IMG/VR virus record: IMGVR_UViG_3300025137_003799
Location: 1-64,000 of that record
Reading direction: 5' to 3' (one strand)
Origin: a virus
DNA: 64,000 nucleotides
This document shows positions 1-64,000 of the stretch, one piece after another. The position numbers and the translations under genes were made by a program. The notes beneath the pieces were generated by a model, which did no database searches, was not told the DNA's origin, and saw only the letters and a list, made by a program, of their open reading frames with translations. How positions within the stretch are numbered: position 1 is the stretch's first letter; the number at the start of each line of letters is the position of its first letter.

Positions 1-73
1 GTATGTTCACCTGAAAAAGATAGACTATTATTTAGAATTGCAATACATGATTTTGCATTTGAGGATTTAAGAT

Positions 74-1603
74 ATGATTAGATGGGGTGTAACCGCAGGT
101 GCCCACGATGCCAGTCTAACAGTATTTGACGGTAAGGATATTAAATTCGCCGCTCATGCTGAACGATCAAGTGGTGTTAAGAACGATAAACATCTAAACC
201 GTACAATAGTTAACCAAGCTCTGGAGTACGGCCAGCCCAAGCGTATCCACTGGTATGAAACACAATGGTTAAAGCGTCTAAGACAATTACGAGCAGGACA
301 ATATAGAACTGCCCTGGATCACGCTAAATCACCACACAATCAACTGATGCATTTCGGTTATGATAGTTATGCATGTGGTATGGATGATGGACTATTTGAG
401 ATGTTTAGACCCCTGGACTTAAAAGCACACAGACATCACACTACTCATGCTTCAGCTGGTTACTATACAAGTCCATTTACTAGTGCAAGTGTATTAGTAG
501 TTGATTCAATAGGTGAATTTGAGACACTAACAGCCTGGAGAGGTGAAGGTAGACGTCTTAAAAAGATATTCAGTCAGGGTTATCCAAATAGTGTAGGCTT
601 ATGGTATAGTGCTATGACACAACGTATAGGCTTAAAGCCCAATGAAGATGAATATATTCTAATGGGCTGGGCGGCTCTGGGTGATGCCAACAGATTAAAA
701 GATTATATATTCGATAGTTTCTTTTATCCACTTGAAGAAGGCAGTTTAAATATACGATTTAAACAAAACCTACACAGAGGTTGTAAGCAGTGGTGCCCAG
801 AACTTAATACTATACAGGATTATGCGGATATTGCCGCGGCTACACAAGCCGTATATGAACAAGTGTTTGAACATCTAGTTAAAACTCTAAAGAATAAAAC
901 TGGGCAGGACAACCTAGTCATAATGGGAGGTTGTGCCTTAAATTGTGTGGCTAACAATATAGCACTTCAATACTTTAAAAGAGTATGGGTAATGCCCAAT
1001 CCCGGTGATGCAGGATCAAGTTTAGGTGCCGTACTAGCAGATCACAAAGACTTTATAGAATGGCCAGGACCTTATCTGGGATATAATATCAAAGGTCGTT
1101 ATCCTGTTAGTGTTGCACTAAAAGAATTACAAACAACAGGCATGGTTGGAGTAGCCAATGGGCGGGCGGAGTTTGGGCCAAGGGCATTGGGTAATCGTAG
1201 CCTGTTAGCAGACCCACGTGGGCCGGATATGAAGGACAAAGTGAATACAGTTAAACGTAGACAGGAATTCCGTCCCTTCGCTCCAGTTATATTAGAACAA
1301 TATGCAGATGACTATTTTGATGGACCATGTGGACCCTACATGCAGTTTGTAAGTAAAACTAGGAGACCGGATTTGTACCCAGCAATTACACATTTGGATG
1401 GTACATCAAGAGTACAAACAGTTAATAAACAACAACACCCCCGATTGTTTACTCTGTTATCTAAATGGCATGAAAGAACAGGATGTCCTATGTTATTGAA
1501 TACCAGTTTAAATATTAAAGGAAAGCCAATGGTTGATACAGAAGAAGATGCACAGGCATGGCAAAAAGAATATGGGGTTACAGTTTGCACAAAAGAAGTC
1601 TAA
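74..1603 (+). CDS. O-carbamoyltransferase (NodU/CmcH/TobZ family)
   Basis: HDAS, HHxxHA, VVDSIGE, EYILMG, GGCALN, PGDAG, EFGPRALGNRS, RPFAP, DGTSRVQ and LLNTSLN motifs. Confidence 0.93.
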   Translation: MIRWGVTAGAHDASLTVFDGKDIKFAAHAERSSGVKNDKHLNRTIVNQALEYGQPKRIHWYETQWLKRLRQLRAGQYRTALDHAKSPHNQLMHFGYDSYACGMDDGLFEMFRPLDLKAHRHHTTHASAGYYTSPFTSASVLVVDSIGEFETLTAWRGEGRRLKKIFSQGYPNSVGLWYSAMTQRIGLKPNEDEYILMGWAALGDANRLKDYIFDSFFYPLEEGSLNIRFKQNLHRGCKQWCPELNTIQDYADIAAATQAVYEQVFEHLVKTLKNKTGQDNLVIMGGCALNCVANNIALQYFKRVWVMPNPGDAGSSLGAVLADHKDFIEWPGPYLGYNIKGRYPVSVALKELQTTGMVGVANGRAEFGPRALGNRSLLADPRGPDMKDKVNTVKRRQEFRPFAPVILEQYADDYFDGPCGPYMQFVSKTRRPDLYPAITHLDGTSRVQTVNKQQHPRLFTLLSKWHERTGCPMLLNTSLNIKGKPMVDTEEDAQAWQKEYGVTVCTKEV

Positions 1604-2586
1604 TCTGGATTGACAATCGAACAGAATGGGATAGAGCAATTGCTCTAGAGATAGTGCTAAACCTAACAGACAGTTCAAGTATTACTGCTCTGGATTGCGG
1701 TATTGATGTACATCTAGCACAAGACGCCAAACATGCAAGTACAATTGCACAAGCATACGATCACAGTTTAATATTTCCTATCGGTTGGATAACATGCTTA
1801 TTGGGAGACTTTATAATACAGTACAGCAAACTGGAGGATCCCAATGACTGGCGTAAATTAGAATATATAATATTTAAAGTACCACCAACAAATAATTTAG
1901 ATCAAATTAATAATTTAAATATAAAAACCTCTAGGGATCGATGTTGCTATTATGCAACAAATACAGAGAACGTACACAAACTAAGAAGTTATGACTTCAA
2001 AGAAATTGTTATGCCCTGTAGTGGATTAATGCCCTGGGTATATGCAAGTCAGAGTATTAGGCCACTTGAACACAAGCGTTTCTTATTCTTTGACAGTTCA
2101 CCACTAAGTGTTAGTGTATATAAAGATATGTGTGCTACCTGGGATGGCAGAGATTATCCCACATGGTTAAGAAGTTATGTTGGTAGTGATATATTTAACC
2201 AAGCTCTATTTAGACAATTAAAAAATATAGATGATTACTGGATTCAAGTACAGGAACAAGTCCACGAAGCATGTGGATATACATTCTGGGAAGTCTGGCA
2301 ATCAAGTTTATCCGGCAGATATACACCTATTATAATACATGGTGATATAATGGACACTAGTATTCTAACACGTTTAAAAGTTGCTAATAGAAGAGATACA
2401 TTAGTATCATTTAGTAATATAATAGATTACGTTCCTTCTGCATTTTTAAATAGTAAAGAGGATATGAGAACCAGAGAAATTAAATTAAATAAATATCTTG
2501 AGGACAAATTACCTCTGGTTCAAATAATTCAAGCAGACAAAAAAAGAAGCACAGTTACTGATACTATGTTTCCATGGAGACAATAG
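1558..2586 (+). CDS. hypothetical protein
   Basis: 342-aa ORF overlapping the upstream gene end; start uncertain; no family recognised. Confidence 0.6.
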   Translation: MAKRIWGYSLHKRSLIWIDNRTEWDRAIALEIVLNLTDSSSITALDCGIDVHLAQDAKHASTIAQAYDHSLIFPIGWITCLLGDFIIQYSKLEDPNDWRKLEYIIFKVPPTNNLDQINNLNIKTSRDRCCYYATNTENVHKLRSYDFKEIVMPCSGLMPWVYASQSIRPLEHKRFLFFDSSPLSVSVYKDMCATWDGRDYPTWLRSYVGSDIFNQALFRQLKNIDDYWIQVQEQVHEACGYTFWEVWQSSLSGRYTPIIIHGDIMDTSILTRLKVANRRDTLVSFSNIIDYVPSAFLNSKEDMRTREIKLNKYLEDKLPLVQIIQADKKRSTVTDTMFPWRQ

Positions 2587-2757
2587 ATGGAAAGAACATT
2601 ATTAGATGGTACCGTGGTGCCGGAACTAGAAGAATCTACAGAGTTATGTATTAGAACACGGTGTCCAAACAAATATAAGTTAGTAGATATGGAAACAGGT
2701 GAAGAATATATTGGTAACCTCCCCCAAGATACTAAATGGAATTGGAGAAAAATATGA
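2587..2757 (+). CDS. small hypothetical protein (56 aa, MERTLLDG...)
   Basis: ATG directly after the upstream stop; its stop overlaps the next ATG (ATGA); below ORF-track cutoff. Confidence 0.6.
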   Translation: MERTLLDGTVVPELEESTELCIRTRCPNKYKLVDMETGEEYIGNLPQDTKWNWRKI

Positions 2758-2867
2758 TCAACCCTATTAAATGGATTAAGCAGAAAATTGCTGATTACAA
2801 ATACAAGAAGAGACTCAAAGCCAAGTTAAAGAAGCTGGCTGAACAAGATCCCTACATTTACGACTAG
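2754..2867 (+). CDS. small basic protein (37 aa) ending DPYIYD
   Basis: ATGA coupling; MINPIKWIKQKIADYKYKKRLKAKLKKLAEQDPYIYD. Confidence 0.55.
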   Translation: MINPIKWIKQKIADYKYKKRLKAKLKKLAEQDPYIYD

Positions 2868-2878
2868 AGGAAAAACTA

Positions 2879-3292
2879 ATGAAAATATTAATTTGTGGAC
2901 CAGAAGGCAGTGGTAAAACTACACTAGCAAAACCATTTGCAGAATTAATTGGAGGCGTGTATATAAACAAAGACAGTTATCAAAAGGAACTACGTGGCTA
3001 TGTTGACGGCATTGTTGCTTCAGGCAAGACAGTAGTAATTGATAAACGTTGTAATACAAACGAAGCAGTTCAGTACTTGGATCCCGATTATGTTGTATGG
3101 TTAGACATGCGTACATTAAAAACTGAACGTCCTTACAAAGTGGACTATCATGTAGCAAAATGGTTTAACGACACACATATTGAACTTATGGAAGTTGTAT
3201 CAAACTTTATGGAACGTAAAGCAAAGAGTGAAGAAGGAATGGGATCCATAACCTACTCAGACATGAAGCACGAAGATTGGCCAGAAGGTTAA
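2879..3292 (+). CDS. P-loop kinase, adenylylsulfate-kinase-like (short form)
   Basis: Walker A GPEGSGKT; GAGG RBS. Confidence 0.6.
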   Translation: MKILICGPEGSGKTTLAKPFAELIGGVYINKDSYQKELRGYVDGIVASGKTVVIDKRCNTNEAVQYLDPDYVVWLDMRTLKTERPYKVDYHVAKWFNDTHIELMEVVSNFMERKAKSEEGMGSITYSDMKHEDWPEG

Positions 3293-3325
3293 GACTTTAA
3301 GTACGCATACATTAGGTATTTTCCT

Positions 3326-3333
3326 TATAAATA
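3326..3333 (+). promoter_or_regulatory. T4-like late promoter TATAAATA upstream of csgF-csgG
   Basis: exact TATAAATA followed by AAGGAG RBS and ATG at 3351. Confidence 0.7.
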
Positions 3334-3350
3334 CAGATAAGGAGAGAACC

Positions 3351-3815
3351 ATGAAACTTTTATCAGTATTATTAGTGACTATTATGTATTGTTTACCTCA
3401 AGCCGCGGCCAGTGAGTTGGGTTGGAGTTTCAAAAGTCCTGCCTTTGTTTATGGTAACGGATATAGTCAACATGTACTGAGTGTCGAACAACTACAATTT
3501 AATCGTGCAAAAGATGTAGAAGATGAAAAAATTGCAGAAGCAGCCAGGATTGCTCGTGCATTATCCAATACAACTCTTAATAAGTTTATCAAAAATGTTG
3601 AATCAAGAATATATGCTACACTATCTAAACAAATGGTTGACGCCATGTTTGCGGAGTGTGGTTCCAGTTGTGCCTCAAGTGGTACAGCAGAAATAGAAGG
3701 TGCTCAAATAAGTTGGTCTAAGGATGCAACAACAGGTGAAATAACACTAACTGTTGTGGGTGCAGACGGCACAACTGAAATAAAAATCCCTGGCTCAGGG
3801 GAGTTTAATTTTTAA
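3351..3815 (+). CDS. csgF: curli assembly component CsgF-like
   Basis: signal peptide, then ELGWSFKSPAF..GNGYSQHVL resembling the CsgF N-terminus; directly upstream of csgG. Confidence 0.8.
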   Translation: MKLLSVLLVTIMYCLPQAAASELGWSFKSPAFVYGNGYSQHVLSVEQLQFNRAKDVEDEKIAEAARIARALSNTTLNKFIKNVESRIYATLSKQMVDAMFAECGSSCASSGTAEIEGAQISWSKDATTGEITLTVVGADGTTEIKIPGSGEFNF

Positions 3816-3816
3816 T

Positions 3817-4908
3817 ATGAAAAGCCTATCAGTACTGTTATTAATCCTATTAATGGGAGGTTGTGGTTCAACCACTAAAAAAAGTTTAGAAATATATCAG
3901 GATGCTGGTCCTCCCACACTACAGATATCACCTATAAATGAACGTATGAAAGGTGTACCTGAGCTTGATGGTAAAAAGATAACAATAGCAGTATATACTT
4001 TTACAGATAAAACTGGGCAGAGAAAGCCAAGTGATACTATGAGTAATCTAAGTTCAGCTGTTACACAAGGCAGTGAAGTATGGGTTATTAAGGCACTTGC
4101 TGATGTTGGCAATAGCACATGGTTTGAAGTTGTTGAACGTGTTGGTATGGATAATCTAATTAAAGAACGACAACTTATACGACAGACAAGAGAAGTATAT
4201 GAGAAAGAGTTACCCAACGGCCCAACACCATTAAAGCCTATGCGATTTGCAGGACTTATATTAGAGGGTGGTATTGTTGGTTATGATAGTAATATAGCAA
4301 TAGGTGGAACAGGCGCTCGTTACCTAGGCATAGGAGCACAGACAGAATACCGTGTTGACAATGTAACTATTGTAATGAGAATTGTAAGTGTTAGTACTGG
4401 CAAAGTGTTAATGAGTGTTGCAACACAGAAAACTATTGCAAGTTCAAGAGAAGGTGCTAATATATTCAAGTTCCTAGACTTGGGAACAAAACTACTGGAA
4501 ACAGAAACAGGGTACAGCGTTAACGAACCAGTTAACTACGCTGTTAGATCTGCTATTGAACAGGGTGTTATTGAATTAATATATGAGGGTGTAAGGAAGG
4601 AAATGTGGAAGTTTAAAACCACCAAAAAGGAAATAATCAAACCTGTAAAAAGGCTATCCAAAAAGATTAATCAAAAACCAACCGGCGAAGTTAAAGTTCT
4701 AAAAGGCAGAAAAGATGGCACTGACTTACCTACTATTACATATACTGCTAAGAAAATAGTATGGACTGGTAAATTACCCAAGCCTCGTCCACTAAAAGAA
4801 GTCGATGCATTGGCAAAATGGCCCAATCATAATCTAAAATGTGATAAGACTACTAAGCGATGTCTACCGGCTGAAAAGATAATAATCAACCATATCCCTC
4901 ACCCATAA
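3817..4908 (+). CDS. csgG: curli secretion channel CsgG (lipoprotein) with basic C-terminal extension
   Basis: lipobox LMGGC; AVYxFxDKTGQRKP, SAVTQG, WFxVVER, ERQLIR and EGGIVGYDSN motifs. Confidence 0.93.
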   Translation: MKSLSVLLLILLMGGCGSTTKKSLEIYQDAGPPTLQISPINERMKGVPELDGKKITIAVYTFTDKTGQRKPSDTMSNLSSAVTQGSEVWVIKALADVGNSTWFEVVERVGMDNLIKERQLIRQTREVYEKELPNGPTPLKPMRFAGLILEGGIVGYDSNIAIGGTGARYLGIGAQTEYRVDNVTIVMRIVSVSTGKVLMSVATQKTIASSREGANIFKFLDLGTKLLETETGYSVNEPVNYAVRSAIEQGVIELIYEGVRKEMWKFKTTKKEIIKPVKRLSKKINQKPTGEVKVLKGRKDGTDLPTITYTAKKIVWTGKLPKPRPLKEVDALAKWPNHNLKCDKTTKRCLPAEKIIINHIPHP

Positions 4909-5136
4909 TTATTTAATATTGTACTTCTTCATCTTTTGTATGAGAGTAACTCTACCGATGTTGAGCATCTTGGCAGCATGAGATTGATTACCCTTGCTAC
5001 TGTCGAGTGCCTCATTGATTCGAGATACCTCTAACTGTTTAAGTTCTGTATTAAGATCCAATCCATTAAATGAATCTTTAGGCCACATTTCCTCAAACAT
5101 ATCATGGAAGAAGGTGTTTTCTTCTACTGTTCCCAT
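4909..5136 (-). CDS. stand-alone Fis/NtrC-type helix-turn-helix protein
   Basis: INEALDSSKGNQSHAAKMLNIGRVTLIQKMKKY matches the HTH_8 pattern; start at MGTVEE preferred over 5205. Confidence 0.8.
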   Translation of the reverse strand: MGTVEENTFFHDMFEEMWPKDSFNGLDLNTELKQLEVSRINEALDSSKGNQSHAAKMLNIGRVTLIQKMKKYNIK

Positions 5137-5290
5137 ACCTGTATTTAGTGAAACTATTTTCACCGAAATATGCTTATAAGTGTAATAATATTTACACCTT
5201 TGCATAAATACTAGTAGCAGTTAATAATTCGAAATTGCTAATAAATAGTTATACGAACCTTATAACTTTGGAACCGGGGGGAGCCAAAAT

Positions 5291-5995
5291 ATGAAAATAA
5301 TTACCGCTGCTATAGCATTTATAGTGGCCATTTTTTTGCTAACATGTCAGTGTTTTGCAAATGACATATATATTCAACAAGTGGGCGATACACTTGACTT
5401 GGATATCGTACAGGATGGTCAGAATAACGTAATAGGTACAACAGGGCAAGATGTAGTATTAACTGGTGCCAATATGACGTTTAACATCACACAGACTGGC
5501 AACACCAATACAATTGCGGCACAGATCCTCGGTAGTACATATACAGGTACATGGGTATTTACTGGTAGCAGTAACACAGTTGATCTAAAGTGTAGCTCAT
5601 CAGCAACAGGTGATTGTGATAACGTAACTCTCAATATAGCAGGAACAGGATCAACACAGGACTATACAATTAAAATTGGTGAAGTTGCTGACGCTAGTGC
5701 TTCAGAAGTTACATTTAGTGTAACAGATGATGGCACAGTAATAACAACAGATATTGATGGAAAATCAGCAAAAGTTAATGTTACTATTAACAAAAACTCT
5801 TCAGTAGCATCAGGTGTTAACAATCTTGATATTAATCTTACTGGTGATGGTGATGTTGCTGGACATGAGATACAGTTAGACACAAAAGGCAGAGGTAATA
5901 CTATTGTAATCAATCAAAGTGGAATCAATGACAACAAGGTGGATCTTCATACAAATGGAGATGGCGGTAACGTTAACATAACACAGAGCGATTAG
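5291..5995 (+). CDS. curlin-like secreted beta-repeat protein 1
   Basis: signal peptide (CFA-N); repeated x-I-x-Q-x-G-x-x-N units; next to csgFG. Confidence 0.75.
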   Translation: MKIITAAIAFIVAIFLLTCQCFANDIYIQQVGDTLDLDIVQDGQNNVIGTTGQDVVLTGANMTFNITQTGNTNTIAAQILGSTYTGTWVFTGSSNTVDLKCSSSATGDCDNVTLNIAGTGSTQDYTIKIGEVADASASEVTFSVTDDGTVITTDIDGKSAKVNVTINKNSSVASGVNNLDINLTGDGDVAGHEIQLDTKGRGNTIVINQSGINDNKVDLHTNGDGGNVNITQSD

Positions 5996-7132
5996 ATGAT
6001 TAAACTTTTAATTGCCTTATTACTAATAACAACATCAGTATCTGCTCAGGTTGCGAACGGTGTCGGTGATATAGGTAAGATAAAAGGGTCAGGAGCACTA
6101 GAGCGTGGTAAAGAAGTTATCGTTGCTGAAAAAGGCGTAGCAGTACAAATGCAGGATACGGCTGTCACAGCAAGAGCAAGTATGCGTATCGACTTTATAG
6201 ATGAAACTCGTGTGGACATAACTGCACATAGTAGATTGCTTATAGATGATTTTGTATATGATCCAGCAAATGATGTAGGCAGTTTAAGTATAAAGGCTAC
6301 ATTAGGTACAGTACGTTATGCTAGTGGGCAAATTGCTAAAAAATATAAACAGAATGTAAAGATTCGAACTCCGAGTGCAACCATAGGTGTTCGTGGAACT
6401 GACTTTATTATGGTTGTCGACGAACTAGGCGGCTCAATGATTACTCTTCTCCCAAGCTGTGATACAGCGGGCGCCTGCTTCGTCGGTGAAATTAAAGTCG
6501 AAACTGATGCTGGGTTTGTTATTATGAACCAAGCGTTCCAAACAACAGTAACAAAACATTCAATGCGTAGACCAAGTCCACCTCTTGTGATTGACTTAGA
6601 TGAGGATCAGTTGAATAGTTTGTTAATATTGCGTAAACATAATCCTTATGTAGATGAACAGCGTGAGGAGTTCCTAAGGCAGAGAAAAATGGCAGACTTT
6701 CTGGGTATTGACTTCCTGCAATTTGATGGTTTAGATAGTGATGCACTGGTGGATAGCATTGAAAATATCTGGGTTACAGCTCTTGATGAGACAGATCAGA
6801 TGTTGGCTGACATGTTGTATGATATGTTGGATGAACTTAACAAGGCTTTAATGGCTTTGTTTATGGATGAACTTAGTTTACAAAATAGAAGTATGCTAAA
6901 ACAAGAAGGCAATGTATATGGATATGATCCAAAATCAGGAATTACGTTAAATAAGGAAGATCCCAATTGGGTTTGGATAAGAAACGATTATGATGAAGGC
7001 GGGCGTATACGATTAAGATTGTATATGGACCATGGATATAGATTAGATATAAAGCAAGGTGATTATGAATTATACAACTACAGGCTTGGCAACGGCACTG
7101 ACAATAGTATTAACATTACTCAAGTCAACTAG
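5996..7132 (+). CDS. FecR-domain secreted/periplasmic protein
   Basis: signal peptide; FxDET..SRLLIDDFVYDP, G.VRY.SG and IRTPSATIGVRGTDF FecR motifs. Confidence 0.88.
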   Translation: MIKLLIALLLITTSVSAQVANGVGDIGKIKGSGALERGKEVIVAEKGVAVQMQDTAVTARASMRIDFIDETRVDITAHSRLLIDDFVYDPANDVGSLSIKATLGTVRYASGQIAKKYKQNVKIRTPSATIGVRGTDFIMVVDELGGSMITLLPSCDTAGACFVGEIKVETDAGFVIMNQAFQTTVTKHSMRRPSPPLVIDLDEDQLNSLLILRKHNPYVDEQREEFLRQRKMADFLGIDFLQFDGLDSDALVDSIENIWVTALDETDQMLADMLYDMLDELNKALMALFMDELSLQNRSMLKQEGNVYGYDPKSGITLNKEDPNWVWIRNDYDEGGRIRLRLYMDHGYRLDIKQGDYELYNYRLGNGTDNSINITQVN

Positions 7133-8102
7133 TTTTGCTAACGATCTTTATGTAAATCAAGTAGGTGACAGTTTGACTCTAACTGTAACTCAGGATGGAG
7201 AAAATAATTCAGTAAGGAGTTTGAATACAACTAGTGGCAATGCCCAACTCAGTGGTGCTAATAAAACTTTTACAATAACACAGCAAGGTAACAGTAATAG
7301 AGCAGGTGTCTGGACAAACGGTACTACTCAGGTAATGACTCTTACACAGGAAGGTAATTCTAATGTAAGTAAGTTGGACAATCACGGAAACAATAATAAT
7401 ATGTCTGTTGTTATTGACGGCAACAATAATTCTACACATACTGAAATAGGTAATGGTGGCGATATCAATAATCAAATTGCAGTAACAATAGACAATGGTG
7501 ATAGTAATGCAGTATATACTGAAGTACAAAACGGCAGTACAAATAGTATAGATGTACAAATACATGAACAAAGCAACAACATCAGTAGAGTTACAGTAAA
7601 TGGCTCCAGCAATAGTATTAAAGCATACCAAGGCAAGCACGAAGATGGCTCAGTAGATTCTGATGAAACTGGCGACAATGATGTGTATTGGATTGTTAGC
7701 GGTAGTAACAATAATCTTGCAAGTTATCAAACAGATGACAACAATAATGGTGGACAGCATATTGCAAACTATGTAACAGGTAGTAGCAATGATGTAAAAC
7801 ATACACAGCGTGGAGCAGGTGATCATAAAGGATTCGTAGAAATTACTGGTGATAACAATAATGTTGAAGTATTACAAAGAGGCAACAGCAATGTGCAATT
7901 TGCAGATATAGTTTTAGATGACGGACACAATGTAAATGTTTTCCAACGTTACGGATCACATACAACTAATATTGATTTAACAAATGCAGGCGGTGGTTAC
8001 ACATTAGATTTAGATCAAACGGCAAACACAAATCAAACTTACAGTATCACAGGTACATGCACAACCTCAAGTGGCTGTGGACTAACAATTAATCAGTTTT
8101 AA
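7059..8102 (+). CDS. curlin-like secreted beta-repeat protein 2 (CsgA/CsgB-like)
   Basis: signal peptide (SFA-N); N/Q/G-rich repeats such as TITQQGNSN and TLTQEGNSN. Confidence 0.8.
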   Translation: MIMNYTTTGLATALTIVLTLLKSTSFANDLYVNQVGDSLTLTVTQDGENNSVRSLNTTSGNAQLSGANKTFTITQQGNSNRAGVWTNGTTQVMTLTQEGNSNVSKLDNHGNNNNMSVVIDGNNNSTHTEIGNGGDINNQIAVTIDNGDSNAVYTEVQNGSTNSIDVQIHEQSNNISRVTVNGSSNSIKAYQGKHEDGSVDSDETGDNDVYWIVSGSNNNLASYQTDDNNNGGQHIANYVTGSSNDVKHTQRGAGDHKGFVEITGDNNNVEVLQRGNSNVQFADIVLDDGHNVNVFQRYGSHTTNIDLTNAGGGYTLDLDQTANTNQTYSITGTCTTSSGCGLTINQF

Positions 8103-8160
8103 CCGGTATATAAACGTTTTTAACCTATAAGCAATAAATAGCAGTGGGGGAAGAACAAAT

Positions 8161-8652
8161 ATGATAGATCCAATTAGTGCGATTGCGATCGCAACAACGG
8201 CGTTTAATACAATAAAAAAAGGCTTTTCCGTTGGCCGAGACATCGAGTCTATGTACTCTGATGTAGGAAGATGGATGGGTGCAGTCTCAGATATTGACCA
8301 AGCATCTAAAATGAATAAGAAACCACCATTGTTTAAAAAGATATTTGCCGGCTCTTCTATTGAGGAAGAAGCTATGAATATTTTTGCGGCTCAGAAAAAA
8401 GCTGAGGCAATGGAGCAAGAACTTAGAACATATGTTAACATGGTTCACGGTCCAAGTAGTTGGAACGAAATCGTTGCACTTCAGGCTAAGATTCGTAAGG
8501 ATAGACAAAAGGCAATTTATGCCCAAGCAGAACGTCAACGAGAGATACTAAACGTCATAGGTATAGTCCTATTAGTAGGATTAATTGGTGCCGTGCTTGT
8601 AGGAGGCGTTATGATGGCAGTTGATGTGTTCGGACATCCGAGAACTTGGTAA
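8161..8652 (+). CDS. hypothetical protein with C-terminal TM helix
   Basis: MIDPISAIAIA N-terminus; hydrophobic C-terminus; AATAAATA at 8133-8140. Confidence 0.7.
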   Translation: MIDPISAIAIATTAFNTIKKGFSVGRDIESMYSDVGRWMGAVSDIDQASKMNKKPPLFKKIFAGSSIEEEAMNIFAAQKKAEAMEQELRTYVNMVHGPSSWNEIVALQAKIRKDRQKAIYAQAERQREILNVIGIVLLVGLIGAVLVGGVMMAVDVFGHPRTW

Positions 8653-8979
8653 ATGACACAGTTCGTATATGGTGACCTAATACTTGATCTTAGTAATTCT
8701 AATAAGGCATGCCTGTATAAAGACGACAAACTAATCTTTATGGGAGATGGTTACAAGGCAATACTACAACTTATAAGGCTTAGCAATGATGCTCCTGAAG
8801 TTAAAGAAAAGTTCAGAGCACAACTTGAGATGAGAGAGAAGCCTAAATTTAAAAGCAATGATCTAGATGCTTTAAGAAAAGAAGCTCTACTAGAGGAAGA
8901 AAAACGCAAATTAGAAATGCTCAAGAAGCCATTATCCAAACGTGCTGGAAAGAAAACATATGATAGGAGACTAATTTGA
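8653..8979 (+). CDS. hypothetical protein
   Basis: abuts both neighbours. Confidence 0.6.
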   Translation: MTQFVYGDLILDLSNSNKACLYKDDKLIFMGDGYKAILQLIRLSNDAPEVKEKFRAQLEMREKPKFKSNDLDALRKEALLEEEKRKLEMLKKPLSKRAGKKTYDRRLI

Positions 8980-9314
8980 TTCATATCATACTATCAATAT
9001 TCATGTTAATGTTAATGGCAACTCCAGTCTATCCATCCGGTAAGAACTATGGTGCAACTAAACAATATAGTCGTGAACAACAAATAAGACGTGGTGAGAG
9101 AATAGTTGTTCCACATACAACAGGCAGACTTGCTTGGAGGAAGATATTAAAAGGATCTCTTGTATGCATTTATGTTGGTGCTGGAAAAACAAACGAAACT
9201 ATCTTTACTGGTAAGACTGACAAATGTATGGGAACAATGCAAATACCCTATGAACCAGATGAGAATTTTAATTTAAAAGAAGCAATACAAAAACTAATAG
9301 AGGGTGCTGAATGA
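8976..9314 (+). CDS. hypothetical secreted protein
   Basis: signal-peptide-like N-terminus; 4-nt overlaps with neighbours. Confidence 0.55.
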   Translation: MIHIILSIFMLMLMATPVYPSGKNYGATKQYSREQQIRRGERIVVPHTTGRLAWRKILKGSLVCIYVGAGKTNETIFTGKTDKCMGTMQIPYEPDENFNLKEAIQKLIEGAE

Positions 9315-9532
9315 TGCACGCCTTTCTACTAATGGTATACTTGGGTCAAAAGGTAGTGTCTCAAGATATGTATTTTTATGATATTGACGAATGCAAATAC
9401 TTTGCTGAACGTATGACTAATCAACCAGCAGTTCCTAATCGTGTTGCTGGAGAAGGTGTACCAAAAACTAGAAAGTATATTGCAGTTTGTGAACCTCGTC
9501 GAGTTGATCCAGCAAAAACTAAGATTTACTAA
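9311..9532 (+). CDS. hypothetical protein
   Basis: ATGA coupling; two Cys. Confidence 0.55.
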   Translation: MMHAFLLMVYLGQKVVSQDMYFYDIDECKYFAERMTNQPAVPNRVAGEGVPKTRKYIAVCEPRRVDPAKTKIY

Positions 9533-9578
9533 TAACCGCTAAATAGTAGTACATAATATAAACCGGGGGGAGATAATT

Positions 9579-10055
9579 ATGAACACAAACGAATATGATG
9601 TCAAAGTAATTAAAGTCGTTGACGGCGACACAGTAGATGTAGACATTGATCTAGGATTTGGAGTAACACTAACTGATGAAAGAGTTAGAATCATGGGTAT
9701 TGATACACCAGAATCAAGAACAAGTGATAAAGTAGAAGACTTGTTTGGCGAGGCCGCTAAAGCAAGACTTAAAGAGCTTATGATTAATGGCGGTAAACTT
9801 ATTACTACTGAAGATCGCAAAGGCGAAGATATGAAAGGCAAGTTTGGACGTATCCTCGGAGATTTTAAAGTAGACTATAACGGTGAAATGAAAAAAGTAA
9901 CTGAGATTATGGAAGAAGAAGGACATTGTGTTCCTTATTTTGGTGGAAGCAAAGACGACACAGCGTCTGCACATATGGTAAACAGAACACGTTTACTTGC
10001 TGAAGGTGTTGTATCACAACAAGACTATGATGCTGCCGTCGAAAAAATGAAGTGA
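9579..10055 (+). CDS. thermonuclease (SNase) family nuclease
   Basis: VVDGDTV, RVRIMGIDTPE and GKFGRILG motifs. Confidence 0.9.
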   Translation: MNTNEYDVKVIKVVDGDTVDVDIDLGFGVTLTDERVRIMGIDTPESRTSDKVEDLFGEAAKARLKELMINGGKLITTEDRKGEDMKGKFGRILGDFKVDYNGEMKKVTEIMEEEGHCVPYFGGSKDDTASAHMVNRTRLLAEGVVSQQDYDAAVEKMK

Positions 10056-10085
10056 TAAGTACTTACATAATCTAAAGGAAAGACT

Positions 10086-11222
10086 ATGCTACCATTCAGA
10101 AGATCGGATACTGTTGAGTTAGAGATAACCAGCAAATGTACTCTAGCCTGCTCGCAATGTCCTAGAGTTAAGCAAAAAAACGACAAAGCTAGTTGGGATA
10201 ATGGTAACATAGATACTGATGTAGTAATCCAAGCAATCGATGATAAGATAAAAAAGATAATCGTATGTGGTGCATATGGTGATGCAATGTACCATCCTGA
10301 AATAGACAAAGTCCTTGAATCACTAAGTGATAAAAAGATTCCCTACTCCATGGATACAAATGGTAGTTATATTAAAGATGCAGTATGGGAACGTGTTGCA
10401 CCTCATATCTCTACAAGAGATGAATGGGTTTTTAGTGTAGATGGCACGCCAGATAATTTTACAACATACAGAGTAAATGGTCACTGGCCAAGTATTGAAA
10501 GTGGAATGCGTATCCTAGCTGACTATGGTTGCCAGATTCGCTGGAAATATATTGTTTTCAAGTACAATAGTTCATATGAGGATATCAAAACCGCCTATGA
10601 CAAAGCATGGGAACTAGGTGTAAGATGGTTCCAACTTGTGCATACAAAACGTGCATCGCCAGGACAATATGTAGCAATGGAAGAGTTCAGTGATGCTCTA
10701 AATCAAATAGAAGACTATGTTGGTAGTATTAAAAAAGAAGATTACCCAGCAGGTACAAACAGACCACCCAAACTAAGAATTGATATCCACCCAAGAATTA
10801 GAAAAGTAACTGAACAAGCAGGTGTTGAAAAAGTTTTAAATGTAGTAAAAACATCTATAACTAACAATGGCAGAACAATGATCACAAAGTCAAGTAAAGG
10901 CGGTACATCACCAGCATATAAGAATATATCTTCTCCCGTAACAGACTACCATACTACTAAAAAGGTATATCCACAATGTGTTAATGTTAAGAACTGGGCA
11001 CAGTTTATTAGTAGTGACGGTATTTACTTGCCTTGTTGTTATGTAAGAAGTGAGAAAAGTAGTCTTATAGAAGGTGCTGGTTTAACTAATGAAGATTTAG
11101 AAAGTATGAGTGTGTATAATCACAGCATAGATGAGATAGTTGTGGGCTCCGGATATCAGAAATTAATGAACAATTTTGATAATATTAGTGTATGTAAAGA
11201 CAAGTGTCCTGCTAAGAACTAG
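10086..11222 (+). CDS. radical SAM protein with C-terminal SPASM/twitch-like domain
   Basis: CTLACSQC; FSVDG; C-terminal C...PCC...CKDKC. Confidence 0.88.
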   Translation: MLPFRRSDTVELEITSKCTLACSQCPRVKQKNDKASWDNGNIDTDVVIQAIDDKIKKIIVCGAYGDAMYHPEIDKVLESLSDKKIPYSMDTNGSYIKDAVWERVAPHISTRDEWVFSVDGTPDNFTTYRVNGHWPSIESGMRILADYGCQIRWKYIVFKYNSSYEDIKTAYDKAWELGVRWFQLVHTKRASPGQYVAMEEFSDALNQIEDYVGSIKKEDYPAGTNRPPKLRIDIHPRIRKVTEQAGVEKVLNVVKTSITNNGRTMITKSSKGGTSPAYKNISSPVTDYHTTKKVYPQCVNVKNWAQFISSDGIYLPCCYVRSEKSSLIEGAGLTNEDLESMSVYNHSIDEIVVGSGYQKLMNNFDNISVCKDKCPAKN

Positions 11223-11233
11223 ATAAATACAAG

Positions 11234-13276
11234 ATGAAATACTTAACTCACTGGGCAACGGCTCTTTTAACAGCTTTTGTCCTAATCTTTGTCCACTATA
11301 CGGATAATTATGTTGTAGAAACGTTACGATTAAAAAGTTTCGATCTAATCCAACAAACAGATGAGCCAATCCATAGTAAAGATATTGCTGTGGTACAAAT
11401 AGACGAAGCCGCCATAGAAAAATATGGACAGTGGCCCTGGAAACGTGATATACTTGCAGAAGTTATCTGGAAGTTACGTGAAGCAGGCGCAGGCGTTATA
11501 GTTTTGCCAATACTGTTCAGCGAGGACGACAGATTAGGTGGTGATGGTGTACTTGCAGAAGCACTAGCTGGCAATGGTATTGTTATTGCACAGACAGGAA
11601 GTACACAAGCAAATAAGAATAGTGTTCCTAGAGGGGTTGCCAAAATAGGCGACCCTCTTCCTTTCTTGTTTGAATGGCCTGGTATGTTAGGACCTATACC
11701 ACTACTGGGCGATAACGCAGACGGAGTGGGCGTACTTAATACTGTACCAGAGATAGACGGTGTTGTACGCAGAGTTCCACTAATCATGCGTGTTGGAGAA
11801 GAAACGTATCCTAGTATTGCCGTCGAAGTTATTAGACTGGCAACAGGTGCTCCAAGTTATCAGATCAAAGCAAATCAGGGTGGGATAGAGAAAATCCGTG
11901 TTCCGGGCTACCCTATTATCAACACGGATCCTAACGGACAGATCTGGTTACGTTGGAACAAAACATTTGATACAGTTAGTCTAGCAGACGAAGATCAATT
12001 CTGGAGTTTGGAAGGTAAGACAGTTCTAGTTGGTATTACAGCAGAAGGACTAGGTGGAATTATTGCTTCACCTACAGGACCCAAGTACAATTATATACCA
12101 GCCGCTGTCACACTACAAACAGTACTTGATGGAGATCAAATACAAAGACCATATTGGGCATTCCTAACCGAACTTGCTGCCACGGCAATAGTTGGGTTAT
12201 CAGTTATTTTACTAGCCGCCTTTGCACCCTACTGGTTAGTAGCATTATCAATTATTGCTATAGGTGGTGGATTAATATGGGCTGTTATGTATGCCTGGAC
12301 AACACATTTATATCTATTAGACGCAAGTATACCCTTAATTGCACTAGTGCTGGTATCATTACATGCAGTATTCAATAGGTTTGTAAAAGAGTTTCAACTT
12401 AAACAACAAATTAAAAAGCAGTTTGAACATTATCTTGCACCAGCAATGGTTAAAAAACTGCAACAAGATCCTAGTTTATTAAAACTAGGAGGCGATACAC
12501 GTGAACTAACAATTATGTTTACGGATATCCGTGGGTTTACGCCAATTAGTGAACAGTATAAGACAAACCCTCAAGGTTTGACAACACTTATTAATAGGTA
12601 CATGACACCAATGACTGCTCTTGTAATGGAAAAAGAGGGTACAGTTGACAAATATATTGGAGATGCACTTATGGCTTTTTGGAATGCCCCACTGGATGTT
12701 CCTGATCAGAGAAGGCTTGCAACAGAAACAGCCATCCAAATGCTTGAACGTTTAGATTTACTGAACAAGGAGTTAGAGGATGAAGGACTTTTACCGTTAC
12801 GCATTGGTATTGGGATTAATACTGGTACTGTTGTTGTTGGAAATATGGGCGGTGAGCAGCGGTTCGATTATAGCGTACTTGGTGACGCTGTTAATCTTGC
12901 TGCTCGTCTCGAAGGTCAGTCTAAAGCATATGGACTAACATTCCTAATAGGCGAAGATAGTTTAGATATGACTTTGGATTTTGATTATATTGAATTGGAT
13001 TTAATTGCTGTTAAAGGTAAGACAGAAGGTATACGAATCTTTACTGTATTAATGGAAGACATAGAAGATGAGCAATGGAAGTTATGGCATGATGAAATGC
13101 TAATAGAATATCGCAATGGTAATTTTGATCTTGCAATTACAGAGATCAAAAAGTTACAAAAAGACGGCCCACCTACATTAAATGAATACTATAATGTAAT
13201 GTTAGACCGTTGTGAAGATATGATTGTTAATACTCCAGTTGATTGGGACGGAGTTTATGTAGCTACTAGTAAATAG
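11234..13276 (+). CDS. CHASE2-domain class III adenylate cyclase
   Basis: GQWPWxR and DGVVRR (CHASE2); TM helices; FTDIRGFT, DKYIGDA, GIGINTG and FDYSVLGDAVNLAARLE. Confidence 0.93.
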   Translation: MKYLTHWATALLTAFVLIFVHYTDNYVVETLRLKSFDLIQQTDEPIHSKDIAVVQIDEAAIEKYGQWPWKRDILAEVIWKLREAGAGVIVLPILFSEDDRLGGDGVLAEALAGNGIVIAQTGSTQANKNSVPRGVAKIGDPLPFLFEWPGMLGPIPLLGDNADGVGVLNTVPEIDGVVRRVPLIMRVGEETYPSIAVEVIRLATGAPSYQIKANQGGIEKIRVPGYPIINTDPNGQIWLRWNKTFDTVSLADEDQFWSLEGKTVLVGITAEGLGGIIASPTGPKYNYIPAAVTLQTVLDGDQIQRPYWAFLTELAATAIVGLSVILLAAFAPYWLVALSIIAIGGGLIWAVMYAWTTHLYLLDASIPLIALVLVSLHAVFNRFVKEFQLKQQIKKQFEHYLAPAMVKKLQQDPSLLKLGGDTRELTIMFTDIRGFTPISEQYKTNPQGLTTLINRYMTPMTALVMEKEGTVDKYIGDALMAFWNAPLDVPDQRRLATETAIQMLERLDLLNKELEDEGLLPLRIGIGINTGTVVVGNMGGEQRFDYSVLGDAVNLAARLEGQSKAYGLTFLIGEDSLDMTLDFDYIELDLIAVKGKTEGIRIFTVLMEDIEDEQWKLWHDEMLIEYRNGNFDLAITEIKKLQKDGPPTLNEYYNVMLDRCEDMIVNTPVDWDGVYVATSK

Positions 13277-13585
13277 TTATTTTTTCTTCTTAATATCGTC
13301 TGTATCAATATCTATCTTTCGACCAGTGGCTTTTTCGTATTCTTCTTTAAATTCCAATACCATATTCAGCTTTTGAGTTAATCGTATCATATCATTATCT
13401 AACATACGAACACGATCAATCAATCCAATCAGTGTCTTATTAGCATCACCGATAACTGGTTTAACTTCAGTAGTTACCCATTTCCAAACATAGTAGACAA
13501 AGTAGCCTAGGCCCATTGCCGCAATAATTGGAAATCCATATTGGTTAATTGCATCAACCAAACTAGTTGCCATTACTTTCACCAA
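13277..13585 (-). CDS. small membrane protein (GFPI motif, YvrJ/holin-like)
   Basis: YGFPIIAA TM segment plus coiled coil; paralog of 13980-14258. Confidence 0.65.
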   Translation of the reverse strand: MVKVMATSLVDAINQYGFPIIAAMGLGYFVYYVWKWVTTEVKPVIGDANKTLIGLIDRVRMLDNDMIRLTQKLNMVLEFKEEYEKATGRKIDIDTDDIKKKK

Positions 13586-13754
13586 TCTTTTTTAACCAAC
13601 CATCTTCAGTTACTTGATAAATATCACCAGGTTTATATAATGATGTTTCTTTTTTTGATCCATCCTTACATAACCCCATCACTTCGCCTTCCCAGTCTCC
13701 TTCAACTTTAAAGGCATCTCCGGCTTGAAATATATTATAATCAACCCACATCAT
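13563..13754 (-). CDS. hypothetical protein
   Basis: KPGDxxxVxxxGxL shared with 13751-13969. Confidence 0.6.
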   Translation of the reverse strand: MMWVDYNIFQAGDAFKVEGDWEGEVMGLCKDGSKKETSLYKPGDIYQVTEDGWLKKIGESNGN

Positions 13755-13969
13755 GATTCGATTTCCTCACCCTGGGTTATGTTTTGTTGCATGATATCAT
13801 CATACAAGTTTCCTTTGAATGATAGGTAACCATTATAGTTAACTTCAAATTGGTCTCCGGGTTTAAATATTCCTTGATCTATTGGATCATGCTTGTCGTC
13901 TGGATCTGCTTGATTTACTAATCTAAAACCATCCGGTAACTTAATAATATCGTAGTCTTTTAGGTACAT
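13751..13969 (-). CDS. hypothetical protein
   Basis: AGGAG RBS; paralog of 13563-13754. Confidence 0.65.
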   Translation of the reverse strand: MYLKDYDIIKLPDGFRLVNQADPDDKHDPIDQGIFKPGDQFEVNYNGYLSFKGNLYDDIMQQNITQGEEIES

Positions 13970-13979
13970 GTGTTTCTCC

Positions 13980-14258
13980 TTAGTCTCGACGTGCGTCCTC
14001 TTTTCCTTCGTTGGCCGCTATACGATCTACATTGGGCTTTACGTTTAGAGCGTAACTCATCAATGTATCTATTTTTACCAAATCATTGTTCATAGTTTGT
14101 ACTCTGTTATCCAATGCGTTGATAATTGCTTTGAGTCCCATTACACTACCTGTAACAGAACCTAATATAAATTTTAGTGTGGTAAAAACAAAGATACCAG
14201 ATGCTATCGCACCAGCTATCGGAAATCCTACTTCACCAACTAATCTTAAAAACTCCAT
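13980..14258 (-). CDS. small membrane protein (GFPI motif, YvrJ/holin-like)
   Basis: VGFPIAGA TM segment; RVQTMNNDLVKI similar to RVRMLDNDMIRL in its paralog. Confidence 0.65.
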   Translation of the reverse strand: MEFLRLVGEVGFPIAGAIASGIFVFTTLKFILGSVTGSVMGLKAIINALDNRVQTMNNDLVKIDTLMSYALNVKPNVDRIAANEGKEDARRD

Positions 14259-14311
14259 TTTATCCCCCCGGACTATAATACTATTTATTAAATACTAACA
14301 TAAATAATAGT

Positions 14312-14947
14312 ATGAAAAGAATGTTAATATTAACCGGCCCGCAAGGCAGTGGCAACCATCTATTCAGCAAAATATTTGCACTACATGAAAAAGTATTTGG
14401 ATGGAAAACTCTATTGAATACATATTGGGAAGGACATCATTATGAACCTTTTAATAAGTGTTGGAGAGATCCTAAAGAACTGCACCTATTTGATTGGACG
14501 CAGTCAGATCACTATGTAACTAGTATCAGTTGTCCATATTTCAAAGACGGTTTACCACAAGTACCTCCTTATCTTCAATTCATAGAAACTTCTTCACTTC
14601 ACTGTGAGATTGACGTTGTTATAATAGGTAGAGATACAACCATACTGGAGATGCAACAAAAACGAGTAAGAGGTATGGAAACTACAGGATTCTTCCTAGA
14701 GCAATTAGAAGATATATATTCAGCACAGACTAATGTAAGTTTTATAAGTCAGGAACTGTTATATCTATATAAGGGAATGTATTTGCAAAAAGTAGCAGAC
14801 GACTTAGACTTTCCTATTGCATTTTGGGATCCAGAAATTGAAGTTATATTGGAAAAAGATGCTAACAGAAAGTATGTTAAAACTGCAGATGAATATTGGT
14901 TAGACTTTGAAGTACAAAAAGAAATTAAAGACAGTAAAGATAATTAA
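14312..14947 (+). CDS. P-loop / sulfotransferase-like protein
   Basis: ILTGPQGSGNHL N-terminal loop; CATAAATA upstream. Confidence 0.55.
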   Translation: MKRMLILTGPQGSGNHLFSKIFALHEKVFGWKTLLNTYWEGHHYEPFNKCWRDPKELHLFDWTQSDHYVTSISCPYFKDGLPQVPPYLQFIETSSLHCEIDVVIIGRDTTILEMQQKRVRGMETTGFFLEQLEDIYSAQTNVSFISQELLYLYKGMYLQKVADDLDFPIAFWDPEIEVILEKDANRKYVKTADEYWLDFEVQKEIKDSKDN

Positions 14948-15654
14948 CGTTTAATATGTTGAAATGGATAACCAATCATTTCTTCGTACATATCCAACCA
15001 CAAATCTTCATAGTCTTGTCCCCATACGCCATTCCAAGGACCACCATTAGTAAAATGTAATGCTCTAATACCCTTAACATTAGACTCGTATTCACCTACG
15101 AGCCAATTCCATAATAACATTACTTCGCCTATCTGATCATCACGACACCATTCAAACCTATGTAACCATTTTGGACTTTTGTTACTAACACTAAGTGGAT
15201 GTAGTTGTTTACAACTAGGGTGTTCGTTGTTAAACACTATTAGACTACTCCAATTTTTACGAGGAAAAGTTAATTGAGGTTGGCCTCGGAACTTCTTGTC
15301 TGACTTGGGTATATAGTCATGATGCTTACATACAAATACAGCTCTATTTTTTGAGATCATTGAGTTTTCTATATGATCCAACATACTTGTTATGTCATGA
15401 CGAAATAAAAAATCACTATCTACAAACACACTCCAACCGGTATAGTCTTCCAAATATGGTATTAGGAAACGTGTATAAGTAAACTCTGTACTAGCAGGAT
15501 CGCCAGTAGGTCTAAAGTATAAATTATTCTCTCTAAGTTCATCTTGTTTTAGATGTATGACGTCAACAGGGTAACGTGCATATTTATGAATACTATATTC
15601 ACAAACCTCACTTGCTTCTTTTTGTTTGCTATCCCATCCTATATAAATTTTCAT
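14944..15654 (-). CDS. GT-A glycosyltransferase (GT8/CDI-like)
   Basis: IYIGWD, STEFTYTRF, FVDSD, PRKNWSS, WNWLVG and HFTNGGPW. Confidence 0.85.
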   Translation of the reverse strand: MKIYIGWDSKQKEASEVCEYSIHKYARYPVDVIHLKQDELRENNLYFRPTGDPASTEFTYTRFLIPYLEDYTGWSVFVDSDFLFRHDITSMLDHIENSMISKNRAVFVCKHHDYIPKSDKKFRGQPQLTFPRKNWSSLIVFNNEHPSCKQLHPLSVSNKSPKWLHRFEWCRDDQIGEVMLLWNWLVGEYESNVKGIRALHFTNGGPWNGVWGQDYEDLWLDMYEEMIGYPFQHIKR

Positions 15655-15669
15655 TCTTTTTCCATCTCT

Positions 15670-16641
15670 TTATTGACTCCGCCTGTGAGTACTTATACAT
15701 GGTCTTGCATTACTAAAATGAAGACTACGATTACTGTCATATTTATGATTTGTATCCTGTAAACTTTCTGGAAAGTTATAGAACTTTTCTGGATACCATA
15801 AGTTATTATACTGTATAAACTTAAAATCTCCTAGATAAAAATTGTCCTTTTCGAATCTAATTTCATTAAAGATACTTTTGTCTTTGAACATTCCCATCCT
15901 GTGTACACCATCTCTATAACTTAAATGTGGTAGCTCTAGTTTAAAGTCTGGATGTTTGATCTTCTGTAATTTGACACATGCCTTGTGAGCACCAGTGGCA
16001 AATGGGCTAAAGTGATTATTTCCACTAACATCAACGCCTGACTTTGTTAGGGTGACATCACAATATTCAAGTTCAAATGTATCATGTCTAATTTGTGGAA
16101 ACATATCACAAAATTCTTCGGGTGTATCAACTTCAGTATAGGGTGCTGTCCAATGCCAGGGAGTCTGATCTAGTTCAGGATACCATATATAGAAACAACG
16201 TATAGTATCCATTGGTTGTAGGAATGAAATAATAAACTTCTTATCACTTCCTGGATGGCTCTGATATCCTCTACCACTTGTATATAATTGTATAGGTGCT
16301 TCCTGCCCGTTAATTTTAATGTCTTTACTTAACCACAGTAATTTAAACAATTGATAACAGAGATAGATATCAGTATTACCTGTCCATTCTCTAGGCATAC
16401 TTTTATTAATAAAATATTCTATTATAGACGGATCCATGTTACGAAATCTTTCTATCTTCTCAGACAATAAACGTATCATATCTCCATGTGTCTTACTTTT
16501 CGGATCGGCATCGAACAGTGAACGTAATTGTTTACCACTTGATTCAAATTTTACTACTTTTGCTCTACTAGTTCGATTGATCCAATCATAAAACTTATGT
16601 AGTGCCTCTAAGTTTTTAGAGTTAATGCTTGACAAATACAT
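15670..16641 (-). CDS. hypothetical protein
   Basis: 323-aa ORF; minus-strand TATAAATA upstream. Confidence 0.65.
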   Translation of the reverse strand: MYLSSINSKNLEALHKFYDWINRTSRAKVVKFESSGKQLRSLFDADPKSKTHGDMIRLLSEKIERFRNMDPSIIEYFINKSMPREWTGNTDIYLCYQLFKLLWLSKDIKINGQEAPIQLYTSGRGYQSHPGSDKKFIISFLQPMDTIRCFYIWYPELDQTPWHWTAPYTEVDTPEEFCDMFPQIRHDTFELEYCDVTLTKSGVDVSGNNHFSPFATGAHKACVKLQKIKHPDFKLELPHLSYRDGVHRMGMFKDKSIFNEIRFEKDNFYLGDFKFIQYNNLWYPEKFYNFPESLQDTNHKYDSNRSLHFSNARPCISTHRRSQ

Positions 16642-16657
16642 GGGAATCCTATATAAT
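16629..16657 (+). promoter_or_regulatory. sigma70-type promoter
   Basis: TTGACA-N17-TATAAT, perfect consensus. Confidence 0.75.
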
Positions 16658-16663
16658 AGATAG

Positions 16664-16679
16664 TATAAATATATTTATA
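16664..16679. promoter_or_regulatory. bidirectional late promoter (TATAAATATATTTATA palindrome)
   Basis: perfect 16-bp palindrome made of two TATAAATA boxes between divergent genes. Confidence 0.7.
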
Positions 16680-16699
16680 TATCCCAAGGACACTCAAAT

Positions 16700-17404
16700 A
16701 TGCTAGACGTTTTTATGCTTACCTTTGGTGAGCCAGACGCAGATGCAAACTTCTCAACATTACAAGAAGTGGCGCCTCATGCACAACGCATTGATGGTAT
16801 AGAAGGTTTGTTAAATGCACATAAAGCCTGTGCAGAAGCCTCCAAGACACAATATTTTTATGTATGTGATGCAGACTGTGTACTACAACCGAACTTTACA
16901 TTTAAGTTTCAACCAGATCATAGAAAAGAAGCATACCCAGGTGTGCCGGAAACAGAATGTGTTTTTACATATCGTAGCCATAATCCTATTAATGATTTAA
17001 TATATGGTTATGGTGCTGTTAAGTTGTTCCCCAAAAAGAATCTATTACAAGTAGACGAATTTAAAGTTGATATGACTACGAGCATTGGTGCAAAGTTTAA
17101 GCCTATGTTTGAGATAAGTAATATTACACAGTTTAACACAGATCCTTTCAATAGTTGGAGAAGTGCCTTTCGTGAATGTACTAAGTTATCAAGTAATATT
17201 ATAGATCATAATAAACAAGTTGATGACGCATATAGATTAGAAGTATGGTGTACTCGTGGAGACAATCGTAAATACGGAGAGTATGCAGTATTAGGAGCAC
17301 AACAAGGGCGTGACTTTGGAACACATTATAAAGGTAATACTGAAGCCCTAAGAAAAATAAACGATTGGAACTGGTTACAGGAGCAATTTAATGGAGCTAT
17401 CTGA
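16700..17404 (+). CDS. putative glycosyltransferase (DxD, GT-A-like)
   Basis: AHKACA, YVCDAD, YGYGAVKLF and WRSAFREC. Confidence 0.65.
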   Translation: MLDVFMLTFGEPDADANFSTLQEVAPHAQRIDGIEGLLNAHKACAEASKTQYFYVCDADCVLQPNFTFKFQPDHRKEAYPGVPETECVFTYRSHNPINDLIYGYGAVKLFPKKNLLQVDEFKVDMTTSIGAKFKPMFEISNITQFNTDPFNSWRSAFRECTKLSSNIIDHNKQVDDAYRLEVWCTRGDNRKYGEYAVLGAQQGRDFGTHYKGNTEALRKINDWNWLQEQFNGAI

Positions 17405-18365
17405 ATTTCAAAAAGAATACCATTGGATGTATGGACTAGGTGAATACTTTAATCACAAGGGTCCTGACTACGAAAAACGTTGGGATAATATACATAAAGC
17501 CCTATTTCAAAACAATTGGTATAGAAAAAGAGATATACTAATGGAACTTATTGCTATGGATAATAGCAATCCGACACATGTTAAGTCATGGATTAATTTA
17601 CTTGCACATGAACATCTACCGGAAATTCAAATAAAGCCTCAATTAGTGGTAACATTAATGAGAAAACTTATGCATGAAGATCCAATGTTAGTTAGTATGG
17701 CTAGGTTTATTAACCACTTTACTAGTGATGACGATACTCAGGCGGCTCATTTACCAGATCTAAATGACTTCCTAAGTAAAGGACAAGTACAAAGCAAACT
17801 GTGGATGGCTGATGCACTCAAAGATATATTTGATGAAGACGTGGGTAATGTAGTATTTTATGGTGGCTGGTATAACTTTTTTGCACACTTCCTATTCGAA
17901 CACTTTAATGTCGATAACTGTTATAGTCTAGATCTGAATATGGAAACTGTTGAATCCAGTAAAAAGTTATATCAACATGAACATTCAAAAGGAAAGTTTC
18001 ATCCTTACCATGCAGATGTTACTAAAATTGCATGGAAGAATAATATGATGAACTTTAATGATTTAGCACCCAAAGAAGAAAAAGAAGATTACAAACAGTC
18101 AGACAAGTATGACTTCAATGACATTCCTATTAACCTAGTTGTCAATACAAGTTGCGAACATATGGATGACAGTTGGTATGAGAACTTGCCAAAAGGTAAA
18201 GTAGTAGTGTTGCACACAAATGATTACTTTAGTAATCCACAACATATGAATTGTTGTGAAGATGTGGAGGCGGCTAAAGTAAAGTATCCTATGTCAGAGA
18301 TATATTACGAAGGTAAACTAGATACACATTTATATAATAGGTTTATGCTAATCGGAAAGAAATAA
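17391..18365 (+). CDS. class I SAM-dependent methyltransferase-like protein
   Basis: GQVQSKLW, YGGWY, SLDLN, ADV and VNTSCEHM. Confidence 0.6.
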   Translation: MELSEFQKEYHWMYGLGEYFNHKGPDYEKRWDNIHKALFQNNWYRKRDILMELIAMDNSNPTHVKSWINLLAHEHLPEIQIKPQLVVTLMRKLMHEDPMLVSMARFINHFTSDDDTQAAHLPDLNDFLSKGQVQSKLWMADALKDIFDEDVGNVVFYGGWYNFFAHFLFEHFNVDNCYSLDLNMETVESSKKLYQHEHSKGKFHPYHADVTKIAWKNNMMNFNDLAPKEEKEDYKQSDKYDFNDIPINLVVNTSCEHMDDSWYENLPKGKVVVLHTNDYFSNPQHMNCCEDVEAAKVKYPMSEIYYEGKLDTHLYNRFMLIGKK

Positions 18366-18631
18366 TGGCCAAATGGTTTAGCTCAGACGAGTACTTAATT
18401 TATGAGACAATGGATTTTACTAATATAAAAGAAGGACCTTTTGCTACATACGATGCAATTGCAAATATAGCCAGTCAGCTTTCACAGAATGGATTAAATA
18501 AGGGAGTAGATTGGGAACTAACAGAAGTTGGCATTAATACAGATGCTCAACAGGAAATACAAATAGAGTTTAGACGAAGCGAAGATGCTATGCTAATTAA
18601 AATAAAAGGACTAGAAAAAGTTCGTGGATGA
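18365..18631 (+). CDS. hypothetical protein
   Basis: translationally coupled ORF. Confidence 0.55.
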   Translation: MAKWFSSDEYLIYETMDFTNIKEGPFATYDAIANIASQLSQNGLNKGVDWELTEVGINTDAQQEIQIEFRRSEDAMLIKIKGLEKVRG

Positions 18632-18887
18632 AGAAGTTGAAATGACAATGCCTGAATTTGATGAGTACTTGGATACTCTAAAAGTTCGTGAGCTACAGAG
18701 GGAGGCGGCTAGAGCAATTAGTGTAATCCCTGCTGACAATGACAGCATCTATAAGTTTAACAAAGTTGCCTATCACAATAGTCACCTGTGGTATAAAGCA
18801 GTGATTAAATACTATGTAATGGAGTTTGGTGGAATGCCAAGTGAGATAGGTCCAGGCTCTGAAGTTGTATTTGTGGTAGATGACTAA
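18624..18887 (+). CDS. hypothetical protein
   Basis: translationally coupled ORF. Confidence 0.55.
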   Translation: MDEEVEMTMPEFDEYLDTLKVRELQREAARAISVIPADNDSIYKFNKVAYHNSHLWYKAVIKYYVMEFGGMPSEIGPGSEVVFVVDD

Positions 18888-19978
18888 TGTATAATTATGA
18901 AGATATAAGAGAAGTTCATTTGGAAGTTACACAACGTTGTAATGCGGCCTGTCCTATGTGTGATCGTAATGAGAATGGTGGTGCAGTTAACCAACACATT
19001 CGTGGCAATGAGAAAGAACTAAGGATTGAAGATATAAAGCAGATGTTCCCTCCTCATTTTATTGAACAACTAGGCACTATGTACATGTGTGGTAACTTGG
19101 GAGATCCTATTAGTGCCAGAGATACATTGGAAATATTTAAGTATTTTAGAAAACATAATAGTCAAATGTGGTTAAGCATGAATACAAATGCAGGAGCCAA
19201 GAGTGCTGAGTGGTGGGGCGATGTAGCTAGAGCCATTGGTAGAATGGGTTGTGTTATTTTTAGTGTAGATGGACTTGAGAAAACTAATCATTTGTATAGA
19301 CAGAATGTTAAGTGGGAATTCGTAGAACGTAATATGAAAGCCTTTATAGCCGCCGGTGGCAGAGCTAGATGGGATTATTTAATATTTGAACATTCAGAAT
19401 GTGATGTAGAACGTGCTGAACAACTTGCTAAAGAATGGGGTTGCGAACGTTTTATGAAGAAGAAAACTGGTAGATTCTTTAGTAGTGCTAAGAACAAAGG
19501 CAAAGAAACACACCAAGCAGTGAATCGTAAAGGTGTACAAACAACTACACTAGCAAAGCCTAAGAAGAAAGAACATCTAAATAGAGCTATAGAAAAAGAA
19601 AAAGAGATAGAGAAAACATACGGAAGTATGATGGAATATTACAATAAGTGTGATATTGTATGTAAAGTAACTAAGAACAAAAGTATATTCGTGACAGCAG
19701 AAGGCTTAATTATGCCGTGTTGTTGGACAGCCGGGCGTATGTATAAATGGTGGCAACCCGATCCTAAAGTAGAACAGGTATGGGACTTCATCGACAGAGC
19801 AGGCGGCAAAGAAGGAATCAGTGCTAAGATACATGGCATTGCAGGCGTTTTCGACAGTGGCATTATGCAAGACATTCAGCATAGTTGGAAACTAAATTCA
19901 ATCAAAGAGGGCAAATTGGGTGTCTGCTCTCAAAAATGTGGGACAGAATTTGATCCATTTGCTGAACAGTTTAAATAA
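18887..19978 (+). CDS. radical SAM protein with C-terminal SPASM/twitch-like domain
   Basis: CNAACPMC; CGNLGD; FSVDG; PCCW; CSQKC. Confidence 0.9.
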   Translation: MYNYEDIREVHLEVTQRCNAACPMCDRNENGGAVNQHIRGNEKELRIEDIKQMFPPHFIEQLGTMYMCGNLGDPISARDTLEIFKYFRKHNSQMWLSMNTNAGAKSAEWWGDVARAIGRMGCVIFSVDGLEKTNHLYRQNVKWEFVERNMKAFIAAGGRARWDYLIFEHSECDVERAEQLAKEWGCERFMKKKTGRFFSSAKNKGKETHQAVNRKGVQTTTLAKPKKKEHLNRAIEKEKEIEKTYGSMMEYYNKCDIVCKVTKNKSIFVTAEGLIMPCCWTAGRMYKWWQPDPKVEQVWDFIDRAGGKEGISAKIHGIAGVFDSGIMQDIQHSWKLNSIKEGKLGVCSQKCGTEFDPFAEQFK

Positions 19979-20013
19979 AAGTGCATTTTTATTGCCTTTT
20001 AAGCAGATAATGG

Positions 20014-20042
20014 TTGACAAAGTCTAAATAACATCATATACT
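20014..20042 (+). promoter_or_regulatory. sigma70-type promoter
   Basis: TTGACA-N17-TATACT; CTAAATA inside the spacer. Confidence 0.7.
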
Positions 20043-20076
20043 AAAACATAATACAAATTTAAAGGAGAACTCTAAC

Positions 20077-20829
20077 ATGAGTGCAACTAAAGACGTTATT
20101 CAAGATATCGTTAAAATGACAGCCGGTCTTGGCTTCATTAACGCAGTAAAAGTAACAGGTAATGATACCGAAACTACACTAGACGCTATGGATACAGAAA
20201 GAACTGTTATCCTTAAGGCAAAACTACATAATACACTTCCTGAGTTTGCAGGTGAGTTTGGATTAGGTAACTTGGGCTTTTTATCCGGTGTTAGTGCATT
20301 GCCTAACTACAAGGAAGATAGTGCAACTATTGACGTTGTAAGTAGAGAACGTAATGGTGTAAGTTCACCAGATCATCTAATGTTTAAGGACGCAGAAGGA
20401 AATACTGACCAGTATAGATTTATGTCCAAAGAGATTATTGATCAGAACTTACAAACTGTTAAGTTTAAAGGTACAGAGTGGGACGTTACTTTCGAACCTA
20501 CTAAGGCAAAGGTAGCTGAACTACAAGCAGTAGCAGGTATCTATGGTGGTATTGAGCCTAACTTTACAGTTAAAACTCTAGATGGTAATCTAGAAATTAC
20601 TGTTGGCGCCGCTGATGGTTCGTTTACAGGTAAACGTACATTCGCACAAAATGTAGATGGTGAACTTAACGAAGGTTATGCATGGCCACTTAATCAGGTA
20701 CTAGCAATTCTAAAACTTGGAATGACAGGTACATGTGTATTCCAAATTAGTAAACGTGGTGCATTGCAAATTAGTATTGATACTGGCATTGGCAAGTATG
20801 ACTATATCCTTCCAGCTCTAACGGTGTAA
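20077..20829 (+). CDS. putative DNA sliding clamp (T4 gp45-like)
   Basis: 250 aa; EFGLGNL and C-terminal ISKRGALQI...YDYILPA pattern; strong RBS. Confidence 0.6.
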   Translation: MSATKDVIQDIVKMTAGLGFINAVKVTGNDTETTLDAMDTERTVILKAKLHNTLPEFAGEFGLGNLGFLSGVSALPNYKEDSATIDVVSRERNGVSSPDHLMFKDAEGNTDQYRFMSKEIIDQNLQTVKFKGTEWDVTFEPTKAKVAELQAVAGIYGGIEPNFTVKTLDGNLEITVGAADGSFTGKRTFAQNVDGELNEGYAWPLNQVLAILKLGMTGTCVFQISKRGALQISIDTGIGKYDYILPALTV

Positions 20830-20832
20830 TTA

Positions 20833-22335
20833 ATGGCTAATAAAATTAACTTAACAGAACGTAATAAAGACTATTCAATATTCTTACCGAGTATTAGTAG
20901 TTTTTATGATCGTACTTTAAGTAGGTACAGACAGGATGGAGATAACTTCTTTCCTCCTGAACGTATTCCTGAAGGCTTTGAAAATGGTTTAGAAGGATGT
21001 GATTTCCTAAAAACTGATGCATACTACCAGTATAAATGGGGATTGTATTCGGCAGGTCATGCTCAACTGGATCTTAAAAAAGCTAATGATCATGATAGTA
21101 TGGTACAGAAACGTGAAAGAGATAAAACTTTTATCCTAGGCGATTCAGGTGGGTTTCAGATTATTAAAGGTGTTATCCAATGTGATTGGGATAACTTTAA
21201 AACAGATGATAGCCTACGTCATACTATTTTAAACTGGTTGGAACATACGGCAGACTATAGTATGATACTTGATATTCCTACTATGGCGGCTAGTGAACCT
21301 TATAAACAAAAGACAGGTATACAAAACTTCGGTGAGTGTTTAGATTATACACTTCATAACTGTAATTGGTTTGTAAAGAACAGACAGGGTAAAACAAAAT
21401 ATCTAAATGTTCTACAAGGTCGTAACAAGAATGAAGCTGATACATGGATTGATGCAGTAAAGCATTTACCTTTTGAAGGTTATGCATTTGGTGGTGCTAC
21501 TAAGTATGATCTCAATATTATGTTACATCACTTACTAAAGTTGAGAGATGAAAAGAAACTAGATCAAGGCGTATGTGATGTATTACACTTCCTAGGTACA
21601 AGTAAACTAGACTGGGCGGTAGCACTAACGGCAGTACAAAGAGCATTAAGAGAAACAGTTAATCCTGATATACAAGTTATGTTTGACTGTGCAAGTCCAT
21701 TTATTGCGACAGCAAAAGGACAAATGTACACACAACACGTTCATAAAAATGATCGATTTGGTTATGTAATGGATAGTGCAACAGATGATAAACGTCTAGC
21801 AGGAAGTAATATACAGTTTCCATGGTCAAGTCCTGTAGGTGATAGACTTAAAATGAAAGACATATGTTGGTATAAGCCAGGTATGTTAAACAAAATTGGT
21901 AAAGAAGGCAAAACAAGTTGGGATAGTTTAACTTATTTCTTATTGATGTCGCACAACGTTTACCAACACATTGAATCAGTACAAAGAGCTAACGAATTAA
22001 CTGATGCTGCCAACATGATAAATACAGTTAACCACAAGCATTGGCGTAAATTAAAGAGTGCTAGTAAAGAAGAACAATTCTCACCATGGGTGCCTAGAAA
22101 CATTCTGTATATTACACAGTTTATTGATCAATTATTTAAAAGTGAAACTCCTTATCAGATGTTACAAGAAGCGGCTCCAATGTTAGCAGACTTTAATGGT
22201 AAGAAGAGTTTGGCATCAAGTGCCGATAGTTTCAGCAGTTTGTTTGAAACAGAAGAAGTGCAAAGTGATGTGATTGGTGAATTCAGTACAGAGCAAGAAG
22301 ACGAAGCAGAGGAGTTTCTGCAAGAAGTTTCATAG
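20833..22335 (+). CDS. dpdA: TGT-fold 7-deazaguanine DNA transglycosylase (DpdA-like)
   Basis: LGDSGGFQ, MILDIP, VLQG, HFLG and FDCAS TGT motifs; clustered with queD/folE/queE. Confidence 0.75.
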   Translation: MANKINLTERNKDYSIFLPSISSFYDRTLSRYRQDGDNFFPPERIPEGFENGLEGCDFLKTDAYYQYKWGLYSAGHAQLDLKKANDHDSMVQKRERDKTFILGDSGGFQIIKGVIQCDWDNFKTDDSLRHTILNWLEHTADYSMILDIPTMAASEPYKQKTGIQNFGECLDYTLHNCNWFVKNRQGKTKYLNVLQGRNKNEADTWIDAVKHLPFEGYAFGGATKYDLNIMLHHLLKLRDEKKLDQGVCDVLHFLGTSKLDWAVALTAVQRALRETVNPDIQVMFDCASPFIATAKGQMYTQHVHKNDRFGYVMDSATDDKRLAGSNIQFPWSSPVGDRLKMKDICWYKPGMLNKIGKEGKTSWDSLTYFLLMSHNVYQHIESVQRANELTDAANMINTVNHKHWRKLKSASKEEQFSPWVPRNILYITQFIDQLFKSETPYQMLQEAAPMLADFNGKKSLASSADSFSSLFETEEVQSDVIGEFSTEQEDEAEEFLQEVS

Positions 22336-22344
22336 GAGGAACAT

Positions 22345-22536
22345 ATGTCAATAGATAGTTTAAAAAACCATTTGAAGGCAATAGAAACCAAACACCGTAA
22401 CATTGATACGATTGTTAATGAAATGACTAAGGCTTTAACATGTGATGACCGCAAGTTAAAGAAACTAAAAACAGAAAAACTTAACTTAAAACAACAGATG
22501 ATAAGGATCTCAAATGAGATACAACAAACTACTTGA
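22345..22536 (+). CDS. DUF465/YdcH-like coiled-coil protein
   Basis: LKAIETKHRNID...LKKLKTEKLNLKQQM. Confidence 0.6.
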   Translation: MSIDSLKNHLKAIETKHRNIDTIVNEMTKALTCDDRKLKKLKTEKLNLKQQMIRISNEIQQTT

Positions 22537-22561
22537 CAACAGTATTGTTTGTTGCTATACT
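22533..22561 (+). promoter_or_regulatory. sigma70-type promoter
   Basis: TTGACA-N17-TATACT. Confidence 0.7.
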
Positions 22562-22584
22562 AACAAATGTAGAAGGAGAATAAC

Positions 22585-22764
22585 ATGGCTACAAAAAAGA
22601 TCAGACTAACAGATGTAGACGCAGAAACAGAGGTTCCTGCAGTTACTTCAGCACCAGTAGAACTTGATAGTGCTTTCTGGCAGAAATATGCCGAGGCAAT
22701 TGATTGGAAACTTTGGGAAATTTTAAAACTACTTAGAGCACAAGCAGAAAAAGATAAGGAATAG
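22585..22764 (+). CDS. small hypothetical protein (59 aa)
   Basis: AAGGAG RBS; MATKKIRLTDVD...AIDWKLWEILK. Confidence 0.65.
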   Translation: MATKKIRLTDVDAETEVPAVTSAPVELDSAFWQKYAEAIDWKLWEILKLLRAQAEKDKE

Positions 22765-22766
22765 TA

Positions 22767-23165
22767 ATGACTATTGAAATATCACAACGTCAGATTTGGG
22801 TAACATTTCAGAAAGAGGGTATACACTTATACCCTGCCGCAATTAATGATCCAGCACTGGCAACCGGTGGAGCCGATGATGTAAGTTTTCTAGGATATGC
22901 ACACAGACATATCTTCCACTTTAGAGTAGCTATTGATGTCTTCCATGACGACAGGGATATTGAATTTATTCAGTTCAAACGTTGGCTGGAAAGTTTATAT
23001 TCAGATGGCACAATTGAACTTAACCATAAGTCATGTGAAATGATTGCAGAAGAATTAGCACAACAGATTCACACAAAATATCCTAACCGTTCTATTACAA
23101 TTACTGTTGCTGAGGATAACGAGAACGGAGCAACACTAACCTTTAATCCCACAGAGGAAAAATAA
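22767..23165 (+). CDS. queD: QueD-like 6-carboxytetrahydropterin synthase (T-fold)
   Basis: HRHIFH, DRDIEF, SCEMIAE and VAEDNENG; context with folE/queE. Confidence 0.7.
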   Translation: MTIEISQRQIWVTFQKEGIHLYPAAINDPALATGGADDVSFLGYAHRHIFHFRVAIDVFHDDRDIEFIQFKRWLESLYSDGTIELNHKSCEMIAEELAQQIHTKYPNRSITITVAEDNENGATLTFNPTEEK

Positions 23166-23166
23166 A

Positions 23167-23478
23167 ATGTCAAATGTATTCATTGGCGGAATTTATACAC
23201 TAAGAGATATTAAGTATGATCTACTTAAAATCATCGAGCCATATGATGGTGAAATGTATAATGAGAAGGAAACAGAAACAGTTACTAAATTGTTTACTGC
23301 CTTCTTAAGTGACTTGCAAAAAGCATACAAGTTACGAGAATTCCAAATAGAAGTAACTGATAAAACAAATGCAGTTACTTTTGATCTAACTATTAGGATT
23401 CATAGAGATCGTAGTCCTAAGAAGTTAAAGATACATGTGGGTCGTATGGTACACTTTAGAGATAGAGTGGCCGCATGA
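23167..23478 (+). CDS. hypothetical protein
   Basis: coupled ORF in the deazaguanine operon. Confidence 0.6.
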   Translation: MSNVFIGGIYTLRDIKYDLLKIIEPYDGEMYNEKETETVTKLFTAFLSDLQKAYKLREFQIEVTDKTNAVTFDLTIRIHRDRSPKKLKIHVGRMVHFRDRVAA

Positions 23479-24521
23479 CAATCTACATTGTAGATATTGA
23501 GGCTGTGGAGAGTCGCTATACCGCTCAGTGGAAAAAGTTTCTGCCAGAGCAAATGAAAGCACACTTGGATACAACGGAAGTTGTAGTTATAAGTGGTGGT
23601 GAAGTTCCTCAGGCTACAACGCCTGGGGCTTTTCTTAACTTTGGAGGTACAAATGTATACAAAAGTAGCCAACTTATGCAGATCGCTACTATGGTTTGTA
23701 ACGGAGATATTAAAACTGGCGATTACTTTCTCTATACTGATGCTTGGAATCCTACTGTTATCCAACTCCGCTACATGGCTAGGCTTCTTGGGCTTGATAT
23801 CCGCATTGGTGGCCTGTGGCATGCTGGTAGCTACGATCCTCAGGATTTTCTCGGTAGACTTATAGGAGATGAAGACTGGGTACGGAATGCAGAAGCAAGT
23901 ATGTTTGACTGCTATGACGACAATTACTTTGCAACACAATTCCATGTAGACTTATTTAGAAAAAGTTTCCATGATGTAGATGAAGACAAAGTACAGATTG
24001 TTGGCTGGCCAATGGAATATTTAAAAGATGAAATTACGCCATTTGGTGGCAAGGATAAGTTTGATATGATCCTATTTCCACACAGAGTGGCACCGGAAAA
24101 ACAAGTGGATATATTTAAAGATCTAGCACTACATATGCCTGACTATAGATTTGTAGTAGCACAAGAGTTTCCATTATCAAAAGAAGAATACCATAATTTA
24201 CTAGCAACAAGTAGAATGGTTTTTAGTGCTAACCTACAGGAGACATTAGGAATTAGCTGGTACGAAGGTGCTTTAGTTGATACAATTCCATTTGTGCCTG
24301 ATAGGCTTAGTTATAGCGAAATGGCTACACCAGAAGTATTATATCCAAGTGAATGGACAGAAGACTGGGATAGTTATATTGCGAACAGAGATAAGTTAAT
24401 CGAACGTATGAGAGAAGTACTCGATTATCCAAACACACCTGAAGTCTGCAAAAACGTAGTTGATAAACTACAGGACTTCTTTAATGGAAAACAACTATAC
24501 AATACAATAAAAGGAACATAG
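23475..24521 (+). CDS. GT-B fold glycosyltransferase
   Basis: FPHRVAPEKQ and QETLGISWYEG (ExFG..xxE-like) GT-B motifs. Confidence 0.7.
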   Translation: MTIYIVDIEAVESRYTAQWKKFLPEQMKAHLDTTEVVVISGGEVPQATTPGAFLNFGGTNVYKSSQLMQIATMVCNGDIKTGDYFLYTDAWNPTVIQLRYMARLLGLDIRIGGLWHAGSYDPQDFLGRLIGDEDWVRNAEASMFDCYDDNYFATQFHVDLFRKSFHDVDEDKVQIVGWPMEYLKDEITPFGGKDKFDMILFPHRVAPEKQVDIFKDLALHMPDYRFVVAQEFPLSKEEYHNLLATSRMVFSANLQETLGISWYEGALVDTIPFVPDRLSYSEMATPEVLYPSEWTEDWDSYIANRDKLIERMREVLDYPNTPEVCKNVVDKLQDFFNGKQLYNTIKGT

Positions 24522-24525
24522 TATA

Positions 24526-25218
24526 ATGACAAAGACTTCCGATAAAATTAAACAAAGACTTGAAGATAACAACGTTAGGTATTGGGCTAACGACAACATT
24601 GCTGATTACATCGAAGAAGGTGAGAAACAAGCATTGATTGATGAGGCAGTACCTGCCTTTGAAAACGTATTACAAAGTTTACTTATTGATACAAAAACAG
24701 ATCCTAACAGTATGGATACTGCAAGGCGTATGGCAAAAATGTATATCAATGAGATTATGTCTGGTAGATATGAGCAAATGCCTAACCCTAGTAGTTTTCC
24801 TAACTACATTGAAGGTGGCTATGAAGGTATGTTGGTAGTGAGAAGTGAGCTTACAAGTTTATGTTCGCATCATCATCAGACAGTAAAAGGCGTAGCATAC
24901 ATTGGTATTATTGCAGGACCTAAACTATTGGGACTTAGTAAGTATTCAAGAATTGCACAATGGTGTGCAATGCGAGGCACACTACAAGAAGATCTAAATG
25001 TTATGATTGCCAATGAAATTCAGAAAGAAACTGGAACAGAACACGTTGGTGTTTATATCCAAGCAACACATGGTTGTTGTGAAAATAGAGGAATTAGAGC
25101 TCATAGTAGTTTAACACAAACAACAGTTCTACGTGGAGCATTTAAGGATGATCCATCAGTAAAGAAAGAATTTACTGACAATGTGAAACTACAACAAGAG
25201 TTTGCACAGAAAAATTAA
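24526..25218 (+). CDS. folE: GTP cyclohydrolase I
   Basis: DTARRMAKMY, SLCSHH, GLSKYSR, LQE and ATHGCCENRG. Confidence 0.95.
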   Translation: MTKTSDKIKQRLEDNNVRYWANDNIADYIEEGEKQALIDEAVPAFENVLQSLLIDTKTDPNSMDTARRMAKMYINEIMSGRYEQMPNPSSFPNYIEGGYEGMLVVRSELTSLCSHHHQTVKGVAYIGIIAGPKLLGLSKYSRIAQWCAMRGTLQEDLNVMIANEIQKETGTEHVGVYIQATHGCCENRGIRAHSSLTQTTVLRGAFKDDPSVKKEFTDNVKLQQEFAQKN

Positions 25219-25230
25219 AGGAGGAACAAT

Positions 25231-25422
25231 ATGTTCTCAAGTATTAAAAATATGTTCAAGACAATTTTTGGCGGCAATGCTGAAACTGTGGAAAGCATAG
25301 ACAAAGTAGACAATCCAAATATGACTACACCTGTAGTTATTAAAGCCCCCAAGAAGCCTGCTCCCAAAAAGAAGGCGGCTCCTAAGAAAAAATCGACTGC
25401 TAAGAAAAAAGCAAAGTCGTAG
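25231..25422 (+). CDS. small Lys/Ala/Pro-rich basic protein
   Basis: AGGAGG RBS; KKPAPKKKAAPKKK tail. Confidence 0.6.
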   Translation: MFSSIKNMFKTIFGGNAETVESIDKVDNPNMTTPVVIKAPKKPAPKKKAAPKKKSTAKKKAKS

Positions 25423-25433
25423 ATTTCCCCCCT

Positions 25434-25470
25434 GGTGAAGCCAGGGTAACAACTGGCTTCACCCTTTTAA
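25434..25470 (+). terminator. intrinsic terminator
   Basis: 11-bp stem GGTGAAGCCAG/CTGGCTTCACC followed by CTTTT. Confidence 0.7.
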
Positions 25471-25482
25471 TTGGAGAAGAAT

Positions 25483-25698
25483 ATGAAAGACCCTGTTATA
25501 CAAGATTTAGTAGACGAATTCTATCTAAACGTAGCTCAACTTAATAAGACTTGGGCTAAGTTAACAAGCAAAGGTGTATGGATTAATACACAAGTGGAAG
25601 GTGAACACACTTTTGGTTCGCTAAAAGAGATTACTGTCTTAAAGGTAGAAGAGACAGTTGATTACTCAAAAACAAGGAAAACTAAAAATGGTAAATAA
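25483..25698 (+). CDS. hypothetical protein
   Basis: GGAG RBS before ATG 25483. Confidence 0.55.
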   Translation: MKDPVIQDLVDEFYLNVAQLNKTWAKLTSKGVWINTQVEGEHTFGSLKEITVLKVEETVDYSKTRKTKNGK

Positions 25699-26212
25699 GG
25701 TTCATTATACTTGGAAAGATATAGAACATATGATCCAGGTTATTAACAATCTAATGTTTATGGATGGCTGGAAGCCTGATTATGTTGTGGGATTAACACG
25801 TGGCGGGCTTGTTCCTGCTACAATCATTTCGAACATGACTAACATACCAATGTATGCACTTGATGTAAGATTTAGAGATACTGGTGGTAATTATACAGGT
25901 CCTGAGTCTAGTGGTTGGATGGCTTCAGATGCAAGAGGCGAAGGCCCTGCAGGAGTTACTGGTGATCACTACAAAAAGAACATACTTATTATTGATGATA
26001 TCAATGACACTGGCAAAACTCTACAGTGGATTAAAGAAGACTGGAAAACAGATTCTTCTTGGGGAGATAATGTGAGAACTGCCTGCTTAATTGATAATGC
26101 AGTAAGTGGCTTTGATAGTTTAGATTATACTGCACTTGAAATAAACAAAGAAGAAGATCCTGTTTGGATTGTATTCCCCTGGGAAGGCGAACGAGACTAT
26201 GGGTGTACCTGA
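25688..26212 (+). CDS. type I purine phosphoribosyltransferase (Gpt-like)
   Basis: VGLTRGGLVP, ILIIDDINDTGKT PRPP loop and WIVFPWE. Confidence 0.9.
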   Translation: MVNKVHYTWKDIEHMIQVINNLMFMDGWKPDYVVGLTRGGLVPATIISNMTNIPMYALDVRFRDTGGNYTGPESSGWMASDARGEGPAGVTGDHYKKNILIIDDINDTGKTLQWIKEDWKTDSSWGDNVRTACLIDNAVSGFDSLDYTALEINKEEDPVWIVFPWEGERDYGCT

Positions 26213-26378
26213 TAAACTTTCAGTACCGGAAATGTATGAGAATATCAGTTTACGTTTAGAGATAATAAGTGAAATAATGGATGAACTACTAGAAGAATAC
26301 CCCACTGAGCGACATAGAATACCAGTTGAAACAAGAGTACAACAAAAACTTATGCTCAGAAAACTAGCAGGAGAGTGA
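26169..26378 (+). CDS. hypothetical protein
   Basis: fills the gap between genes; start uncertain. Confidence 0.45.
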   Translation: MYSPGKANETMGVPDKLSVPEMYENISLRLEIISEIMDELLEEYPTERHRIPVETRVQQKLMLRKLAGE

Positions 26379-26379
26379 A

Positions 26380-26955
26380 ATGGCAAAAACATTTACTGTA
26401 GAAATATTTGGTTACGGTGCTGAAATGTGTGTCGGTAAAATTACTAAAGAACAATATGAGTTTTGGGAAGATCAAGATGAAGAGGTTACAATAAACCATG
26501 CATTTTGGGATCCTTATGAAACAGACTCAGACGATGAACACCCTAACCCAATAACTGATGATGCTGATCCACGTTTCCTGGGATACTGGCATGAATGTGA
26601 TGACATAGAACATTGCAATGGTGCAATGTTTGATGGCCTAACTGTTGTTATAACAGATGAAGATGGCAAGGAAGTATATAACGAACACGATATCGAATGT
26701 GATTTTGAACACATTGATAAAGATGATCTAGAGCCTGGATACTATGTACATGGTTGGAGCTCAGAAAAAGGTGGATTCTTTACTGGTGAATTTGAAGCAG
26801 AAGAGTTTGATATAACAAAGCTAACATTCTCAGGTACAGATATATTAGGCGACCAAATGGTTGATAGTGTCATGTATAATGATGAGTATATTGATAATGA
26901 AGGTGGTGACACTAGGGGCAAAGGTAGTGGAATCGAATTCTTTGAAGTTATCTAA
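26380..26955 (+). CDS. acidic hypothetical protein
   Basis: AGGAG RBS; very D/E-rich; SSEKGGFF. Confidence 0.65.
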   Translation: MAKTFTVEIFGYGAEMCVGKITKEQYEFWEDQDEEVTINHAFWDPYETDSDDEHPNPITDDADPRFLGYWHECDDIEHCNGAMFDGLTVVITDEDGKEVYNEHDIECDFEHIDKDDLEPGYYVHGWSSEKGGFFTGEFEAEEFDITKLTFSGTDILGDQMVDSVMYNDEYIDNEGGDTRGKGSGIEFFEVI

Positions 26956-27514
26956 TAGTTATCCTAGAGGTAAATTAGAGGTAATTGCAGGGCCAATGTT
27001 CGCTGGAAAGAGTAGCGAACTACTAAAACGTCTACTATTCATTGAACATAGTGGATATAAAATAATAGCTTTAAAGCCAGTAGTAGACGATAGATACGAT
27101 ACCAAAAGCATTGTAACTCATAACCAATTGAGTCACGATGCTATTTCTGTAATTGACTTAGAATTAGTCAAGGACAATTATACAATAAAACCATATAACT
27201 TCCATACTGTATTCATAGATGAGGTACAGTTTTTCGATACCAAAGAAGCAGTATGGTTTGTAGAAGAAGGACTTAGGGAAGGCGTAAACTTTGTATGTGC
27301 TGGTTTAGATCAGGACAGTAGAGGTGTTCCATTTGAGACAACGGCTAGACTATTAGCACTAGCTGATGAAGTTATTAAGATTACTGCTTTCTGTAATGTA
27401 TGCGGACAGTCAGCAAGTAAAACACAAAGACTAAGGGATAGTGGAGGAAGAGTTGCTGTCGGCGGCGTTGGACAATATGAACCCAGATGTCATACACATT
27501 GGATAAGCAAATAA
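26861..27514 (+). CDS. tdk: thymidine kinase
   Basis: GPMFAGKS, FIDEVQF, AGLDQD, CxxC and YEPRC; true start probably near TTG 26942. Confidence 0.93.
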   Translation: MIVSCIMMSILIMKVVTLGAKVVESNSLKLSNSYPRGKLEVIAGPMFAGKSSELLKRLLFIEHSGYKIIALKPVVDDRYDTKSIVTHNQLSHDAISVIDLELVKDNYTIKPYNFHTVFIDEVQFFDTKEAVWFVEEGLREGVNFVCAGLDQDSRGVPFETTARLLALADEVIKITAFCNVCGQSASKTQRLRDSGGRVAVGGVGQYEPRCHTHWISK

Positions 27515-27529
27515 CAAAAGGGAAATATA

Positions 27530-27694
27530 ATGGATACTAAAGAACAAGATGAGTACAAACGTCAAATACAGGAATACTTTGAAAAAGGTGGCAAGATAAC
27601 TTATTGTGAACCTGAAGCAAGAACGGCAGAAATAACTTACAAATTTCAACGTGGCAGAAAGAAAGCCCAACCCAAAGAGGAAGATTCCGAATGA
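27530..27694 (+). CDS. small protein with EYFEKGGKI motif (54 aa)
   Basis: RBS plus ATG; stop overlaps the rpiB start. Confidence 0.6.
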   Translation: MDTKEQDEYKRQIQEYFEKGGKITYCEPEARTAEITYKFQRGRKKAQPKEEDSE

Positions 27695-28128
27695 GAATAG
27701 CAATCGGTAGTGACCATGGAGGTTACGAACTAAAACAAAAAATAAAAGAATATCTAAGTACAACTGAACATGCTTTTGTGGACTTAGGATGCACAGACGA
27801 AACCAGTGTAGACTATCCTGACTATGCAGAAAAGGTTGTACACTATGTATCACACAACGGATATGATTGTGGTGTATTGTTATGTGGCACAGGACAGGGT
27901 ATGGCAATGTGTGCTAACAAACACAGAAAAATAAGAGCGGCATTGTGTACCGATATAAACATGGGAGAACTTGCACGTTCACACGGAAACTGCAATGTAC
28001 TATGTATGGGTGGACGTATTACTGATCACACTCTTGCAATCGAAATACTAAAAAAGTTTATAGAAACAGAATTTGATGGTGGCAGACATCAAGACAGGAT
28101 CTCAAAATTTAGTGAACATGTATTATGA
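27691..28128 (+). CDS. rpiB: ribose-5-phosphate isomerase B
   Basis: GSDHGG, DYPD, CGTGQG, ANK, RxHxNxNVL and FDGGRH. Confidence 0.95.
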   Translation: MRIAIGSDHGGYELKQKIKEYLSTTEHAFVDLGCTDETSVDYPDYAEKVVHYVSHNGYDCGVLLCGTGQGMAMCANKHRKIRAALCTDINMGELARSHGNCNVLCMGGRITDHTLAIEILKKFIETEFDGGRHQDRISKFSEHVL

Positions 28129-28883
28129 ACTATTGTATAGCAGTATTTGGTTGTGGCTTTGTTGGTGAAACTGTTGCTAAGTTTTTAGAAAAAAACCATG
28201 TAGAAGTTATTAGAGTTGATCCAGAGTTGTATGCAAGTAACAATCCACAACAAGCAATAGAAGAAGCAGATGGTATTATTATAGCAGTACCAACACCCAG
28301 CAATAAAGACGGAACATGTGATGATAGCATTGTGCAATCAGTAATGGAAGCAATTCCACTTGATCATAAGGTTTTACTTAAAAGCTCTGTAACGTTTGAA
28401 TGTCTACGTGACTATGAGGATAATGTAGTATACAATCCAGAGTTCCTACGTGAAGCATCAGCAGAAGAAGACTTCTATCAGCAGGAACAATTTATACTTG
28501 GACATAGGAACAACAGAAAAGATGCTGAATGGTGGGAAGACTTGTTTAGTGAATGTTTTGGACATAAACTAAATACTGTATACTGTACTACGGAAGAAGC
28601 AAGTATGATAAAGTACACTCACAATGCCTTCCTAGCAACAAAGGTAGCATGGTTTCATGAACTATATGCAAATATGCCAGCTGGAATAGACTATAATAAA
28701 ATAACAAAAGCTCTAGGTAATTTTAGTCGTATAGGTCCTGATATGATGAAGGCACCAAATGCACAAGGAAAACTAGGATATGGTGGAAGTTGTTTCCCTA
28801 AAGATGTTAAGGCACTAACGAAAGTTATTGATCATGACATATTAGAACAAGTTAAAAAGACAAATAGGAAACTAAATGGATAA
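28125..28883 (+). CDS. UDP-glucose/GDP-mannose dehydrogenase family (no C-terminal domain)
   Basis: GCGFVG, AVPTP, YNPEFLRE, KYxxNAFLA and GYGGSCFPKD. Confidence 0.88.
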   Translation: MNYCIAVFGCGFVGETVAKFLEKNHVEVIRVDPELYASNNPQQAIEEADGIIIAVPTPSNKDGTCDDSIVQSVMEAIPLDHKVLLKSSVTFECLRDYEDNVVYNPEFLREASAEEDFYQQEQFILGHRNNRKDAEWWEDLFSECFGHKLNTVYCTTEEASMIKYTHNAFLATKVAWFHELYANMPAGIDYNKITKALGNFSRIGPDMMKAPNAQGKLGYGGSCFPKDVKALTKVIDHDILEQVKKTNRKLNG

Positions 28884-29325
28884 GTTATTTTGTTTTGGAT
28901 GTGATTCTAATAAATGGCCTGATATAGTAGCAAAGGGTTTAGAGTTAGAATTAGTGCATAGTCGAGGTAATACTAATAAAGAAATATGGGAACGTGTTCA
29001 GTATTACTTCTTTAACCAAAAAACTACAAAAGATCTAGTTATAATACAATGGACTTACTTGGATAATCAATCCTTAGAATGTATTACTAATACTAACTTG
29101 TTAATACATCATACAAATCTAATGCTTAACAAACATGGAATAGAAAACTATAACTTATTTGTTAGAAGTGGCTTTCCTAGAGAATTGTTTAATGATGTTC
29201 AGTTTTTAGATTGCCGTAGAGATGAATGTTCAGAACAACAACACGGACAAAATGTACTAGAAGAAATAAAAAAGGCTAAAGAAACCTTGACAATGTATGT
29301 AAATAGTAGTATAATGGAACAATAA
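28876..29325 (+). CDS. hypothetical protein (degenerate SGNH-like)
   Basis: FGCxS..WP, DLVIIQWT; short. Confidence 0.45.
   Translation: MDKLFCFGCDSNKWPDIVAKGLELELVHSRGNTNKEIWERVQYYFFNQKTTKDLVIIQWTYLDNQSLECITNTNLLIHHTNLMLNKHGIENYNLFVRSGFPRELFNDVQFLDCRRDECSEQQHGQNVLEEIKKAKETLTMYVNSSIMEQ
29287..29315 (+). promoter_or_regulatory. sigma70-type promoter
   Basis: TTGACA-N17-TATAAT upstream of queE. Confidence 0.75.
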
Positions 29326-29344
29326 TAGTACAAAGGAATAATAA

Positions 29345-30241
29345 ATGAAATTACGTTATAGTGAAGCATTTTATAGTGTACAAGGCGAAGGTAAATATGT
29401 GGGAGTACCTAGTGTGTTTCTGCGTACATTCGGTTGTAATTTCCGTTGTATGAACTTTGGTTTAGGCAAACAAGAACCCAGTCGTGCAGAAAAACATGCA
29501 CAAGGACAAAGGTACAATCAGGAAGTAAAAGATTTAATTAATGCAGGTGTACATGAAAATACTAAAGTATTTGAAGACTTGCCAATTATACACACAGGTT
29601 GCGATACATATGCAAGTATCTATCCTGAGTTTAAACACTTTAATAGACAAGCAGAAGTTGAAGAAGTAGTAGAACATTTACTTAGTCTAACTCCTGAAGG
29701 CAGATGGACAATGGATAATGGACAAGATGTGCATCTTATCCTCACAGGCGGTGAACCGTTGTTAGCATGGCAAAAATTATATATAGAATTATTTGAACAC
29801 CCACGTATGAAGGATTTAAAAAATGTTACATTTGAAACAAATACTACACAATTGCTCCACAAAGATTTCAAGGAGTACCTCAACAATCAATCAAGGATTA
29901 GAGTCACTTGGTCTTGCTCCGCAAAGCTATCAGTTTCTGGGGAGTCTGAAGCAGACTGCATTAAGCCTAATGTGGCTACTGATTATGCTAGTGTATCTGG
30001 CAGTAACATTTATCTTAAATTTGTCGTGGGCGATAGGGCTGATATTGAAGAAGCTGGTCGAGCTGTTGAGACATTCCGTATGGGAGGTCTCGAGTGTCCA
30101 GTATATTGTATGCCGCTTGGAGGACGTAGTGAAGAGTATAATCTCAACGTTCAAGAAGTCGCTGAAGTATGTATGGAACGGGGGTGGAGATTTACACCAA
30201 GACTCCACATCAGTCTCTTCGGAAATGCCTGGGGAACCTAA
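29345..30241 (+). CDS. queE: 7-carboxy-7-deazaguanine synthase (radical SAM)
   Basis: FYSVQGEG, FLRTFGCN.RC...CDT, TGGEP, FETN, KFVV and RLH. Confidence 0.9.
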   Translation: MKLRYSEAFYSVQGEGKYVGVPSVFLRTFGCNFRCMNFGLGKQEPSRAEKHAQGQRYNQEVKDLINAGVHENTKVFEDLPIIHTGCDTYASIYPEFKHFNRQAEVEEVVEHLLSLTPEGRWTMDNGQDVHLILTGGEPLLAWQKLYIELFEHPRMKDLKNVTFETNTTQLLHKDFKEYLNNQSRIRVTWSCSAKLSVSGESEADCIKPNVATDYASVSGSNIYLKFVVGDRADIEEAGRAVETFRMGGLECPVYCMPLGGRSEEYNLNVQEVAEVCMERGWRFTPRLHISLFGNAWGT

Positions 30242-30314
30242 AATACACCCAAAAGTAGATAGAGCAAATAAGGCTCCAATTGATATGGACAAAGTTAGAA
30301 AGGCAGGTTATTAA

Positions 30315-31463
30315 ATGACACGACAAAACGACTACATCTTCACTAGCGAAAGTGTTAGTGACGGTCATCCAGATAAAGTAGCAGATCAAATTTCAGATGC
30401 ACTTGTTGATGCTGGCCTGAAAGCAGGTGACGATACAACAAGGGTAGCAGTTGAAACACTAGTTACAACCAACTACGTTGTAGTAGCTGGAGAAGTAAAA
30501 AACTTTAACGTTACAAACGATGAAGTAGAACAAATTATTAGAGATAAAGTAAAAGAAATTGGTTATGAACAGGATGGATTCCATTGGAACAAATTAACTG
30601 TTGACAATAAAACAATCAATAACCAACTACATTCACAGAGTGCTGATATTGGTTTAGGTACAGATGACTTTGGAGCAGGCGATCAGGGTATTATGTTTGG
30701 TTATGCAACTAATGAAACAGAATCATTTATGCCAGCACCTATACATTACTCACATGAGATACTTAAAAATTTAAAAGCAAAAAGAGAAGATGGCTTTGAA
30801 TATATGTTGCCTGATGCTAAGAGTCAGGTAAGTATAGAATACAGTGGTGGTAAGCCCAAACGTGTTGATCAAGTTGTTATTAGTAGTCAACATACTGAAG
30901 GTTTTCAACACAGTATCAAGATGCCGTTAAAACAGGCGGCAGTAGAAGTATTGGGAGACTTAATAGATGAATTTACTATATTCCATCTTAATCCTACTGG
31001 CAATTTTGTCATTGGTGGCCCTGATGGTGACACAGGAGTTACTGGTCGTAAAATTATCGTTGATACTTATGGCGGTTTCGCTCCTCATGGTGGCGGTGCT
31101 TTTAGTGGTAAAGACCCTACTAAAGTAGATCGTTCAGCGGCATATGTAGCCCGTTGGATTGCAAAGAATGTTGTAGCAGATAATATGGCAGACTGGTGTA
31201 GTATACAACTAAGTTATGCTATCGGCATAAAAGAACCCACAAGTATCTACATTGATTCAAACGGACATAATCGCAGTATACACAAGCATATTATAGATAC
31301 TATTGATTTAACACCTAAAGGTATTATTGATAGATTTGATATGTTTAATTTTAACGAATACAGTAAAAACTGTACATATGGACACTTTGGTAGCAAAGAA
31401 GTGCCGTGGGAAAAAATAGGATGGGACTCAAACAATGTTTACGAAATTAAAAAATATATTTAA
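30315..31463 (+). CDS. metK: S-adenosylmethionine synthetase
   Basis: FTSESVSDGHPDK, GAGDQG, GGPDGDTGVTGRK and GGGAFSGKD. Confidence 0.97.
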   Translation: MTRQNDYIFTSESVSDGHPDKVADQISDALVDAGLKAGDDTTRVAVETLVTTNYVVVAGEVKNFNVTNDEVEQIIRDKVKEIGYEQDGFHWNKLTVDNKTINNQLHSQSADIGLGTDDFGAGDQGIMFGYATNETESFMPAPIHYSHEILKNLKAKREDGFEYMLPDAKSQVSIEYSGGKPKRVDQVVISSQHTEGFQHSIKMPLKQAAVEVLGDLIDEFTIFHLNPTGNFVIGGPDGDTGVTGRKIIVDTYGGFAPHGGGAFSGKDPTKVDRSAAYVARWIAKNVVADNMADWCSIQLSYAIGIKEPTSIYIDSNGHNRSIHKHIIDTIDLTPKGIIDRFDMFNFNEYSKNCTYGHFGSKEVPWEKIGWDSNNVYEIKKYI

Positions 31464-31734
31464 CTCTAAGAAGGCTGTTAAGAAAGCAGGTAAAACTGTA
31501 TCTAAGGTCAGTGAAAAGGATCAAGCGACAGCAAAAGGCGAACCATATGTTAGAGTTGTTAATGTAGATCTTAATGAAGAAAATCCTAGTGATGGTTTCT
31601 TTGAACTGGAATGGAACAAAATATTCGTAGATAAACTTAGGGAAAATGGCTATAGTGGAACTACTGAAGAAGAGATTGTTGACAGTTGGTTTACACAACT
31701 CTGCCGTAACATTGGCGATGCAGACGATTATTAA
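31435..31734 (+). CDS. hypothetical protein
   Basis: GFFELEWN...IVDSWF. Confidence 0.6.
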   Translation: MFTKLKNIFNSKKAVKKAGKTVSKVSEKDQATAKGEPYVRVVNVDLNEENPSDGFFELEWNKIFVDKLRENGYSGTTEEEIVDSWFTQLCRNIGDADDY

Positions 31735-31741
31735 AAAGTTC

Positions 31742-31770
31742 TTGACAACCGTGAATAACGGTGTTATTAT
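31742..31770 (+). promoter_or_regulatory. sigma70-type promoter
   Basis: TTGACA-N17-TATTAT with TG at the extended -10 position. Confidence 0.65.
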
Positions 31771-31796
31771 CACAGTATAACAATAAGGGAACTAAC

Positions 31797-32789
31797 ATGG
31801 AAACCTATATACTAGTAGATACTGCTAATATGTTTATGAGAGCAAGACATGTCGTACGTGGTGATGATATGTATACTAAAATTGGTATGAGCTATCATAT
31901 TATGTTTAACAGTATTAATAAAACTTGGCGTGACCAGAATGGTAGTCATGTTGTTATTTGTTTAGAAGGACGTAGTTGGCGTAAAGACTTTTACGAGCCT
32001 TATAAACGTAATAGAAAAGCAGTATTGGCGGCTAAGACAGATCGTGAACAAGAAGAAGATCAACAGTTCTGGGACGCCTTTGATGAGCTACAACATTTCT
32101 TCTTAGACAAGACTAACTGTACAGTATTACAACATGGGCAATGTGAAGCAGATGACTTTATTGCACGTTGGATACAGAATCATCCTGACGACAATCATAT
32201 TATTGTTAGTAGTGATAGTGACTACTATCAGTTACTGAGTCCTAATGTTAAACAGTACAATGGTATTACACAAGAACTTATTACAACAGAAGGTATCTTT
32301 AATGACAAAGGTAAGCCTGTTATGGATAAGAAGACTAAGGAGCCTAAACAAATAGGCAATCCTGAGTGGTTATTGTTTGAGAAGTGTATACGTGGCGACA
32401 GTAGTGATAATGTGTTTAGTGCTTATCCAGGTGCTCGTAAGAAAGGCACTAAGAATAAAATAGGACTAGAAGAAGCATTTGCAGATAAAGATGCAAAAGG
32501 CTTTAACTGGAATAACTTTATGCTACAACGTTGGTTAGATCATGAGAACGTAGAGCATCGTGTACTAGATGACTACAATCGTAATATGCACCTTATAGAC
32601 TTAACTGCACAACCTGAAGAAATTAAGACAGCTCTTGATGCCACAATTGTTAAACAAGTACAACGTGATAAGGTAGCACAGGTAGGTGTACACTTTATGA
32701 AGTTCTGTGGTAAACACAGTCTAGATAATATAAGTAAGAACCCAGGCGATCATGCCGTATATTTAAATGCAGGATATCAAAATGGATAA
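31797..32789 (+). CDS. rnh: T4-type RNase H / 5'-3' flap exonuclease
   Basis: ILVD, SWRK..Y..YK.NR, EADD, SSDSD and GDSSDN. Confidence 0.9.
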   Translation: METYILVDTANMFMRARHVVRGDDMYTKIGMSYHIMFNSINKTWRDQNGSHVVICLEGRSWRKDFYEPYKRNRKAVLAAKTDREQEEDQQFWDAFDELQHFFLDKTNCTVLQHGQCEADDFIARWIQNHPDDNHIIVSSDSDYYQLLSPNVKQYNGITQELITTEGIFNDKGKPVMDKKTKEPKQIGNPEWLLFEKCIRGDSSDNVFSAYPGARKKGTKNKIGLEEAFADKDAKGFNWNNFMLQRWLDHENVEHRVLDDYNRNMHLIDLTAQPEEIKTALDATIVKQVQRDKVAQVGVHFMKFCGKHSLDNISKNPGDHAVYLNAGYQNG

Positions 32790-33054
32790 TATAAACTACC
32801 AAGACGCACTTAGTGAACTCAAGCAATCAATATGTGAAGTCACATTTACTAAGGTAAATGGCGATACTCGTATAATGACTTGCACATTACAAAAAGATCT
32901 TATTCCACAAGCAATAAAGAAAGATCCACTAACTGAAACAAAAGTTCGTGAGATCAATGAGAACTTTATTAGTGTGTGGGATATTAATGCAAAGGGCTGG
33001 CGTGGTTTTCGTGTAGCCAATATAATTGCATTCAAGCAAGTTGCTGATGTATAA
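32782..33054 (+). CDS. WYL_2 / SH3-like Sm-fold protein
   Basis: VTFTKVNGDTRIMTCTL...VWD..KGWRGF. Confidence 0.75.
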   Translation: MDNINYQDALSELKQSICEVTFTKVNGDTRIMTCTLQKDLIPQAIKKDPLTETKVREINENFISVWDINAKGWRGFRVANIIAFKQVADV

Positions 33055-33550
33055 TGCTCAAGAAGTAATCAAAGGTAAATTTTGGATTGTAAATAGTGCT
33101 TACGGAAAAGTTGGCACTCTTCGCAAGACAGATGAAGCCTATGAGTTTTTTGATCAGACTACTTGTACAAAAAAGTTGTTGGATAGTCCCGACGAGTTAT
33201 TTAAATTTTCATCTACAGATAGAACTAATAAAGAAGAACAGGACGAGCTCAAAGTAAACGGCTTTCCCACTGGTTCATCCACGGCTGTGGAAGACACTCA
33301 TGATGTATTACCTGTATTTAGAAAGACAGTAACATCAAAAACTCTTCACGGAGCAGGATACTATATTGTAAAATTTGAAGGCATGGGTTGGCAATGGGCG
33401 TTCGCACCCAAGCTATCGACGTTGGATAAATACACATACGAAGGTCCTTACCTCACAGAATGGGAAATGAATTTGGAACTCCGTCGCAAAAAGAGAGAAC
33501 CAAATGACGAATACAATAAAATCAATAGGGACACTTTTCCTAATAGTTAG
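33047..33550 (+). CDS. hypothetical protein
   Basis: GAGYY, PKLSTL..Y.YEGP. Confidence 0.6.
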   Translation: MYNAQEVIKGKFWIVNSAYGKVGTLRKTDEAYEFFDQTTCTKKLLDSPDELFKFSSTDRTNKEEQDELKVNGFPTGSSTAVEDTHDVLPVFRKTVTSKTLHGAGYYIVKFEGMGWQWAFAPKLSTLDKYTYEGPYLTEWEMNLELRRKKREPNDEYNKINRDTFPNS

Positions 33551-34649
33551 TGCGGTCAGTTTGATCAGCTACTATATTGGGATATATAACAAGCATCACC
33601 CCGACTTACAAAACCTTTCAACTAACGTTATGCTATCAACTGTTGTGGTACAAGTTACAACGGTAGATCCTGCTATGGAAAGATTAGCACGAGCTAGTGG
33701 ACAAACAGGTTCTGGCTCAGGCTTCTTTGTAAAGGTTGACGATGAACATGCATGGGTTGTAACAAACCATCATGTTATAGAATCCTTCATGGCCTATCCA
33801 GACCAATTAGTAATAAATGTATTAACTGCTGATAGACCCTGGGTATACAATGCTGAGTTGATTGGTACTGATGTTTTGTCTGACATAGCAGTTTTAAAAA
33901 TTAAGAAGAAGGATATGGAAGACAATTGGAAAGCATTAAAGTGGGCTGACGAAGATTCATATCTTGAAGGTGAACCTGTTTTAACAATAGGTCATGGGTT
34001 AAATTTGCAATGGACAGTAACCACAGGTATTATATCAGCTTTAGACAGAATACAATTCCAACCATTACAATTTATGATGCAACATGACGCCGTCATTAAT
34101 CAAGGTAATAGTGGTGGTCCACTAGTGAACTACTCAGGTGAAGTTGTAGGTGTTAACAATATGATTATTAGTCCAACTATCAACGGCTTTGGATCAAGAA
34201 AAGGCTGGGATGGTATTGCTCTAGCGATTGCAGGCTGGCAGGCAGAAAGAGCAGTGAATAGTATATTAGATATAGGTAGAGTTGTTTATCCTAGATTTGA
34301 TGGGTTTGCCATTGTCAATCCTACTATTAAGGAAGCTCAACATGTACATAATACATTAGGAGCAAAACGTAGATCCTATGCAAAAATTTCTGACGTTGAT
34401 GAGACAAAGGAAGCATATAAAAGTGGTATGCGAAATGGTGATATAATGACAGCAGTTGACGGTAAAGACGTTTGGGGATTAATTCACTTTATCAAAGCAT
34501 GTATGCACAAACAACCTGGAGATATTATTAAGATAACATTGTTGAGAGGTACAGAAAAATTTACTATAGATTATAAATTACTTACATTTCCAGATTCAGT
34601 TGAACCAAAAGAAGATAGTCGTATTAAGATATTGCCCGCTCCTAGGTAG
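33504..34649 (+). CDS. HtrA/DegP-family serine protease with PDZ domain
   Basis: N-terminal TM; GSGF, VTNHHV, SDIAV and GNSGGPL triad motifs; C-terminal PDZ. Confidence 0.92.
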   Translation: MTNTIKSIGTLFLIVSAVSLISYYIGIYNKHHPDLQNLSTNVMLSTVVVQVTTVDPAMERLARASGQTGSGSGFFVKVDDEHAWVVTNHHVIESFMAYPDQLVINVLTADRPWVYNAELIGTDVLSDIAVLKIKKKDMEDNWKALKWADEDSYLEGEPVLTIGHGLNLQWTVTTGIISALDRIQFQPLQFMMQHDAVINQGNSGGPLVNYSGEVVGVNNMIISPTINGFGSRKGWDGIALAIAGWQAERAVNSILDIGRVVYPRFDGFAIVNPTIKEAQHVHNTLGAKRRSYAKISDVDETKEAYKSGMRNGDIMTAVDGKDVWGLIHFIKACMHKQPGDIIKITLLRGTEKFTIDYKLLTFPDSVEPKEDSRIKILPAPR

Positions 34650-34681
34650 TATTCATTAAGTTAGTATTTAATTGCAAATGG

Positions 34682-34689
34682 TATAAATA
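34682..34689 (+). promoter_or_regulatory. late promoter TATAAATA
   Basis: exact box in an intergenic gap. Confidence 0.65.
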
Positions 34690-34699
34690 CTTGTACTAA

Positions 34700-35008
34700 A
34701 TGGAGAACAATATGGCAAGACCTAAACCAACGATAATCTTAGACTACACAGATAAAACTTATAAGAGTGAACAAGTATTACAGGCTGACGCCATATATGC
34801 CGTTTTTTATCAGGGTAATCCTATCAACTTGAGAACCCAACATAGTCTTATTAATTATCCAGGACCTAAATATAAAAAAGTATCATTTTCAAATAGTGGA
34901 CATGCTTTTAACCTAGCAGACAGACTAAACAAACAATTCAACTGTAATAAATTTACTGTTGTTAGATTAATACAGGGTGAAATTGTAACACGGAATGACA
35001 ACAACTGA
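34700..35008 (+). CDS. hypothetical phage protein
   Basis: YPGPKYKKVSFSNSGHAFNLA; likely start 34712. Confidence 0.7.
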   Translation: MENNMARPKPTIILDYTDKTYKSEQVLQADAIYAVFYQGNPINLRTQHSLINYPGPKYKKVSFSNSGHAFNLADRLNKQFNCNKFTVVRLIQGEIVTRNDNN

Positions 35009-35300
35009 TTTACAGGATCAAATATTAAAATCGTTTGGACTGGAAAAAACAATGTTCAAACAAATGTTTTATAATAAAAAAACTCTCAGACTAACAAAAC
35101 GTGGCAGAGATATGTTAAAGGCGAAATATGCCTTTTGGATATTCGACGATCACGAAATGGTAAGTAAGGATAGTATTTCGTTACAACGTAAAATGACTTA
35201 CCCTTATTTTATGGACAAAAGAACGCTAATACTCTTTACTGAGGTAGATGCATTTATGGTCAAGATGGCGGGAGTTAAAGGATGGATAGATGGAAAATAA
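34995..35300 (+). CDS. hypothetical protein
   Basis: LRLTKRG, YPYF. Confidence 0.6.
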   Translation: MTTTDLQDQILKSFGLEKTMFKQMFYNKKTLRLTKRGRDMLKAKYAFWIFDDHEMVSKDSISLQRKMTYPYFMDKRTLILFTEVDAFMVKMAGVKGWIDGK

Positions 35301-36495
35301 AATAGAGGAGTTGGGAGTACCAAAAAGTTTCTGCTTTGCTCCCTATACTAACTTAGATTTAGATCAAGACGGATCTTTCTATCCATGTTATAGAAGTAAA
35401 GTTAGACAGGGAAAATGGAAAGACGGCAAGGTAGTGGAAGCATACAATAACGAAAGTATGCAGGAACTTCGTGATGATCTATGGCACGGCAGAGAAAATG
35501 ATAACTGTATTCAATGTCATAGAAGAGAGTCTGAAGGACAAAGATCAACTAGACAACAATACAATGAAGATGTACTTGATAATCGTATTGAATCAACAGA
35601 GTTTGTTGAGAAAATTATAGACAATCATTTAGTTGCAAGAGTAGAAGATATACATACTATGGAAGTTCGTCCACATGGAATGTGTACAAATGCCTGTGCT
35701 CACTGTGATGAAAATAGCAGTAGCAGATGGATTGCCCTACAGGATCTTGACAATACACCTTTCCTAGAGAACTATAAAGATGAACCCAATGTATTGGATG
35801 ATCTATATAACAAAGCAACAAATTTAAAAGCCATACACTTTACAGGTGGCGAGCCTTTACTATATGAAAAGACACACCTACAACATTTACAAAACATACC
35901 CAATAAAGAAACAGTTGAACTTAGGTATCACAGTTCCTTAAAAACTTTACCTGGAGATGACATACGTGAAATATGGAAAACATTTGGTCACGTTAAAATT
36001 TTCGTTAGTTTAGATACAAGTGAAAAGTTTTATGCATATTTTAGATGGGGAAGTAATTGGCCAACTACAATTGAAAACATAGAAGCAATACGAGATATAG
36101 TTGAAATACAGGCCACAATCACTGTCAATATATTAACAATGTTGGATATTGTTCCTCTTATAAACTACTTAGTTGACAATGATATTGGAATGAACTCAAG
36201 TTTTGTGGATCCTCCACACCAGCTTAGTTGTGTTTATCTTCCAAATAAGTTAAAAGCAAGAGCATGTGGAGAACTAAATCAAGCTCGTTTTAAAGTACAA
36301 CAATATAAAACTCCAAAGCATATGAGACTAGCAACAAAATGGTTAGCAGAGATTCAAGAGTTTATGATGAGCCAGGATCATGGTAATAGTTGGCCGAAAG
36401 ATACTATCAATATGTTTAGAACCTTAGATCATGTATATGGATTATTAATTAAAAACTATGATGCAGATCTTGACTTTGCCGTGCCTGTAAAATGA
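35290..36495 (+). CDS. radical SAM protein with N-terminal twitch-like Cys cluster
   Basis: CFAPY, PCY, CIQC, then CTNACAHC and FTGGEP. Confidence 0.88.
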   Translation: MENKIEELGVPKSFCFAPYTNLDLDQDGSFYPCYRSKVRQGKWKDGKVVEAYNNESMQELRDDLWHGRENDNCIQCHRRESEGQRSTRQQYNEDVLDNRIESTEFVEKIIDNHLVARVEDIHTMEVRPHGMCTNACAHCDENSSSRWIALQDLDNTPFLENYKDEPNVLDDLYNKATNLKAIHFTGGEPLLYEKTHLQHLQNIPNKETVELRYHSSLKTLPGDDIREIWKTFGHVKIFVSLDTSEKFYAYFRWGSNWPTTIENIEAIRDIVEIQATITVNILTMLDIVPLINYLVDNDIGMNSSFVDPPHQLSCVYLPNKLKARACGELNQARFKVQQYKTPKHMRLATKWLAEIQEFMMSQDHGNSWPKDTINMFRTLDHVYGLLIKNYDADLDFAVPVK

Positions 36496-36653
36496 AAGAA
36501 TATTTAAAAGACTTTTGGTTTTGGTATAAAGACTTCGGTGTGAAGTACGGTTGGTTCTGGGCTTTTGGTTATGCAAGATTTAATGCATTATACTTTAATA
36601 GAAACGGCCAGTGGAAACGTAATACAAACGGAGAAATAAATGAAAACAAGTGA
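36492..36653 (+). CDS. aromatic-rich small peptide (53 aa)
   Basis: ATGA overlap with the radical SAM stop; MKEYLKDFWFWYKDFGVKYGWFWAFGY... Confidence 0.5.
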   Translation: MKEYLKDFWFWYKDFGVKYGWFWAFGYARFNALYFNRNGQWKRNTNGEINENK

Positions 36654-36729
36654 TTATGTCTTGCTTTATATCGTAAGTATTGCTATAATATATGCAAGTG
36701 TTGGAATTATGATGGAGAATTACGGATGA
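36640..36729 (+). CDS. 29-aa single-TM micropeptide
   Basis: GGAG RBS; stop overlaps the dCMP deaminase start. Confidence 0.4.
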   Translation: MKTSDYVLLYIVSIAIIYASVGIMMENYG

Positions 36730-37151
36730 AAGATAAATTTAAACAAGCATATATGGATGTCGCAGAACGGTTTGCACAATTAAGTACTGCTGAACGACTC
36801 CAAGTAGGTGCTATTGTAGTTAAAGATGATAGGATTATTAGCATTGGTTACAATGGAATGCCAAGTGGCTGGGATAATATATGTGAAGATGAAGTAGAAG
36901 AAAACAATATTACACGCCTAGTAACTAAGACAGAAGTACTACATGCTGAAACAAATGCTATTTCAAAACTTGCTAGGAGTGTAGAAAGTGGAGAAGGAGC
37001 AACTATTTTTGTTACTCATGCACCCTGTATTGACTGTGCTAAGATGGTTTATCAAGCTGGTATCAGTACAATATACTACAAAAACGATTATCGTTCAGCT
37101 GGTGGGCTGGAATTCCTCAAAAAATGTGGATTAAAAGTAGAAAAGATTTAA
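36726..37151 (+). CDS. dCMP deaminase
   Basis: VGAIVV, GYNG, HAExNA and PCxxC. Confidence 0.93.
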   Translation: MKDKFKQAYMDVAERFAQLSTAERLQVGAIVVKDDRIISIGYNGMPSGWDNICEDEVEENNITRLVTKTEVLHAETNAISKLARSVESGEGATIFVTHAPCIDCAKMVYQAGISTIYYKNDYRSAGGLEFLKKCGLKVEKI

Positions 37152-37201
37152 AAAGATTTACAAGTCCTTGTTATATAAGGTTTTTATTTAACAGTTTTAG
37201 G

Positions 37202-37230
37202 TTGACAGTAAGACGTTTTGGTGTTACTAT
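37202..37230 (+). promoter_or_regulatory. sigma70-type (early) promoter
   Basis: TTGACA-N17-TACTAT. Confidence 0.65.
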
Positions 37231-37257
37231 CTATATATAAGCTAAAGAAACAAGGAG

Positions 37258-37611
37258 ATGCTTTCAATGACAAATGTACAACTAGACCAAATCCCAACTA
37301 TTATCCAAGAAGCCAAAGAAGCCGCTTTTACAGCCGCTGATAAGTTTTTTAAAGAAAAACTAAACGGTCAGGACCAATATGCATGTGGATTTGCATGGGT
37401 TAACATTTATGGTATTAAGATGAATACCAAAGTAGGTAAGGCTTTTAAAGAAGCAGGTCTTAGAAAAGACTACACAGGTGGTATTAATATGTGGAATCCA
37501 TCAAAGTATGGTTGTCAAAATGTAGATACATTAGAAGCAGGTGCCCAAGCGGCCGCTGATGTGTTTAAAAAGTATGGCTTTAGAGCATATGCTGGTTCAA
37601 GGTTAGATTAA
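37258..37611 (+). CDS. hypothetical phage protein
   Basis: ACGFAWV...YAGSRLD; AAGGAG RBS. Confidence 0.7.
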   Translation: MLSMTNVQLDQIPTIIQEAKEAAFTAADKFFKEKLNGQDQYACGFAWVNIYGIKMNTKVGKAFKEAGLRKDYTGGINMWNPSKYGCQNVDTLEAGAQAAADVFKKYGFRAYAGSRLD

Positions 37612-37619
37612 TAAAAAGG

Positions 37620-37647
37620 TTGACAATACACTATTATAGTGTATACT
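37620..37647 (+). promoter_or_regulatory. sigma70-type promoter with inverted repeat in the spacer
   Basis: TTGACA-N16-TATACT; ATACACTAT-T-ATAGTGTAT. Confidence 0.6.
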
Positions 37648-37685
37648 TAAAATAAGAGTTAAGTTAATATTTCAGGAGAATGTAA

Positions 37686-38795
37686 ATGACTACAACAATT
37701 TCAGAAGCTCGTACTGTAAGAATTTCCGAAGCCAATCGACTTATTGTCAAGGCTTTTAGTAAGAAACGTCCTGTATTTTTATGGGGTCCTCCAGGTATTG
37801 GCAAGTCTGAACTTGTTGATGGAATCGCTAAATCAGAAGTGCTGGGTAGAACGCTTGTTATTGACATGCGTCTTGCCCTTTTTGAGCCTACTGATCTGCG
37901 AGGGTATCCTGTTCCTGACGTAGCTAATGGTGTAATGCAATGGCTCCCCCCGGCTGATTTGCCCACACAGGAAACTGCTCAGGAATGGGATACTGTAATT
38001 TTATTCCTAGACGAACTTAACTCAGCGGCTCCTAGCGTTCAAGCGGCCGCTTACCAGCTGATACTTAACAGACGTATTGGTCAGTATAAACTGCCAGAAA
38101 ATGTTGTGGTAATTGCAGCAGGTAATCGTGAGACAGACAAAGGTGTTGCTTATAGAATGCCTAAGCCACTTGAGAACAGGTTTGTACACTTTGAGCTTCG
38201 TGTAGACTTTACTGATTGGTTAAATTGGGCAGTAGATAACAATGTCAATGCTGATATAGTTGGTTACTTAACATTCGCTAAGAACGACTTATATAACTTT
38301 GATCCACAAAGTTCAAGCAGAGGATTCGCTACTCCTAGGGCATGGACTTTTGCAAGTGATCTATTAGAAGACGATGATCTTCCAGATAGTTTAACTACTG
38401 ATCTAATTGCAGGTTGTGTAGGCGAGGGTGTAGCAATTAAGTTTATGGCACATAAAAAGATTGCAGGCGACTTGCCCAATCCAACTGATGTACTTGACGG
38501 TAAAATTAAGACATTAGAAACTAAAGAAGTTAGTGCCATGTATGCTCTTGCAACCAGCCTATGTTATGAGTTGCGAGAAAGAAACCAACGTGGTGAAAAA
38601 GCTAAAAACTTAGATAGCTATCACAAGGCATTTAGTAACTTTATTGGCTTCATGCTAGATAATTTTGAGACTGAGATGACTGTTATGGCTAGTAGGATTG
38701 CTATGCAAAACTATAAACTAGTTCCAAAGCAGGACAAAATTGAAAGATTTAATGAGTACTTTGAACGTTATGGTAGACTCGTACTTGACGCCTAA
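37686..38795 (+). CDS. MoxR-like AAA+ ATPase
   Basis: GPPGIGKS, LFLDE, AAGNR, NRF and TPRxW. Confidence 0.9.
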   Translation: MTTTISEARTVRISEANRLIVKAFSKKRPVFLWGPPGIGKSELVDGIAKSEVLGRTLVIDMRLALFEPTDLRGYPVPDVANGVMQWLPPADLPTQETAQEWDTVILFLDELNSAAPSVQAAAYQLILNRRIGQYKLPENVVVIAAGNRETDKGVAYRMPKPLENRFVHFELRVDFTDWLNWAVDNNVNADIVGYLTFAKNDLYNFDPQSSSRGFATPRAWTFASDLLEDDDLPDSLTTDLIAGCVGEGVAIKFMAHKKIAGDLPNPTDVLDGKIKTLETKEVSAMYALATSLCYELRERNQRGEKAKNLDSYHKAFSNFIGFMLDNFETEMTVMASRIAMQNYKLVPKQDKIERFNEYFERYGRLVLDA

Positions 38796-39102
38796 ACTGA
38801 AGGAGGGAGAGACAATTGATCTTTCCCTTTTTCAACCACGTGAACGGGTTAGTATTCGTTTATATGGATTAGTGAATAAGGACTGGACACCCCAGGATGT
38901 ATTTGAATATAAAACCAAATGGAAGCCAGAAGCAGAAGTGGTAAATATTAGAGGTAACTTAGACAAAGCCCAAGCCTGGTGTAAGACACATTTATATATG
39001 CAGGATTGGGATATAGTAAAACATGCAATGCCAGACGATAGTCACAATGTTTTATTTAAAAATGCCAAAGAAGCAATGCTATTTAGGTTAAGTTTAGGTT
39101 GA
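38740..39102 (+). CDS. hypothetical protein
   Basis: EAMLFRL C-terminus; start uncertain. Confidence 0.55.
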   Translation: MKDLMSTLNVMVDSYLTPKLKEGETIDLSLFQPRERVSIRLYGLVNKDWTPQDVFEYKTKWKPEAEVVNIRGNLDKAQAWCKTHLYMQDWDIVKHAMPDDSHNVLFKNAKEAMLFRLSLG

Positions 39103-39127
39103 CAAGTATACAATTAGATAGTATACT
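39099..39127 (+). promoter_or_regulatory. sigma70-type promoter
   Basis: TTGACA-N17-TATACT. Confidence 0.65.
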
Positions 39128-39156
39128 ATAGGTAGAATTAAAGAACAGGAGTTCAT

Positions 39157-40365
39157 ATGTTAAAGACTGCAGAAGAACGTATTACACAAAGTAGGGTTAG
39201 GTTATTATTAACTAAGCCATTCTTTGGTACATTGGCTACTAGATTGCGTCTACAGGAAGTTGAATCTATTCCTACTGCTGGTACAGACGGTAGGCATTTC
39301 TACTTCAATAGAGAATTTATTAATCGTTTAGACGAAGGTGAACTTGATTTCCTAGTTGGACATGAAGTATTACATTGTGTATATGATCATATGCAGGCAC
39401 GTGGTGATAGAAACCATGTACTGTATAATATTGCATGTGATTTTAATATTAATATGGAACTTATTACACAGAATATTGGTAAACTAATTGGTGAAGATAA
39501 ACTAAACGGCGGCAAGCCTTGTTTAGATTGGAAATACCAGGGCAAGAACAGTTACGAGATTTACGATGAATTATTCCAGAGTGCAGAAGACGGCGGAACA
39601 GACGATCTAGCAGGTATGGACATTCATTTTGATGGTGAAGATGGTGACGGTGAAGGCTCTGGATATAAAGATGGTAATGGTAATCCTATTAAAGGTATGT
39701 CAGAAGAAGAAAAGAAGGCGTTAGGCGACGAGATAAAGCAGGCTGTTATTAATGCAGCTCAGGGTGCAGGACAAGAAGTACCAGAGACTATTAAACGTAT
39801 GGTAGCAGAGTTGACAGCACCTAAGCTGGACTGGACAGATGTACTTCGTGTAAGTATTGAAAGCAGTCTAAAGAACGACTTTACTTTTTTAAGACCAAGT
39901 AAGCGTTCTGGAGAAGTTATTTTTCCAGGTATGAACAAAGACGAGATGTTGAATATTGCTATTGCACTTGATATGTCTGGTTCAATTGCTGATAGTGTTG
40001 CAAAGGAAATGCTTAGTGAAGTACAAGGCATTATGGGACAATATAGTGATTATAAGATTACTGTATTCTGTTTTGATACTGGTGTATATAATGTAGATAC
40101 GTTCTCAAGTGATGACGGACGTTTAATTACAGAGTATGATTTAGCTGGTGGTGGTGGAACAGACTTTGATGTAGTATATAAGTATATGGAACAACAAGGT
40201 CTTGAACCTGATCAGCTTATTATGTTTACAGATGGTTATCCGTGGGGTAGTTGGGGAAATCCAGACTACTGTGATACACTATTTGTTATTCATGGTGATG
40301 AACAAAAACAAATTACTGCACCGTTTGGTATGACAGTACATTATGATACTGCATCAACAAGTTAA
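39157..40365 (+). CDS. DUF2201-type metallopeptidase-like + VWA domain protein
   Basis: TAGTDG, HEVLH, DMSGS (MIDAS), GGGGTDF and FTDG. Confidence 0.88.
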   Translation: MLKTAEERITQSRVRLLLTKPFFGTLATRLRLQEVESIPTAGTDGRHFYFNREFINRLDEGELDFLVGHEVLHCVYDHMQARGDRNHVLYNIACDFNINMELITQNIGKLIGEDKLNGGKPCLDWKYQGKNSYEIYDELFQSAEDGGTDDLAGMDIHFDGEDGDGEGSGYKDGNGNPIKGMSEEEKKALGDEIKQAVINAAQGAGQEVPETIKRMVAELTAPKLDWTDVLRVSIESSLKNDFTFLRPSKRSGEVIFPGMNKDEMLNIAIALDMSGSIADSVAKEMLSEVQGIMGQYSDYKITVFCFDTGVYNVDTFSSDDGRLITEYDLAGGGGTDFDVVYKYMEQQGLEPDQLIMFTDGYPWGSWGNPDYCDTLFVIHGDEQKQITAPFGMTVHYDTASTS

Positions 40366-40454
40366 GGAATGACACAATTAAAATTATTAAAAATAGTGGT
40401 AGTCTAAGTGAAACAGATTTAGGACTACTACAAGGAACAGATCTTCTATTAAAC

Positions 40455-40667
40455 ATGATGAGGAATAGAAGATTAATTATGATTGATCATGGTAAAGAAA
40501 TTGACTGGTTAAAACTAATGGAAAATGTTAGTGGCCTTTACCATATCAGACGTATTGATAGTGATAAACTATTTCAATGCTGGTTCGAATCACCTATAGA
40601 TATGGAACAGTTCGAAAAGAACTTGTATCTAGCAAAATTAGGTGATGTGAGCAATATTGTAGTCTAA
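40455..40667 (+). CDS. hypothetical protein
   Basis: ORF; frame is open upstream to about 40347. Confidence 0.5.
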   Translation: MMRNRRLIMIDHGKEIDWLKLMENVSGLYHIRRIDSDKLFQCWFESPIDMEQFEKNLYLAKLGDVSNIVV

Positions 40668-40733
40668 TGGAACTATCCATAGGCATAAATAAACATAGCA
40701 GTTAATTATAATTCATATTAAAGGAGAAACAAA

Positions 40734-41045
40734 ATGACTGAAGACAACTCGACAACAATGCCCGCAGACGCAAAAGAAATACCAGCCGATGCAAAAATGA
40801 TGAATTCACCAGTGAATGGTGAGCCAATCCCAATCTCATTAACAGGTGGAGACCTAACGTTAATCGCTAACGTAATTGATTTAGCAGTACAACGTGGCGC
40901 ATATAAAGGCGCAGAAGCTCAAACAGTTGGTGCGGCTTTTAACAAGCTGATATCAATTATTCAAGCAATCACTCCTGCCCAACCGGCAGCAGAAGGTGAT
41001 GCGCCAACAACAGAAGCGCCTGCAGAAGGTACTTCAAAGGAGTAA
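40734..41045 (+). CDS. hypothetical protein
   Basis: CATAAATA at 40684; AAGGAG RBS; IDLAVQRGAY. Confidence 0.7.
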   Translation: MTEDNSTTMPADAKEIPADAKMMNSPVNGEPIPISLTGGDLTLIANVIDLAVQRGAYKGAEAQTVGAAFNKLISIIQAITPAQPAAEGDAPTTEAPAEGTSKE

Positions 41046-41050
41046 TAGAA

Positions 41051-41653
41051 ATGGCAAATATTAAACATGTAGGACAATTAAAATCATCAGGGAGACGATG
41101 TATTGTTGTCTTCAGAGAAGTTCCAGATCAGATAGATCATTGTTTAGTCGTTGATACAGATGCATTAGCAGACTGGATGCACGACGATATGATCAATGCA
41201 GTTGAGTCCCCCGGTGCTCAGGAAAGTGGAAACTTTTACGAGTACGCTCAAAGAACTATGTTCACTGATGGTAGTAATATGCTACAATCACTACACGCGA
41301 AGGGCTTGTTAATGAAACAACCTATTACCAATATTCTAATGACACCTAACGGATCAGTTAGTATTGGACTGGATGAACTGAATAAAATGATTTCAGAACA
41401 GACTAGTGGAGCACCAAGTGTAGCACCGCCTGTTGATCCAGCAGACTTAACTATGGCAGGCAAAGGTGAAAATCCAATCGCCAATACAGTGGCACAACCA
41501 CAGGCACCAATTGATGACACAGCAATGGCACAAGGTTTATTGAATCAGGCCGCATCCTTTGAGAATGAAGCAAAGGCTCTCAGAGAACAAGCATTTGAAA
41601 TGTCTCCTTCACTAAAGCCAAAAAGAGGCAGGCCTTCTAAAGCAAAAGTATAA
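41051..41653 (+). CDS. hypothetical phage protein
   Basis: KHVG..; C-terminal KRGRP. Confidence 0.7.
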   Translation: MANIKHVGQLKSSGRRCIVVFREVPDQIDHCLVVDTDALADWMHDDMINAVESPGAQESGNFYEYAQRTMFTDGSNMLQSLHAKGLLMKQPITNILMTPNGSVSIGLDELNKMISEQTSGAPSVAPPVDPADLTMAGKGENPIANTVAQPQAPIDDTAMAQGLLNQAASFENEAKALREQAFEMSPSLKPKRGRPSKAKV

Positions 41654-41751
41654 CTTAATATTTGTTAAGATTTAGAGAGTCCGATTGCATCACTGTGGTT
41701 GGGCTCTTGCCTTGAAAAGAATAAATACAAGTGTGCAAAGGAGTACACCAA

Positions 41752-42057
41752 ATGGCAATCATAAGAAAAGATAGATCATTCGACAAGATTTTTGATGAAG
41801 TAACACTAGAAAAAATACCAATGCATTATATATTAGAGGTTAGATTACACCTAGCTGATGGAACAAGTATAGATCTAGACAGAAGTAAGGTAGTACATCT
41901 TAGGGATCCTAGTGAAATTACTCAAATGGTAGGCAGAACAGATGTAACTGATGTAGCAATTAGTTTAGACTATGAGAATATTAAAAAGGATATCAGTAAT
42001 AAAGTTAAAGGTGTATTGGGTACGTTCTTTAAAGAAGATAAAGAGGAACCAAAATGA
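41752..42057 (+). CDS. hypothetical protein
   Basis: AATAAATA and AAGGAG upstream. Confidence 0.65.
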   Translation: MAIIRKDRSFDKIFDEVTLEKIPMHYILEVRLHLADGTSIDLDRSKVVHLRDPSEITQMVGRTDVTDVAISLDYENIKKDISNKVKGVLGTFFKEDKEEPK

Positions 42058-42737
42058 GTAATGAATATGTAAGTCCTCTAGCGACTCAGGAATATAAAGG
42101 TCCTGGAGACTACTTGGGTGCAATAAAAGAACACTTTGACAAACAGAATTATTCAAGAGAACGATGGGCTACGCATTCAGAAAGTAGCCATAATCTAATA
42201 CCTTATGTAAACAATTTAAAACCAAATCTAGTATTAGATATTGGTTGTGGCACAAATCCATACAAAGGAGAAATTGATAATCTTATTGGAATGGATCTTG
42301 GGAATTATCCTGAAGCTGATATTAACCTGAGTTGCAATAGAGTACATGAACTAGGTATTTTTCAGCCGGGTTGTGCTGATGTAGTAATGGCTCTAGGTTC
42401 AATTAACTTTGGATCATTTGAAGATATTAAAAGACAGATCAGTATATGTATTGATTGGTGTAAACCTGGCGGACAACTTATAATGAGATGTAGATTAGGA
42501 AAAGATAATCCAAGGAACAGAAATAATGATAGACATCTATTTAAAACGTTTAATCAACATCCTTGGAAATGGGATCAAATATATGAGATCACTGAACTCT
42601 GGAAAGACCGTGTAGAATTTTTACACGAGCCAATACCAGAAACAGCCGCTGGAGGCGATACTAATGGCGCTGGGCATGGTAAGCCTGATCCTAATAGAAA
42701 TATAGACTTAGCAGTCTGGTACTGGAGAAAACTATGA
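42054..42737 (+). CDS. class I SAM-dependent methyltransferase
   Basis: VLDIGCG, LIGMD, ALGSINF and KPGG. Confidence 0.8.
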   Translation: MSNEYVSPLATQEYKGPGDYLGAIKEHFDKQNYSRERWATHSESSHNLIPYVNNLKPNLVLDIGCGTNPYKGEIDNLIGMDLGNYPEADINLSCNRVHELGIFQPGCADVVMALGSINFGSFEDIKRQISICIDWCKPGGQLIMRCRLGKDNPRNRNNDRHLFKTFNQHPWKWDQIYEITELWKDRVEFLHEPIPETAAGGDTNGAGHGKPDPNRNIDLAVWYWRKL

Positions 42738-43882
42738 AAATAAATGATATACTTTATGAAGCATTACCGCCTGATGACAACCCTTTTGGAGACGACAAAA
42801 GATCTCAGAAAGATAAAGAAAAAGCGGCATATATGGCTAGTCTTACAAAGGTCGCAACGTGGATGGGTCCAAACAGTAAAACTTGGAATGATGCATCAAA
42901 CAAACTAGCAATTAAGATGTACAAACAAGGATACAATCCTAAAGAAATATGGGGAATAACACAAAACATAATGGGAACAGATGGTCATTGGCGCCAAGAA
43001 ATAGATGATAGTGGATCTCGTCTAATTCCAAATGCTAAAGGTGATACTATGGGAGATCAGATATATCACCCTGAACTTTATAAAGCATATCCAGGAATGA
43101 GAGACATACCAATTGATGCAAATTGGGACAACAGAGGATCTAGTGCTGGAGGAATGGTAAGTAATGGTAAAATTTATATTGGAAGTTACTACTCAGATGA
43201 TAAAACTAAAATTGAAGACAGACGAAGACTTGGAACAGGAAATCACGAATGGGGTCATGTAATTCAAAATAAATTTGAACCAAAATTTAGTGACGGAGAC
43301 AATCCAAGGACAGACTTAATTACAACAGTTGCTAGACAAAATAATATTACTCCTGATGCGGCATACAACGCCAAGGGCGGTGAGCATATGACTAGTGCTT
43401 CTGAGGTTAGACATGATATGTCAAAGTCGGAGAGAGCAGCTACATTTCCTGACTTAACTCAGGGTGCAGACTTTAATCCTGCAAAAAGAATTACTATAGA
43501 TAAAACTGATAAAGTTCCAGCATTTGACTATAACAATCCAAACAAAAATAGAAATGCAATTAAAGGTGTTAGTGGTCCGCTCAAGGATATAGGCCTGGGA
43601 ACGAAGCATGTAACGTTTGATAATCCACATCTTACTGACATATATCGAGATCCTAGCAAAGCTGATCTTGACAAAATTAGACGAGATTTAGCAGGAGGCA
43701 ATACCTCAGGCAGTGGAGGCTCAGGTGCAGGCGGAACCAAACCTATAAAGAGACCCACTGGAAATAAAAAAATAAAGTATGGTGGAAAAGGTAAAAACGG
43801 TCTAGGAACAATGACAAGTACGGGCCAAGTATTAGATTGGAAACCTAAATCAGACGCTCCACCAGGAGCAGACGGCAAATGA
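42734..43882 (+). CDS. LPD23-like + zincin (HExxH) domain protein, possibly virion-internal
   Basis: DGHWRQEIDDS, HPELYKAYP and HEWGH; Gly-rich tail. Confidence 0.6.
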   Translation: MKINDILYEALPPDDNPFGDDKRSQKDKEKAAYMASLTKVATWMGPNSKTWNDASNKLAIKMYKQGYNPKEIWGITQNIMGTDGHWRQEIDDSGSRLIPNAKGDTMGDQIYHPELYKAYPGMRDIPIDANWDNRGSSAGGMVSNGKIYIGSYYSDDKTKIEDRRRLGTGNHEWGHVIQNKFEPKFSDGDNPRTDLITTVARQNNITPDAAYNAKGGEHMTSASEVRHDMSKSERAATFPDLTQGADFNPAKRITIDKTDKVPAFDYNNPNKNRNAIKGVSGPLKDIGLGTKHVTFDNPHLTDIYRDPSKADLDKIRRDLAGGNTSGSGGSGAGGTKPIKRPTGNKKIKYGGKGKNGLGTMTSTGQVLDWKPKSDAPPGADGK

Positions 43883-44070
43883 AAATAGATGATATTCTTA
43901 AATTACCCAGTATAAAAATCGGAGACGAGATCATGGTGGGTAAATTTAAGAATCGTAAAGCAGTAGTTACTGGATTTACAAAAGATGAAAATAATCAGCC
44001 TGTTTTAAAAACAACCAAAGGCGACCAAAAACTATTTAAACCAAGGATAGTTAAACTAATGGATAAGTAA
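43879..44070 (+). CDS. small SH3/KOW-like hypothetical protein
   Basis: IKIGDEIMVGKFKN; MKIDDIL N-terminus. Confidence 0.6.
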   Translation: MKIDDILKLPSIKIGDEIMVGKFKNRKAVVTGFTKDENNQPVLKTTKGDQKLFKPRIVKLMDK

Positions 44071-44071
44071 A

Positions 44072-44317
44072 ATGAAATTAGACTTACATGGCTATAGAGT
44101 CCACGATGCCTGGCATAAATTTAAATTACATATACTAGAATGTTACCATTATAAATATAAGCACACAACAATTGTAACAGGTCACGGCAAAATCTCTGAG
44201 GAGATTAAAGACTGGTGTGTAGCCAGTCCTTACGTCAGACATGTAGAACGAATGTCCCCAAATACTGGAGCATATAAATTAACTTTCTGGAAACAGAAGA
44301 GCGGATACAATAAATGA
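44072..44317 (+). CDS. stand-alone Smr/MutS2-domain protein
   Basis: LDLHG, IVTGHG and NTGA. Confidence 0.8.
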   Translation: MKLDLHGYRVHDAWHKFKLHILECYHYKYKHTTIVTGHGKISEEIKDWCVASPYVRHVERMSPNTGAYKLTFWKQKSGYNK

Positions 44318-44580
44318 ATTTCTTTAAAAAAGCAAAACATCATCTAGCCGTAGAAACAGGCTGGGGTTACTGGTACCACTTGTGGCATAGTCTAAAAAAT
44401 AGTTGGACTCTACTTGTGATTGTTTTTAAAAGTACCGTACATGGATTTTGTCCATGGATATGGAAAGCAGATGCTCCACTTGGTGTTATTAAATTATACC
44501 ATCAGATTATGAAGATAGATCATATTAACAAACAAGATAAACTGAGGCAAAAACCAAAAAATGAACGATACCGAGATTAA
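44314..44580 (+). CDS. hypothetical protein (DUF6356-like)
   Basis: HL....GYWYHL...VHGFCPW. Confidence 0.5.
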   Translation: MNFFKKAKHHLAVETGWGYWYHLWHSLKNSWTLLVIVFKSTVHGFCPWIWKADAPLGVIKLYHQIMKIDHINKQDKLRQKPKNERYRD

Positions 44581-45139
44581 ACTTTTAACATTATTGAGTA
44601 GTTACGGTGACATAGTTGAACTTGATTGGAAGTTCGATACTGATGCTGTGATTAAAGAACTACAGCAGAGTTCCTGGATAGAAGGAACACATGGCAAACG
44701 TGCTATTAACTTAACTGGTCCAATAGAAGATATAGGACTGGAAGCAAAAGACAAGCATGATGCAGATCAACCAATTAATACAAACTGTACTCCGGGTATT
44801 CTCCCATTCTTTAACAAGTGGGAGAAGTTAGCACGTTGTAGAGCAGTTGAACTAAGTGCAGGTAGTTACTTTAAAATGCATCGAGATGCACATAAGATGC
44901 GTCCACAGATGCGTGTATTCATTCCACTTAACAAGGTAGATGTACATGAATGGAATTTTATATACAATACAGAGCGTGTACTGTTTAAGCCAGGCGTTCC
45001 TTATATACTAAACACTCGCAAACAACATGGCAGTTTTGCATTTGAAGGCGGAATATATCATGTGTTGATGAGTATCTACATAACTGAACACAATGTAAAA
45101 ACTGTTATGAATATGTTACCTAACTGCAAGGAATACTAA
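44561..45139 (+). CDS. Fe(II)/2OG oxygenase (Asp/Asn beta-hydroxylase-like)
   Basis: HRD...RVFIPL...NT..HG. Confidence 0.7.
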   Translation: MNDTEIKLLTLLSSYGDIVELDWKFDTDAVIKELQQSSWIEGTHGKRAINLTGPIEDIGLEAKDKHDADQPINTNCTPGILPFFNKWEKLARCRAVELSAGSYFKMHRDAHKMRPQMRVFIPLNKVDVHEWNFIYNTERVLFKPGVPYILNTRKQHGSFAFEGGIYHVLMSIYITEHNVKTVMNMLPNCKEY

Positions 45140-46320
45140 TGGATATTTGTATTGTAGGTGGCGGCACAGCAGGATGGATGACAGCAAGTTATCTAGCAAG
45201 TGTACTACCTGATAATATAACATTAATTGAAAGCCGTGATATACCAATTATTGGTGTAGGCGAGAGTACTGTTCCTAGTTTTACTGATTTTGTAAAAACT
45301 GTAGGGCTAACAGAACAAGATCTATTTAACATTGGCAGTATTAGAAAATATACAGCAAAACATTGTGACTGGCCACGAAAAGGTAAGGATTGGTTCCATC
45401 ATTTTATCTTTGATAAAACAGAAGAACAAGAACAACTACAGTGGTTAGAGAACTTGGAACTACCTGATAAGCATTGGAGACATAGTTATCATATTGATGC
45501 TACTAAGTTTAGTAGTCTATTACGTGAACGCTTTGTGGATAAGATAGACCATAATTATGATACTATTAAAAGAGTGGTATATACAGAATCCGGAATCACA
45601 AGACTTATAGGTGAAGAACGTGAATATACTGCTGACTTGTTTATAGATTGTAGTGGACTTAAACAAATACTTCTCAAAAACTTTACAAATTTAACAGAAT
45701 CAAACAACAGTCTAATAAACAATAAAGCATGGGCTGGACATGCCGATTACACAGACCAAGCAGGACCAGTCTATTATACTAGAACATTTGCCATGGATGC
45801 AGGATGGCAATGGAATATATGCTTACAAGACAGAGCAGGCTGTGGGTATGTTTTTAATGATCAACATATTGATAGTTATACAGCTAGAAAAGAATTTATA
45901 GATAAGTGTCCATTTAATCTAAGAAGAGACACACTTAAACTAATTGACTTTAAAAGCAAATGGAATACAAATCCATGGTGTAGTAATGTAGTAGCCATTG
46001 GACTTAGTGCAGGGTTCTTAGAGCCCCTAGAGAGTCAGAGCATATTCCTAACACAGATGCAGGTTCAAATGCTATGTAGACTTATAAACAAAAACAACAA
46101 TAAAAAATTATTCAATAAGTTTTGGAATATGATGATTAGACATATTGCTAAGTACCTGGAACTACATTATACTCTAAGTAGTAGAACAGATACATCATAC
46201 TGGAGAAGTTTCAATAAAACAGATACAGTTGTATATAAACATTCATATAGTCCTCTCTTTCATGAGTATGGGCATTCAGCAATAGCAGAGGCATATGGAG
46301 GAAAGTTGGTTAAACAATGA
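45139..46320 (+). CDS. flavin-dependent halogenase (tryptophan halogenase family)
   Basis: GGGTAGW, IGVGEST, FIDCSG, GWQWNI and GFLEPLES. Confidence 0.88.
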   Translation: MDICIVGGGTAGWMTASYLASVLPDNITLIESRDIPIIGVGESTVPSFTDFVKTVGLTEQDLFNIGSIRKYTAKHCDWPRKGKDWFHHFIFDKTEEQEQLQWLENLELPDKHWRHSYHIDATKFSSLLRERFVDKIDHNYDTIKRVVYTESGITRLIGEEREYTADLFIDCSGLKQILLKNFTNLTESNNSLINNKAWAGHADYTDQAGPVYYTRTFAMDAGWQWNICLQDRAGCGYVFNDQHIDSYTARKEFIDKCPFNLRRDTLKLIDFKSKWNTNPWCSNVVAIGLSAGFLEPLESQSIFLTQMQVQMLCRLINKNNNKKLFNKFWNMMIRHIAKYLELHYTLSSRTDTSYWRSFNKTDTVVYKHSYSPLFHEYGHSAIAEAYGGKLVKQ

Positions 46321-47270
46321 AAAAGAACACAGGAAAAAATTGGTACTCAGGTGATAGTGTAAAAGATCTTGTCGATAATGTAGATGCTGACAAGCAGATA
46401 AAAGTACAAGGCGACACTAACACAGATTCAAACTACGAAGATGAAATGTATAGTGCAGAACAAATGGAACGTCAGAAGGATATGGATAACATATTTAAAG
46501 TGGATGGTGTACCAAGTCGTTGGCAACACAATAAACTTAGAAGCACCTGGCATTTTGATCCATTCGAGGATCCTAACGAACAGAGCTTCGTAGTACCCTG
46601 TAGATTTGAAGGCGACTTTAGTGTTGCTATTAACTATGCTCTACAGGAAGCAAAAGAGATGACGATAGGAAACTATCGTAGTCGTAACGACAGTAAACAA
46701 GATAAAGATATGCATGATGGAGAAATCATTGATGCGGTCAACGCCAGTGGTAAAGATGATGTTAGTTGTATGTTCTATGACAAAGTAGTTCGCACAAAAT
46801 TTAATAAAGACACAGGCGAAAAGCAAGTATTAGAGAATCGTATACCTGAATATGATATACTTTTTAATGTTATTAAAGAGCTTGATGTAGATGTTCATCA
46901 GAGTCGTTTACACATACAAAGACTAAGCCAAGTAACACCCATACATATTGACAATCAGATGCGTTATGCTCGTCCAGGCTGGGATAAGGTATGGAGAGAA
47001 GCTGGTGCAGATAAGAATCCACTAAAGTTACGCAGGTTCCTTATACATCTACAAGACTGGACACAAGGACATGTATGGCAGTTTGGCAATACATATCATC
47101 AGGGGTATCAAGCAGGCACAGTAACAACTTATGACTGGTGTAACATGCCACATGGTACTGCAAACTTTAGTTTTATACCCAGAGTTACATTCCAAATCAC
47201 AGGGTTTGTGTCTGAAAAAACACAATGGATGATTGATAATCCAGATCCAAACAGAGTTATAAGTGTTTAA
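46317..47270 (+). CDS. Fe(II)/2OG-type oxygenase-like protein
   Basis: HID...PHGTAN...R.TFQITG. Confidence 0.6.
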   Translation: MKKNTGKNWYSGDSVKDLVDNVDADKQIKVQGDTNTDSNYEDEMYSAEQMERQKDMDNIFKVDGVPSRWQHNKLRSTWHFDPFEDPNEQSFVVPCRFEGDFSVAINYALQEAKEMTIGNYRSRNDSKQDKDMHDGEIIDAVNASGKDDVSCMFYDKVVRTKFNKDTGEKQVLENRIPEYDILFNVIKELDVDVHQSRLHIQRLSQVTPIHIDNQMRYARPGWDKVWREAGADKNPLKLRRFLIHLQDWTQGHVWQFGNTYHQGYQAGTVTTYDWCNMPHGTANFSFIPRVTFQITGFVSEKTQWMIDNPDPNRVISV

Positions 47271-47601
47271 AAGATTCCGCAAATGGTTCAATATAGACCA
47301 TGTTGTGGATATGACTGTCGATCTGTTCTTAATCCTATTTGATGTACTAACATCACCTATACTAATTGTTGTTAGATTGACACGTTGGATAATAGGCAAG
47401 TACTTGTTGGATGGGTTGAAAAACAAAATAAAAAGACTAATACATTGGACAAAGGGTAAACCAGCACTACTACAAATTGTAATCTGGACAACAACCCTAT
47501 GTGTATCACTATTAATTCTTACATTGATGTGGTTCTTTGGACAAGCAATTACAGAACTTGCTCAGGAAATGTGGGGCCATCAAGGATTAGATATAGAATG
47601 A
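47263..47601 (+). CDS. membrane protein
   Basis: two hydrophobic segments. Confidence 0.55.
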   Translation: MFKRFRKWFNIDHVVDMTVDLFLILFDVLTSPILIVVRLTRWIIGKYLLDGLKNKIKRLIHWTKGKPALLQIVIWTTTLCVSLLILTLMWFFGQAITELAQEMWGHQGLDIE

Positions 47602-48386
47602 ATCTAGAAGACTATACAGAATACAAGCATAAGAATTTTCCAGCTACTAAAAAGGACGCTAGAGTGCCAGGTGAAACACTATTGTGGTATGGCAAGGACC
47701 AGCAGGAAAAGGATAAGACTCCGGAAGTCATGACGCTACACTTAGAACAGTCAAGGGATTGGACTGATGTAGATATTAGTTATGCTTGGAATAGCCTGGG
47801 TTATCGTGGCCCAGAGCCAGACTATACAGCAAACAAGAAGATACTACTAGCAGGCGGTTCAATGTTAATGGGCGTTGGTTTACCTATTGAAGAAACACTA
47901 CCAGTAGTACTAGCCAAACATTTTAATGCAGACTATCTAAACTTGAGTGACTATGATAGCCTAACAGAAATAACTGCACCTTTGGAGCAATTAGGTGTTG
48001 ACTATGATCCTGACTATGTTATAATAGGGGATACAAGATTTGTAGTTGAAAATAATTGGCTTATGGCATTCATAAAACAGAAACTAAAACTACATGGCGT
48101 TGACATTCGCAGAGAAGATTTACAATTTTTCCAACAAGCGTTTGACAATACAAACCATAGTGTACTCACAGTATACAATGGATTCATACAAAATTTATTT
48201 CCTAAAGCAAAGGTATTATTCCTTATTGCTCCTAGGAAAAACTTTAACTTTGATACAGGGTTTGAGAATCAACTAACTATAAGCAAAGACTATATGGTTG
48301 ATTTAAGCAGAGACAATGCACACCCTGGACCAAATTCAATAATAACAATAGCAAAAGAAATAATTAGGAGACTAGAAGATGGTTGA
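47598..48386 (+). CDS. SGNH/GDSL-like protein
   Basis: NSLGYRG, GGSM..GVG and RDNAHPG. Confidence 0.55.
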   Translation: MNLEDYTEYKHKNFPATKKDARVPGETLLWYGKDQQEKDKTPEVMTLHLEQSRDWTDVDISYAWNSLGYRGPEPDYTANKKILLAGGSMLMGVGLPIEETLPVVLAKHFNADYLNLSDYDSLTEITAPLEQLGVDYDPDYVIIGDTRFVVENNWLMAFIKQKLKLHGVDIRREDLQFFQQAFDNTNHSVLTVYNGFIQNLFPKAKVLFLIAPRKNFNFDTGFENQLTISKDYMVDLSRDNAHPGPNSIITIAKEIIRRLEDG

Positions 48387-49062
48387 TAAGCAGTATATTT
48401 TAACTGTGGGTATCGCTGGAAGTAGGTGGGGAAGAGTAGAATCAGTACTATGTAATACACATAATCACTTGATTGACAGTAGTTCATGGCGAGAATACAA
48501 TATGGACAATCCAAAAAACAACACAGGACATATGCATGCCTTTTGGGGGCCATATAATAGACTGGGTGAACAGTTTGATCAGTTGGAGTTACTTGGTGTA
48601 GAACAGTTTAGACATCAAATGGATAAAGAGTTTGATGCGACAAATCCTGCACCATATAGATTTATACGTTGTCATTGGTTTTGTTATCAACTAGAATGGT
48701 TAGTAAAAAATTGTCCTGACATGTGGCTATTGTTTGTATTTCGCGAGCCTGAAATGAGTTTACGTTGGTGGTATGAAAGTGGCGGTTGGGATATCAGTTA
48801 TCCTAATTACAAATGGTATGGATCAGAGGCTGTGTTAGAACGACAGGTTCACGTGGAAAATAAATATATGCATAAATTCATAAAAGACAGAGGACTTGAA
48901 TTTGATTATTCATTAGCAGATGCAGACAAGTGGTATGCAAAGCATATGCCTGAACTAGGAGATTTATCCGGAACAGACTGGGCAGCGGCCGCACAAGCAG
49001 ATGGATTGGATAATACACTATACCCAATACTTTACAAAGGAAACAAAGATGCTAAAAACTAG
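48379..49062 (+). CDS. sulfotransferase-like protein A
   Basis: TVGIAGSRW, IRCHWF; paralog of 50040-50690. Confidence 0.5.
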   Translation: MVDKQYILTVGIAGSRWGRVESVLCNTHNHLIDSSSWREYNMDNPKNNTGHMHAFWGPYNRLGEQFDQLELLGVEQFRHQMDKEFDATNPAPYRFIRCHWFCYQLEWLVKNCPDMWLLFVFREPEMSLRWWYESGGWDISYPNYKWYGSEAVLERQVHVENKYMHKFIKDRGLEFDYSLADADKWYAKHMPELGDLSGTDWAAAAQADGLDNTLYPILYKGNKDAKN

Positions 49063-50050
49063 ACAAGGGCGTATTAGATATACAGAAACAATAGAGGAAT
49101 TGTTACGAGAAGGCAGCAATAGGATGCCTGAAAGCCAACATGATCGCAAGCCAGCTGATGGTAAAATTAAATTTGACAACATAGACTTTAGAGGTGCTGA
49201 CTTATCTAATATGAAATTTGATGGTTTACTATTTGATGAATGTGACTTTACAGGAGCAAACCTAACAAACACAGAATTTTATAAGTGTGGTATGAGAAGT
49301 TCTATACTACACAGAGTTGTAGCAGATGGTGCCAGCTTTATTAATGTTAACATGCGAGAAAGTAAATTTACAGAAGCATATTGTATAGGTGCTAACTTCG
49401 AAGCATGTAATATGTTACATACTAATATGTGGGACACAAACCTGAATTACGCAACAATAATCGGAAACGATATGCGTAAAGTTAATTTGCGTGACTGCCG
49501 TATCAAACATGCAGTAATGAAAAACAACAAACTACGTGGTGCTAATTTACGTGATGTGCAGTTTACATGGACAAATGGTATCCCACGTTTCTTTTATGAT
49601 AGTAAGATAAACTTTGAACAAGCTGATCCAGAAGATTGGTTTTATGGTTATAAACTAGCGGCGGCAGATGGTAAAGGTATATATCATCCTGCAATTAAGT
49701 ATAGTGTTGGTAAAGTATTTGACGCAGAGTATCAGGATTCAGATCCAGAAAAACATATTCCGATTAGTAAAAAATATAATAGTGGTATTGCACTAGCACC
49801 CTTGGATTGGATCCTACGTGAATGGGTACTATGTGGTGGCTATGGAGATTACCAAGCATTCCGTTGTAAGTTCCAAGCTAAAGATGTAATTGAGAACGAA
49901 GGCAATACTAAGTTTAATGTTCGTAAAATGGAAGTTGTGGAACAAGTTGACTTGGCACCATTTTATGCAGAGATTTCAGAGGATATTGGATATCATACAG
50001 GCGGAACAGCGTCTGCTATTGATGACTTTAGAATTAGTGATGAGCAGTAA
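49049..50050 (+). CDS. pentapeptide-repeat protein
   Basis: ADLSN, CDFTG, ANLTN, ASFIN, ANFEA and ANLRD repeats plus a C-terminal domain. Confidence 0.88.
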   Translation: MLKTRQGRIRYTETIEELLREGSNRMPESQHDRKPADGKIKFDNIDFRGADLSNMKFDGLLFDECDFTGANLTNTEFYKCGMRSSILHRVVADGASFINVNMRESKFTEAYCIGANFEACNMLHTNMWDTNLNYATIIGNDMRKVNLRDCRIKHAVMKNNKLRGANLRDVQFTWTNGIPRFFYDSKINFEQADPEDWFYGYKLAAADGKGIYHPAIKYSVGKVFDAEYQDSDPEKHIPISKKYNSGIALAPLDWILREWVLCGGYGDYQAFRCKFQAKDVIENEGNTKFNVRKMEVVEQVDLAPFYAEISEDIGYHTGGTASAIDDFRISDEQ

Positions 50051-50690
50051 TATTTGGTTTACCGGCGTACCCGGTAGTAAATGGAGCGGAGTTGATATAC
50101 AACTTCGCAACATGCTACCATGTGATCGTACAGACGAAACTCCTGATAGAGTACACTATCACAGAGTTAATACCCCAGGCGATAAGAACAATGGACATCG
50201 TGGAAGTTATTGGGGACCAGGCATGGGTTGTGGTGAACATTGGACTAACTTAAACCACTTAACAAAAGAAAGTTTAGAGACAGACATTGAAGACGTATTC
50301 TATGGTGAAGGCTATAGAATACTTAAAAGTCACTTCTTTGCTAGACACCATAACCTAGATTACATATGGAATACCTTTAAAAATGATTGGATGATTTTAT
50401 TATATAGGGAATCACAATCCAGTTTTAGTTGGTGGGCTAATGTTATGGATTTCGGTGAAGGACATTATCCAGACTACACACCGGGATATAAAGATTATAA
50501 TACTATGCGTCCAAAGTTGTTTGAAGAGAACGAAGCAATATTTCATTTTGGATTAAAGATGGGTATGCAGTTTAAAAAATGGGATCCAAAAACAAGTGTA
50601 GATATGATTCCAGGATTTGATGCGGCCGCGGCTGCAGAAATAAATAAAAGTGCTGACGATGTATATGTTGCAGTTGCGAGGATAGAGTGA
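50040..50690 (+). CDS. sulfotransferase-like protein B
   Basis: FTGVPGSKWS, LKSH and LYR. Confidence 0.5.
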   Translation: MSSNIWFTGVPGSKWSGVDIQLRNMLPCDRTDETPDRVHYHRVNTPGDKNNGHRGSYWGPGMGCGEHWTNLNHLTKESLETDIEDVFYGEGYRILKSHFFARHHNLDYIWNTFKNDWMILLYRESQSSFSWWANVMDFGEGHYPDYTPGYKDYNTMRPKLFEENEAIFHFGLKMGMQFKKWDPKTSVDMIPGFDAAAAAEINKSADDVYVAVARIE

Positions 50691-51220
50691 ACTTAGAACG
50701 TTATGGAGATATAATTGAACTGGACTACCAAGTCGATTGTGATTCAGCAATTGCTGAATTAAGAGCAATGGATAACTGGAAGCCAGAAAAGACACGTCAC
50801 TGTCTTGATTTTCTTGGCGATATAGATCGTTCACAAAATGATACCATTACTCCCGAACTAAACAGTAATGCAGAACGTTGTCCAACAATTAAAAGTGCTA
50901 TTGAATTATTTACAGGACATCACAAAGCTAGAGTACAATGGATTGATGCAGGTGGATTCTTCCAACCACATCGAGATCATATGGGTGGTGGACAGGCTTA
51001 TAGAGTATTCATAGCCCTGAACAATACAACCAGAGACAAGTATGCATTTTTCTATGAGGATAAAATTATACAGTTTAAGCCCGGTGTTCCCTATATTATA
51101 AATACCGCGAAAGTACATGGAGCAATGAGCTTTGCAGATGAAACATATCATCTGCTCATGACAGTTAGAAAAACAGAAGAATCTGTAAAAAACATTATAG
51201 GAATGTTAACGTTCAAATGA
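50687..51220 (+). CDS. Fe(II)/2OG oxygenase (Asp/Asn beta-hydroxylase-like)
   Basis: PHRD...NTAKVHG; paralog of 44561-45139. Confidence 0.7.
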   Translation: MNLERYGDIIELDYQVDCDSAIAELRAMDNWKPEKTRHCLDFLGDIDRSQNDTITPELNSNAERCPTIKSAIELFTGHHKARVQWIDAGGFFQPHRDHMGGGQAYRVFIALNNTTRDKYAFFYEDKIIQFKPGVPYIINTAKVHGAMSFADETYHLLMTVRKTEESVKNIIGMLTFK

Positions 51221-51235
51221 TAGGAGCCTTTAATA

Positions 51236-51940
51236 ATGACTAGCCCATTTAAAATACCATACCATTTTGATAATTTCAAAGTAGACGAAGAAGGCGACTA
51301 TAGTAAAATTATTGGTATATTTAAAGGAGACTGGAGCGAGGATATTGCTACAGCAAGAAAAATAGGTACTGTACCACAAAGATATAATGAGCAGGAATAT
51401 GGACATGCAGCCAACGAAGCCAGTGCTGGTCATAAAGACGAAGATGCTGATAATCCAAATGGACAGCCTGAAGCAGTTATGTTTACTAAAGTAAACTTCG
51501 ATAAACACCCAGGTGCTTGTCCTGTGTTTGAGAAAATTGTAAACTTCCTAAAGATGGATCACACTAAAAAATTAACACAAAAGTTTAATGATCAGCTTCC
51601 AAACAATCAGTTAATGATACATATTGACAACCTACCTGGAATGCCTAGAGCAGATCGTGTACTTAACAATCCAGACTTTAAACTACAGGATCCTGATAAA
51701 CTACGTTTTCTAATTATGATGGAAGACTGGCAACCCGGACAAATGGTGCAGTTTGGTAATAAGATTTATTCACAATGGAGAGCCGGAACAGCAATCACTT
51801 GGGAATGGAGCACGTTGCCACATGCTACTTGGAATGGCAGTTGGTTTAATCGAGGAGCTCTACAACTAACTGGTAGTGCAACACCTGAGACATGGGATAT
51901 TATTCGCAATGGATCAGCAGACACAATCTATAACATATAA
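51236..51940 (+). CDS. Fe(II)/2OG-type oxygenase-like protein
   Basis: HID...PHATWN...R..LQLTG; paralog of 46317-47270. Confidence 0.6.
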   Translation: MTSPFKIPYHFDNFKVDEEGDYSKIIGIFKGDWSEDIATARKIGTVPQRYNEQEYGHAANEASAGHKDEDADNPNGQPEAVMFTKVNFDKHPGACPVFEKIVNFLKMDHTKKLTQKFNDQLPNNQLMIHIDNLPGMPRADRVLNNPDFKLQDPDKLRFLIMMEDWQPGQMVQFGNKIYSQWRAGTAITWEWSTLPHATWNGSWFNRGALQLTGSATPETWDIIRNGSADTIYNI

Positions 51941-51943
51941 ATA
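51936..51943 (+). promoter_or_regulatory. late promoter TATAAATA
   Basis: exact box upstream of the radical SAM operon. Confidence 0.65.
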
Positions 51944-51985
51944 CAACTATAGCGTTCAGACGAACTTGAACATTTAGGAAAAATA

Positions 51986-53395
51986 ATGCCAGATCACAAA
52001 TTACCAAGTGATACATTCTGTATCTTACCTTGGATTCACTTATCCACACGCCCAGACGGAAGTATGAGAGTTTGTTGTACAGCAAACGCATCAAGTGTTG
52101 GAGCAACTAACGACAAAGAACATGGAGGCAGAGTTGGTATCATTAAAACAGAAGATGGTAAACCTGCGAACCTAAATACAAGTGACTTGGAAAGCTCTTG
52201 GAACAACACATATTATCGTAGTGTAAGAAAAATGATGATGAACGGTGAAAAGCCTAGTAGTTGTCTAAAATGTTATAAAGAAGAAGCGGCTGGTCATAGA
52301 TCAAAACGTCAATGGGAAACAGAATATTGGCTCAACAATGGTATTAACATTGACGAACTAATGGGAGAAACATATGATGATGGATCAACAAACAGTAAAC
52401 TACGCTATATAGATATTCGTATGGGCACCAAGTGCCAACTAGGTTGTGTTATGTGTTCACCACATGATTCAAGTGGTTGGGTTAAAGACTGGAAAGGCCT
52501 ATATCCAAAAATTACTAACGAGTCACTAAAAGAAACTATGAATTGGGACGCCAAAGGTAAAACTTTTGGTGCTAGTTATAACTGGCATAAGGACAATGAA
52601 ATATTCTGGGAGCAGTTTTATAAACAGATCCCACATATGCGTCAGCTATATTTTGCTGGTGGTGAATCAACAGTTATTGAGGAACACTATGATATCCTAG
52701 ATAAAGTTATTGAAATGGGATACGCAGGTGAAATGGAAGTGCGTTATAATTCAAACGGAATTGAAATACCTGATAGATTATTAGAACAATGGTCACACTT
52801 TAAACTAGTACGTTTTCATTATTCAATTGATAGTATTGGTGCTATGAATGATTATATTCGTTATCCAAGTGTATGGGAACATCAGCTAAAAATGTTTAAG
52901 AAACTGGATGAAGAAACAACTAATAATGTTGAAGTAACAATTGCTTGTGCCGTTAATGCTCTCAACATCCATTACATTCCAGACTTCTTAAAATGGAAAC
53001 TAACACAAAACTTCCATAAAATTAACATGTGGCCATTTGGTGCAGGCGGTATTAACTACCACTTTGTATACTGGCCTCCACACCTAAACGTCAAAGTTTT
53101 ACCTCGTGAATTCTTAGATAAAACTGAAAAGAAGTATGAGGAGTTTATTGAATGGTGGACTGAGAACTATGAACTAGGAGTTCCTGTTTGGCACAAAGGT
53201 AAAGTATCACGTGAGAAATGGTTAGACGCCGCCTATGGTGTTAAACGTCTGCGTGGCATGGTTAACTTTGCACGTTCAGAAGATTGGACTAGAAGACTTC
53301 CTGAATTTAGAGAATACTTGACTAAGCTAGATGCAATGCGTGGAACAGACTTCCGTAAGACATTCCCAGACATGGCTTTTTTATTAGATGAGTAA
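51986..53395 (+). CDS. radical SAM protein with N-terminal twitch-like Cys cluster
   Basis: CILPW, VCC, CLKC, CQLGCVMC and FAGGE. Confidence 0.9.
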   Translation: MPDHKLPSDTFCILPWIHLSTRPDGSMRVCCTANASSVGATNDKEHGGRVGIIKTEDGKPANLNTSDLESSWNNTYYRSVRKMMMNGEKPSSCLKCYKEEAAGHRSKRQWETEYWLNNGINIDELMGETYDDGSTNSKLRYIDIRMGTKCQLGCVMCSPHDSSGWVKDWKGLYPKITNESLKETMNWDAKGKTFGASYNWHKDNEIFWEQFYKQIPHMRQLYFAGGESTVIEEHYDILDKVIEMGYAGEMEVRYNSNGIEIPDRLLEQWSHFKLVRFHYSIDSIGAMNDYIRYPSVWEHQLKMFKKLDEETTNNVEVTIACAVNALNIHYIPDFLKWKLTQNFHKINMWPFGAGGINYHFVYWPPHLNVKVLPREFLDKTEKKYEEFIEWWTENYELGVPVWHKGKVSREKWLDAAYGVKRLRGMVNFARSEDWTRRLPEFREYLTKLDAMRGTDFRKTFPDMAFLLDE

Positions 53396-53939
53396 GACAG
53401 TATTAGTAGTAGCATTAGAGTCAGAGCTACCTCCAGTAGATAGATTAGATATTAGATATTCAGGCGTTGGTAAAGTCAACGCCGCCTATACCACTATGAA
53501 GGCCATTGGAGATGGTGCAACAAGAATTATTAACTTTGGTACTGCTGGACTAGTAAGTAATAAAGACCTAGTGGGTAAATTAGCACATATAGATGTAATA
53601 CTACAGCGAGATATGATTGCAGAACCACAAGCACCACGTGGAGTAACACCCTTTGATACAGATGAAAGAACAAGTGGTGCAATTATGTTGGATACAAATA
53701 CCAATATAACGCTGGGTACTGGCGATAGTTTTGTACAGGAAACAGATGAATGGTTTAACTACAGTAATATTGATCTAGTTGATATGGAGGCGTTTGCTAT
53801 TGCAAAAGTTTGTATATCAGAAGGTGTTAAGTTTGAATGTCTAAAGTGGGTTAGTGACTTTGCAGATGAAAATGCCGCAGAGTCCTGGGAACAAAATCAG
53901 AGTGATGGTAAAGACGCTATGATGCGTTGGTTGGAGTAG
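53388..53939 (+). CDS. mtnN: 5'-methylthioadenosine/SAH nucleosidase
   Basis: ALESE, GVGKVNAA, INFGTAG, TGDSF, VDME and KWVSDFAD. Confidence 0.88.
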   Translation: MSKTVLVVALESELPPVDRLDIRYSGVGKVNAAYTTMKAIGDGATRIINFGTAGLVSNKDLVGKLAHIDVILQRDMIAEPQAPRGVTPFDTDERTSGAIMLDTNTNITLGTGDSFVQETDEWFNYSNIDLVDMEAFAIAKVCISEGVKFECLKWVSDFADENAAESWEQNQSDGKDAMMRWLE

Positions 53940-53941
53940 TC

Positions 53942-55165
53942 ATGGAAGATAGTTTTTGCGTTGCTCCATTTGTTCAAGCATGTTTAAACACAAAAGGTGA
54001 AACTAGGCCTTGTTGTAACTATGCACCATCATATAAACCAGAAGATCATACCACAGGAAATATTAATACAGACGGTGGATTAACAAACGCAATACAAAGC
54101 CATGGCATGGTGAAATTACGTGAACAATTCCTTAAAGGTGAAAAGCCTGATTTATGTGTTAAATGCTGGAAAGAAGAAGAGCAACATGGTAAAGACTGGT
54201 CAATGCGATCAACCTATAACTTGCGGTATGAGGATTATATCAAAGAAAACAATGAAAAGTTTACTAAAGATTTTTTTAGTTTAAAATATTTAGAAACTGG
54301 ATTCGGTAATTTCTGTAACTTATCCTGTAAGATGTGTCTACCAGCAGTAAGCAGTACTATGTTTAGTATTATCAATGCTGGCAAGAAAAACAAGTTTATT
54401 GAAGGTTACCTAAAAGATATAAGTTACATTGATACTGATATAACAGGCCTTGATTATATCAAACTTGTAGGTGGTGAGCCTATGATGGAACGTAAACATG
54501 ATCAGTTATTAGAACAGTTGCTAAAAGAACATCCTAACCCAGGCAATATAACCATATGTTATTTCACAAACACAACAAAGAAGCCTAGTCAACGTGTTGT
54601 TGATATGTGGAGTCAGTTCAAAAAAATAGAATTAAACTATAGTATAGATGGATTTGGTGAAGTTAATGAGTACCAAAGACCAGGAAATTATGTATGGCAA
54701 GACGTTGAAAACGTACTTGACTATTATCAAGAACTAAGTAAAACAATAAATATCGAACAAAAAATTACTAGTACGATTACAGCTATTAATGTAATGTCAG
54801 TAGAGCGTCTATGGAAATGGGTTCATCATAAATGGGGGCCAAAAATTTACTATAACTGTCAGTTAGCTCATCAGCCTCTATATCTAAACCTTCAACATCT
54901 ACATCCAGATCTAAAACAAAAGATTCGTGATAGACTAACATCAATAGACCTAACCCTTTATGAACCACTTCCAGGAACTAAGACTGTAGGTATTTTCCAT
55001 CATGATATAGAGCATAAAGTTTTTATTAAAAGTGTTTTAAATGTAATGGCACAAGATACAGAGCATAACTTTACACTGGATGACATAGCACAACAAAACC
55101 AGTTTAATTTAATATCTAAATACTTCAACCATTCTAAGGATTGGCTACATGAAGAATATTCCTGA
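53942..55165 (+). CDS. radical SAM protein with N-terminal twitch-like Cys cluster
   Basis: CVAPF, PCC, CVKC, CNLSCKMC and GGEP. Confidence 0.9.
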   Translation: MEDSFCVAPFVQACLNTKGETRPCCNYAPSYKPEDHTTGNINTDGGLTNAIQSHGMVKLREQFLKGEKPDLCVKCWKEEEQHGKDWSMRSTYNLRYEDYIKENNEKFTKDFFSLKYLETGFGNFCNLSCKMCLPAVSSTMFSIINAGKKNKFIEGYLKDISYIDTDITGLDYIKLVGGEPMMERKHDQLLEQLLKEHPNPGNITICYFTNTTKKPSQRVVDMWSQFKKIELNYSIDGFGEVNEYQRPGNYVWQDVENVLDYYQELSKTINIEQKITSTITAINVMSVERLWKWVHHKWGPKIYYNCQLAHQPLYLNLQHLHPDLKQKIRDRLTSIDLTLYEPLPGTKTVGIFHHDIEHKVFIKSVLNVMAQDTEHNFTLDDIAQQNQFNLISKYFNHSKDWLHEEYS

Positions 55166-56291
55166 AACAGCATGTAGTTTATTATGGACTCACATTGCCC
55201 TTGACATGGAGGGCGATGTTATGCCCTGTTGTAGATTCCACGTAGATGCTACTGAAAGACAGGATCCAAGACGTGTTCCTAATATGGGAGGCTGGAGAAA
55301 GCCCGGTATCCCAAATATAGATAATGGGTTACACCAAGCATTTACAGGCATAGAGTTTCAAAAAATGCGAGAGAAAATGTTAGCAGGTAAGAAGCTCGAA
55401 GGTTGTACTAAGTGTTGGGACATTGAAGAATCTGGAAGTATGAGTCCACGTAATTTTTGGAACAAAAGATTTAAACACCTAATAGGTGAAGAACCAAAGC
55501 TAAAATTTTTAGAGATTGGTTTTTCAACACATTGTAACTTGGCTTGCAGAATGTGTTCACCTGCTTACAGTAGTAAATGGCACAATATAGCATTTCCAGG
55601 AACAAGTGTGCCTGTGGGATTCAAGGATTATATAAAGAAGTTAGGTACTGCTGATCTTAGCGGAGTAGAAACTATTAAGTTTGTTGGTGGAGAGCCAATG
55701 ATGGATAAAAACCATGATGCATTTATTCTAAGCCTAGAAGAGTTTGGTATTGATTTATCTAAACTACAATTAAATTATCATACAAATGCTACAATCCGTG
55801 CTAGTAAAAAAGTAATAGAGGTATGGAAACGTGTAAAGAAAGTTGTACTATGTCTAAGTATAGATGGAGTTGGTGAAGTTAATGAGTATCAGAGACCCGG
55901 ACACAAATGGGCAGACTTAGATGCTAACGTTGACTGGTATACAAATTTAGGTTTGAGTAATATAGTTATGGAATGTCATACAGTTGTCACACGTTTTAAT
56001 ATATTTCATTTAAAAGAATTAACTGAGTGGCAGTCAACAAAACAATTCAGAGATACAACATTCGATCCCACTAACTTTCCAGTATATCTAAGTATTAGAC
56101 AATTTGATGCAGAGAAAAAACAACGAGCTTTTAGCTTACTGGATGAAGTATTCGGTGATGCTGATGTATCAAATCATATGAGAAAGAAACTGCAACAGGA
56201 ACCTGTTGATGATGAAGATGATGAATACATGATAGAGACAATGAAACCATTGGATGAATATTTTAATCAAGATACTAGGAGTAAGTTATGA
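55149..56291 (+). CDS. radical SAM protein with N-terminal twitch-like Cys cluster
   Basis: CSLLW, PCC, CTKC, CNLACRMC and GGEP. Confidence 0.9.
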   Translation: MKNIPETACSLLWTHIALDMEGDVMPCCRFHVDATERQDPRRVPNMGGWRKPGIPNIDNGLHQAFTGIEFQKMREKMLAGKKLEGCTKCWDIEESGSMSPRNFWNKRFKHLIGEEPKLKFLEIGFSTHCNLACRMCSPAYSSKWHNIAFPGTSVPVGFKDYIKKLGTADLSGVETIKFVGGEPMMDKNHDAFILSLEEFGIDLSKLQLNYHTNATIRASKKVIEVWKRVKKVVLCLSIDGVGEVNEYQRPGHKWADLDANVDWYTNLGLSNIVMECHTVVTRFNIFHLKELTEWQSTKQFRDTTFDPTNFPVYLSIRQFDAEKKQRAFSLLDEVFGDADVSNHMRKKLQQEPVDDEDDEYMIETMKPLDEYFNQDTRSKL

Positions 56292-57553
56292 GTAAGGGAG
56301 GATTTTGTGCCCTACCTTTTGTACAGTACTCAACTTATAACGGTGGACGTTATAGGCTATGTTGTATGGCGGCAGAACCTGAAGTAACAGTTAACCAAGA
56401 AGAACTAGGCATAGCAGGAACATGGAACCACGACTATATTAAAGATGTTCGCAAACGTTTAACAAACGATGAATGGTTGCCTGAATGTGGTGAATGTTTA
56501 CGGCTAGAACGTAATGGAATAGTAAGCTCACGTCAATGGGAAAATGAACAGTGGGCAGATGTAATTGACGAAGTGGTGGCTGACGCTTCCGTTAACGATT
56601 GGGAGGTTGAACAACCTTTACAATTTGATTTTAGGCTTGGCAATTTATGTAATCTACAATGCCAGATGTGTAATAAAGAAGCATCACATCTAGTAAGTGT
56701 GGAACGTGGCAAAATGGTTAAAGAAGGACTGGGGGCCAACCACCCTGATTGGCACGGCAATATTGCAGAAAAGAAGGAAGCCCTTCTTCAACCTGGAATA
56801 GACTGGACGAGTTTTGAGGATATGGTAGTGAAGGCTCGTAAAATTAAAATGATCGGTGGAGAGCCTACAGTAAGTCCTGATATGTTTAAGCTCTTAGATA
56901 AGGCCGTTGATTCCGGACACGCATCACATATAGAACTTAGCTTCTATACTAATATGACTAACATGCAGGATAAGTGGTTAGAACAGCTAGGTAAGTTTGA
57001 GAAGGTGATAATAAACTGTTCCTTGGAGGGCATGGAGGACATGAATGACTACCTACGTCCGCCTTCCAAGTGGACTAGTGTATGGAAAAACTTTGACAAG
57101 TTAGTCAAGTATTCAAATACAAAAGCAGGTAAGAATATTAAAGTTAGAGTGACAACAGTTAATCAGATAACAAACGCATTACATATTGTTCCATTCTGGC
57201 GTATGATGCACAATTATCAGATGGAACATGATAGAGGTATAGCAATGAGTACCAATCAACTTATTGAACCAAACTACTATAGTATGCAGTACGCACCACA
57301 ATGGTTGCGTGATGAACAAAGCAAACAGGTAGAAGAATTTTTAACAGAGATTGATAACTCACCACACTTCACAGACTATGAAGAGCCTCTTAGAGAGATG
57401 ATTGCCTTTTCAAATGATAGTGATCATGTATACAATCCAAACATTATAAAACAATATGTTAGGGTTACTGAAAGTTATGATATATTTAGAGGACATGATG
57501 TAATGAAGGTTGCTCCGGAGTTTAAGAGGCTTAAAGATGAAATTCGGATTTAA
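56288..57553 (+). CDS. radical SAM protein with N-terminal twitch-like Cys cluster
   Basis: CALPF, LCC, CGEC, CNLQCQMC and GGEP. Confidence 0.9.
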   Translation: MSKGGFCALPFVQYSTYNGGRYRLCCMAAEPEVTVNQEELGIAGTWNHDYIKDVRKRLTNDEWLPECGECLRLERNGIVSSRQWENEQWADVIDEVVADASVNDWEVEQPLQFDFRLGNLCNLQCQMCNKEASHLVSVERGKMVKEGLGANHPDWHGNIAEKKEALLQPGIDWTSFEDMVVKARKIKMIGGEPTVSPDMFKLLDKAVDSGHASHIELSFYTNMTNMQDKWLEQLGKFEKVIINCSLEGMEDMNDYLRPPSKWTSVWKNFDKLVKYSNTKAGKNIKVRVTTVNQITNALHIVPFWRMMHNYQMEHDRGIAMSTNQLIEPNYYSMQYAPQWLRDEQSKQVEEFLTEIDNSPHFTDYEEPLREMIAFSNDSDHVYNPNIIKQYVRVTESYDIFRGHDVMKVAPEFKRLKDEIRI

Positions 57554-58730
57554 AAGTTATAACAGTTGGGATCCACTTAAAAAAGTTCTAGTGGGCAGTA
57601 CATTTAAGACAGACTTTTTTGCAGATCTTCCTGACAAAAAAGTTGCTGATACATTATCTAGAGTTAATGAAGAAACACATGAGGACTTAGAACAACTTGT
57701 TACTATACTCAAAGGCGAAGGTGTAGAGACATATAGAATGCCTGATACACTCCTTACTCCCGGAGGACAGACAGCAACTAGTGTAAATCAATTTGTTGAG
57801 GTAGGTCATCAAATTCCCAAACCTTTACATACACCACGTGATGATTTTTTCGTATTAGGTGAAACATTTATATATGGAAAGCCTTTTGTAAGAATGAATG
57901 ACGTAAACTGGCAAATGCCCTGGACAGGGTGTGAGGATTATGTCCAAGTATTTTTTGATAAGGATAGTCCTCTATGTCTAGGAGATAAGAACTCAGAAGT
58001 TCTTAAGTCTTTTGACGGAGCATGTATTATGCGAGCCGGTAGAGATATTACAATGGATGTAAATTCAAGTGCAGGCAAAGTATTTCAACAGGATTGGTTA
58101 CCCAAGTTTAACAATATAAACAATACAAACTTCAGAGCTCATACGGTTGGCATGGGAAGACATACAGACGGAGTTATGAATCTATTACGACCTGGACTCA
58201 TTATATCTGCACAATATATACAAAATTATCATCTAACATATCCTGATTGGGACGTTTTTTATGTACCAAAGCCAATGGATAATCCCTATGTGGATGCATT
58301 TAAACAAATGAAACGTGACAGACGAGAACGTGCAAAGAATTATTGGATCCCTACAGAAGAAGGTAATGATGCACTACATCAGTTTATTGACCTATGGTTC
58401 AAGGATGGTGTGGGTAGTGTATTTGAAACAAACTTTGATGTTAATATCCTAAGTCTAGATCAGGATACTATTATTACATGTGGTAAGAATAGTGATGTGG
58501 AAAAGAGATTATGGAATGATTACGGTATAAAAACAATTGTATCACCACTACGTCACAGATGGTTTTGGGACGGTGGCATACATTGTGTTACTAGTGACTT
58601 GTATCGTGAAGGAACATGTGAAGACTATTGGCCTACAAGAGGCGATACATTCTTAAATTTTGAGGAAGAAGAATTAATTAATAACGGAGCAAAGGTCCGA
58701 GACGAATGGCGAGATATTAACTTTACATAA
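57537..58730 (+). CDS. amidinotransferase (glycine/inosamine-phosphate amidinotransferase family)
   Basis: NSWDPLKKVLVG, PRD, FDGA, HTDG, FDVN and GGIHC. Confidence 0.85.
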   Translation: MKFGFKSYNSWDPLKKVLVGSTFKTDFFADLPDKKVADTLSRVNEETHEDLEQLVTILKGEGVETYRMPDTLLTPGGQTATSVNQFVEVGHQIPKPLHTPRDDFFVLGETFIYGKPFVRMNDVNWQMPWTGCEDYVQVFFDKDSPLCLGDKNSEVLKSFDGACIMRAGRDITMDVNSSAGKVFQQDWLPKFNNINNTNFRAHTVGMGRHTDGVMNLLRPGLIISAQYIQNYHLTYPDWDVFYVPKPMDNPYVDAFKQMKRDRRERAKNYWIPTEEGNDALHQFIDLWFKDGVGSVFETNFDVNILSLDQDTIITCGKNSDVEKRLWNDYGIKTIVSPLRHRWFWDGGIHCVTSDLYREGTCEDYWPTRGDTFLNFEEEELINNGAKVRDEWRDINFT

Positions 58731-59661
58731 TATCTTGATAATTCATGTGAAGATTATTTTTATAGTACTGATACATAATATCTTCAGCTTCAGTTAGTAC
58801 AGGATCAGTACGTTTACCCCATACAACTTCTGCAGTCCATTTACCATGTGCTTTGTCTTGAATAGTATATGTACCTAAGTCTGGAAATACTCCACTATCA
58901 ATAACCGTTACTGATTCATGATGCTTACTTGCATATTTTAGGATCTTGCTGGGATCCTGTCGCCAATCTGTGTGATATATGTTTTTATAGCCATGAGCAA
59001 CAAGCCACGCTTCTGTTAGATTTCCCATACGCAAACCCAACTTTGCGTAATGACTGTCATCATGTTTGTGATTATGTATAAGCCAAGCTGGTTGATTTTC
59101 ATCATAATGTGCTACAGTCTTATGTCTACGTTTACCCACACGGAATAGTATACTACGTTTAAGTGTTGATAAAGGTTCTACAATATGCCAACTAAAAGGA
59201 TCAGCACATATAAAATAAGCACTATTAACTCTGTTGGGTATTTGTAATACAGGATTACATTGTCTATCTAAAATTTGCACACCCTGATCACTGTCATCTA
59301 AATATACTTGACTAGTAATTAACCAACGAAAGTTTTTTAGATCATTATGTGTCTCTAAATGACTACCGGGTTCATCCATATGAAAGTTAGTATAGTGATG
59401 ATCATGTGAATAGTCCGGTGAACCCAGGAACTCCCATTTCAAAGTGTCCAGCATTTCATACTTAACAAAACTTAGGAAGTCTATGTCTTGTACAGGTGCT
59501 GAATAATTACCCCATAAACTGCTTTCATGCTCACTTGCTTGTGGATTTGCACAATGCTCGCGAATATATTGTTCAGGGTAGTTGTCATAATACCTTTGCA
59601 GGTAATTGACATGCATGAATCTATTCGTCAGGCTGTACTTGTATGGTTTCTTGTAGTGCAA
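58723..59661 (-). CDS. Fe(II)/2OG oxygenase-like protein
   Basis: LETHND...QVYL...SWH.V...RS; start possibly 59616. Confidence 0.6.
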   Translation of the reverse strand: MHYKKPYKYSLTNRFMHVNYLQRYYDNYPEQYIREHCANPQASEHESSLWGNYSAPVQDIDFLSFVKYEMLDTLKWEFLGSPDYSHDHHYTNFHMDEPGSHLETHNDLKNFRWLITSQVYLDDSDQGVQILDRQCNPVLQIPNRVNSAYFICADPFSWHIVEPLSTLKRSILFRVGKRRHKTVAHYDENQPAWLIHNHKHDDSHYAKLGLRMGNLTEAWLVAHGYKNIYHTDWRQDPSKILKYASKHHESVTVIDSGVFPDLGTYTIQDKAHGKWTAEVVWGKRTDPVLTEAEDIMYQYYKNNLHMNYQDIM

Positions 59662-60511
59662 CTATTCTATCCTTAAGGCATAATTCCGGTTTTAGTAAAC
59701 TTTCTCTTACAATGTCTGCTTCATAACATTGTAGTTTTGATCCAAATACTACTTGGTGCGTGATCCATTGTGCGTTAAAGAACCATATATCACCCGGATC
59801 GAATGTAATATAATGTAGAGGATGATGGAACTGATCCCATCCTTTATCATTCCAAACGCATTTGTCTCTGATACCAGTTATAAATTTTTTTACATCTACT
59901 TCTGTTAGGCCTGCCAGTTCACATTCCTCATAATATTCTTGCCATAACTGTTCAACTGTGGGACCAAATGTTAAGATTCTAGGACGCTGATAATCCAAGT
60001 TTAGGAACATACGAATTTGTTGTTCATCACCAGTATGCTCTTCATCTAATTCATCTAGATGTAGTTTGTTTTCAACTAACATATTATAGCGGTGGCTCAG
60101 CATCTCATCTGTTGTTTTATAGCGAGGAAACAATTGATCAAATAACATTGACCATCCAACTGTTGACATTTTATGTCTGTTGTGAAACTCATCAATTTGT
60201 TTTTTATCCCAACCACGTTCTTCTTCAAGTCTAGTTCTATTCTTAATATGGCTGTTATACCAGGGCATGATCCATTTGTTTCCTTCGATTACCCAGTCTT
60301 CTAACTGATCGTAGTACTTGTAATCTACTCCGGATACTTTTAGACCTTTAATAACTACTGGCCATCCACTTTCAAAGGCAGTATATAATTCTTCACTGTC
60401 AGCAATTTCGCTTATGTCTTCGATATTAAATATCTTGACTTTGAAAGCCTCTCCTGCTATAGTATCTAAAGCAACTCTAGTCATCGTTTTCTCCATGTTT
60501 TTTGGTAGCAT
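59621..60511 (-). CDS. Kdo-hydroxylase (KdoO)-like Fe(II)/2OG dioxygenase
   Basis: LHLD, IRMFLNLD, FDPGDIWF and HQVVFG; start probably 60496 or 60484. Confidence 0.55.
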   Translation of the reverse strand: MLPKNMEKTMTRVALDTIAGEAFKVKIFNIEDISEIADSEELYTAFESGWPVVIKGLKVSGVDYKYYDQLEDWVIEGNKWIMPWYNSHIKNRTRLEEERGWDKKQIDEFHNRHKMSTVGWSMLFDQLFPRYKTTDEMLSHRYNMLVENKLHLDELDEEHTGDEQQIRMFLNLDYQRPRILTFGPTVEQLWQEYYEECELAGLTEVDVKKFITGIRDKCVWNDKGWDQFHHPLHYITFDPGDIWFFNAQWITHQVVFGSKLQCYEADIVRESLLKPELCLKDRIVALQETIQVQPDE

Positions 60512-60522
60512 AAATATTTATG
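60509..60522. promoter_or_regulatory. bidirectional late promoter palindrome CATAAATATTTATG
   Basis: perfect 14-bp palindrome between divergent genes. Confidence 0.6.
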
Positions 60523-60565
60523 TTAATACAAAACTCCCATCTTGTCAACCGGAAAGGTAATTTTT

Positions 60566-61636
60566 ATGAATCCTATTAATGCTTGGAGTGAGTTCCAACC
60601 ACTGAAACGTGTGGTTTTAGGATCTCCGTTCCCACCAGAAACATTTGATTGGCACAAGGACGAACAAACTCGCAGAGTTATGCGACAGATCTTTGAAGAG
60701 ACAGCCGAGGACATTAATGTGCTACAGGATATTCTAGAGGCTAGAGGCGTAGAAGTTGTACGTCCTAAGAATATATTTACAATCACTGGTGAAGAACAAA
60801 TACTATTACCCTGGATGCATTGTGGCTTTCCTAACCATCCATTAATGCCACGTGATACTCTAATGCCATATGGCAATACAATCTTCGAGTGTTACACGGG
60901 TAGCGACAATAGGTATTTTGAGAACTTAGCATATTACGAACATTGTAGTCAATGGTTTCGTGACGGTGCTGATTGGGTTAGTATGCCAGGAGCTCTAGTA
61001 GAAAGTGGTAAGAAGTATGACTACTTTGTTGCTAATAACCGAATACTTTTTCATGCGGCTAATATGATTAAGTGTGGACGTCACGTTTTGTTTAGCCAAC
61101 CCTATGAGGGAGACAATAAACGTGGTAAGGGAACTGAACTGGGCCGTGAATGGATTCAACGTGAAATAAAGTTGCGATATCCAGATACACAATTTTTGGA
61201 CATTCCAGTCGGAGGACACATTGATGGTAAAATAGCTTTACTAAAACCTGGCGTACTAATGACCTGGAATAAAAACTGGGTACCAGACGAAATGAAAAAC
61301 TGGCACATCATTGAAGTAGATGATGATCATGACATGCCAGAGGATTTTGTTAATACTCGTAAGCAAAGATTCTATACAGACTATGTAGAAAAGTGGCTAA
61401 CGCATTGGGTAGGGTATGCAGATGAAAGTGTGTTTGACGTAAATTGTTTGACTTTAGACGAAAAACATGTTATAATGACTGGTAAGAACTCTGTCGTAGA
61501 ACGACAGTTAGAGAAGTTAGGTATAACAGTAATTCACTGGCGTTTCCGCCACCAATACTTCTGGGACGGTGGAATACATTGCTTAACAAGTGATGTACGA
61601 CGTGAAGGAGATTGTGAGGATTATATAAATGGATGA
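60566..61636 (+). CDS. amidinotransferase, second copy
   Basis: EFQPLKRVVLG, MPRD, HIDG, FDVN and GGIHC. Confidence 0.85.
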   Translation: MNPINAWSEFQPLKRVVLGSPFPPETFDWHKDEQTRRVMRQIFEETAEDINVLQDILEARGVEVVRPKNIFTITGEEQILLPWMHCGFPNHPLMPRDTLMPYGNTIFECYTGSDNRYFENLAYYEHCSQWFRDGADWVSMPGALVESGKKYDYFVANNRILFHAANMIKCGRHVLFSQPYEGDNKRGKGTELGREWIQREIKLRYPDTQFLDIPVGGHIDGKIALLKPGVLMTWNKNWVPDEMKNWHIIEVDDDHDMPEDFVNTRKQRFYTDYVEKWLTHWVGYADESVFDVNCLTLDEKHVIMTGKNSVVERQLEKLGITVIHWRFRHQYFWDGGIHCLTSDVRREGDCEDYING

Positions 61637-61734
61637 AGTTATACTGTGGGAACACAGAAAGACATTGTTGAAGTGGATATGTATTAATAATTATTCACCT
61701 CGTCATGCATATTTAATTTTAATGGAGAAGGAAC

Positions 61735-61962
61735 ATGGGTGAAGTATTAAACTTCAAACCTAAAGAAATAGTATATATACTAAACTTTGTGAGCCCACAT
61801 CCGATACGCATGAATAAGGATGGAAGTGAAAGAATTAGACTAACACTTAATCGCAAAGACTTTACTACTGGAATCGGACAAGCATGGGTTCCAGCAATTA
61901 ATAAACGTATGGCAAAAGAGAAACTGTCGGACATGATTGATGTCTTGGAGTGGCTTGATTGA
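61735..61962 (+). CDS. hypothetical protein
   Basis: AAGGA RBS; stop overlaps the next TTG start. Confidence 0.55.
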   Translation: MGEVLNFKPKEIVYILNFVSPHPIRMNKDGSERIRLTLNRKDFTTGIGQAWVPAINKRMAKEKLSDMIDVLEWLD

Positions 61963-63209
61963 CATATAGAAATAAGTTTCTAGATAATACAGCACTACCA
62001 ACTTGTTTAGCACCCTGGCACACACTAACGGTGAAGTGGGGAGGTAACGTTGTACCTGATATTATATATAAAAATAAGTTGGGTAATATAAACAAGCAAA
62101 CTCTACAAGAGATACTTGAAGGTGATGCTGCTCGCGAGCTACGAACTGCACATCGAAATAGACAGATTCCAGATGTATGCAAAGGGTGTGCATCAAAAGA
62201 AAAGTCCGGCAGATCAAGACGTATGTTCTTCTGGGATAAACTTGATTGGGACGTTAGAATCCGCAGTAAGAATTTACAAGTGGATGATGTGCCTGATATT
62301 CGTTATCTAGACTTTACAGTTTCAAATAAATGTAATTTAAAATGTATACATTGTAATCCTTTTGTGTCAACAGGCTGGACTAAAGATGGTAAAAAATTAA
62401 ATAAAGAAATGCCTGAGTATTGGGAGAAAACACAGATAGGTTTTCATGGAGCTGAAACAACCTTCATGGATAATTTGTTTGCTAATCCTGAATACTTCCG
62501 TAACCTACAATGGGTTGCACTACGTGGCGGTGAGCCACTTTATGATGAACGTTGTATAGAGATCCTACAATGGTTTGTTGATGCTGGTCTAAGTCATAAA
62601 ATTATGCTGGACATATCAACTAACGCAACAGTATTCAATGATAACTTCCGTATATTGTTTGCACAGTTTAAACATGTTGAACTAATGGTTAGTGTGGAAG
62701 CAACAGATGAATTATATAGTATAATTCGAGGTGACACACATACATGGACGGATCTATTACAAAACATAGAACAATTTTATGAGATAGAAAACTTGGAAAT
62801 GGTTTTTGCTGTCACAGTTATGATTACCAATGTATTTGATTTACCAAATGTTTGGAAGTGGTTCAATAAATACCATGCAACTCGAGCAAGTATAAGTATG
62901 AGTAACGTTGTGGTTAACCCTACATATCTAAATATAGCAAACATGCCAGACAATTTAAAACAACAAGCACTGGAGAAGATAAAAGAAATACCCAGTGAAG
63001 CTATCTGGCCTGAAGGCAGTTACCATGCAGAAGAATTTGAATATCAAACTGGCATTGATGATATTCGTAAAGGACTACAAAGTGCTACAGCAGACGACAA
63101 ACAATGGCAATACTTCCTAAAGTATACAGATGATTTAGATCGTTTAAGAAATACTGATACATTAAAATTAATAAAGGAGATACAAGATGTCAGACAAAAC
63201 AGTTACTAA
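61959..63209 (+). CDS. radical SAM protein with N-terminal twitch-like region
   Basis: CLAPW, CKGC, CNLKCIHC and RGGEP. Confidence 0.88.
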   Translation: MTYRNKFLDNTALPTCLAPWHTLTVKWGGNVVPDIIYKNKLGNINKQTLQEILEGDAARELRTAHRNRQIPDVCKGCASKEKSGRSRRMFFWDKLDWDVRIRSKNLQVDDVPDIRYLDFTVSNKCNLKCIHCNPFVSTGWTKDGKKLNKEMPEYWEKTQIGFHGAETTFMDNLFANPEYFRNLQWVALRGGEPLYDERCIEILQWFVDAGLSHKIMLDISTNATVFNDNFRILFAQFKHVELMVSVEATDELYSIIRGDTHTWTDLLQNIEQFYEIENLEMVFAVTVMITNVFDLPNVWKWFNKYHATRASISMSNVVVNPTYLNIANMPDNLKQQALEKIKEIPSEAIWPEGSYHAEEFEYQTGIDDIRKGLQSATADDKQWQYFLKYTDDLDRLRNTDTLKLIKEIQDVRQNSY

Positions 63210-63381
63210 TCGTATGGCAGAATTAATGCAACCAATAGATCAACAAATTATGATGTGTGATGATAGAAATGATACACTAATGTTAGCATGTGCTATGTTG
63301 GAAAGATGCAAAACGATTCTAGATTACTCAATCGGTAAAGAAGGCCGTAGAGATATTATATCAGGAGCAAACGAAAGGTGA
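63187..63381 (+). CDS. hypothetical protein
   Basis: AAGGAG RBS. Confidence 0.6.
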   Translation: MSDKTVTNRMAELMQPIDQQIMMCDDRNDTLMLACAMLERCKTILDYSIGKEGRRDIISGANER

Positions 63382-64000
63382 ATCCAGACTTCCATAATCA
63401 TGGCAATAGTATATGGAACCAACCATTTATTGACCATTTAAATGAGAACTTTTGGCCCACAATAGATCCGGCACACTTGCCACAAGAAGCTGATAAATTT
63501 TTAGAACTATATCCAGAATGGATTTCATCAAGTAAATTAAATCAGTTCCGTGGAATGGAAGGCTTTGAACATCGGTTTGTGAGTCTGGGAGCAACACAGG
63601 GTTTGGACTGGTGGCATTACTGGTGCATGGCAAACGGATATCGTCTGCGTATGTACAGAGGAGAATATCCATATAATAGAGATGTATTATTGGAAGGACA
63701 ATGGACACATGATCGCTTTATTGGTGATCGTCCACTAGCAAAGGGAGATGCTGTTATAGTTAGTCTGCCCTTTAGTGGTTCAGGTCGCAAGCCTACTGAG
63801 TGGAAAAATTTAATTGCTACATGCAATGAGAATAATATTCCTGTATTTGTTGATTGTGCTTGGTTCGGAACATGTACAGATATTGAAGTTAAACTAAATC
63901 AAGATTGTATTAAAATGGTTGCATTTTCAACAACCAAAGGGTTGAGTTGTGGTAACTGGCGTGCAGGCATAGTCTTTAGTAGATTAAATGAAGGTAGTTT
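63378..64000 (+). CDS. PLP-dependent fold-type I enzyme (aminotransferase-like), runs off the window end
   Basis: manual translation from GTG 63378 gives GATQG, VFVDCAW and FSTTKGLS..WRAG; absent from the ORF track because there is no stop. Confidence 0.75.
   Translation, partial: MNPDFHNHGNSIWNQPFIDHLNENFWPTIDPAHLPQEADKFLELYPEWISSSKLNQFRGMEGFEHRFVSLGATQGLDWWHYWCMANGYRLRMYRGEYPYNRDVLLEGQWTHDRFIGDRPLAKGDAVIVSLPFSGSGRKPTEWKNLIATCNENNIPVFVDCAWFGTCTDIEVKLNQDCIKMVAFSTTKGLSCGNWRAGIVFSRLNEGS

Follow-up and report, generated by a model that had tools for sequence, protein, structure and literature searches.

Phage DNA predicted to carry a rearranged viral curli cassette with a FecR-fold protein and a CHASE2 nucleotide cyclase

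We report that a stretch of DNA from an uncultured marine phage (positions 1 to 64,000 of the IMG/VR record IMGVR_UViG_3300025137_003799; all 64,000 nucleotides are referred to as the window) carries what, judging by its sequence, is a rearranged version of the "viral T8SS (curli)" cassette already known from pelagiphage-type marine phages (Table 1). The record is viral according to its IMG/VR entry and its synteny with Pelagibacter phage HTVC008M; it comprises 79.7 kb estimated to be just 22% complete, and the phage may therefore be much larger than the 141-147 kb isolates HTVC008M and Methylophilales phage Melnitz. The cassette is predicted to encode a CsgG lipoprotein pore with CsgF as its partner, a pair of secreted proteins with curlin repeats, a FecR-fold protein that is exported and, in the inner membrane, a CHASE2 class III cyclase whose set of catalytic residues is complete. 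The csgF-csgG-curlin-FecR-cyclase linkage is not new: the cassette is contiguous and in identical gene order in HTVC008M and Melnitz (annotated in GenBank for the latter), and the viral T8SS (curli) region is the subject of PMC9599517 (mSystems 2022), PMC7029224 (mSystems 2020) and PMC9004378 (AEM 2022). The original prediction treated only csgF and csgG as known in phages and was in this respect mistaken, as PMC9599517 already describes the entire cluster in pelagiphages of both podo- and myo-type, FecR, the second curlin and the adenylate cyclase included. What is new is that this copy is broken up by a Fis-like gene and by six genes spanning 3.1 kb; that its cyclase is a mosaic of a viral-type CHASE2 sensor and a bacterial-type catalytic domain; that a block of four small genes is a conserved companion of the cassette; that the FecR protein lacks the anti-sigma part and combines a PupR-like domain with a C-terminal strand motif shared with the two curlins alone; and that bacteria, including Pelagibacteraceae, pair FecR-like genes and CHASE2 sensors without curli genes.

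Table 1. Features of the cassette region (positions in the window).
Feature	Position	Strand	Description
TATAAATA box	3326..3333	+	T4-type late-promoter consensus; its end lies 18 nt upstream of the csgF start codon
csgF	3351..3815	+	154 aa; Pfam CsgF E 1.8e-11, 44.8 bits (cut-off 25.8)
csgG	3817..4908	+	363 aa, lipoprotein pore subunit; Pfam CsgG E 4.3e-51
Fis-like DNA-binding gene	4909..5205	-	98 aa; Pfam HTH_8 E 4.4e-14, residues 55-95; between csgG and curlin 1
Curlin-like protein 1	5291..5995	+	234 aa; signal peptide; paralogue of curlin 2
FecR-fold periplasmic protein	5996..7132	+	378 aa; Pfam FecR E 6.5e-8, 33.4 bits (cut-off 24)
Curlin-like protein 2	7059..8102	+	347 aa; start overlaps 3' end of FecR gene by ~70 nt
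Four small ORFs	8161-8652, 8653-8979, 8976-9314, 9311-9532	+	three of four travel with the cassette in relatives
SNase-type nuclease	9579-10055	+	Pfam match
Radical SAM/SPASM gene	10086-11222	+	Pfam match
CHASE2 receptor class III nucleotide cyclase	11234..13276	+	680 aa; Pfam CHASE2 E 2.6e-42, Guanylate_cyc E 2.2e-20
Block of four small genes	13277..14258	-	two paralogous TM + coiled-coil proteins with two small soluble ORFs between
TM + coiled-coil paralogues	13277-13585, 13980-14258	-	phrog_18771, E 2e-32 and 2e-29

The six genes named in the original prediction (csgF, csgG, two curlin-like genes, the FecR gene and the CHASE2 cyclase) were all confirmed by Pfam, PDB and profile comparisons, and its statements that CsgE, CsgC and CsgD are missing (none among the 26 ORFs scanned, 74-19978) and that the cyclase lies about 3 kb past curlin 2 (the gap is 3.1 kb) were borne out. 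CsgF matches phrog_35372 (E 6e-47) and by inspection starts with a signal peptide, after which the mature N-terminus follows the pattern W-S-F-K-S-P-A-F-x-x-G-N-G; a phmmer search with it against the PDB gave zero matches. CsgG matches E. coli CsgG (PDB 3x2r, E 2.2e-52) over residues 2-268, which covers the lipobox region, as well as NCBIfam CsgG (E 5e-57), and in the alignment the Y of the E. coli constriction loop is not conserved while the F is replaced by L. Its Lys-rich C-terminal extension of ~95 aa is absent from the CsgG of E. coli, HTVC008M and Melnitz (tblastn matches to the two phages are confined to residues 32-271), and in several IMG/VR relatives (L004-L010, L013 and others) the match extends at least as far as residue 351. 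The Fis-type HTH gene had gone unmentioned in the original prediction; in the PDB its product resembles the HTH of FleQ (E 3e-5) and the Fis protein of E. coli (E 4e-4), and it matches NCBIfam Fis under the cut-off (E 2.3e-7).

The two curlin families are clear paralogues (hhalign probability 99.7, E 7e-26, 137 columns). Curlin 1, which carries Q-x-G-x-x-N repeats at each end along with a conserved pair of Cys residues and has the C-terminus ...NVNITQSD, has no curlin match in Pfam or the PDB. For curlin 2, Pfam Curlin_rpt is found in four stretches at 19.5 bits (cut-off 20.7), NCBIfam CsgB (E 9e-6) and CsgA (E 3e-5) both match under their cut-offs, and the family profile matches the curlin-repeat protein 8c50 (E 4.7e-16) and CsgA 8enq (E 0.007) in the PDB.

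The FecR protein, which by inspection begins with a signal peptide, is laid out as a beta domain (20-200), a helical linker and a small beta domain (310-378) ending ...NSINITQVN. An AF2 model (70 sequences, mean pLDDT 85.5) points to the same fold as in the periplasmic signalling domain of PupR, which has been solved in complex (6ovk; VIA-align Z 15.1, rmsd 2.6, 135 residues aligned), and the model also resembles BDI_1681 (Z 14.1). The C-terminal pattern [ILV]x[ILV]xQx(0-2), a strand motif that was defined only after these proteins had been inspected, occurs in 3 of the 159 ORFs of the window, exactly curlin 1, FecR and curlin 2, and Q376 of FecR is invariant in 17/17 viral FecR proteins. Profile comparison gave no support for a common C-terminal motif, either between FecR and curlin 2 (hhalign probability 1.2%, E 0.042) or between FecR and curlin 1, where the signal peptides alone align.

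The cyclase consists of a TM segment, a periplasmic CHASE2 domain (~25-315), three further TM segments, a catalytic domain (421-600) and a C-terminal tail. In the PDB it is most similar to class III adenylate cyclases (e.g. CyaB 3r5g, E 1e-29), and the catalytic residues D431, K473, D477, S547, N554 and R558 are all present. The CHASE2 sensor is of viral type and the catalytic domain of a bacterial-like lineage, which is also the lineage of the HTVC008M catalytic domain, in contrast to that of Melnitz. In the cyclase alignment 15 of the 16 viral rows besides that of the window have Ser at the catalytic Asn position, which casts doubt on cAMP synthesis as the conserved output.

Among 75 related viral loci, found via CsgG, the six cassette genes are co-inherited. 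CsgF is present in 74 and FecR in 71, all four misses for FecR being cut <900 b past csgG; the cyclase is present in 52, at 21 to 5351 b from the FecR end to the cyclase start, and 21 of the 23 misses have <=1104 b after FecR. Misses for the cyclase lie at contig ends, with L036 as the sole unclear case; one of them, L067, is cut at 4088 b and its siblings have the cyclase 5351 b downstream. The co-conservation of cyclase and FecR with the curli genes, on which the original prediction depended, is therefore kept wherever the sequence suffices, L036 being a possible exception for the cyclase. The Fis-like gene has homologues in 23/75 loci, divergent and directly upstream of csgF in 22 of these.

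The six ORFs that separate curlin 2 from the cyclase had likewise gone unmentioned. By tblastn, homologues of o8161 (phrog_32327), o8653 and o9311 were found in 19, 18 and 14 of the 75 loci, lying either in the interval from curlin 2 to the cyclase or upstream of csgF, and o8976 in none; none of the four small ORFs belongs to a Pfam family. The SNase and radical SAM/SPASM genes are inserted cargo, outside the cassette in relatives (homologues elsewhere in 15/75 loci and 1/75, respectively), and the cyclase here lies behind this unrelated cargo, 4.1 kb from the FecR gene. Moreover, both TM/coiled-coil paralogues of the downstream block flank the cassette in 51/75 loci, 25 times upstream of csgF (+), 24 times downstream of the cyclase (-) and twice downstream (+); of the 24 loci lacking the pair, 23 end at a contig edge on one cassette flank, beyond which the pair may lie, and in L070 the pair is absent with both flanks present. 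The block has no Pfam family, and in the Atlas it finds viral hypothetical proteins only, YvrJ (0.89) being a lead only. This conserved companionship was also not part of the original prediction, which did hold that most of the genes are preceded by TAAATA late boxes. That holds for csgF, curlin 1 and the cyclase (three of the six cassette genes, with ATAAATA <=60 nt upstream, as also for ORF 8161) and fails for csgG, FecR and curlin 2, where none was found within 60 nt; across the window TATAAATA is not enriched (7 observed vs 10.65 expected). The cyclase is probably in its own transcription unit.

FecR-like genes also lie beside CHASE2 genes in bacteria, as had been predicted. Of 71 non-phage bacterial loci with a FecR-like gene, 24 have a CHASE2 gene within 10 kb, so the two are often, but not always, paired. 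Adjoining genes for a FecR-like protein and a full-length CHASE2 cyclase occur in Thalassospira and in Myxococcota, Planctomycetota, Spirochaetota, Omnitrophota and Elusimicrobia bins, and a TPR protein is encoded upstream of the pair in all three loci with an upstream gene scanned (L104, L158, L094). In Pelagibacteraceae the order is CHASE2-SpoIIE, a 438-aa protein (DUF2860-like in L155) and a 191-aa FecR-like protein; 20 residues are invariant across the FecR-like N-domains of viruses, bacteria and SAR11. Published examples are the Burkholderia operon RR - LysM/FecR - CHASE2 kinase - DUF4136 (PMC5192318) and, in S. meliloti, smc02177 (FecR-domain)/cyaD1 with the TPR protein SMb20495 (PMC5498481), where the FecR-domain gene beside cyaD1 is reported to be dispensable for signal perception.

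We put at about even the chances that this is a composite curli-export and FecR/CHASE2 cassette, in which the FecR protein would be a periplasmic adaptor and the cyclase would turn envelope state into cAMP; a trans-envelope sensor is plausible, and the original prediction likewise inferred FecR to be the relay and cAMP the output. A curli export unit would here be joined to the bacterial envelope pair of FecR-like protein and CHASE2 sensor, with CsgG/CsgF and the curlins taking, in the phage, the outer place of the bacterial TPR protein. Following late expression the curlins would be exported by CsgG/F, while the FecR-like N-terminus may be too folded for the CsgG pore, such that the protein would stay periplasmic and, with the curlins' C-terminal strand motif, might link pore or fibre to the CHASE2 domain. 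Neither PF00211 (class III cyclase) nor PF00027 (cNMP-binding) was found in the four Pelagibacteraceae genomes searched (candidate host group), nor a cNMP-binding domain in the phage record at its 22% completeness, and thus no cAMP receiver is in sight. Alternatively, curli-type fibres on the infected cell could aggregate neighbouring hosts ("sibling capture") or protect against superinfection, with FecR and the cyclase confined to regulating expression and forming no physical envelope-spanning device. Aggregation/exclusion has been proposed in PMC9599517 and PMC7029224, metatranscriptome expression is reported in PMC9599517, and CsgG and CsgF are accompanied by two genuine curlin-type proteins, each with a signal peptide. 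Still, we hold this to be rather unlikely: according to the authors of PMC9004378 Melnitz-infected cultures did not clump, the FecR-like protein is devoid of DNA-binding and anti-sigma parts, neither CsgD nor CRP is encoded, and late expression just before lysis would leave little time for transcriptional feedback.

The CsgG/CsgF pair might instead form a gated channel in the outer membrane, by which the envelope is depolarised or opened as infection ends, with the adjoining small membrane proteins and the cyclase setting the timing, as proposed for Melnitz from structure models and synteny (PMC9004378). The late-type promoter box before csgF, the altered constriction loop and the block with two small TM + coiled-coil paralogues flanking the cassette are consistent with this. 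Some holins have a TM + coiled-coil architecture; the small proteins, however, match no holin or spanin family in Pfam, PHROG, the Atlas or NCBIfam. An outer-membrane pore does not depolarise the inner membrane, and two conserved curlin genes and the FecR-like protein would be left unexplained, which makes such a channel improbable in our judgement. Iron or nutrient uptake, an option raised in PMC9599517 in which FecR would be the sensor for ferric citrate or a siderophore and an open CsgG pore would import it, fits the Pfam family name and the lack of an encoded CsgE gate, but we regard it as very improbable: two parts of true FecR, the cytoplasmic anti-sigma domain and the TM segment, are missing from the phage protein, the 26 ORFs scanned include no ECF sigma factor or TonB-dependent transducer, and close bacterial relatives pair with CHASE2 sensors, not iron transporters.

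Compared with known systems, the FecR protein resembles the FecR/PupR cell-surface-signalling anti-sigma regulators in the predicted fold of the periplasmic domain and differs in having no cytoplasmic anti-sigma domain, TM anchor, partner sigma factor or TonB-dependent transducer. Its residues 20-114 also align in the model with the N-terminal "cell surface anchoring domain" (LapA-type retention module) of the Marinomonas ice-binding adhesin, 5ix9, a weak match (Z 7.5, rmsd 2.2, 73/76 residues, 27% identity); 5ix9 is the top PDB sequence match of the family profile (E 0.0033), and bacterial FecR-like relatives give weak NCBIfam retention_LapA matches (E 0.001-0.004, under cut-off), whereas the window protein does not match NF033682 and the adhesin is giant and type 1-secreted, not part of a curli system. 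The bacterial cassettes (S. meliloti, Burkholderia, L104, L158, L094, L123, L152) share an exported FecR-domain protein encoded beside a CHASE2 membrane sensor, which in alphaproteobacterial and other loci is a class III cyclase with the catalytic residues of that in the window (K, S, N, R); they carry no curli genes, their FecR-like proteins resemble the phage protein over residues ~20-200 only, and their third component is a TPR protein or lipoprotein. With E. coli csgBAC/csgDEFG the phage shares a homologue of the CsgG lipoprotein nonamer pore, CsgF and secreted proteins with Q-x-G-x-x-N curlin repeats; CsgE, CsgC and CsgD are lacking, the constriction loop is altered, CsgA and CsgB are replaced by two divergent long subunits of 234 and 347 aa, and genes for a FecR-fold protein and a receptor cyclase lie within the cassette. 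HTVC008M (KC465899) and Melnitz (MZ577097) have the same six genes in the same order and strand in a T4-like marine phage context, with respective identities of 53.5% and 50.8% for CsgG (residues 32-271), 48% and 45% for FecR, and 51% and 53% for the cyclase, and the upstream carbamoyltransferase is common to the window and HTVC008M. In contrast to both phages, the window has the Fis-like gene separating csgG from curlin 1, a 3.1-kb interval of six genes from curlin 2 to the cyclase, the 95-aa Lys-rich tail on CsgG, and the small-gene block downstream on the minus strand.

The cassette in the window is real and intact, a rearranged version of one already published from phages, and it does not represent a new kind of system. 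Gene content was derived from ORF calling and Pfam searches, in which the 26 ORFs of 74-19978 were scanned, and csgF, csgG, two curlin-like genes, a FecR-domain gene and a CHASE2 cyclase gene are present as the original prediction had claimed, as judged by Pfam, PDB and profile comparisons (see the table). The parts list, the intact motifs and the co-inheritance of these six genes are established by the comparisons reported here, which also indicate a composite ancestry, with a curli export unit joined to a bacterial pair of FecR-like and CHASE2 proteins.

Genes of the curli-FecR-cyclase cassette and of its insertions and flank in the window
Feature	Coordinates	Strand	Family evidence
csgF	3351-3815	+	Pfam CsgF 44.8 bits (cut-off 25.8)
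csgG	3817-4908	+	Pfam, E 4.3e-51
Fis-type HTH gene	4909-5205	-	HTH_8, E 4.4e-14
Curlin-like gene 1	5291-5995	+	Nothing above Pfam cut-off
FecR-domain gene	5996-7132	+	Pfam 33.4 bits (cut-off 24)
Curlin-like gene 2	7059-8102	+	Curlin_rpt 19.5 bits (under the 20.7 cut-off)
Four small ORFs	8161-9532	+	No family
SNase nuclease	9579-10055	+	Pfam SNase, E 1.7e-9
Radical SAM/SPASM gene	10086-11222	+	Radical_SAM, E 1.4e-7; SPASM, E 0.0021
CHASE2 plus class III cyclase	11234-13276	+	CHASE2, E 2.6e-42; Guanylate_cyc, E 2.2e-20
Four small genes, including TM plus coiled-coil paralogues	13277-14258	-	phrog_18771 (the paralogues)

A megablast search of the cassette region against GenBank phages gave no match, and tblastn of CsgG against the same phages retrieved the Pelagibacter phage HTVC008M and four records of the Methylophilales phage Melnitz. 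In both phages csgF, csgG, curlin-like, FecR-domain, second curlin-like and adenylate/guanylate cyclase genes are contiguous, and the GenBank annotation of Melnitz already labels them so. The order csgF-csgG-curlin-FecR-(curlin)-cyclase is kept in the window, with insertions, as well as in HTVC008M, Melnitz and 52 IMG/VR loci. The 'curli operon' of HTVC008M/Melnitz-type phages is treated in PMC7029224 and PMC9004378, where FecR and the cyclase go unmentioned in the main texts. The full cluster is described in PMC9599517, in whose main text the word CHASE2 does not occur, and which reports the cassette from all 65 GOV2.0 stations. The cassette is of wider interest, being widely distributed among the ocean phages that infect the most abundant marine bacteria, and an infected cell would gain a predicted envelope structure that the hosts named in these papers are without.

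With respect to the surroundings, the cassette is preceded by a carbamoyltransferase gene (74-1603), and since its HTVC008M counterpart is also upstream (27% identity, tblastn), synteny extends past the cassette. Neither tRNA genes nor Rfam families were found in the window. Roughly a dozen ORFs across the 79.7 kb record match radical SAM PHROGs or Pfam families, which is unusually many, and several are in tandem (10086-11222, 18887-19978, 29345-30241, 35290-36495, 51986-53395, 53927-57553 and 61959-63209 in the window; 261-2778 and 6345-9715 in L159). Other auxiliary genes, at 24526-25218, 29345-30241 and 45139-46320, comprise GTP cyclohydrolase and QueE-like genes, both of the 7-deazaguanine pathway, and a tryptophan-halogenase-like gene. 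The window covers bases 1-64000 of an IMG/VR virus record of 79,710 bases with a CheckV completeness of 22%, and close relatives of its CsgG occur on very long viral contigs (L076, 299,910 b; L068, 221,447 b); together, these sizes and the low completeness suggest jumbo-sized pelagimyophage relatives.

Among the export parts, CsgG can be aligned with E. coli CsgG in the PDB across residues 2-268 (E 2.2e-52), a stretch that takes in the lipobox-region Cys, and continues beyond the E. coli-like part in a Lys-rich tail of ~95 aa that is absent in HTVC008M and Melnitz and present in some IMG/VR relatives. CsgF had no PDB sequence match. The family profile of curlin 2 matches the curlin-repeat protein 8c50 (E 4.7e-16) and CsgA (E 0.007) in the PDB, and curlin 1, for which a comparison with curlins gave no direct match, is tied to them solely as a paralogue of curlin 2 (hhalign probability 99.7, E 7e-26).

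Co-inheritance was followed in 75 IMG/VR loci fetched via CsgG and then searched with the window proteins. CsgF is present in 74, the lone miss beginning at csgG, and FecR in 71, all four misses ending less than 900 b past csgG. The cyclase was found in 52 of the 75 loci; 21 of the 23 misses have at most 1104 b past FecR, another (L067) ends 4088 b past FecR while three sibling loci have the cyclase 5351 b past it, and the sole ambiguous miss is L036, with 2578 b past FecR. All 46 cyclases (of the 52) that are uncut by a contig end are ~610-700 aa long, with matches spanning the whole query. Hence, the cyclase and FecR genes are kept with the curli genes wherever the sequence suffices, L036 being ambiguous, which agrees with the co-conservation on which the original prediction depended. 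Between the FecR end and the cyclase start lie anything from 21 to 5351 b (4102 b in the window), which identifies the region after curlin 2 as a variable insertion site with the SNase and radical SAM genes as cargo. Of the small ORFs, those starting at 8161, 8653 and 9311 recur in 19, 18 and 14 of the 75 loci, respectively, placed either ahead of csgF or in the space that separates curlin 2 from the cyclase. The Fis-like gene is present in 23 loci, in 22 of them divergent and directly upstream of csgF, and its position in the window is matched by one locus (L004).

Moreover, a block of small membrane-protein genes travels with the cassette. Its phrog_18771 paralogue pair occurs in 51 of the 75 loci (25 upstream on the plus strand, 24 downstream of the cyclase on the minus strand and two downstream on the plus strand); in 23 of the 24 loci missing it one cassette flank is truncated by the contig end, so that the pair may lie beyond, and L070, with both flanks present, is the exception. 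Comparisons with Pfam, NCBIfam and the named families of the Atlas gave no match for the paralogues. In PMC9599517 'histidine kinase' genes are placed before csgF, and these may be the small TM paralogues.

The suggestion that most of the genes are preceded by TAAATA late-promoter boxes held only in part: ATAAATA occurs in the 60 nt preceding csgF, curlin 1, ORF 8161 and the cyclase, but is missing from the 60 nt preceding csgG, FecR and curlin 2. In the window TATAAATA is not enriched (7 observed versus 10.65 expected), and one complete late-type box ends 18 nt ahead of the csgF start codon. Scans for sigma-70 promoters and terminators performed no better than chance. Separately, a CCGGGGGGA-type motif is present at 5270-5280, 9558-9568 and 14268-14277 (minus strand), preceding curlin 1, the SNase gene and the small TM gene 13980-14258 with a spacing of ~10-15 nt to the start codon; the first genes of transcription units probably share it as a strong ribosome-binding site.

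The cyclase has a periplasmic Pfam CHASE2 domain (residues 15-325) lying between TM segments, which were assigned by inspection, a cytoplasmic Guanylate_cyc domain (residues 423-598), and class III adenylate cyclases as its closest PDB matches. It carries D431, K473, D477, S547, N554 and R558, the same set as in five aligned bacterial FecR-linked cyclases. We take D431 and D477 to be the metal-binding Asp pair, K473 the substrate Lys, S547 the second substrate position, and N554 and R558 the transition-state residues. In the alignment of viral and bacterial cyclases, 15 of the 16 other viral rows (L012, L015, L024 and 12 more) have Asp at 547, the second substrate-specifying position, and Ser at 554, where class III cyclases have the transition-state Asn. 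The window cyclase thus keeps the canonical bacterial residue set, and most phage copies have Ser at the catalytic Asn position.

The two cyclase domains also differ in their relationships. The CHASE2 domain is 69-80% identical to one viral CHASE2 type, and the catalytic domain is 41-46% identical to the majority viral type, 59-62% to Thalassospira and 61% to that of the viral locus L077; the majority viral catalytic domain, on its part, keeps 75-91% identity between two CHASE2 types whose mutual identity is only ~35%. Trees were computed from 51 rows, the CHASE2 tree by a quick method. In the catalytic tree the window groups with 10 bacterial and four phage-type rows, including HTVC008M (support 100/99), with 36 phage-type rows including Melnitz on the other side. 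In the CHASE2 tree the window is joined by every one of the 40 other phage-type rows, which comprise viral contigs, GenBank phages and cassettes in MAG bins; together they are separated from the bacterial rows (99), and the window falls within a 17-row viral clade (97). The discordance indicates that the sensor and catalytic parts have different histories; because of long branches and midpoint rooting the trees bear on this grouping and not on which catalytic lineage is ancestral. Judging from these sequences, the sensor and catalytic domains of phage cyclases would appear to recombine independently.

The FecR-like protein has a cleavable-looking, signal-peptide-like start and a beta domain from approximately residue 20, and neither an anti-sigma domain nor a membrane anchor was found in its sequence or model. 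A first AF2 model from 17 sequences was too poor for use (pLDDT 58). The second was based on 70 sequences, drawn partly from the loci and partly from 1.84 billion representatives, a search of which gave 121 clusters with E no higher than 1e-30 and 1501 with E no higher than 1e-10. It reached pLDDT 85.5 and shows a beta domain at 20-200 (about 97), an ill-defined helical linker and, at 310-378, a second, small beta domain (about 93). Its fold matches are dominated by the N-domain, which matches the periplasmic cell-surface-signalling domain of PupR (6ovk; Z 15.1, rmsd 2.6, 135 aligned) and also a Parabacteroides anti-sigma factor (Z 14.1); an Atlas search with residues 200-378 gave no usable match. 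Residues 20-114 resemble the 'cell surface anchoring domain' of a Marinomonas ice-binding adhesin (5ix9; Z 7.5, 73/76 residues, 27% identity), a chain that is also the best PDB sequence match of the FecR family profile (E 0.0033). Bacterial FecR relatives match NCBIfam retention_LapA (NF033682) weakly, under the cut-off, the window protein has no match to it, and FecR is not mentioned in the LapA retention-module literature among the matches listed; we regard the likeness to LapA-type retention modules as no more than a lead.

Every viral FecR protein terminates in G-x-G-x-N-x-I-x-I-x-Q, resembling the ends of curlin 1 (...DVDITQSD) and curlin 2 (...LTINQF). The C-terminal pattern [ILV]x[ILV]xQx(0-2), defined post hoc, is found in three of the 159 window ORFs of at least 60 aa, namely the consecutive genes curlin 1, FecR and curlin 2. 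Profile comparison of this C-terminus did not support homology: against curlin 1 the signal peptides alone aligned, and against curlin 2 the C-termini aligned with a probability of 1.2%. The likeness of the tails is therefore kept as a motif observation.

A scan with the FecR alignment, using one genome per species, returned 80 loci, nine of which are phage-like cassettes in MAG bins with assorted taxonomic labels. Complete phage-type curli-FecR-cyclase cassettes (L079-L085, L087 and L090) were seen in bins labelled Legionellales, Rhodobacteraceae, Pirellulales, Polynucleobacter, Flavobacteriaceae, Luteolibacter and Rickettsiales; in all likelihood phage contigs have here been grouped with bacterial ones, and the labels are therefore uninformative on hosts. 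Co-occurrence of CHASE2 and FecR in bacteria, which the original prediction had stated, was recovered: 24 of the 71 other loci have a CHASE2 protein at most 10 kb from the FecR-like gene, as counted with an HMM partly built from these same loci. PMC5192318 likewise describes a LysM/FecR protein beside a CHASE2 kinase in Burkholderia, and PMC5498481 the FecR-domain smc02177 beside the CHASE2 cyclase cyaD1 in S. meliloti, with a TPR protein among the cAMP/Clr targets. In our set, a full-length CHASE2 cyclase adjoins the FecR-like gene in Thalassospira mesophila and in Alphaproteobacteria, Myxococcota, Planctomycetota, Spirochaetota, Omnitrophota and Elusimicrobia bins. A TPR protein is upstream of the pair in all three loci scanned for that gene, and curli genes are absent at the bacterial FecR-CHASE2 cyclase loci. 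A FecR-CHASE2-cyclase fusion in L144 (Myxococcota) was discarded, the FecR match being in another frame than the over-extended cyclase ORF. Pelagibacteraceae (L131 6629-12897, L155 8605-11493 and ~15 other loci) have a cassette of their own, comprising first a CHASE2-SpoIIE phosphatase and then proteins of 438 aa (DUF2860-like in L155), 191 aa (FecR-like) and 345 aa (unknown), with a GAF-SpoIIE phosphatase nearby. Viral, bacterial and SAR11 FecR-like N-domains share 20 invariant residues. Taken together with the model, this indicates that 'FecR' here is an exported protein of predicted PupR fold whose relatives pair with CHASE2 sensors, and not an iron regulator. The iron-regulator reading, to which the name might point, is the least supported, and no ECF sigma factor or TonB-dependent transducer was found in the 26 ORFs scanned or in the annotated HTVC008M and Melnitz neighbourhoods.

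How the cassette might act can be outlined as follows. It would be expressed late, the curlins would be exported through CsgG/F, the FecR-like protein would stay periplasmic as an adaptor between the pore or fibre and the CHASE2 domain, and cAMP would be the output. A predicted complex of the FecR N-domain (20-200) with CHASE2 (25-315), from 30-row alignments of each, scored 0.00 versus a mark of 0.32 and is uninformative either way. The parts may also serve as aggregation or exclusion fibres with separate regulators, as a lysis-timing pore, or in uptake, all of which are readings already in print. It is conceivable, if rather improbable, that the FecR-like protein is the missing periplasmic part of the viral curli machine and that the cyclase reports subunit export or load as a phage-private cAMP signal. 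The folded FecR N-domain, being unable to pass CsgG, would then dock under the pore or on CHASE2, the curlins would find a pairing partner in its C-terminal curlin-type strand, and the cyclase would sense subunit export or fibre load, and thereby contact, superinfection or envelope damage. The cNMP-binding (PF00027) and class III cyclase (PF00211) families are absent in all four, possibly incomplete, genomes of Pelagibacteraceae that were reached through the loci, Pelagibacteraceae being a candidate host group of the phage; apparently, this group neither makes nor reads cAMP in this way, which would make cAMP a second messenger private to the phage. PF00027 also had no match in the phage record, itself a fragment. 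If a cyclase reporting export or load is correct, swaps of CHASE2 type and catalytic lineage would amount to separate retuning of input and output. In any case, the comparison sharpens the hypotheses on the cassette with respect to FecR identity, cyclase recombination, the Ser/Asn difference and the companionship of the small-gene block.

In comparison with known systems, the window shares the periplasmic FecR/PupR domain with FecR-type anti-sigma regulators and differs from them in having no anti-sigma domain or TM anchor in the protein and no sigma factor or transducer among the 26 ORFs scanned. It shares CsgG and CsgF with the enterobacterial type VIII secretion (curli) system, whereas CsgE, CsgC and CsgD are without counterpart among the 26 ORFs scanned with Pfam, as had been noted from the sequence; according to PMC9599517, these three are also missing from many non-gammaproteobacterial curli loci. 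With the viral T8SS cassette of pelagiphages described in the same paper, the window shares the gene order, and it differs from that cassette by its insertions.

Follow-up and report, generated by a model that had tools for sequence, protein, structure and literature searches.

About 35 tightly packed genes of an uncultured marine jumbo phage (T4-like) form an auxiliary island whose most likely role is the remodelling of sugars destined for a surface decoration; that it is a sugar-editing pathway we regard as roughly an even bet. The reading rests on the enzymes that the island encodes and on the genes that adjoin its core in distant relatives.

Extent and organization of the island

The enzyme cluster at 42054-64000 of the window (the whole stretch of 64,000 nucleotides that was analysed) is real, and these 22 kb are the first part of a ~33-kb island at 42.0-75.1 kb of a 79.7-kb contig, itself ~22% of a phage genome of ~360 kb. 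The genes had been described as tightly coupled, and indeed 19 of the 27 junctions in the cluster overlap, while six have gaps of at most 50 nt and two have larger ones. Pfam-type family scans of the ORFs turned up no NRPS, PKS or transporter family, which supports the earlier claim that the cluster chemistry has no scaffold synthase of its own. The preliminary description did not mention the extension to ~75.1 kb, past the window end, or the non-enzyme genes within the stretch, which encode LPD23-domain, Smr, DUF6356 and pentapeptide-repeat proteins (LPD23 2.9e-7, Smr 1.6e-10 and DUF6356 5e-6 in Pfam for 42734..44580, with 4-nt overlaps at the junctions).

Two layers make up the island, a conserved core and swappable cassettes. 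The core comprises the radical SAM enzymes 51986, 56288 and 61959, the nucleosidase, the KdoO-like protein, an amidinotransferase and the PLP enzyme, together with other Fe/2OG-type oxygenases and a sulfotransferase-fold protein. The swappable part consists of the 42-49 kb block (halogenase, oxygenase, methyltransferase, sulfotransferase) and of a single-gene amidinotransferase indel at 57537-58730. Islands of this kind are already known from phages and are not new as a kind; modules of radical SAM and amidinotransferase genes were reportedly described in Campylobacter phages in 2010.

Most of the enzymes named in the preliminary description were confirmed (Table 1), including the carbamoyltransferase and further radical SAM genes elsewhere in the window (10086, 18887, 29345 and 35290). 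Two assignments did not hold: the "APS-kinase-like" protein at 2879-3292 matches only a generic P-loop kinase family (AAA_33, E 2e-7), and of two proposed GT-A transferases one was found, at 16700.

Table 1. Positions of the features discussed in the text.
Position	Strand	Feature	Remarks
74..1603	+	NodU/CmcH-type carbamoyltransferase	Carbam_trans_C 2e-53, Carbam_trans_N 3e-35, phrog_1601 3e-93
16700..19978	+	Detached part of conserved core, four genes	Adjoins 51986 ortholog in distant phages and Bdellovibrionota
16700-17404	+	GT-A-fold transferase	Model pLDDT 91, DxD motif
17391-18365	+	Methyltransferase-like protein	Methyltransferase lead only
18624-18887	+	Small helical protein	
18887-19978	+	Radical SAM	
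30315..31463	+	SAM synthetase MetK	S-AdoMet_synt N, M, C domains, E 7e-31 to 4e-56
35290..36495	+	Isolated sixth N-terminal-twitch radical SAM paralog of window	NF033640 229 bits
42054..42737	+	Class-I SAM methyltransferase-like, first gene of variable block	Own Pfam match weak, E 0.026
42734..44580	+	LPD23-domain protein, 63-aa ORF, Smr domain protein, DUF6356 protein	Non-enzyme genes
44561..45139	+	Asp/Arg-hydroxylase-like Fe/2OG oxygenase, paralog of 50687	Conserved H107-x-D109...H156
45139..46320	+	Flavin-dependent halogenase, marine-phage "tryptophan halogenase" type	Trp_halogenase 3.6e-82; phrog_2928 2e-93
46317..47270	+	Orphan-family Fe/2OG-like protein, paralog of 51236	Invariant HxD...H
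47598..48386	+	SGNH-like motifs (GGS...DxxH)	Conserved residues only
48379..49062	+	Predicted sulfotransferase-fold protein, paralog of 50040	GxPGSxW loop in common
49001..50050	+	Pentapeptide-repeat protein	Pentapeptide_4 1e-24; in 1/80 related loci
50040..50690	+	Sulfotransferase-fold protein, conserved core	In 31/80 loci
50687..51220	+	Asp/Arg-hydroxylase-like Fe/2OG oxygenase, paralog of 44561	Weak OlsC match, E 0.002
51236..51940	+	Orphan-family Fe/2OG-like protein, conserved core	Orthologs in 24/80 loci
51936..51943	+	T4-type late-promoter-like box TATAAATA	50 nt before ATG of radical SAM 51986
51986..53395	+	Radical SAM, N-terminal-twitch	NF033640 409 bits vs 170; island's most widely conserved gene
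53388..53939	+	Nucleosidase, PNP_UDP_1 family (MTA/SAH/5'-deoxyadenosine type)	Pfam E 1.6e-16; in 27/80 loci
53942-55165	+	Radical SAM paralog, N-terminal-twitch	NF033640 256 bits
55149-56291	+	Radical SAM paralog, N-terminal-twitch	NF033640 about 247-248 bits
56288-57553	+	Radical SAM paralog, N-terminal-twitch	NF033640 298 bits
57537..58730	+	Amidinotransferase paralog 1, single-gene cassette	GGxHC conserved
58723..59616	-	Orphan protein, possible Fe/2OG oxygenase	HxD...H...R motif only
59621..60484	-	Kdo-hydroxylase-like Fe/2OG protein, conserved core	Invariant H142-x-D144...H243
60509..60516	+	Late-promoter-like box CATAAATA	Divergent gap before amidinotransferase 60566
60566..61636	+	Amidinotransferase paralog 2, conserved core	Invariant H338-C339 in GGxHC
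61959..63209	+	Radical SAM paralog, N-terminal-twitch	NF033640 250.5 bits
63378..64000	+	Fold-type-I PLP enzyme, aminotransferase-like	Cut by window end; full gene 63378-64280 of contig

Enzymes of the core and the cassettes

The five radical SAM enzymes of the cluster are all of the N-terminal-twitch type (NCBIfam NF033640, 247-409 bits against a curated cut-off of 170), and the whole contig holds 11 members of this uncharacterised family, all over the cut-off and with intact Cys motifs. The paralogs of the core are old; members are mutually 20-32% identical, and the conserved ones each have their own orthologs in other phages. Relatives of 51986 number 476 in viral contigs, with orthologs at 55-65% identity in Bdellovibrionota chromosomes, and orthologs of 56288 and 61959 (at least 40% identity) occur in 27 and 13 of 80 related loci, respectively. 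Nucleosidase 53388, earlier called an MTA nucleosidase, belongs to the PNP_UDP_1 family, yet it falls below every NCBIfam equivalog cut-off (nucleosidase 87.9 bits against 129; futalosine hydrolase 2e-10; HpnG 6e-9).

Both amidinotransferases are true members of their family, whose profile matches the solved SxtG (3e-30), HsvA (5e-29), AGAT (1e-26) and StrB1 (2e-23); orthologs of 60566 at 40% identity or more were found in 18/80 loci. The PLP enzyme scores 20.8 bits for Aminotran_1_2 (cut-off 19.7), possesses an invariant D159...S184-x-x-K187 and weakly matches the aminotransferase 4rkc (E 0.017).

About six Fe/2OG oxygenases had been proposed, and six candidates do carry a conserved HxD...H, with family support that varies. 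Genes 44561 and 50687 (34% identity) align at an hhalign probability of 96.8 to the PF05118-positive Asp/Arg-hydroxylase family of contig gene 69669, and 46317 and 51236 at 85.8 to the AspH-like family; none of the 120 relatives listed for 46317 bears a Pfam label. For 58723(-), no link was found in searches of PDB and Pfam. The KdoO-like protein 59621(-) has an ESM Atlas (protein-language-model) score of 0.96 and 218 of 256 features in common with PF11004 Kdo-hydroxylase clusters; two of its 19 homologs match PF11004 (E 0.0023), and its profile gave no match in PDB.

Of the two sulfotransferase-like proteins, 50040 (start corrected from 49890, because the homolog alignment fixes it) was modelled by AlphaFold with a pLDDT of 87.7. 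Against 48,161 chains, the six best matches were sulfotransferases (Z 9.0-10.5, with TPST1 at 10.5, TPST2 at 10.0, the olefin-synthase sulfotransferase at 9.3, and Stf9 and Stf1 at 9.0), whereas kinases reached at most 8.4. Its paralog 48379 (25% identity) probably has the same fold, judging from this model.

In the variable block, the weak Pfam match of methyltransferase 42054 is complemented by its homologs, which match Methyltransf_23 at 4.4e-9; orthologs (at least 40% identity) are limited to 3/80 related loci. The flavin halogenase is 28-33% identical to cyanophage genes, including those of Syn9 and Syn10, and 68 phage records match it. The putative SGNH-like protein 47598 is recognised by its conserved motif only, with no match in Pfam searches.

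Cassette turnover and related loci

A comparison of relatives revealed cassette turnover directly. Amidinotransferase 57537-58730 is missing in near-identical wild relatives, the indel lying exactly at the gene boundaries; in contigs from two independent studies (runs X3 and X4), 57540 is joined to 58730 with 13 other letters between. Turnover this rapid points to diversifying selection on the product, of the kind that surface structures experience.

In distant phages and Bdellovibrionota, a GT-A-fold transferase, a methyltransferase-like protein and a radical SAM enzyme form a module physically linked with the core; in this phage the module is detached, at 16.7-20 kb. Bdellovibrionota account for 58 of 76 genome loci (counted from record titles), and their chromosomes carry a four-gene core of 16700-like, 17391-like and 18887-like (radical SAM) genes with the 51986 ortholog (55-63% identity). 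Of 11 cellular loci examined, six have classical Pfam glycosyltransferases within 8 kb of the radical SAM ortholog (five with GT2, one with GT1); the locus of a cultured Bdellovibrio isolate has five GT2 ORFs, and a SIS sugar isomerase and a PMT_2/ArnT-like transferase also occur among these loci. The carbamoyltransferase adjoins the core in some relatives (e.g., L006 and L132).

Late-promoter-like boxes

Late-promoter boxes had been reported before the operons. They precede two operon starts, 51986 and 60566, but not 42054, and the window shows no excess of TATAAATA (7 copies against 10.65 expected). Upstream of 51986 orthologs, NATAAATA occurs within 120 nt in 16 of 55 distinct regions, and for 60566 (start also given as 60542) in 10 of 12; a further TATAAATA copy at 16664 lies ahead of the GT-A-fold gene. 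Given the boxes before two operon starts, these motifs suggest that the island may be expressed late in infection.

Proposed sugar editing and its rivals

The earlier interpretation is partly supported: a glycan reading draws independent support from the GT-A-fold partner of the core radical SAM gene in distant phages and Bdellovibrionota, the cellular glycosyltransferases, the KdoO-like hydroxylase, the sulfotransferase-fold proteins and the carbamoyltransferase, but nothing identifies virion proteins, curli fibres or LPS, the candidates that had been named, as the acceptor. The GT-A model matches RmlT, WrtF and SunS with a Foldseek probability of ~1 and B4GALNT1 at Z 11.6, although it matches the nucleotidyltransferases MobA and IspD almost equally (Z ~10).

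Under this reading, the enzymes would edit sugar units, nucleotide-activated or already attached. The radical SAM enzymes would perform oxygen-independent C-H chemistry (e.g., oxidation to keto-sugars, epimerisation, deoxygenation, C-methylation), the PLP enzyme would replace a keto group by an amine, the amidinotransferases would turn amines into guanidino groups, and the Fe/2OG enzymes would hydroxylate; sulfo-, carbamoyl- and methyl-transferases would cap the product, which the GT-A-fold enzyme may pass to an acceptor. The phage's own SAM synthetase probably supplies the cofactor for its many SAM-consuming enzymes, and the nucleosidase may clear inhibitory 5'-deoxyadenosine or trim an adenosylated intermediate. 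BtrN and other radical SAM enzymes of the twitch type have aminocyclitol and sugar substrates, and StrB1 and TobZ are amidino- and carbamoyl-transferases, respectively, in aminoglycoside pathways. The solved amidinotransferase relatives, as far as is known, act on small free amines, which counts against sugars. A free guanidino metabolite is a rival product, and peptide modification is another rival. SkfB is the nearest and only solved match of 51986 (only E 0.0018), peptide maturases make up most of the weak secondary NCBIfam matches of the radical SAM enzymes, and the usual substrates of flavin halogenases and Asp/Arg-hydroxylase-type enzymes are aromatic, peptide or lipid compounds, all of which speaks against the sugar reading. 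In its favour, the accessory genes of related islands contain no peptide-maturation family; they include phosphomannomutase, UDP-glucose dehydrogenase and alginate lyase.

Several observations on gene content also weigh against sugar editing. The KdoO link of 59621(-) falls short of the Pfam threshold; classical Pfam glycosyltransferases, flippases, polymerases and lipid-carrier transferases are absent from the window; and Wzx, WbaP-type and Wzy genes are absent in or beside the radical SAM island in all five Bdellovibrionota genomes. Among 95 recurrent accessory clusters, just 3 have an overt link to sugars and 62 lack a Pfam match. On the contig, the island lies amid nucleotide-metabolism genes, not fibre genes, again contrary to the sugar reading; DNA hypermodification and an unrelated gene mix are further rivals. 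Earlier, the flanks had been proposed as a place to look for tail-fibre genes, and none was detected across the 79.7-kb contig. Supporting evidence comes from cultured T4-like phages, where comparable blocks immediately follow tail-fibre genes (Syn9) or baseplate genes (CP220); the CP220 block includes a membrane PAP2 phosphatase and two genes of the nucleotide-diphospho-sugar-transferase fold. A UDP-glucose dehydrogenase, placed in the window by a Pfam scan, likewise counts in favour of sugars.

A radical SAM family with an N-terminal twitch domain

The gene cluster that the preliminary description placed at 42054–64000 extends past the window to ~75.1 kb of the contig, this added part holding five more paralogs of the radical SAM (rSAM) subfamily NF033640, two large paralogs, an Asp/Arg hydroxylase, an SDR-like protein and a GNAT protein. 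All five radical SAM genes counted in 42054–64000 (named here, like the other genes, by their start positions: 51986, 53942, 55149, 56288 and 61959) belong to NF033640, with 247.6–409.2 bits against a cut-off of 170. Six members exceed this cut-off in the window and 11 on the contig (170.1–409.2 bits). Related phage records hold 18, 10, 4 and 2 such members, and none was found in 14 control genomes.

In these genes, the twitch/SPASM-like Cys domain is N-terminal: Pfam SPASM matches residues ~10–95 and is followed by the Radical_SAM domain. The CxxxCxxC motif (C150/C154/C157) and C12/C93/C96 are invariant in 11/11 paralogs, and C30 is present in 10/11. The paralogs are old, with pairwise identities of 20–32%, and all are intact. 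NF033640 (N_Twi_rSAM) is a subfamily model to which no reaction is assigned, the likeness consisting of the N-terminal Cys-rich domain followed by CxxxCxxC. Moreover, no solved structure closer to the family than SkfB (E 0.0018) was found, and matches to peptide-maturase NCBIfam models (PapB, mycofactocin, SkfB and others) were far below the curated cut-offs. Our literature searches returned no paper naming NF033640 or its family name, and no functional study on Bdellovibrio with radical SAM enzymes or on jumbo-phage radical SAM glycans.

Individual copies show some peculiarities. The rSAM gene 61959–63209 lacks the Cys-Cys pair of the N-terminal domain that is kept in 10/11 paralogs, and has a TTG start overlapping a 75-aa ORF. 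The largest paralog count observed, 18, is that of the relative G002 (which holds the compared locus L033), where one copy, 83617–84864, carries an in-frame TGA.

Partner enzymes of the island

The flavin halogenase named in the preliminary description is unambiguous, as it matches Trp_halogenase (PF04820) at E 3.6e-82, with 277 bits against a gathering score of 21. GGGTAGW and GWQWNI are visible in its translation, and we take GxGxxG and WxWxI to be the motifs of flavin-dependent halogenases. Likewise, the two amidinotransferases (57537 and 60566) are true family members. Their profile, A4, matched solved enzymes at E values of about 3e-30 to 2e-23 (SxtG 3.4e-30, HsvA 4.7e-29, AGAT 1.4e-26 and StrB1 1.6e-23) over several stretches in both pentein halves, and H338 and C339, invariant in 15/15 sequences, align to ...FHC... 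of SxtG. These four enzymes act on small amines. The methyltransferase was supported via its homologs, and the PLP enzyme (63378) by a marginal Pfam match together with an invariant D...S-x-x-K signature.

Neither of the two proteins described as sulfotransferase-like (48379 and 50040) has a Pfam match. The start of the second gene was set at 50040 from its homologs, and the six best matches of its model (pLDDT 88) among 48,161 representative chains are sulfotransferases (Z 9.0–10.5, rmsd 3.2–4.3, 162–189 aligned residues), against ≤8.4 for P-loop kinases, a modest margin; Foldseek alone was weak. Structurally, the 50040 family is closest to TPST, a protein sulfotransferase, and has an invariant GxPGSxW loop where the 5'-phosphosulfate loop would be expected.

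Other entries of the same list stood in part. About six Fe/2OG-type oxygenases had been proposed, and an HxD/E...H iron triad is indeed conserved in all six candidate families, whereas profile links were obtained for some of them only. Against an Asp/Arg-hydroxylase family positive for PF05118, hhalign gave probabilities of 96.8 for 44561/50687 and 85.8 for 46317/51236. For 58723, which carries the motif, hhalign, profile comparison with solved structures and large-database search gave no link to a known Fe/2OG member. The nearest protein-language-model clusters of 59621 (- strand) in the ESM Atlas are KdoO families (score 0.96), Kdo 3-hydroxylases of the LPS inner core, with which it shares the invariant HxD...H triad. 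The protein itself has no Pfam match up to E 5, and its profile found no solved relative; PF11004 was matched by 2/19 of its homologs, at E 0.0023 or weaker, and its gathering score was not reached. The gene described as an MTA nucleosidase (53388) is a member of PNP_UDP_1 (60.9 bits against 25.1), but falls below all equivalog cut-offs (best NCBIfam equivalog 87.9 against 129); it shows weak similarity to futalosine hydrolase and HpnG. The SGNH-like protein (47598) keeps GGS and DxxH in 5 sequences, a motif-level assignment with no Pfam match, and the gene described as APS-kinase-like is only a generic P-loop kinase.

As for the two GT-A transferases proposed elsewhere in the window, one (16700) was confirmed and no second one was identified. 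The 16700 family has a predicted GT-A Rossmann-like fold (pLDDT 91) with an invariant D57-x-D59. Its model matched RmlT, WrtF, SunS, GtrB and ppGalNAc-T with Foldseek probabilities of 0.96–1.0 and B4GALNT1 at Z 11.6, nucleotidyltransferases scoring nearly as high (Z ~10). Comparison of profiles with solved structures yielded no informative match for the 16700, 17391, 50040, 59621, 46317/51236 and 58723 families, and large-database searches with 59621, 46317/51236 and 58723 returned only unlabelled relatives.

The stretch also contains non-enzyme genes that had gone unmentioned, namely an LPD23-domain protein, an Smr nuclease domain, DUF6356 and a pentapeptide-repeat protein. Three small ORFs (43879–44070, 61735–61962 and 63187–63381) were considered as RiPP precursors and rejected, as they form no repeat family and have no typical core.

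A conserved core and a variable block

The genes are tightly coupled, as stated in the preliminary description: 19/27 junctions overlap, 6 have gaps of ≤50 nt and 2 are larger. Megablast of the 22-kb stretch against isolate phages gave no match, and contigs of run X10, possibly an RNA run, match the island in parts with 99% identity. We found 476 relatives of rSAM 51986 in viral contigs and compared the best 80 of these loci (54–85% identity). In close relatives, the gene order is AAA ATPase, DUF2201, 41051, 41731, then directly 50040, 51236, rSAM 51986 and the nucleosidase, followed by rSAM 56288, (57510), 58723, 59621, 60542, a small rSAM, rSAM 61959, the PLP enzyme and rSAM 64261. Orthologs of the 42054–49062 genes (≥40% identity) occur in only 1–4 of the best 80 loci and 41731 directly precedes 50040 in close relatives; this block is therefore an insertion. 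The AAA ATPase (MoxR/CobS-like) and the DUF2201 metallopeptidase/VWA protein (window 37686–40365), which lie directly upstream of the island in close relatives, are kept in 25/80 and 39/80 of the same best loci, respectively.

Turnover of cassettes between relatives, which had been put forward as a check, was directly observed. Contigs from two independent marine studies, 92–96% identical to the window, extend across the island yet skip exactly 57540–58730 (amidinotransferase 1) and carry 13 other nucleotides instead, so that turnover reaches down to single genes. The same near-identical relatives also skip 61643–61756, which lies in the gap before the 75-aa ORF. In another close relative (locus L003), the amidinotransferase and KdoO-like genes of the island are separated by a truncated class-II aminoacyl-tRNA-synthetase-like gene (15809–16678, 290 aa; tRNA-synt_2, E 3.5e-15). 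Three paralogs of 342–487 aa have no family assignment; two, at contig 66778–69669 (L001, the phage's own locus, 6778–9669), lie between rSAM genes and the third is at window 1558–2586.

In distant phages, the 51986 ortholog comes directly after homologs of 16700, 17391 (methyltransferase-like), 18624 (a small protein) and 18887 (an rSAM), genes that lie 32 kb upstream of 51986 in the phage studied here.

Late-type promoter boxes

The preliminary description had placed late-promoter boxes ahead of the operons. This held for 51986 and 60566, the latter preceded by CATAAATA, but not for the 42054 block, which has no box. We take TATAAATA to be the T4-type late-promoter consensus. It is not enriched in the window (7 matches against 10.65 expected); 4/6 plus-strand copies are located ≤50 nt upstream of gene starts, those of CsgF, 16700, 34700 and rSAM 51986. 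In distinct ortholog upstream regions, NATAAATA was present within 120 nt for 51986 in 16/55, for 60542 in 10/12, for 51236 in 6/17 and for 56288 in 2/19, and for ten other gene families in none, the background of the exact box being 0.005 per 120 nt. Such recurrence suggests, short of proof, that the core operons are transcribed late. Sigma-70 promoters (73 found, 80 expected) and terminators (13 found, 9.1 expected) predicted in 44–64 kb were at shuffle level.

The core is shared with Bdellovibrionota

We scanned one genome per prokaryote species for relatives of 51986, using the alignment of its orthologs as query, the 11-paralog alignment being too diverged. This yielded 76 loci, 58 of them from Bdellovibrionota according to the record titles (55–65% identity), among them complete chromosomes and the genome of a cultured Bdellovibrio isolate. 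In Bdellovibrionota, the 51986 ortholog adjoins homologs of 16700, 17391 and 18887, more NF033640 paralogs and a PLP enzyme like 63378. The genes of these islands are distributed over both strands, as is usual for bacterial loci. Seven NF033640 members of the Bdellovibrio isolate exceed the cut-off, and six of the seven lie within ~37 kb.

To describe the neighbourhood, we surveyed 98 unmatched ORFs in 11 cellular loci. Classical glycosyltransferases were found in 6/11 loci, with five GT2 ORFs in that of the Bdellovibrio isolate, together with a PMT_2/ArnT-like transferase and a SIS sugar isomerase among the further neighbours. In the five Bdellovibrionota genomes examined, the Wzx, WbaP-type and Wzy genes (PF01943, PF02397 and PF04932) all lie far from the rSAM islands, which counts against a classical exported polysaccharide. 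Pfam likewise detected no flippase, polymerase/ligase or initiating phosphoglycosyl transferase in the window. The locus of the isolate (L121) also encodes, ~6 kb from the rSAM ortholog, a 686-aa protein (15260–17320) with an endosialidase-chaperone (Peptidase_S74) domain; this domain is typical of fibre or spike proteins.

Possible function of the island

The best fit to the evidence is a sugar-editing pathway whose acceptor we leave unspecified, a reading to which we give about even chances. It draws on the GT-A-fold protein as a constant partner and on the glycosyltransferase-rich context in bacteria, on the KdoO-like hydroxylase, the sulfotransferase-fold proteins, and the carbamoyltransferase and UDP-glucose dehydrogenase of the window, and on the accessory genes of related islands, which include phosphomannomutase, UDP-glucose dehydrogenase and alginate lyase. 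Radical oxidation, transamination and amidination constitute the enzyme logic of aminoglycoside pathways, and the island enzymes would, in the same manner, oxidize sugars by radical chemistry and then transaminate and amidinate them. A SAM synthetase together with the nucleosidase would suit extensive use of radical SAM enzymes, or else the nucleosidase could process adenosylated intermediates, as its weak similarities hint.

A virion or LPS target, as put forward in the preliminary description, would be compatible with sugar editing. Such a target is favoured by analogous blocks in other phages: two halogenases and three 2OG oxygenases directly behind the tail-fibre genes of Syn9, and the block of the Campylobacter phage CP220 behind baseplate genes. 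It is disfavoured by the contig itself, where no fibre gene was detected, and by the relative G001, whose island is >110 kb from the capsid gene. The GT-A-fold/methyltransferase-like/radical SAM core is common almost only to T4-like jumbo phages and Bdellovibrionota, both predators of Gram-negative cells. We consider it unlikely that this core builds an undescribed radically edited, guanidinylated and sulfated glycan on the structures by which predators contact prey (tail fibres; fibre proteins of bdellovibrios, for instance the S74-chaperone protein of L121). On this unlikely reading, some of the chemistry could be radical adenosylation with subsequent loss of the base, an rSAM being paired with the embedded nucleosidase as in MqnE/MqnB and HpnH/HpnG, and would yield carbon-extended 'higher' sugars.

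A free, diffusible guanidino small molecule (aminoglycoside-, aminocyclitol- or nucleoside-like, possibly sulfated, carbamoylated or halogenated), acting during infection on competitors, grazers or host physiology with no macromolecule decorated, is a rather unlikely alternative product. The amidinotransferases belong to the SxtG/HsvA/AGAT/StrB1 family, the structural matches include a Cpz8-type sulfotransferase from the pathway of a nucleoside antibiotic, and twitch rSAM, PLP enzyme, amidinotransferase, carbamoyltransferase, SDR-like and GNAT proteins mirror aminoglycoside tailoring logic; furthermore, no acceptor-specific or export gene was found, and no membrane-anchoring Pfam family was detected in any enzyme. 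However, no cyclitol synthase or self-resistance gene was found either, and, in agreement with the preliminary description, no NRPS, PKS or transporter family (Pfam, ORFs scanned in window and contig); a phage would have only a short time to profit from a secreted metabolite, and a GT-A-fold transferase accompanies the core rSAM more constantly than any other partner, with glycosyltransferases flanking this rSAM in bacteria. The same bacterial context speaks against a direct action on amino acids of a virion protein or a ribosomal peptide in place of sugars (maturation as in RiPPs, or open-ended hypermodification of proteins), to which we attach little probability. SPASM/twitch radical SAM enzymes are typical peptide maturases, the weak matches include PapB, mycofactocin and SkfB, the last being the sole solved match, a halogenase and Asp/Arg beta-hydroxylase-type oxygenases suit peptide substrates, and TPST tops the structural matches of the 50040 family. 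A conserved protein of 74–87 aa also lies directly upstream of rSAM 18887 in 23/80 loci (best 80 of 476); yet this 18624 family is conserved over its full length, like a folded protein, and its predicted complex with rSAM 18887 scored 0.00, which we take as evidence neither way. The gaps contain no short ORF family with a variable core (ORFs ≥25 aa), Pfam found no RRE/PqqD, leader peptidase, YcaO, lanthipeptide or export family in the window and 95 accessory clusters, and the maturase scores are far under the curated cut-offs when those for NF033640 are far over.

Hypermodification of the phage DNA against host nucleases, by base glycosylation or decoration or through an unusual nucleotide precursor, appears improbable to us. 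The island is set amid FolE, a QueE-like rSAM, phosphoribosyltransferase, thymidine kinase, dCMP deaminase and FEN, ThyX adjoins it in 22/80 loci (best 80 of 476), and its hypervariability would suit an arms race with restriction systems. GT-A enzymes of phages reportedly attach diverse glycans to 5hmC in DNA (bioRxiv 2023.12.21.572611), and CP220, with its analogous rSAM/amidinotransferase block, has fully 7-deazaguanine-modified DNA, a modification that the same source credits, however, to deazaguanine genes and not to the rSAM block (bioRxiv 2023.04.13.536721). The TGT/DpdA family was found in 0/5 relatives (two rated complete) and not on the contig, with a Pfam model that may miss diverged phage DpdA, and neither QueC nor QueD was found on the 79.7-kb contig. 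A ThyA-family gene is present in 0/2 complete relatives; that of G001, one of two in partial relatives, was considered as a dCMP hydroxymethylase and rejected, being an ordinary thymidylate synthase (E 3e-87 to E. coli ThyA, PFNIASY kept). Bdellovibrionota, moreover, hold the same core beside envelope-type glycosyltransferases. Finally, it is very doubtful that there is no single pathway and that the enzyme set is a collage, a hypervariable 'parking lot' of unrelated auxiliary genes and cassettes. Core order and near-translational coupling are kept across many phages, a bacterial phylum shares the four-gene core, the old paralogs are individually conserved and not decaying, and a nucleosidase and SAM synthetase suited to heavy radical SAM use are co-encoded. 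What a collage does fit is the variable block, in contrast to the conserved coupled core: the 42–49 kb block is missing in most close relatives, holds the LPD23, Smr, DUF6356 and pentapeptide-repeat genes, and single genes are gained and lost. Halogenase, 2OG oxygenases and carbamoyltransferase are, besides, sporadic genes of T4-like cyanophages (PMC3037559), and the Campylobacter-phage module was termed interchangeable and probably non-essential (Timms et al., PMC2853527).

Relation to known systems

Islands of this kind have already been published for the T4-like Campylobacter phages CP220 and CPt10, whose genomes carry 11–12 radical SAM genes each (Timms et al. 2010, PMC2853527). As described there, a packed block of five radical SAM genes and a putative amidinotransferase was swapped wholesale between the sister phages, and in the CP220 annotation genes with a nucleotide-diphospho-sugar-transferase fold flank it. 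The radical SAM genes of CP220 differ from those of the island in being shorter and in having the radical SAM domain at the N-terminus, and are thus not of the NF033640 N-twitch type. The CP220 amidinotransferase is only 22–24% identical to those of the island, the block annotation shows no halogenase, sulfotransferase-fold, KdoO-like or PLP genes, and the host is a gut epsilonproteobacterium, not a marine bacterium.

In hypervariable regions that include a host-recognition cluster, pelagimyophages carry a curli CsgF/CsgG operon, LPS-type genes and 'radical SAM cassettes' that differ between close relatives (PMC7029224), and the sporadic genes of cyanomyophages include a prnA-type halogenase, several 2OG-Fe(II) oxygenases and a carbamoyltransferase (PMC3037559). 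In both reports, genes of this sort are given without function, and their accessible text holds no radical SAM family analysis, no Bdellovibrionota link and no amidinotransferase, sulfotransferase-fold or KdoO-like genes. These genomes are ~150–200 kb, against an estimated ~360 kb or more for this phage and its relatives.

With aminoglycoside/aminocyclitol tailoring, the island shares the classes twitch radical SAM, PLP enzyme, amidinotransferase, NodU/TobZ-family carbamoyltransferase, SDR-like and GNAT, kinship in sequence being shown only as membership of the amidinotransferase family. Aminoglycoside tailoring employs a BtrN-type twitch radical SAM dehydrogenase, a sugar aminotransferase, the StrB1 amidinotransferase and the TobZ carbamoyltransferase. 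Its twitch domain is, however, at the opposite end from that of the island's rSAMs, and the island has no cyclitol synthase, resistance or export genes. Phage DNA-glycosylation clusters place a GT-A or GT-B beside 5mYOX or ThyA-like enzymes, and share with the island a GT-A-fold transferase with sugar-modifying neighbours in metavirome contigs (bioRxiv 2023.12.21.572611); the accessible text of this preprint has 0 occurrences of radical SAM. They differ in that no 5mYOX, hydroxymethylase or DpdA partner was detected here, the Tet_JBP search having no match in any genome, controls included.

The present analysis adds the two-layer anatomy and a directly observed single-gene indel, the fold-level identification, from models, of sulfotransferase-like and GT-A partners, and the demonstration that the amidinotransferases are genuine, as well as a KdoO-like lead, a tested absence of Wzx/Wzy from the bacterial islands and named cultured systems. 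If sugar editing is correct, large marine phages would spend about one tenth of their genome on oxygen-independent radical sugar chemistry by NF033640. The 11 old paralogs probably differ from one another in the step that they catalyse and, if so, the island would be a compact library of new carbohydrate-editing enzymes, beside which it holds orphan Fe/2OG-like and sulfotransferase-fold families. A variable glycan layer would then take part in phage–host recognition or superinfection exclusion in the ocean, and a shared gene module would link phages with predatory bacteria. The question is testable in the Bdellovibrio isolate (seven members), in CP220 (analogous block) and in Syn9 (halogenase/oxygenase cassette).

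The phage and the remaining content of the contig

The virus record is 79,710 bp long; the window, its first 64 kb, has a G+C of ~0.37 and nearly all genes on the + strand. CheckV rates the record 22% complete, which implies a genome of roughly 360 kb. Its close relatives are T4-like, a 192-kb contig (52% complete) carrying a Gp23-type major capsid protein (E 5e-84), and two more distant relatives that share this radical SAM gene, of 457 and 364 kb, have complete genomes according to their rating. The curli-type operon (window 3326–8102) matches the one described for pelagimyophages. A pelagimyophage of ~150 kb was considered as the source and rejected; the operon is consistent with it, the CheckV-based size estimates are not.

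Features of the curli-type operon and of the FolE–QueE region
Feature	Position in window	Remarks
CsgF	3351–3815	curli-type operon; TATAAATA 25 nt before
CsgG	3817–4908	same operon as CsgF; FecR-like protein also in operon
Two paralogous curlin-repeat-like proteins	5291–5995, 7059–8102	curli-type operon
FolE	24526–25218	
Phosphoribosyltransferase	25658–26212	
QueE-like radical SAM	29345–30241	phrog_2076 at 7e-48

FolE, the phosphoribosyltransferase and the QueE-like rSAM (window 24526–30241) suggest part of a 7-deazapurine pathway. The window also encodes a thymidine kinase, a dCMP deaminase, a SAM synthetase, a carbamoyltransferase and a UDP-glucose dehydrogenase. The UDP-glucose/GDP-mannose dehydrogenase (window 28125–29325) is apparently truncated or split, its N-terminal and central domains being in 28125–28883 and followed by a 149-aa ORF with no Pfam match. 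A CHASE2 sensor fused with an adenylate/guanylate cyclase domain (680 aa, window 11234–13276) is unusual phage cargo, and a Rieske-type ring-hydroxylating oxygenase alpha subunit is encoded just past the island (contig 78339–79406, - strand; L001 18339–19406), among minus-strand genes.
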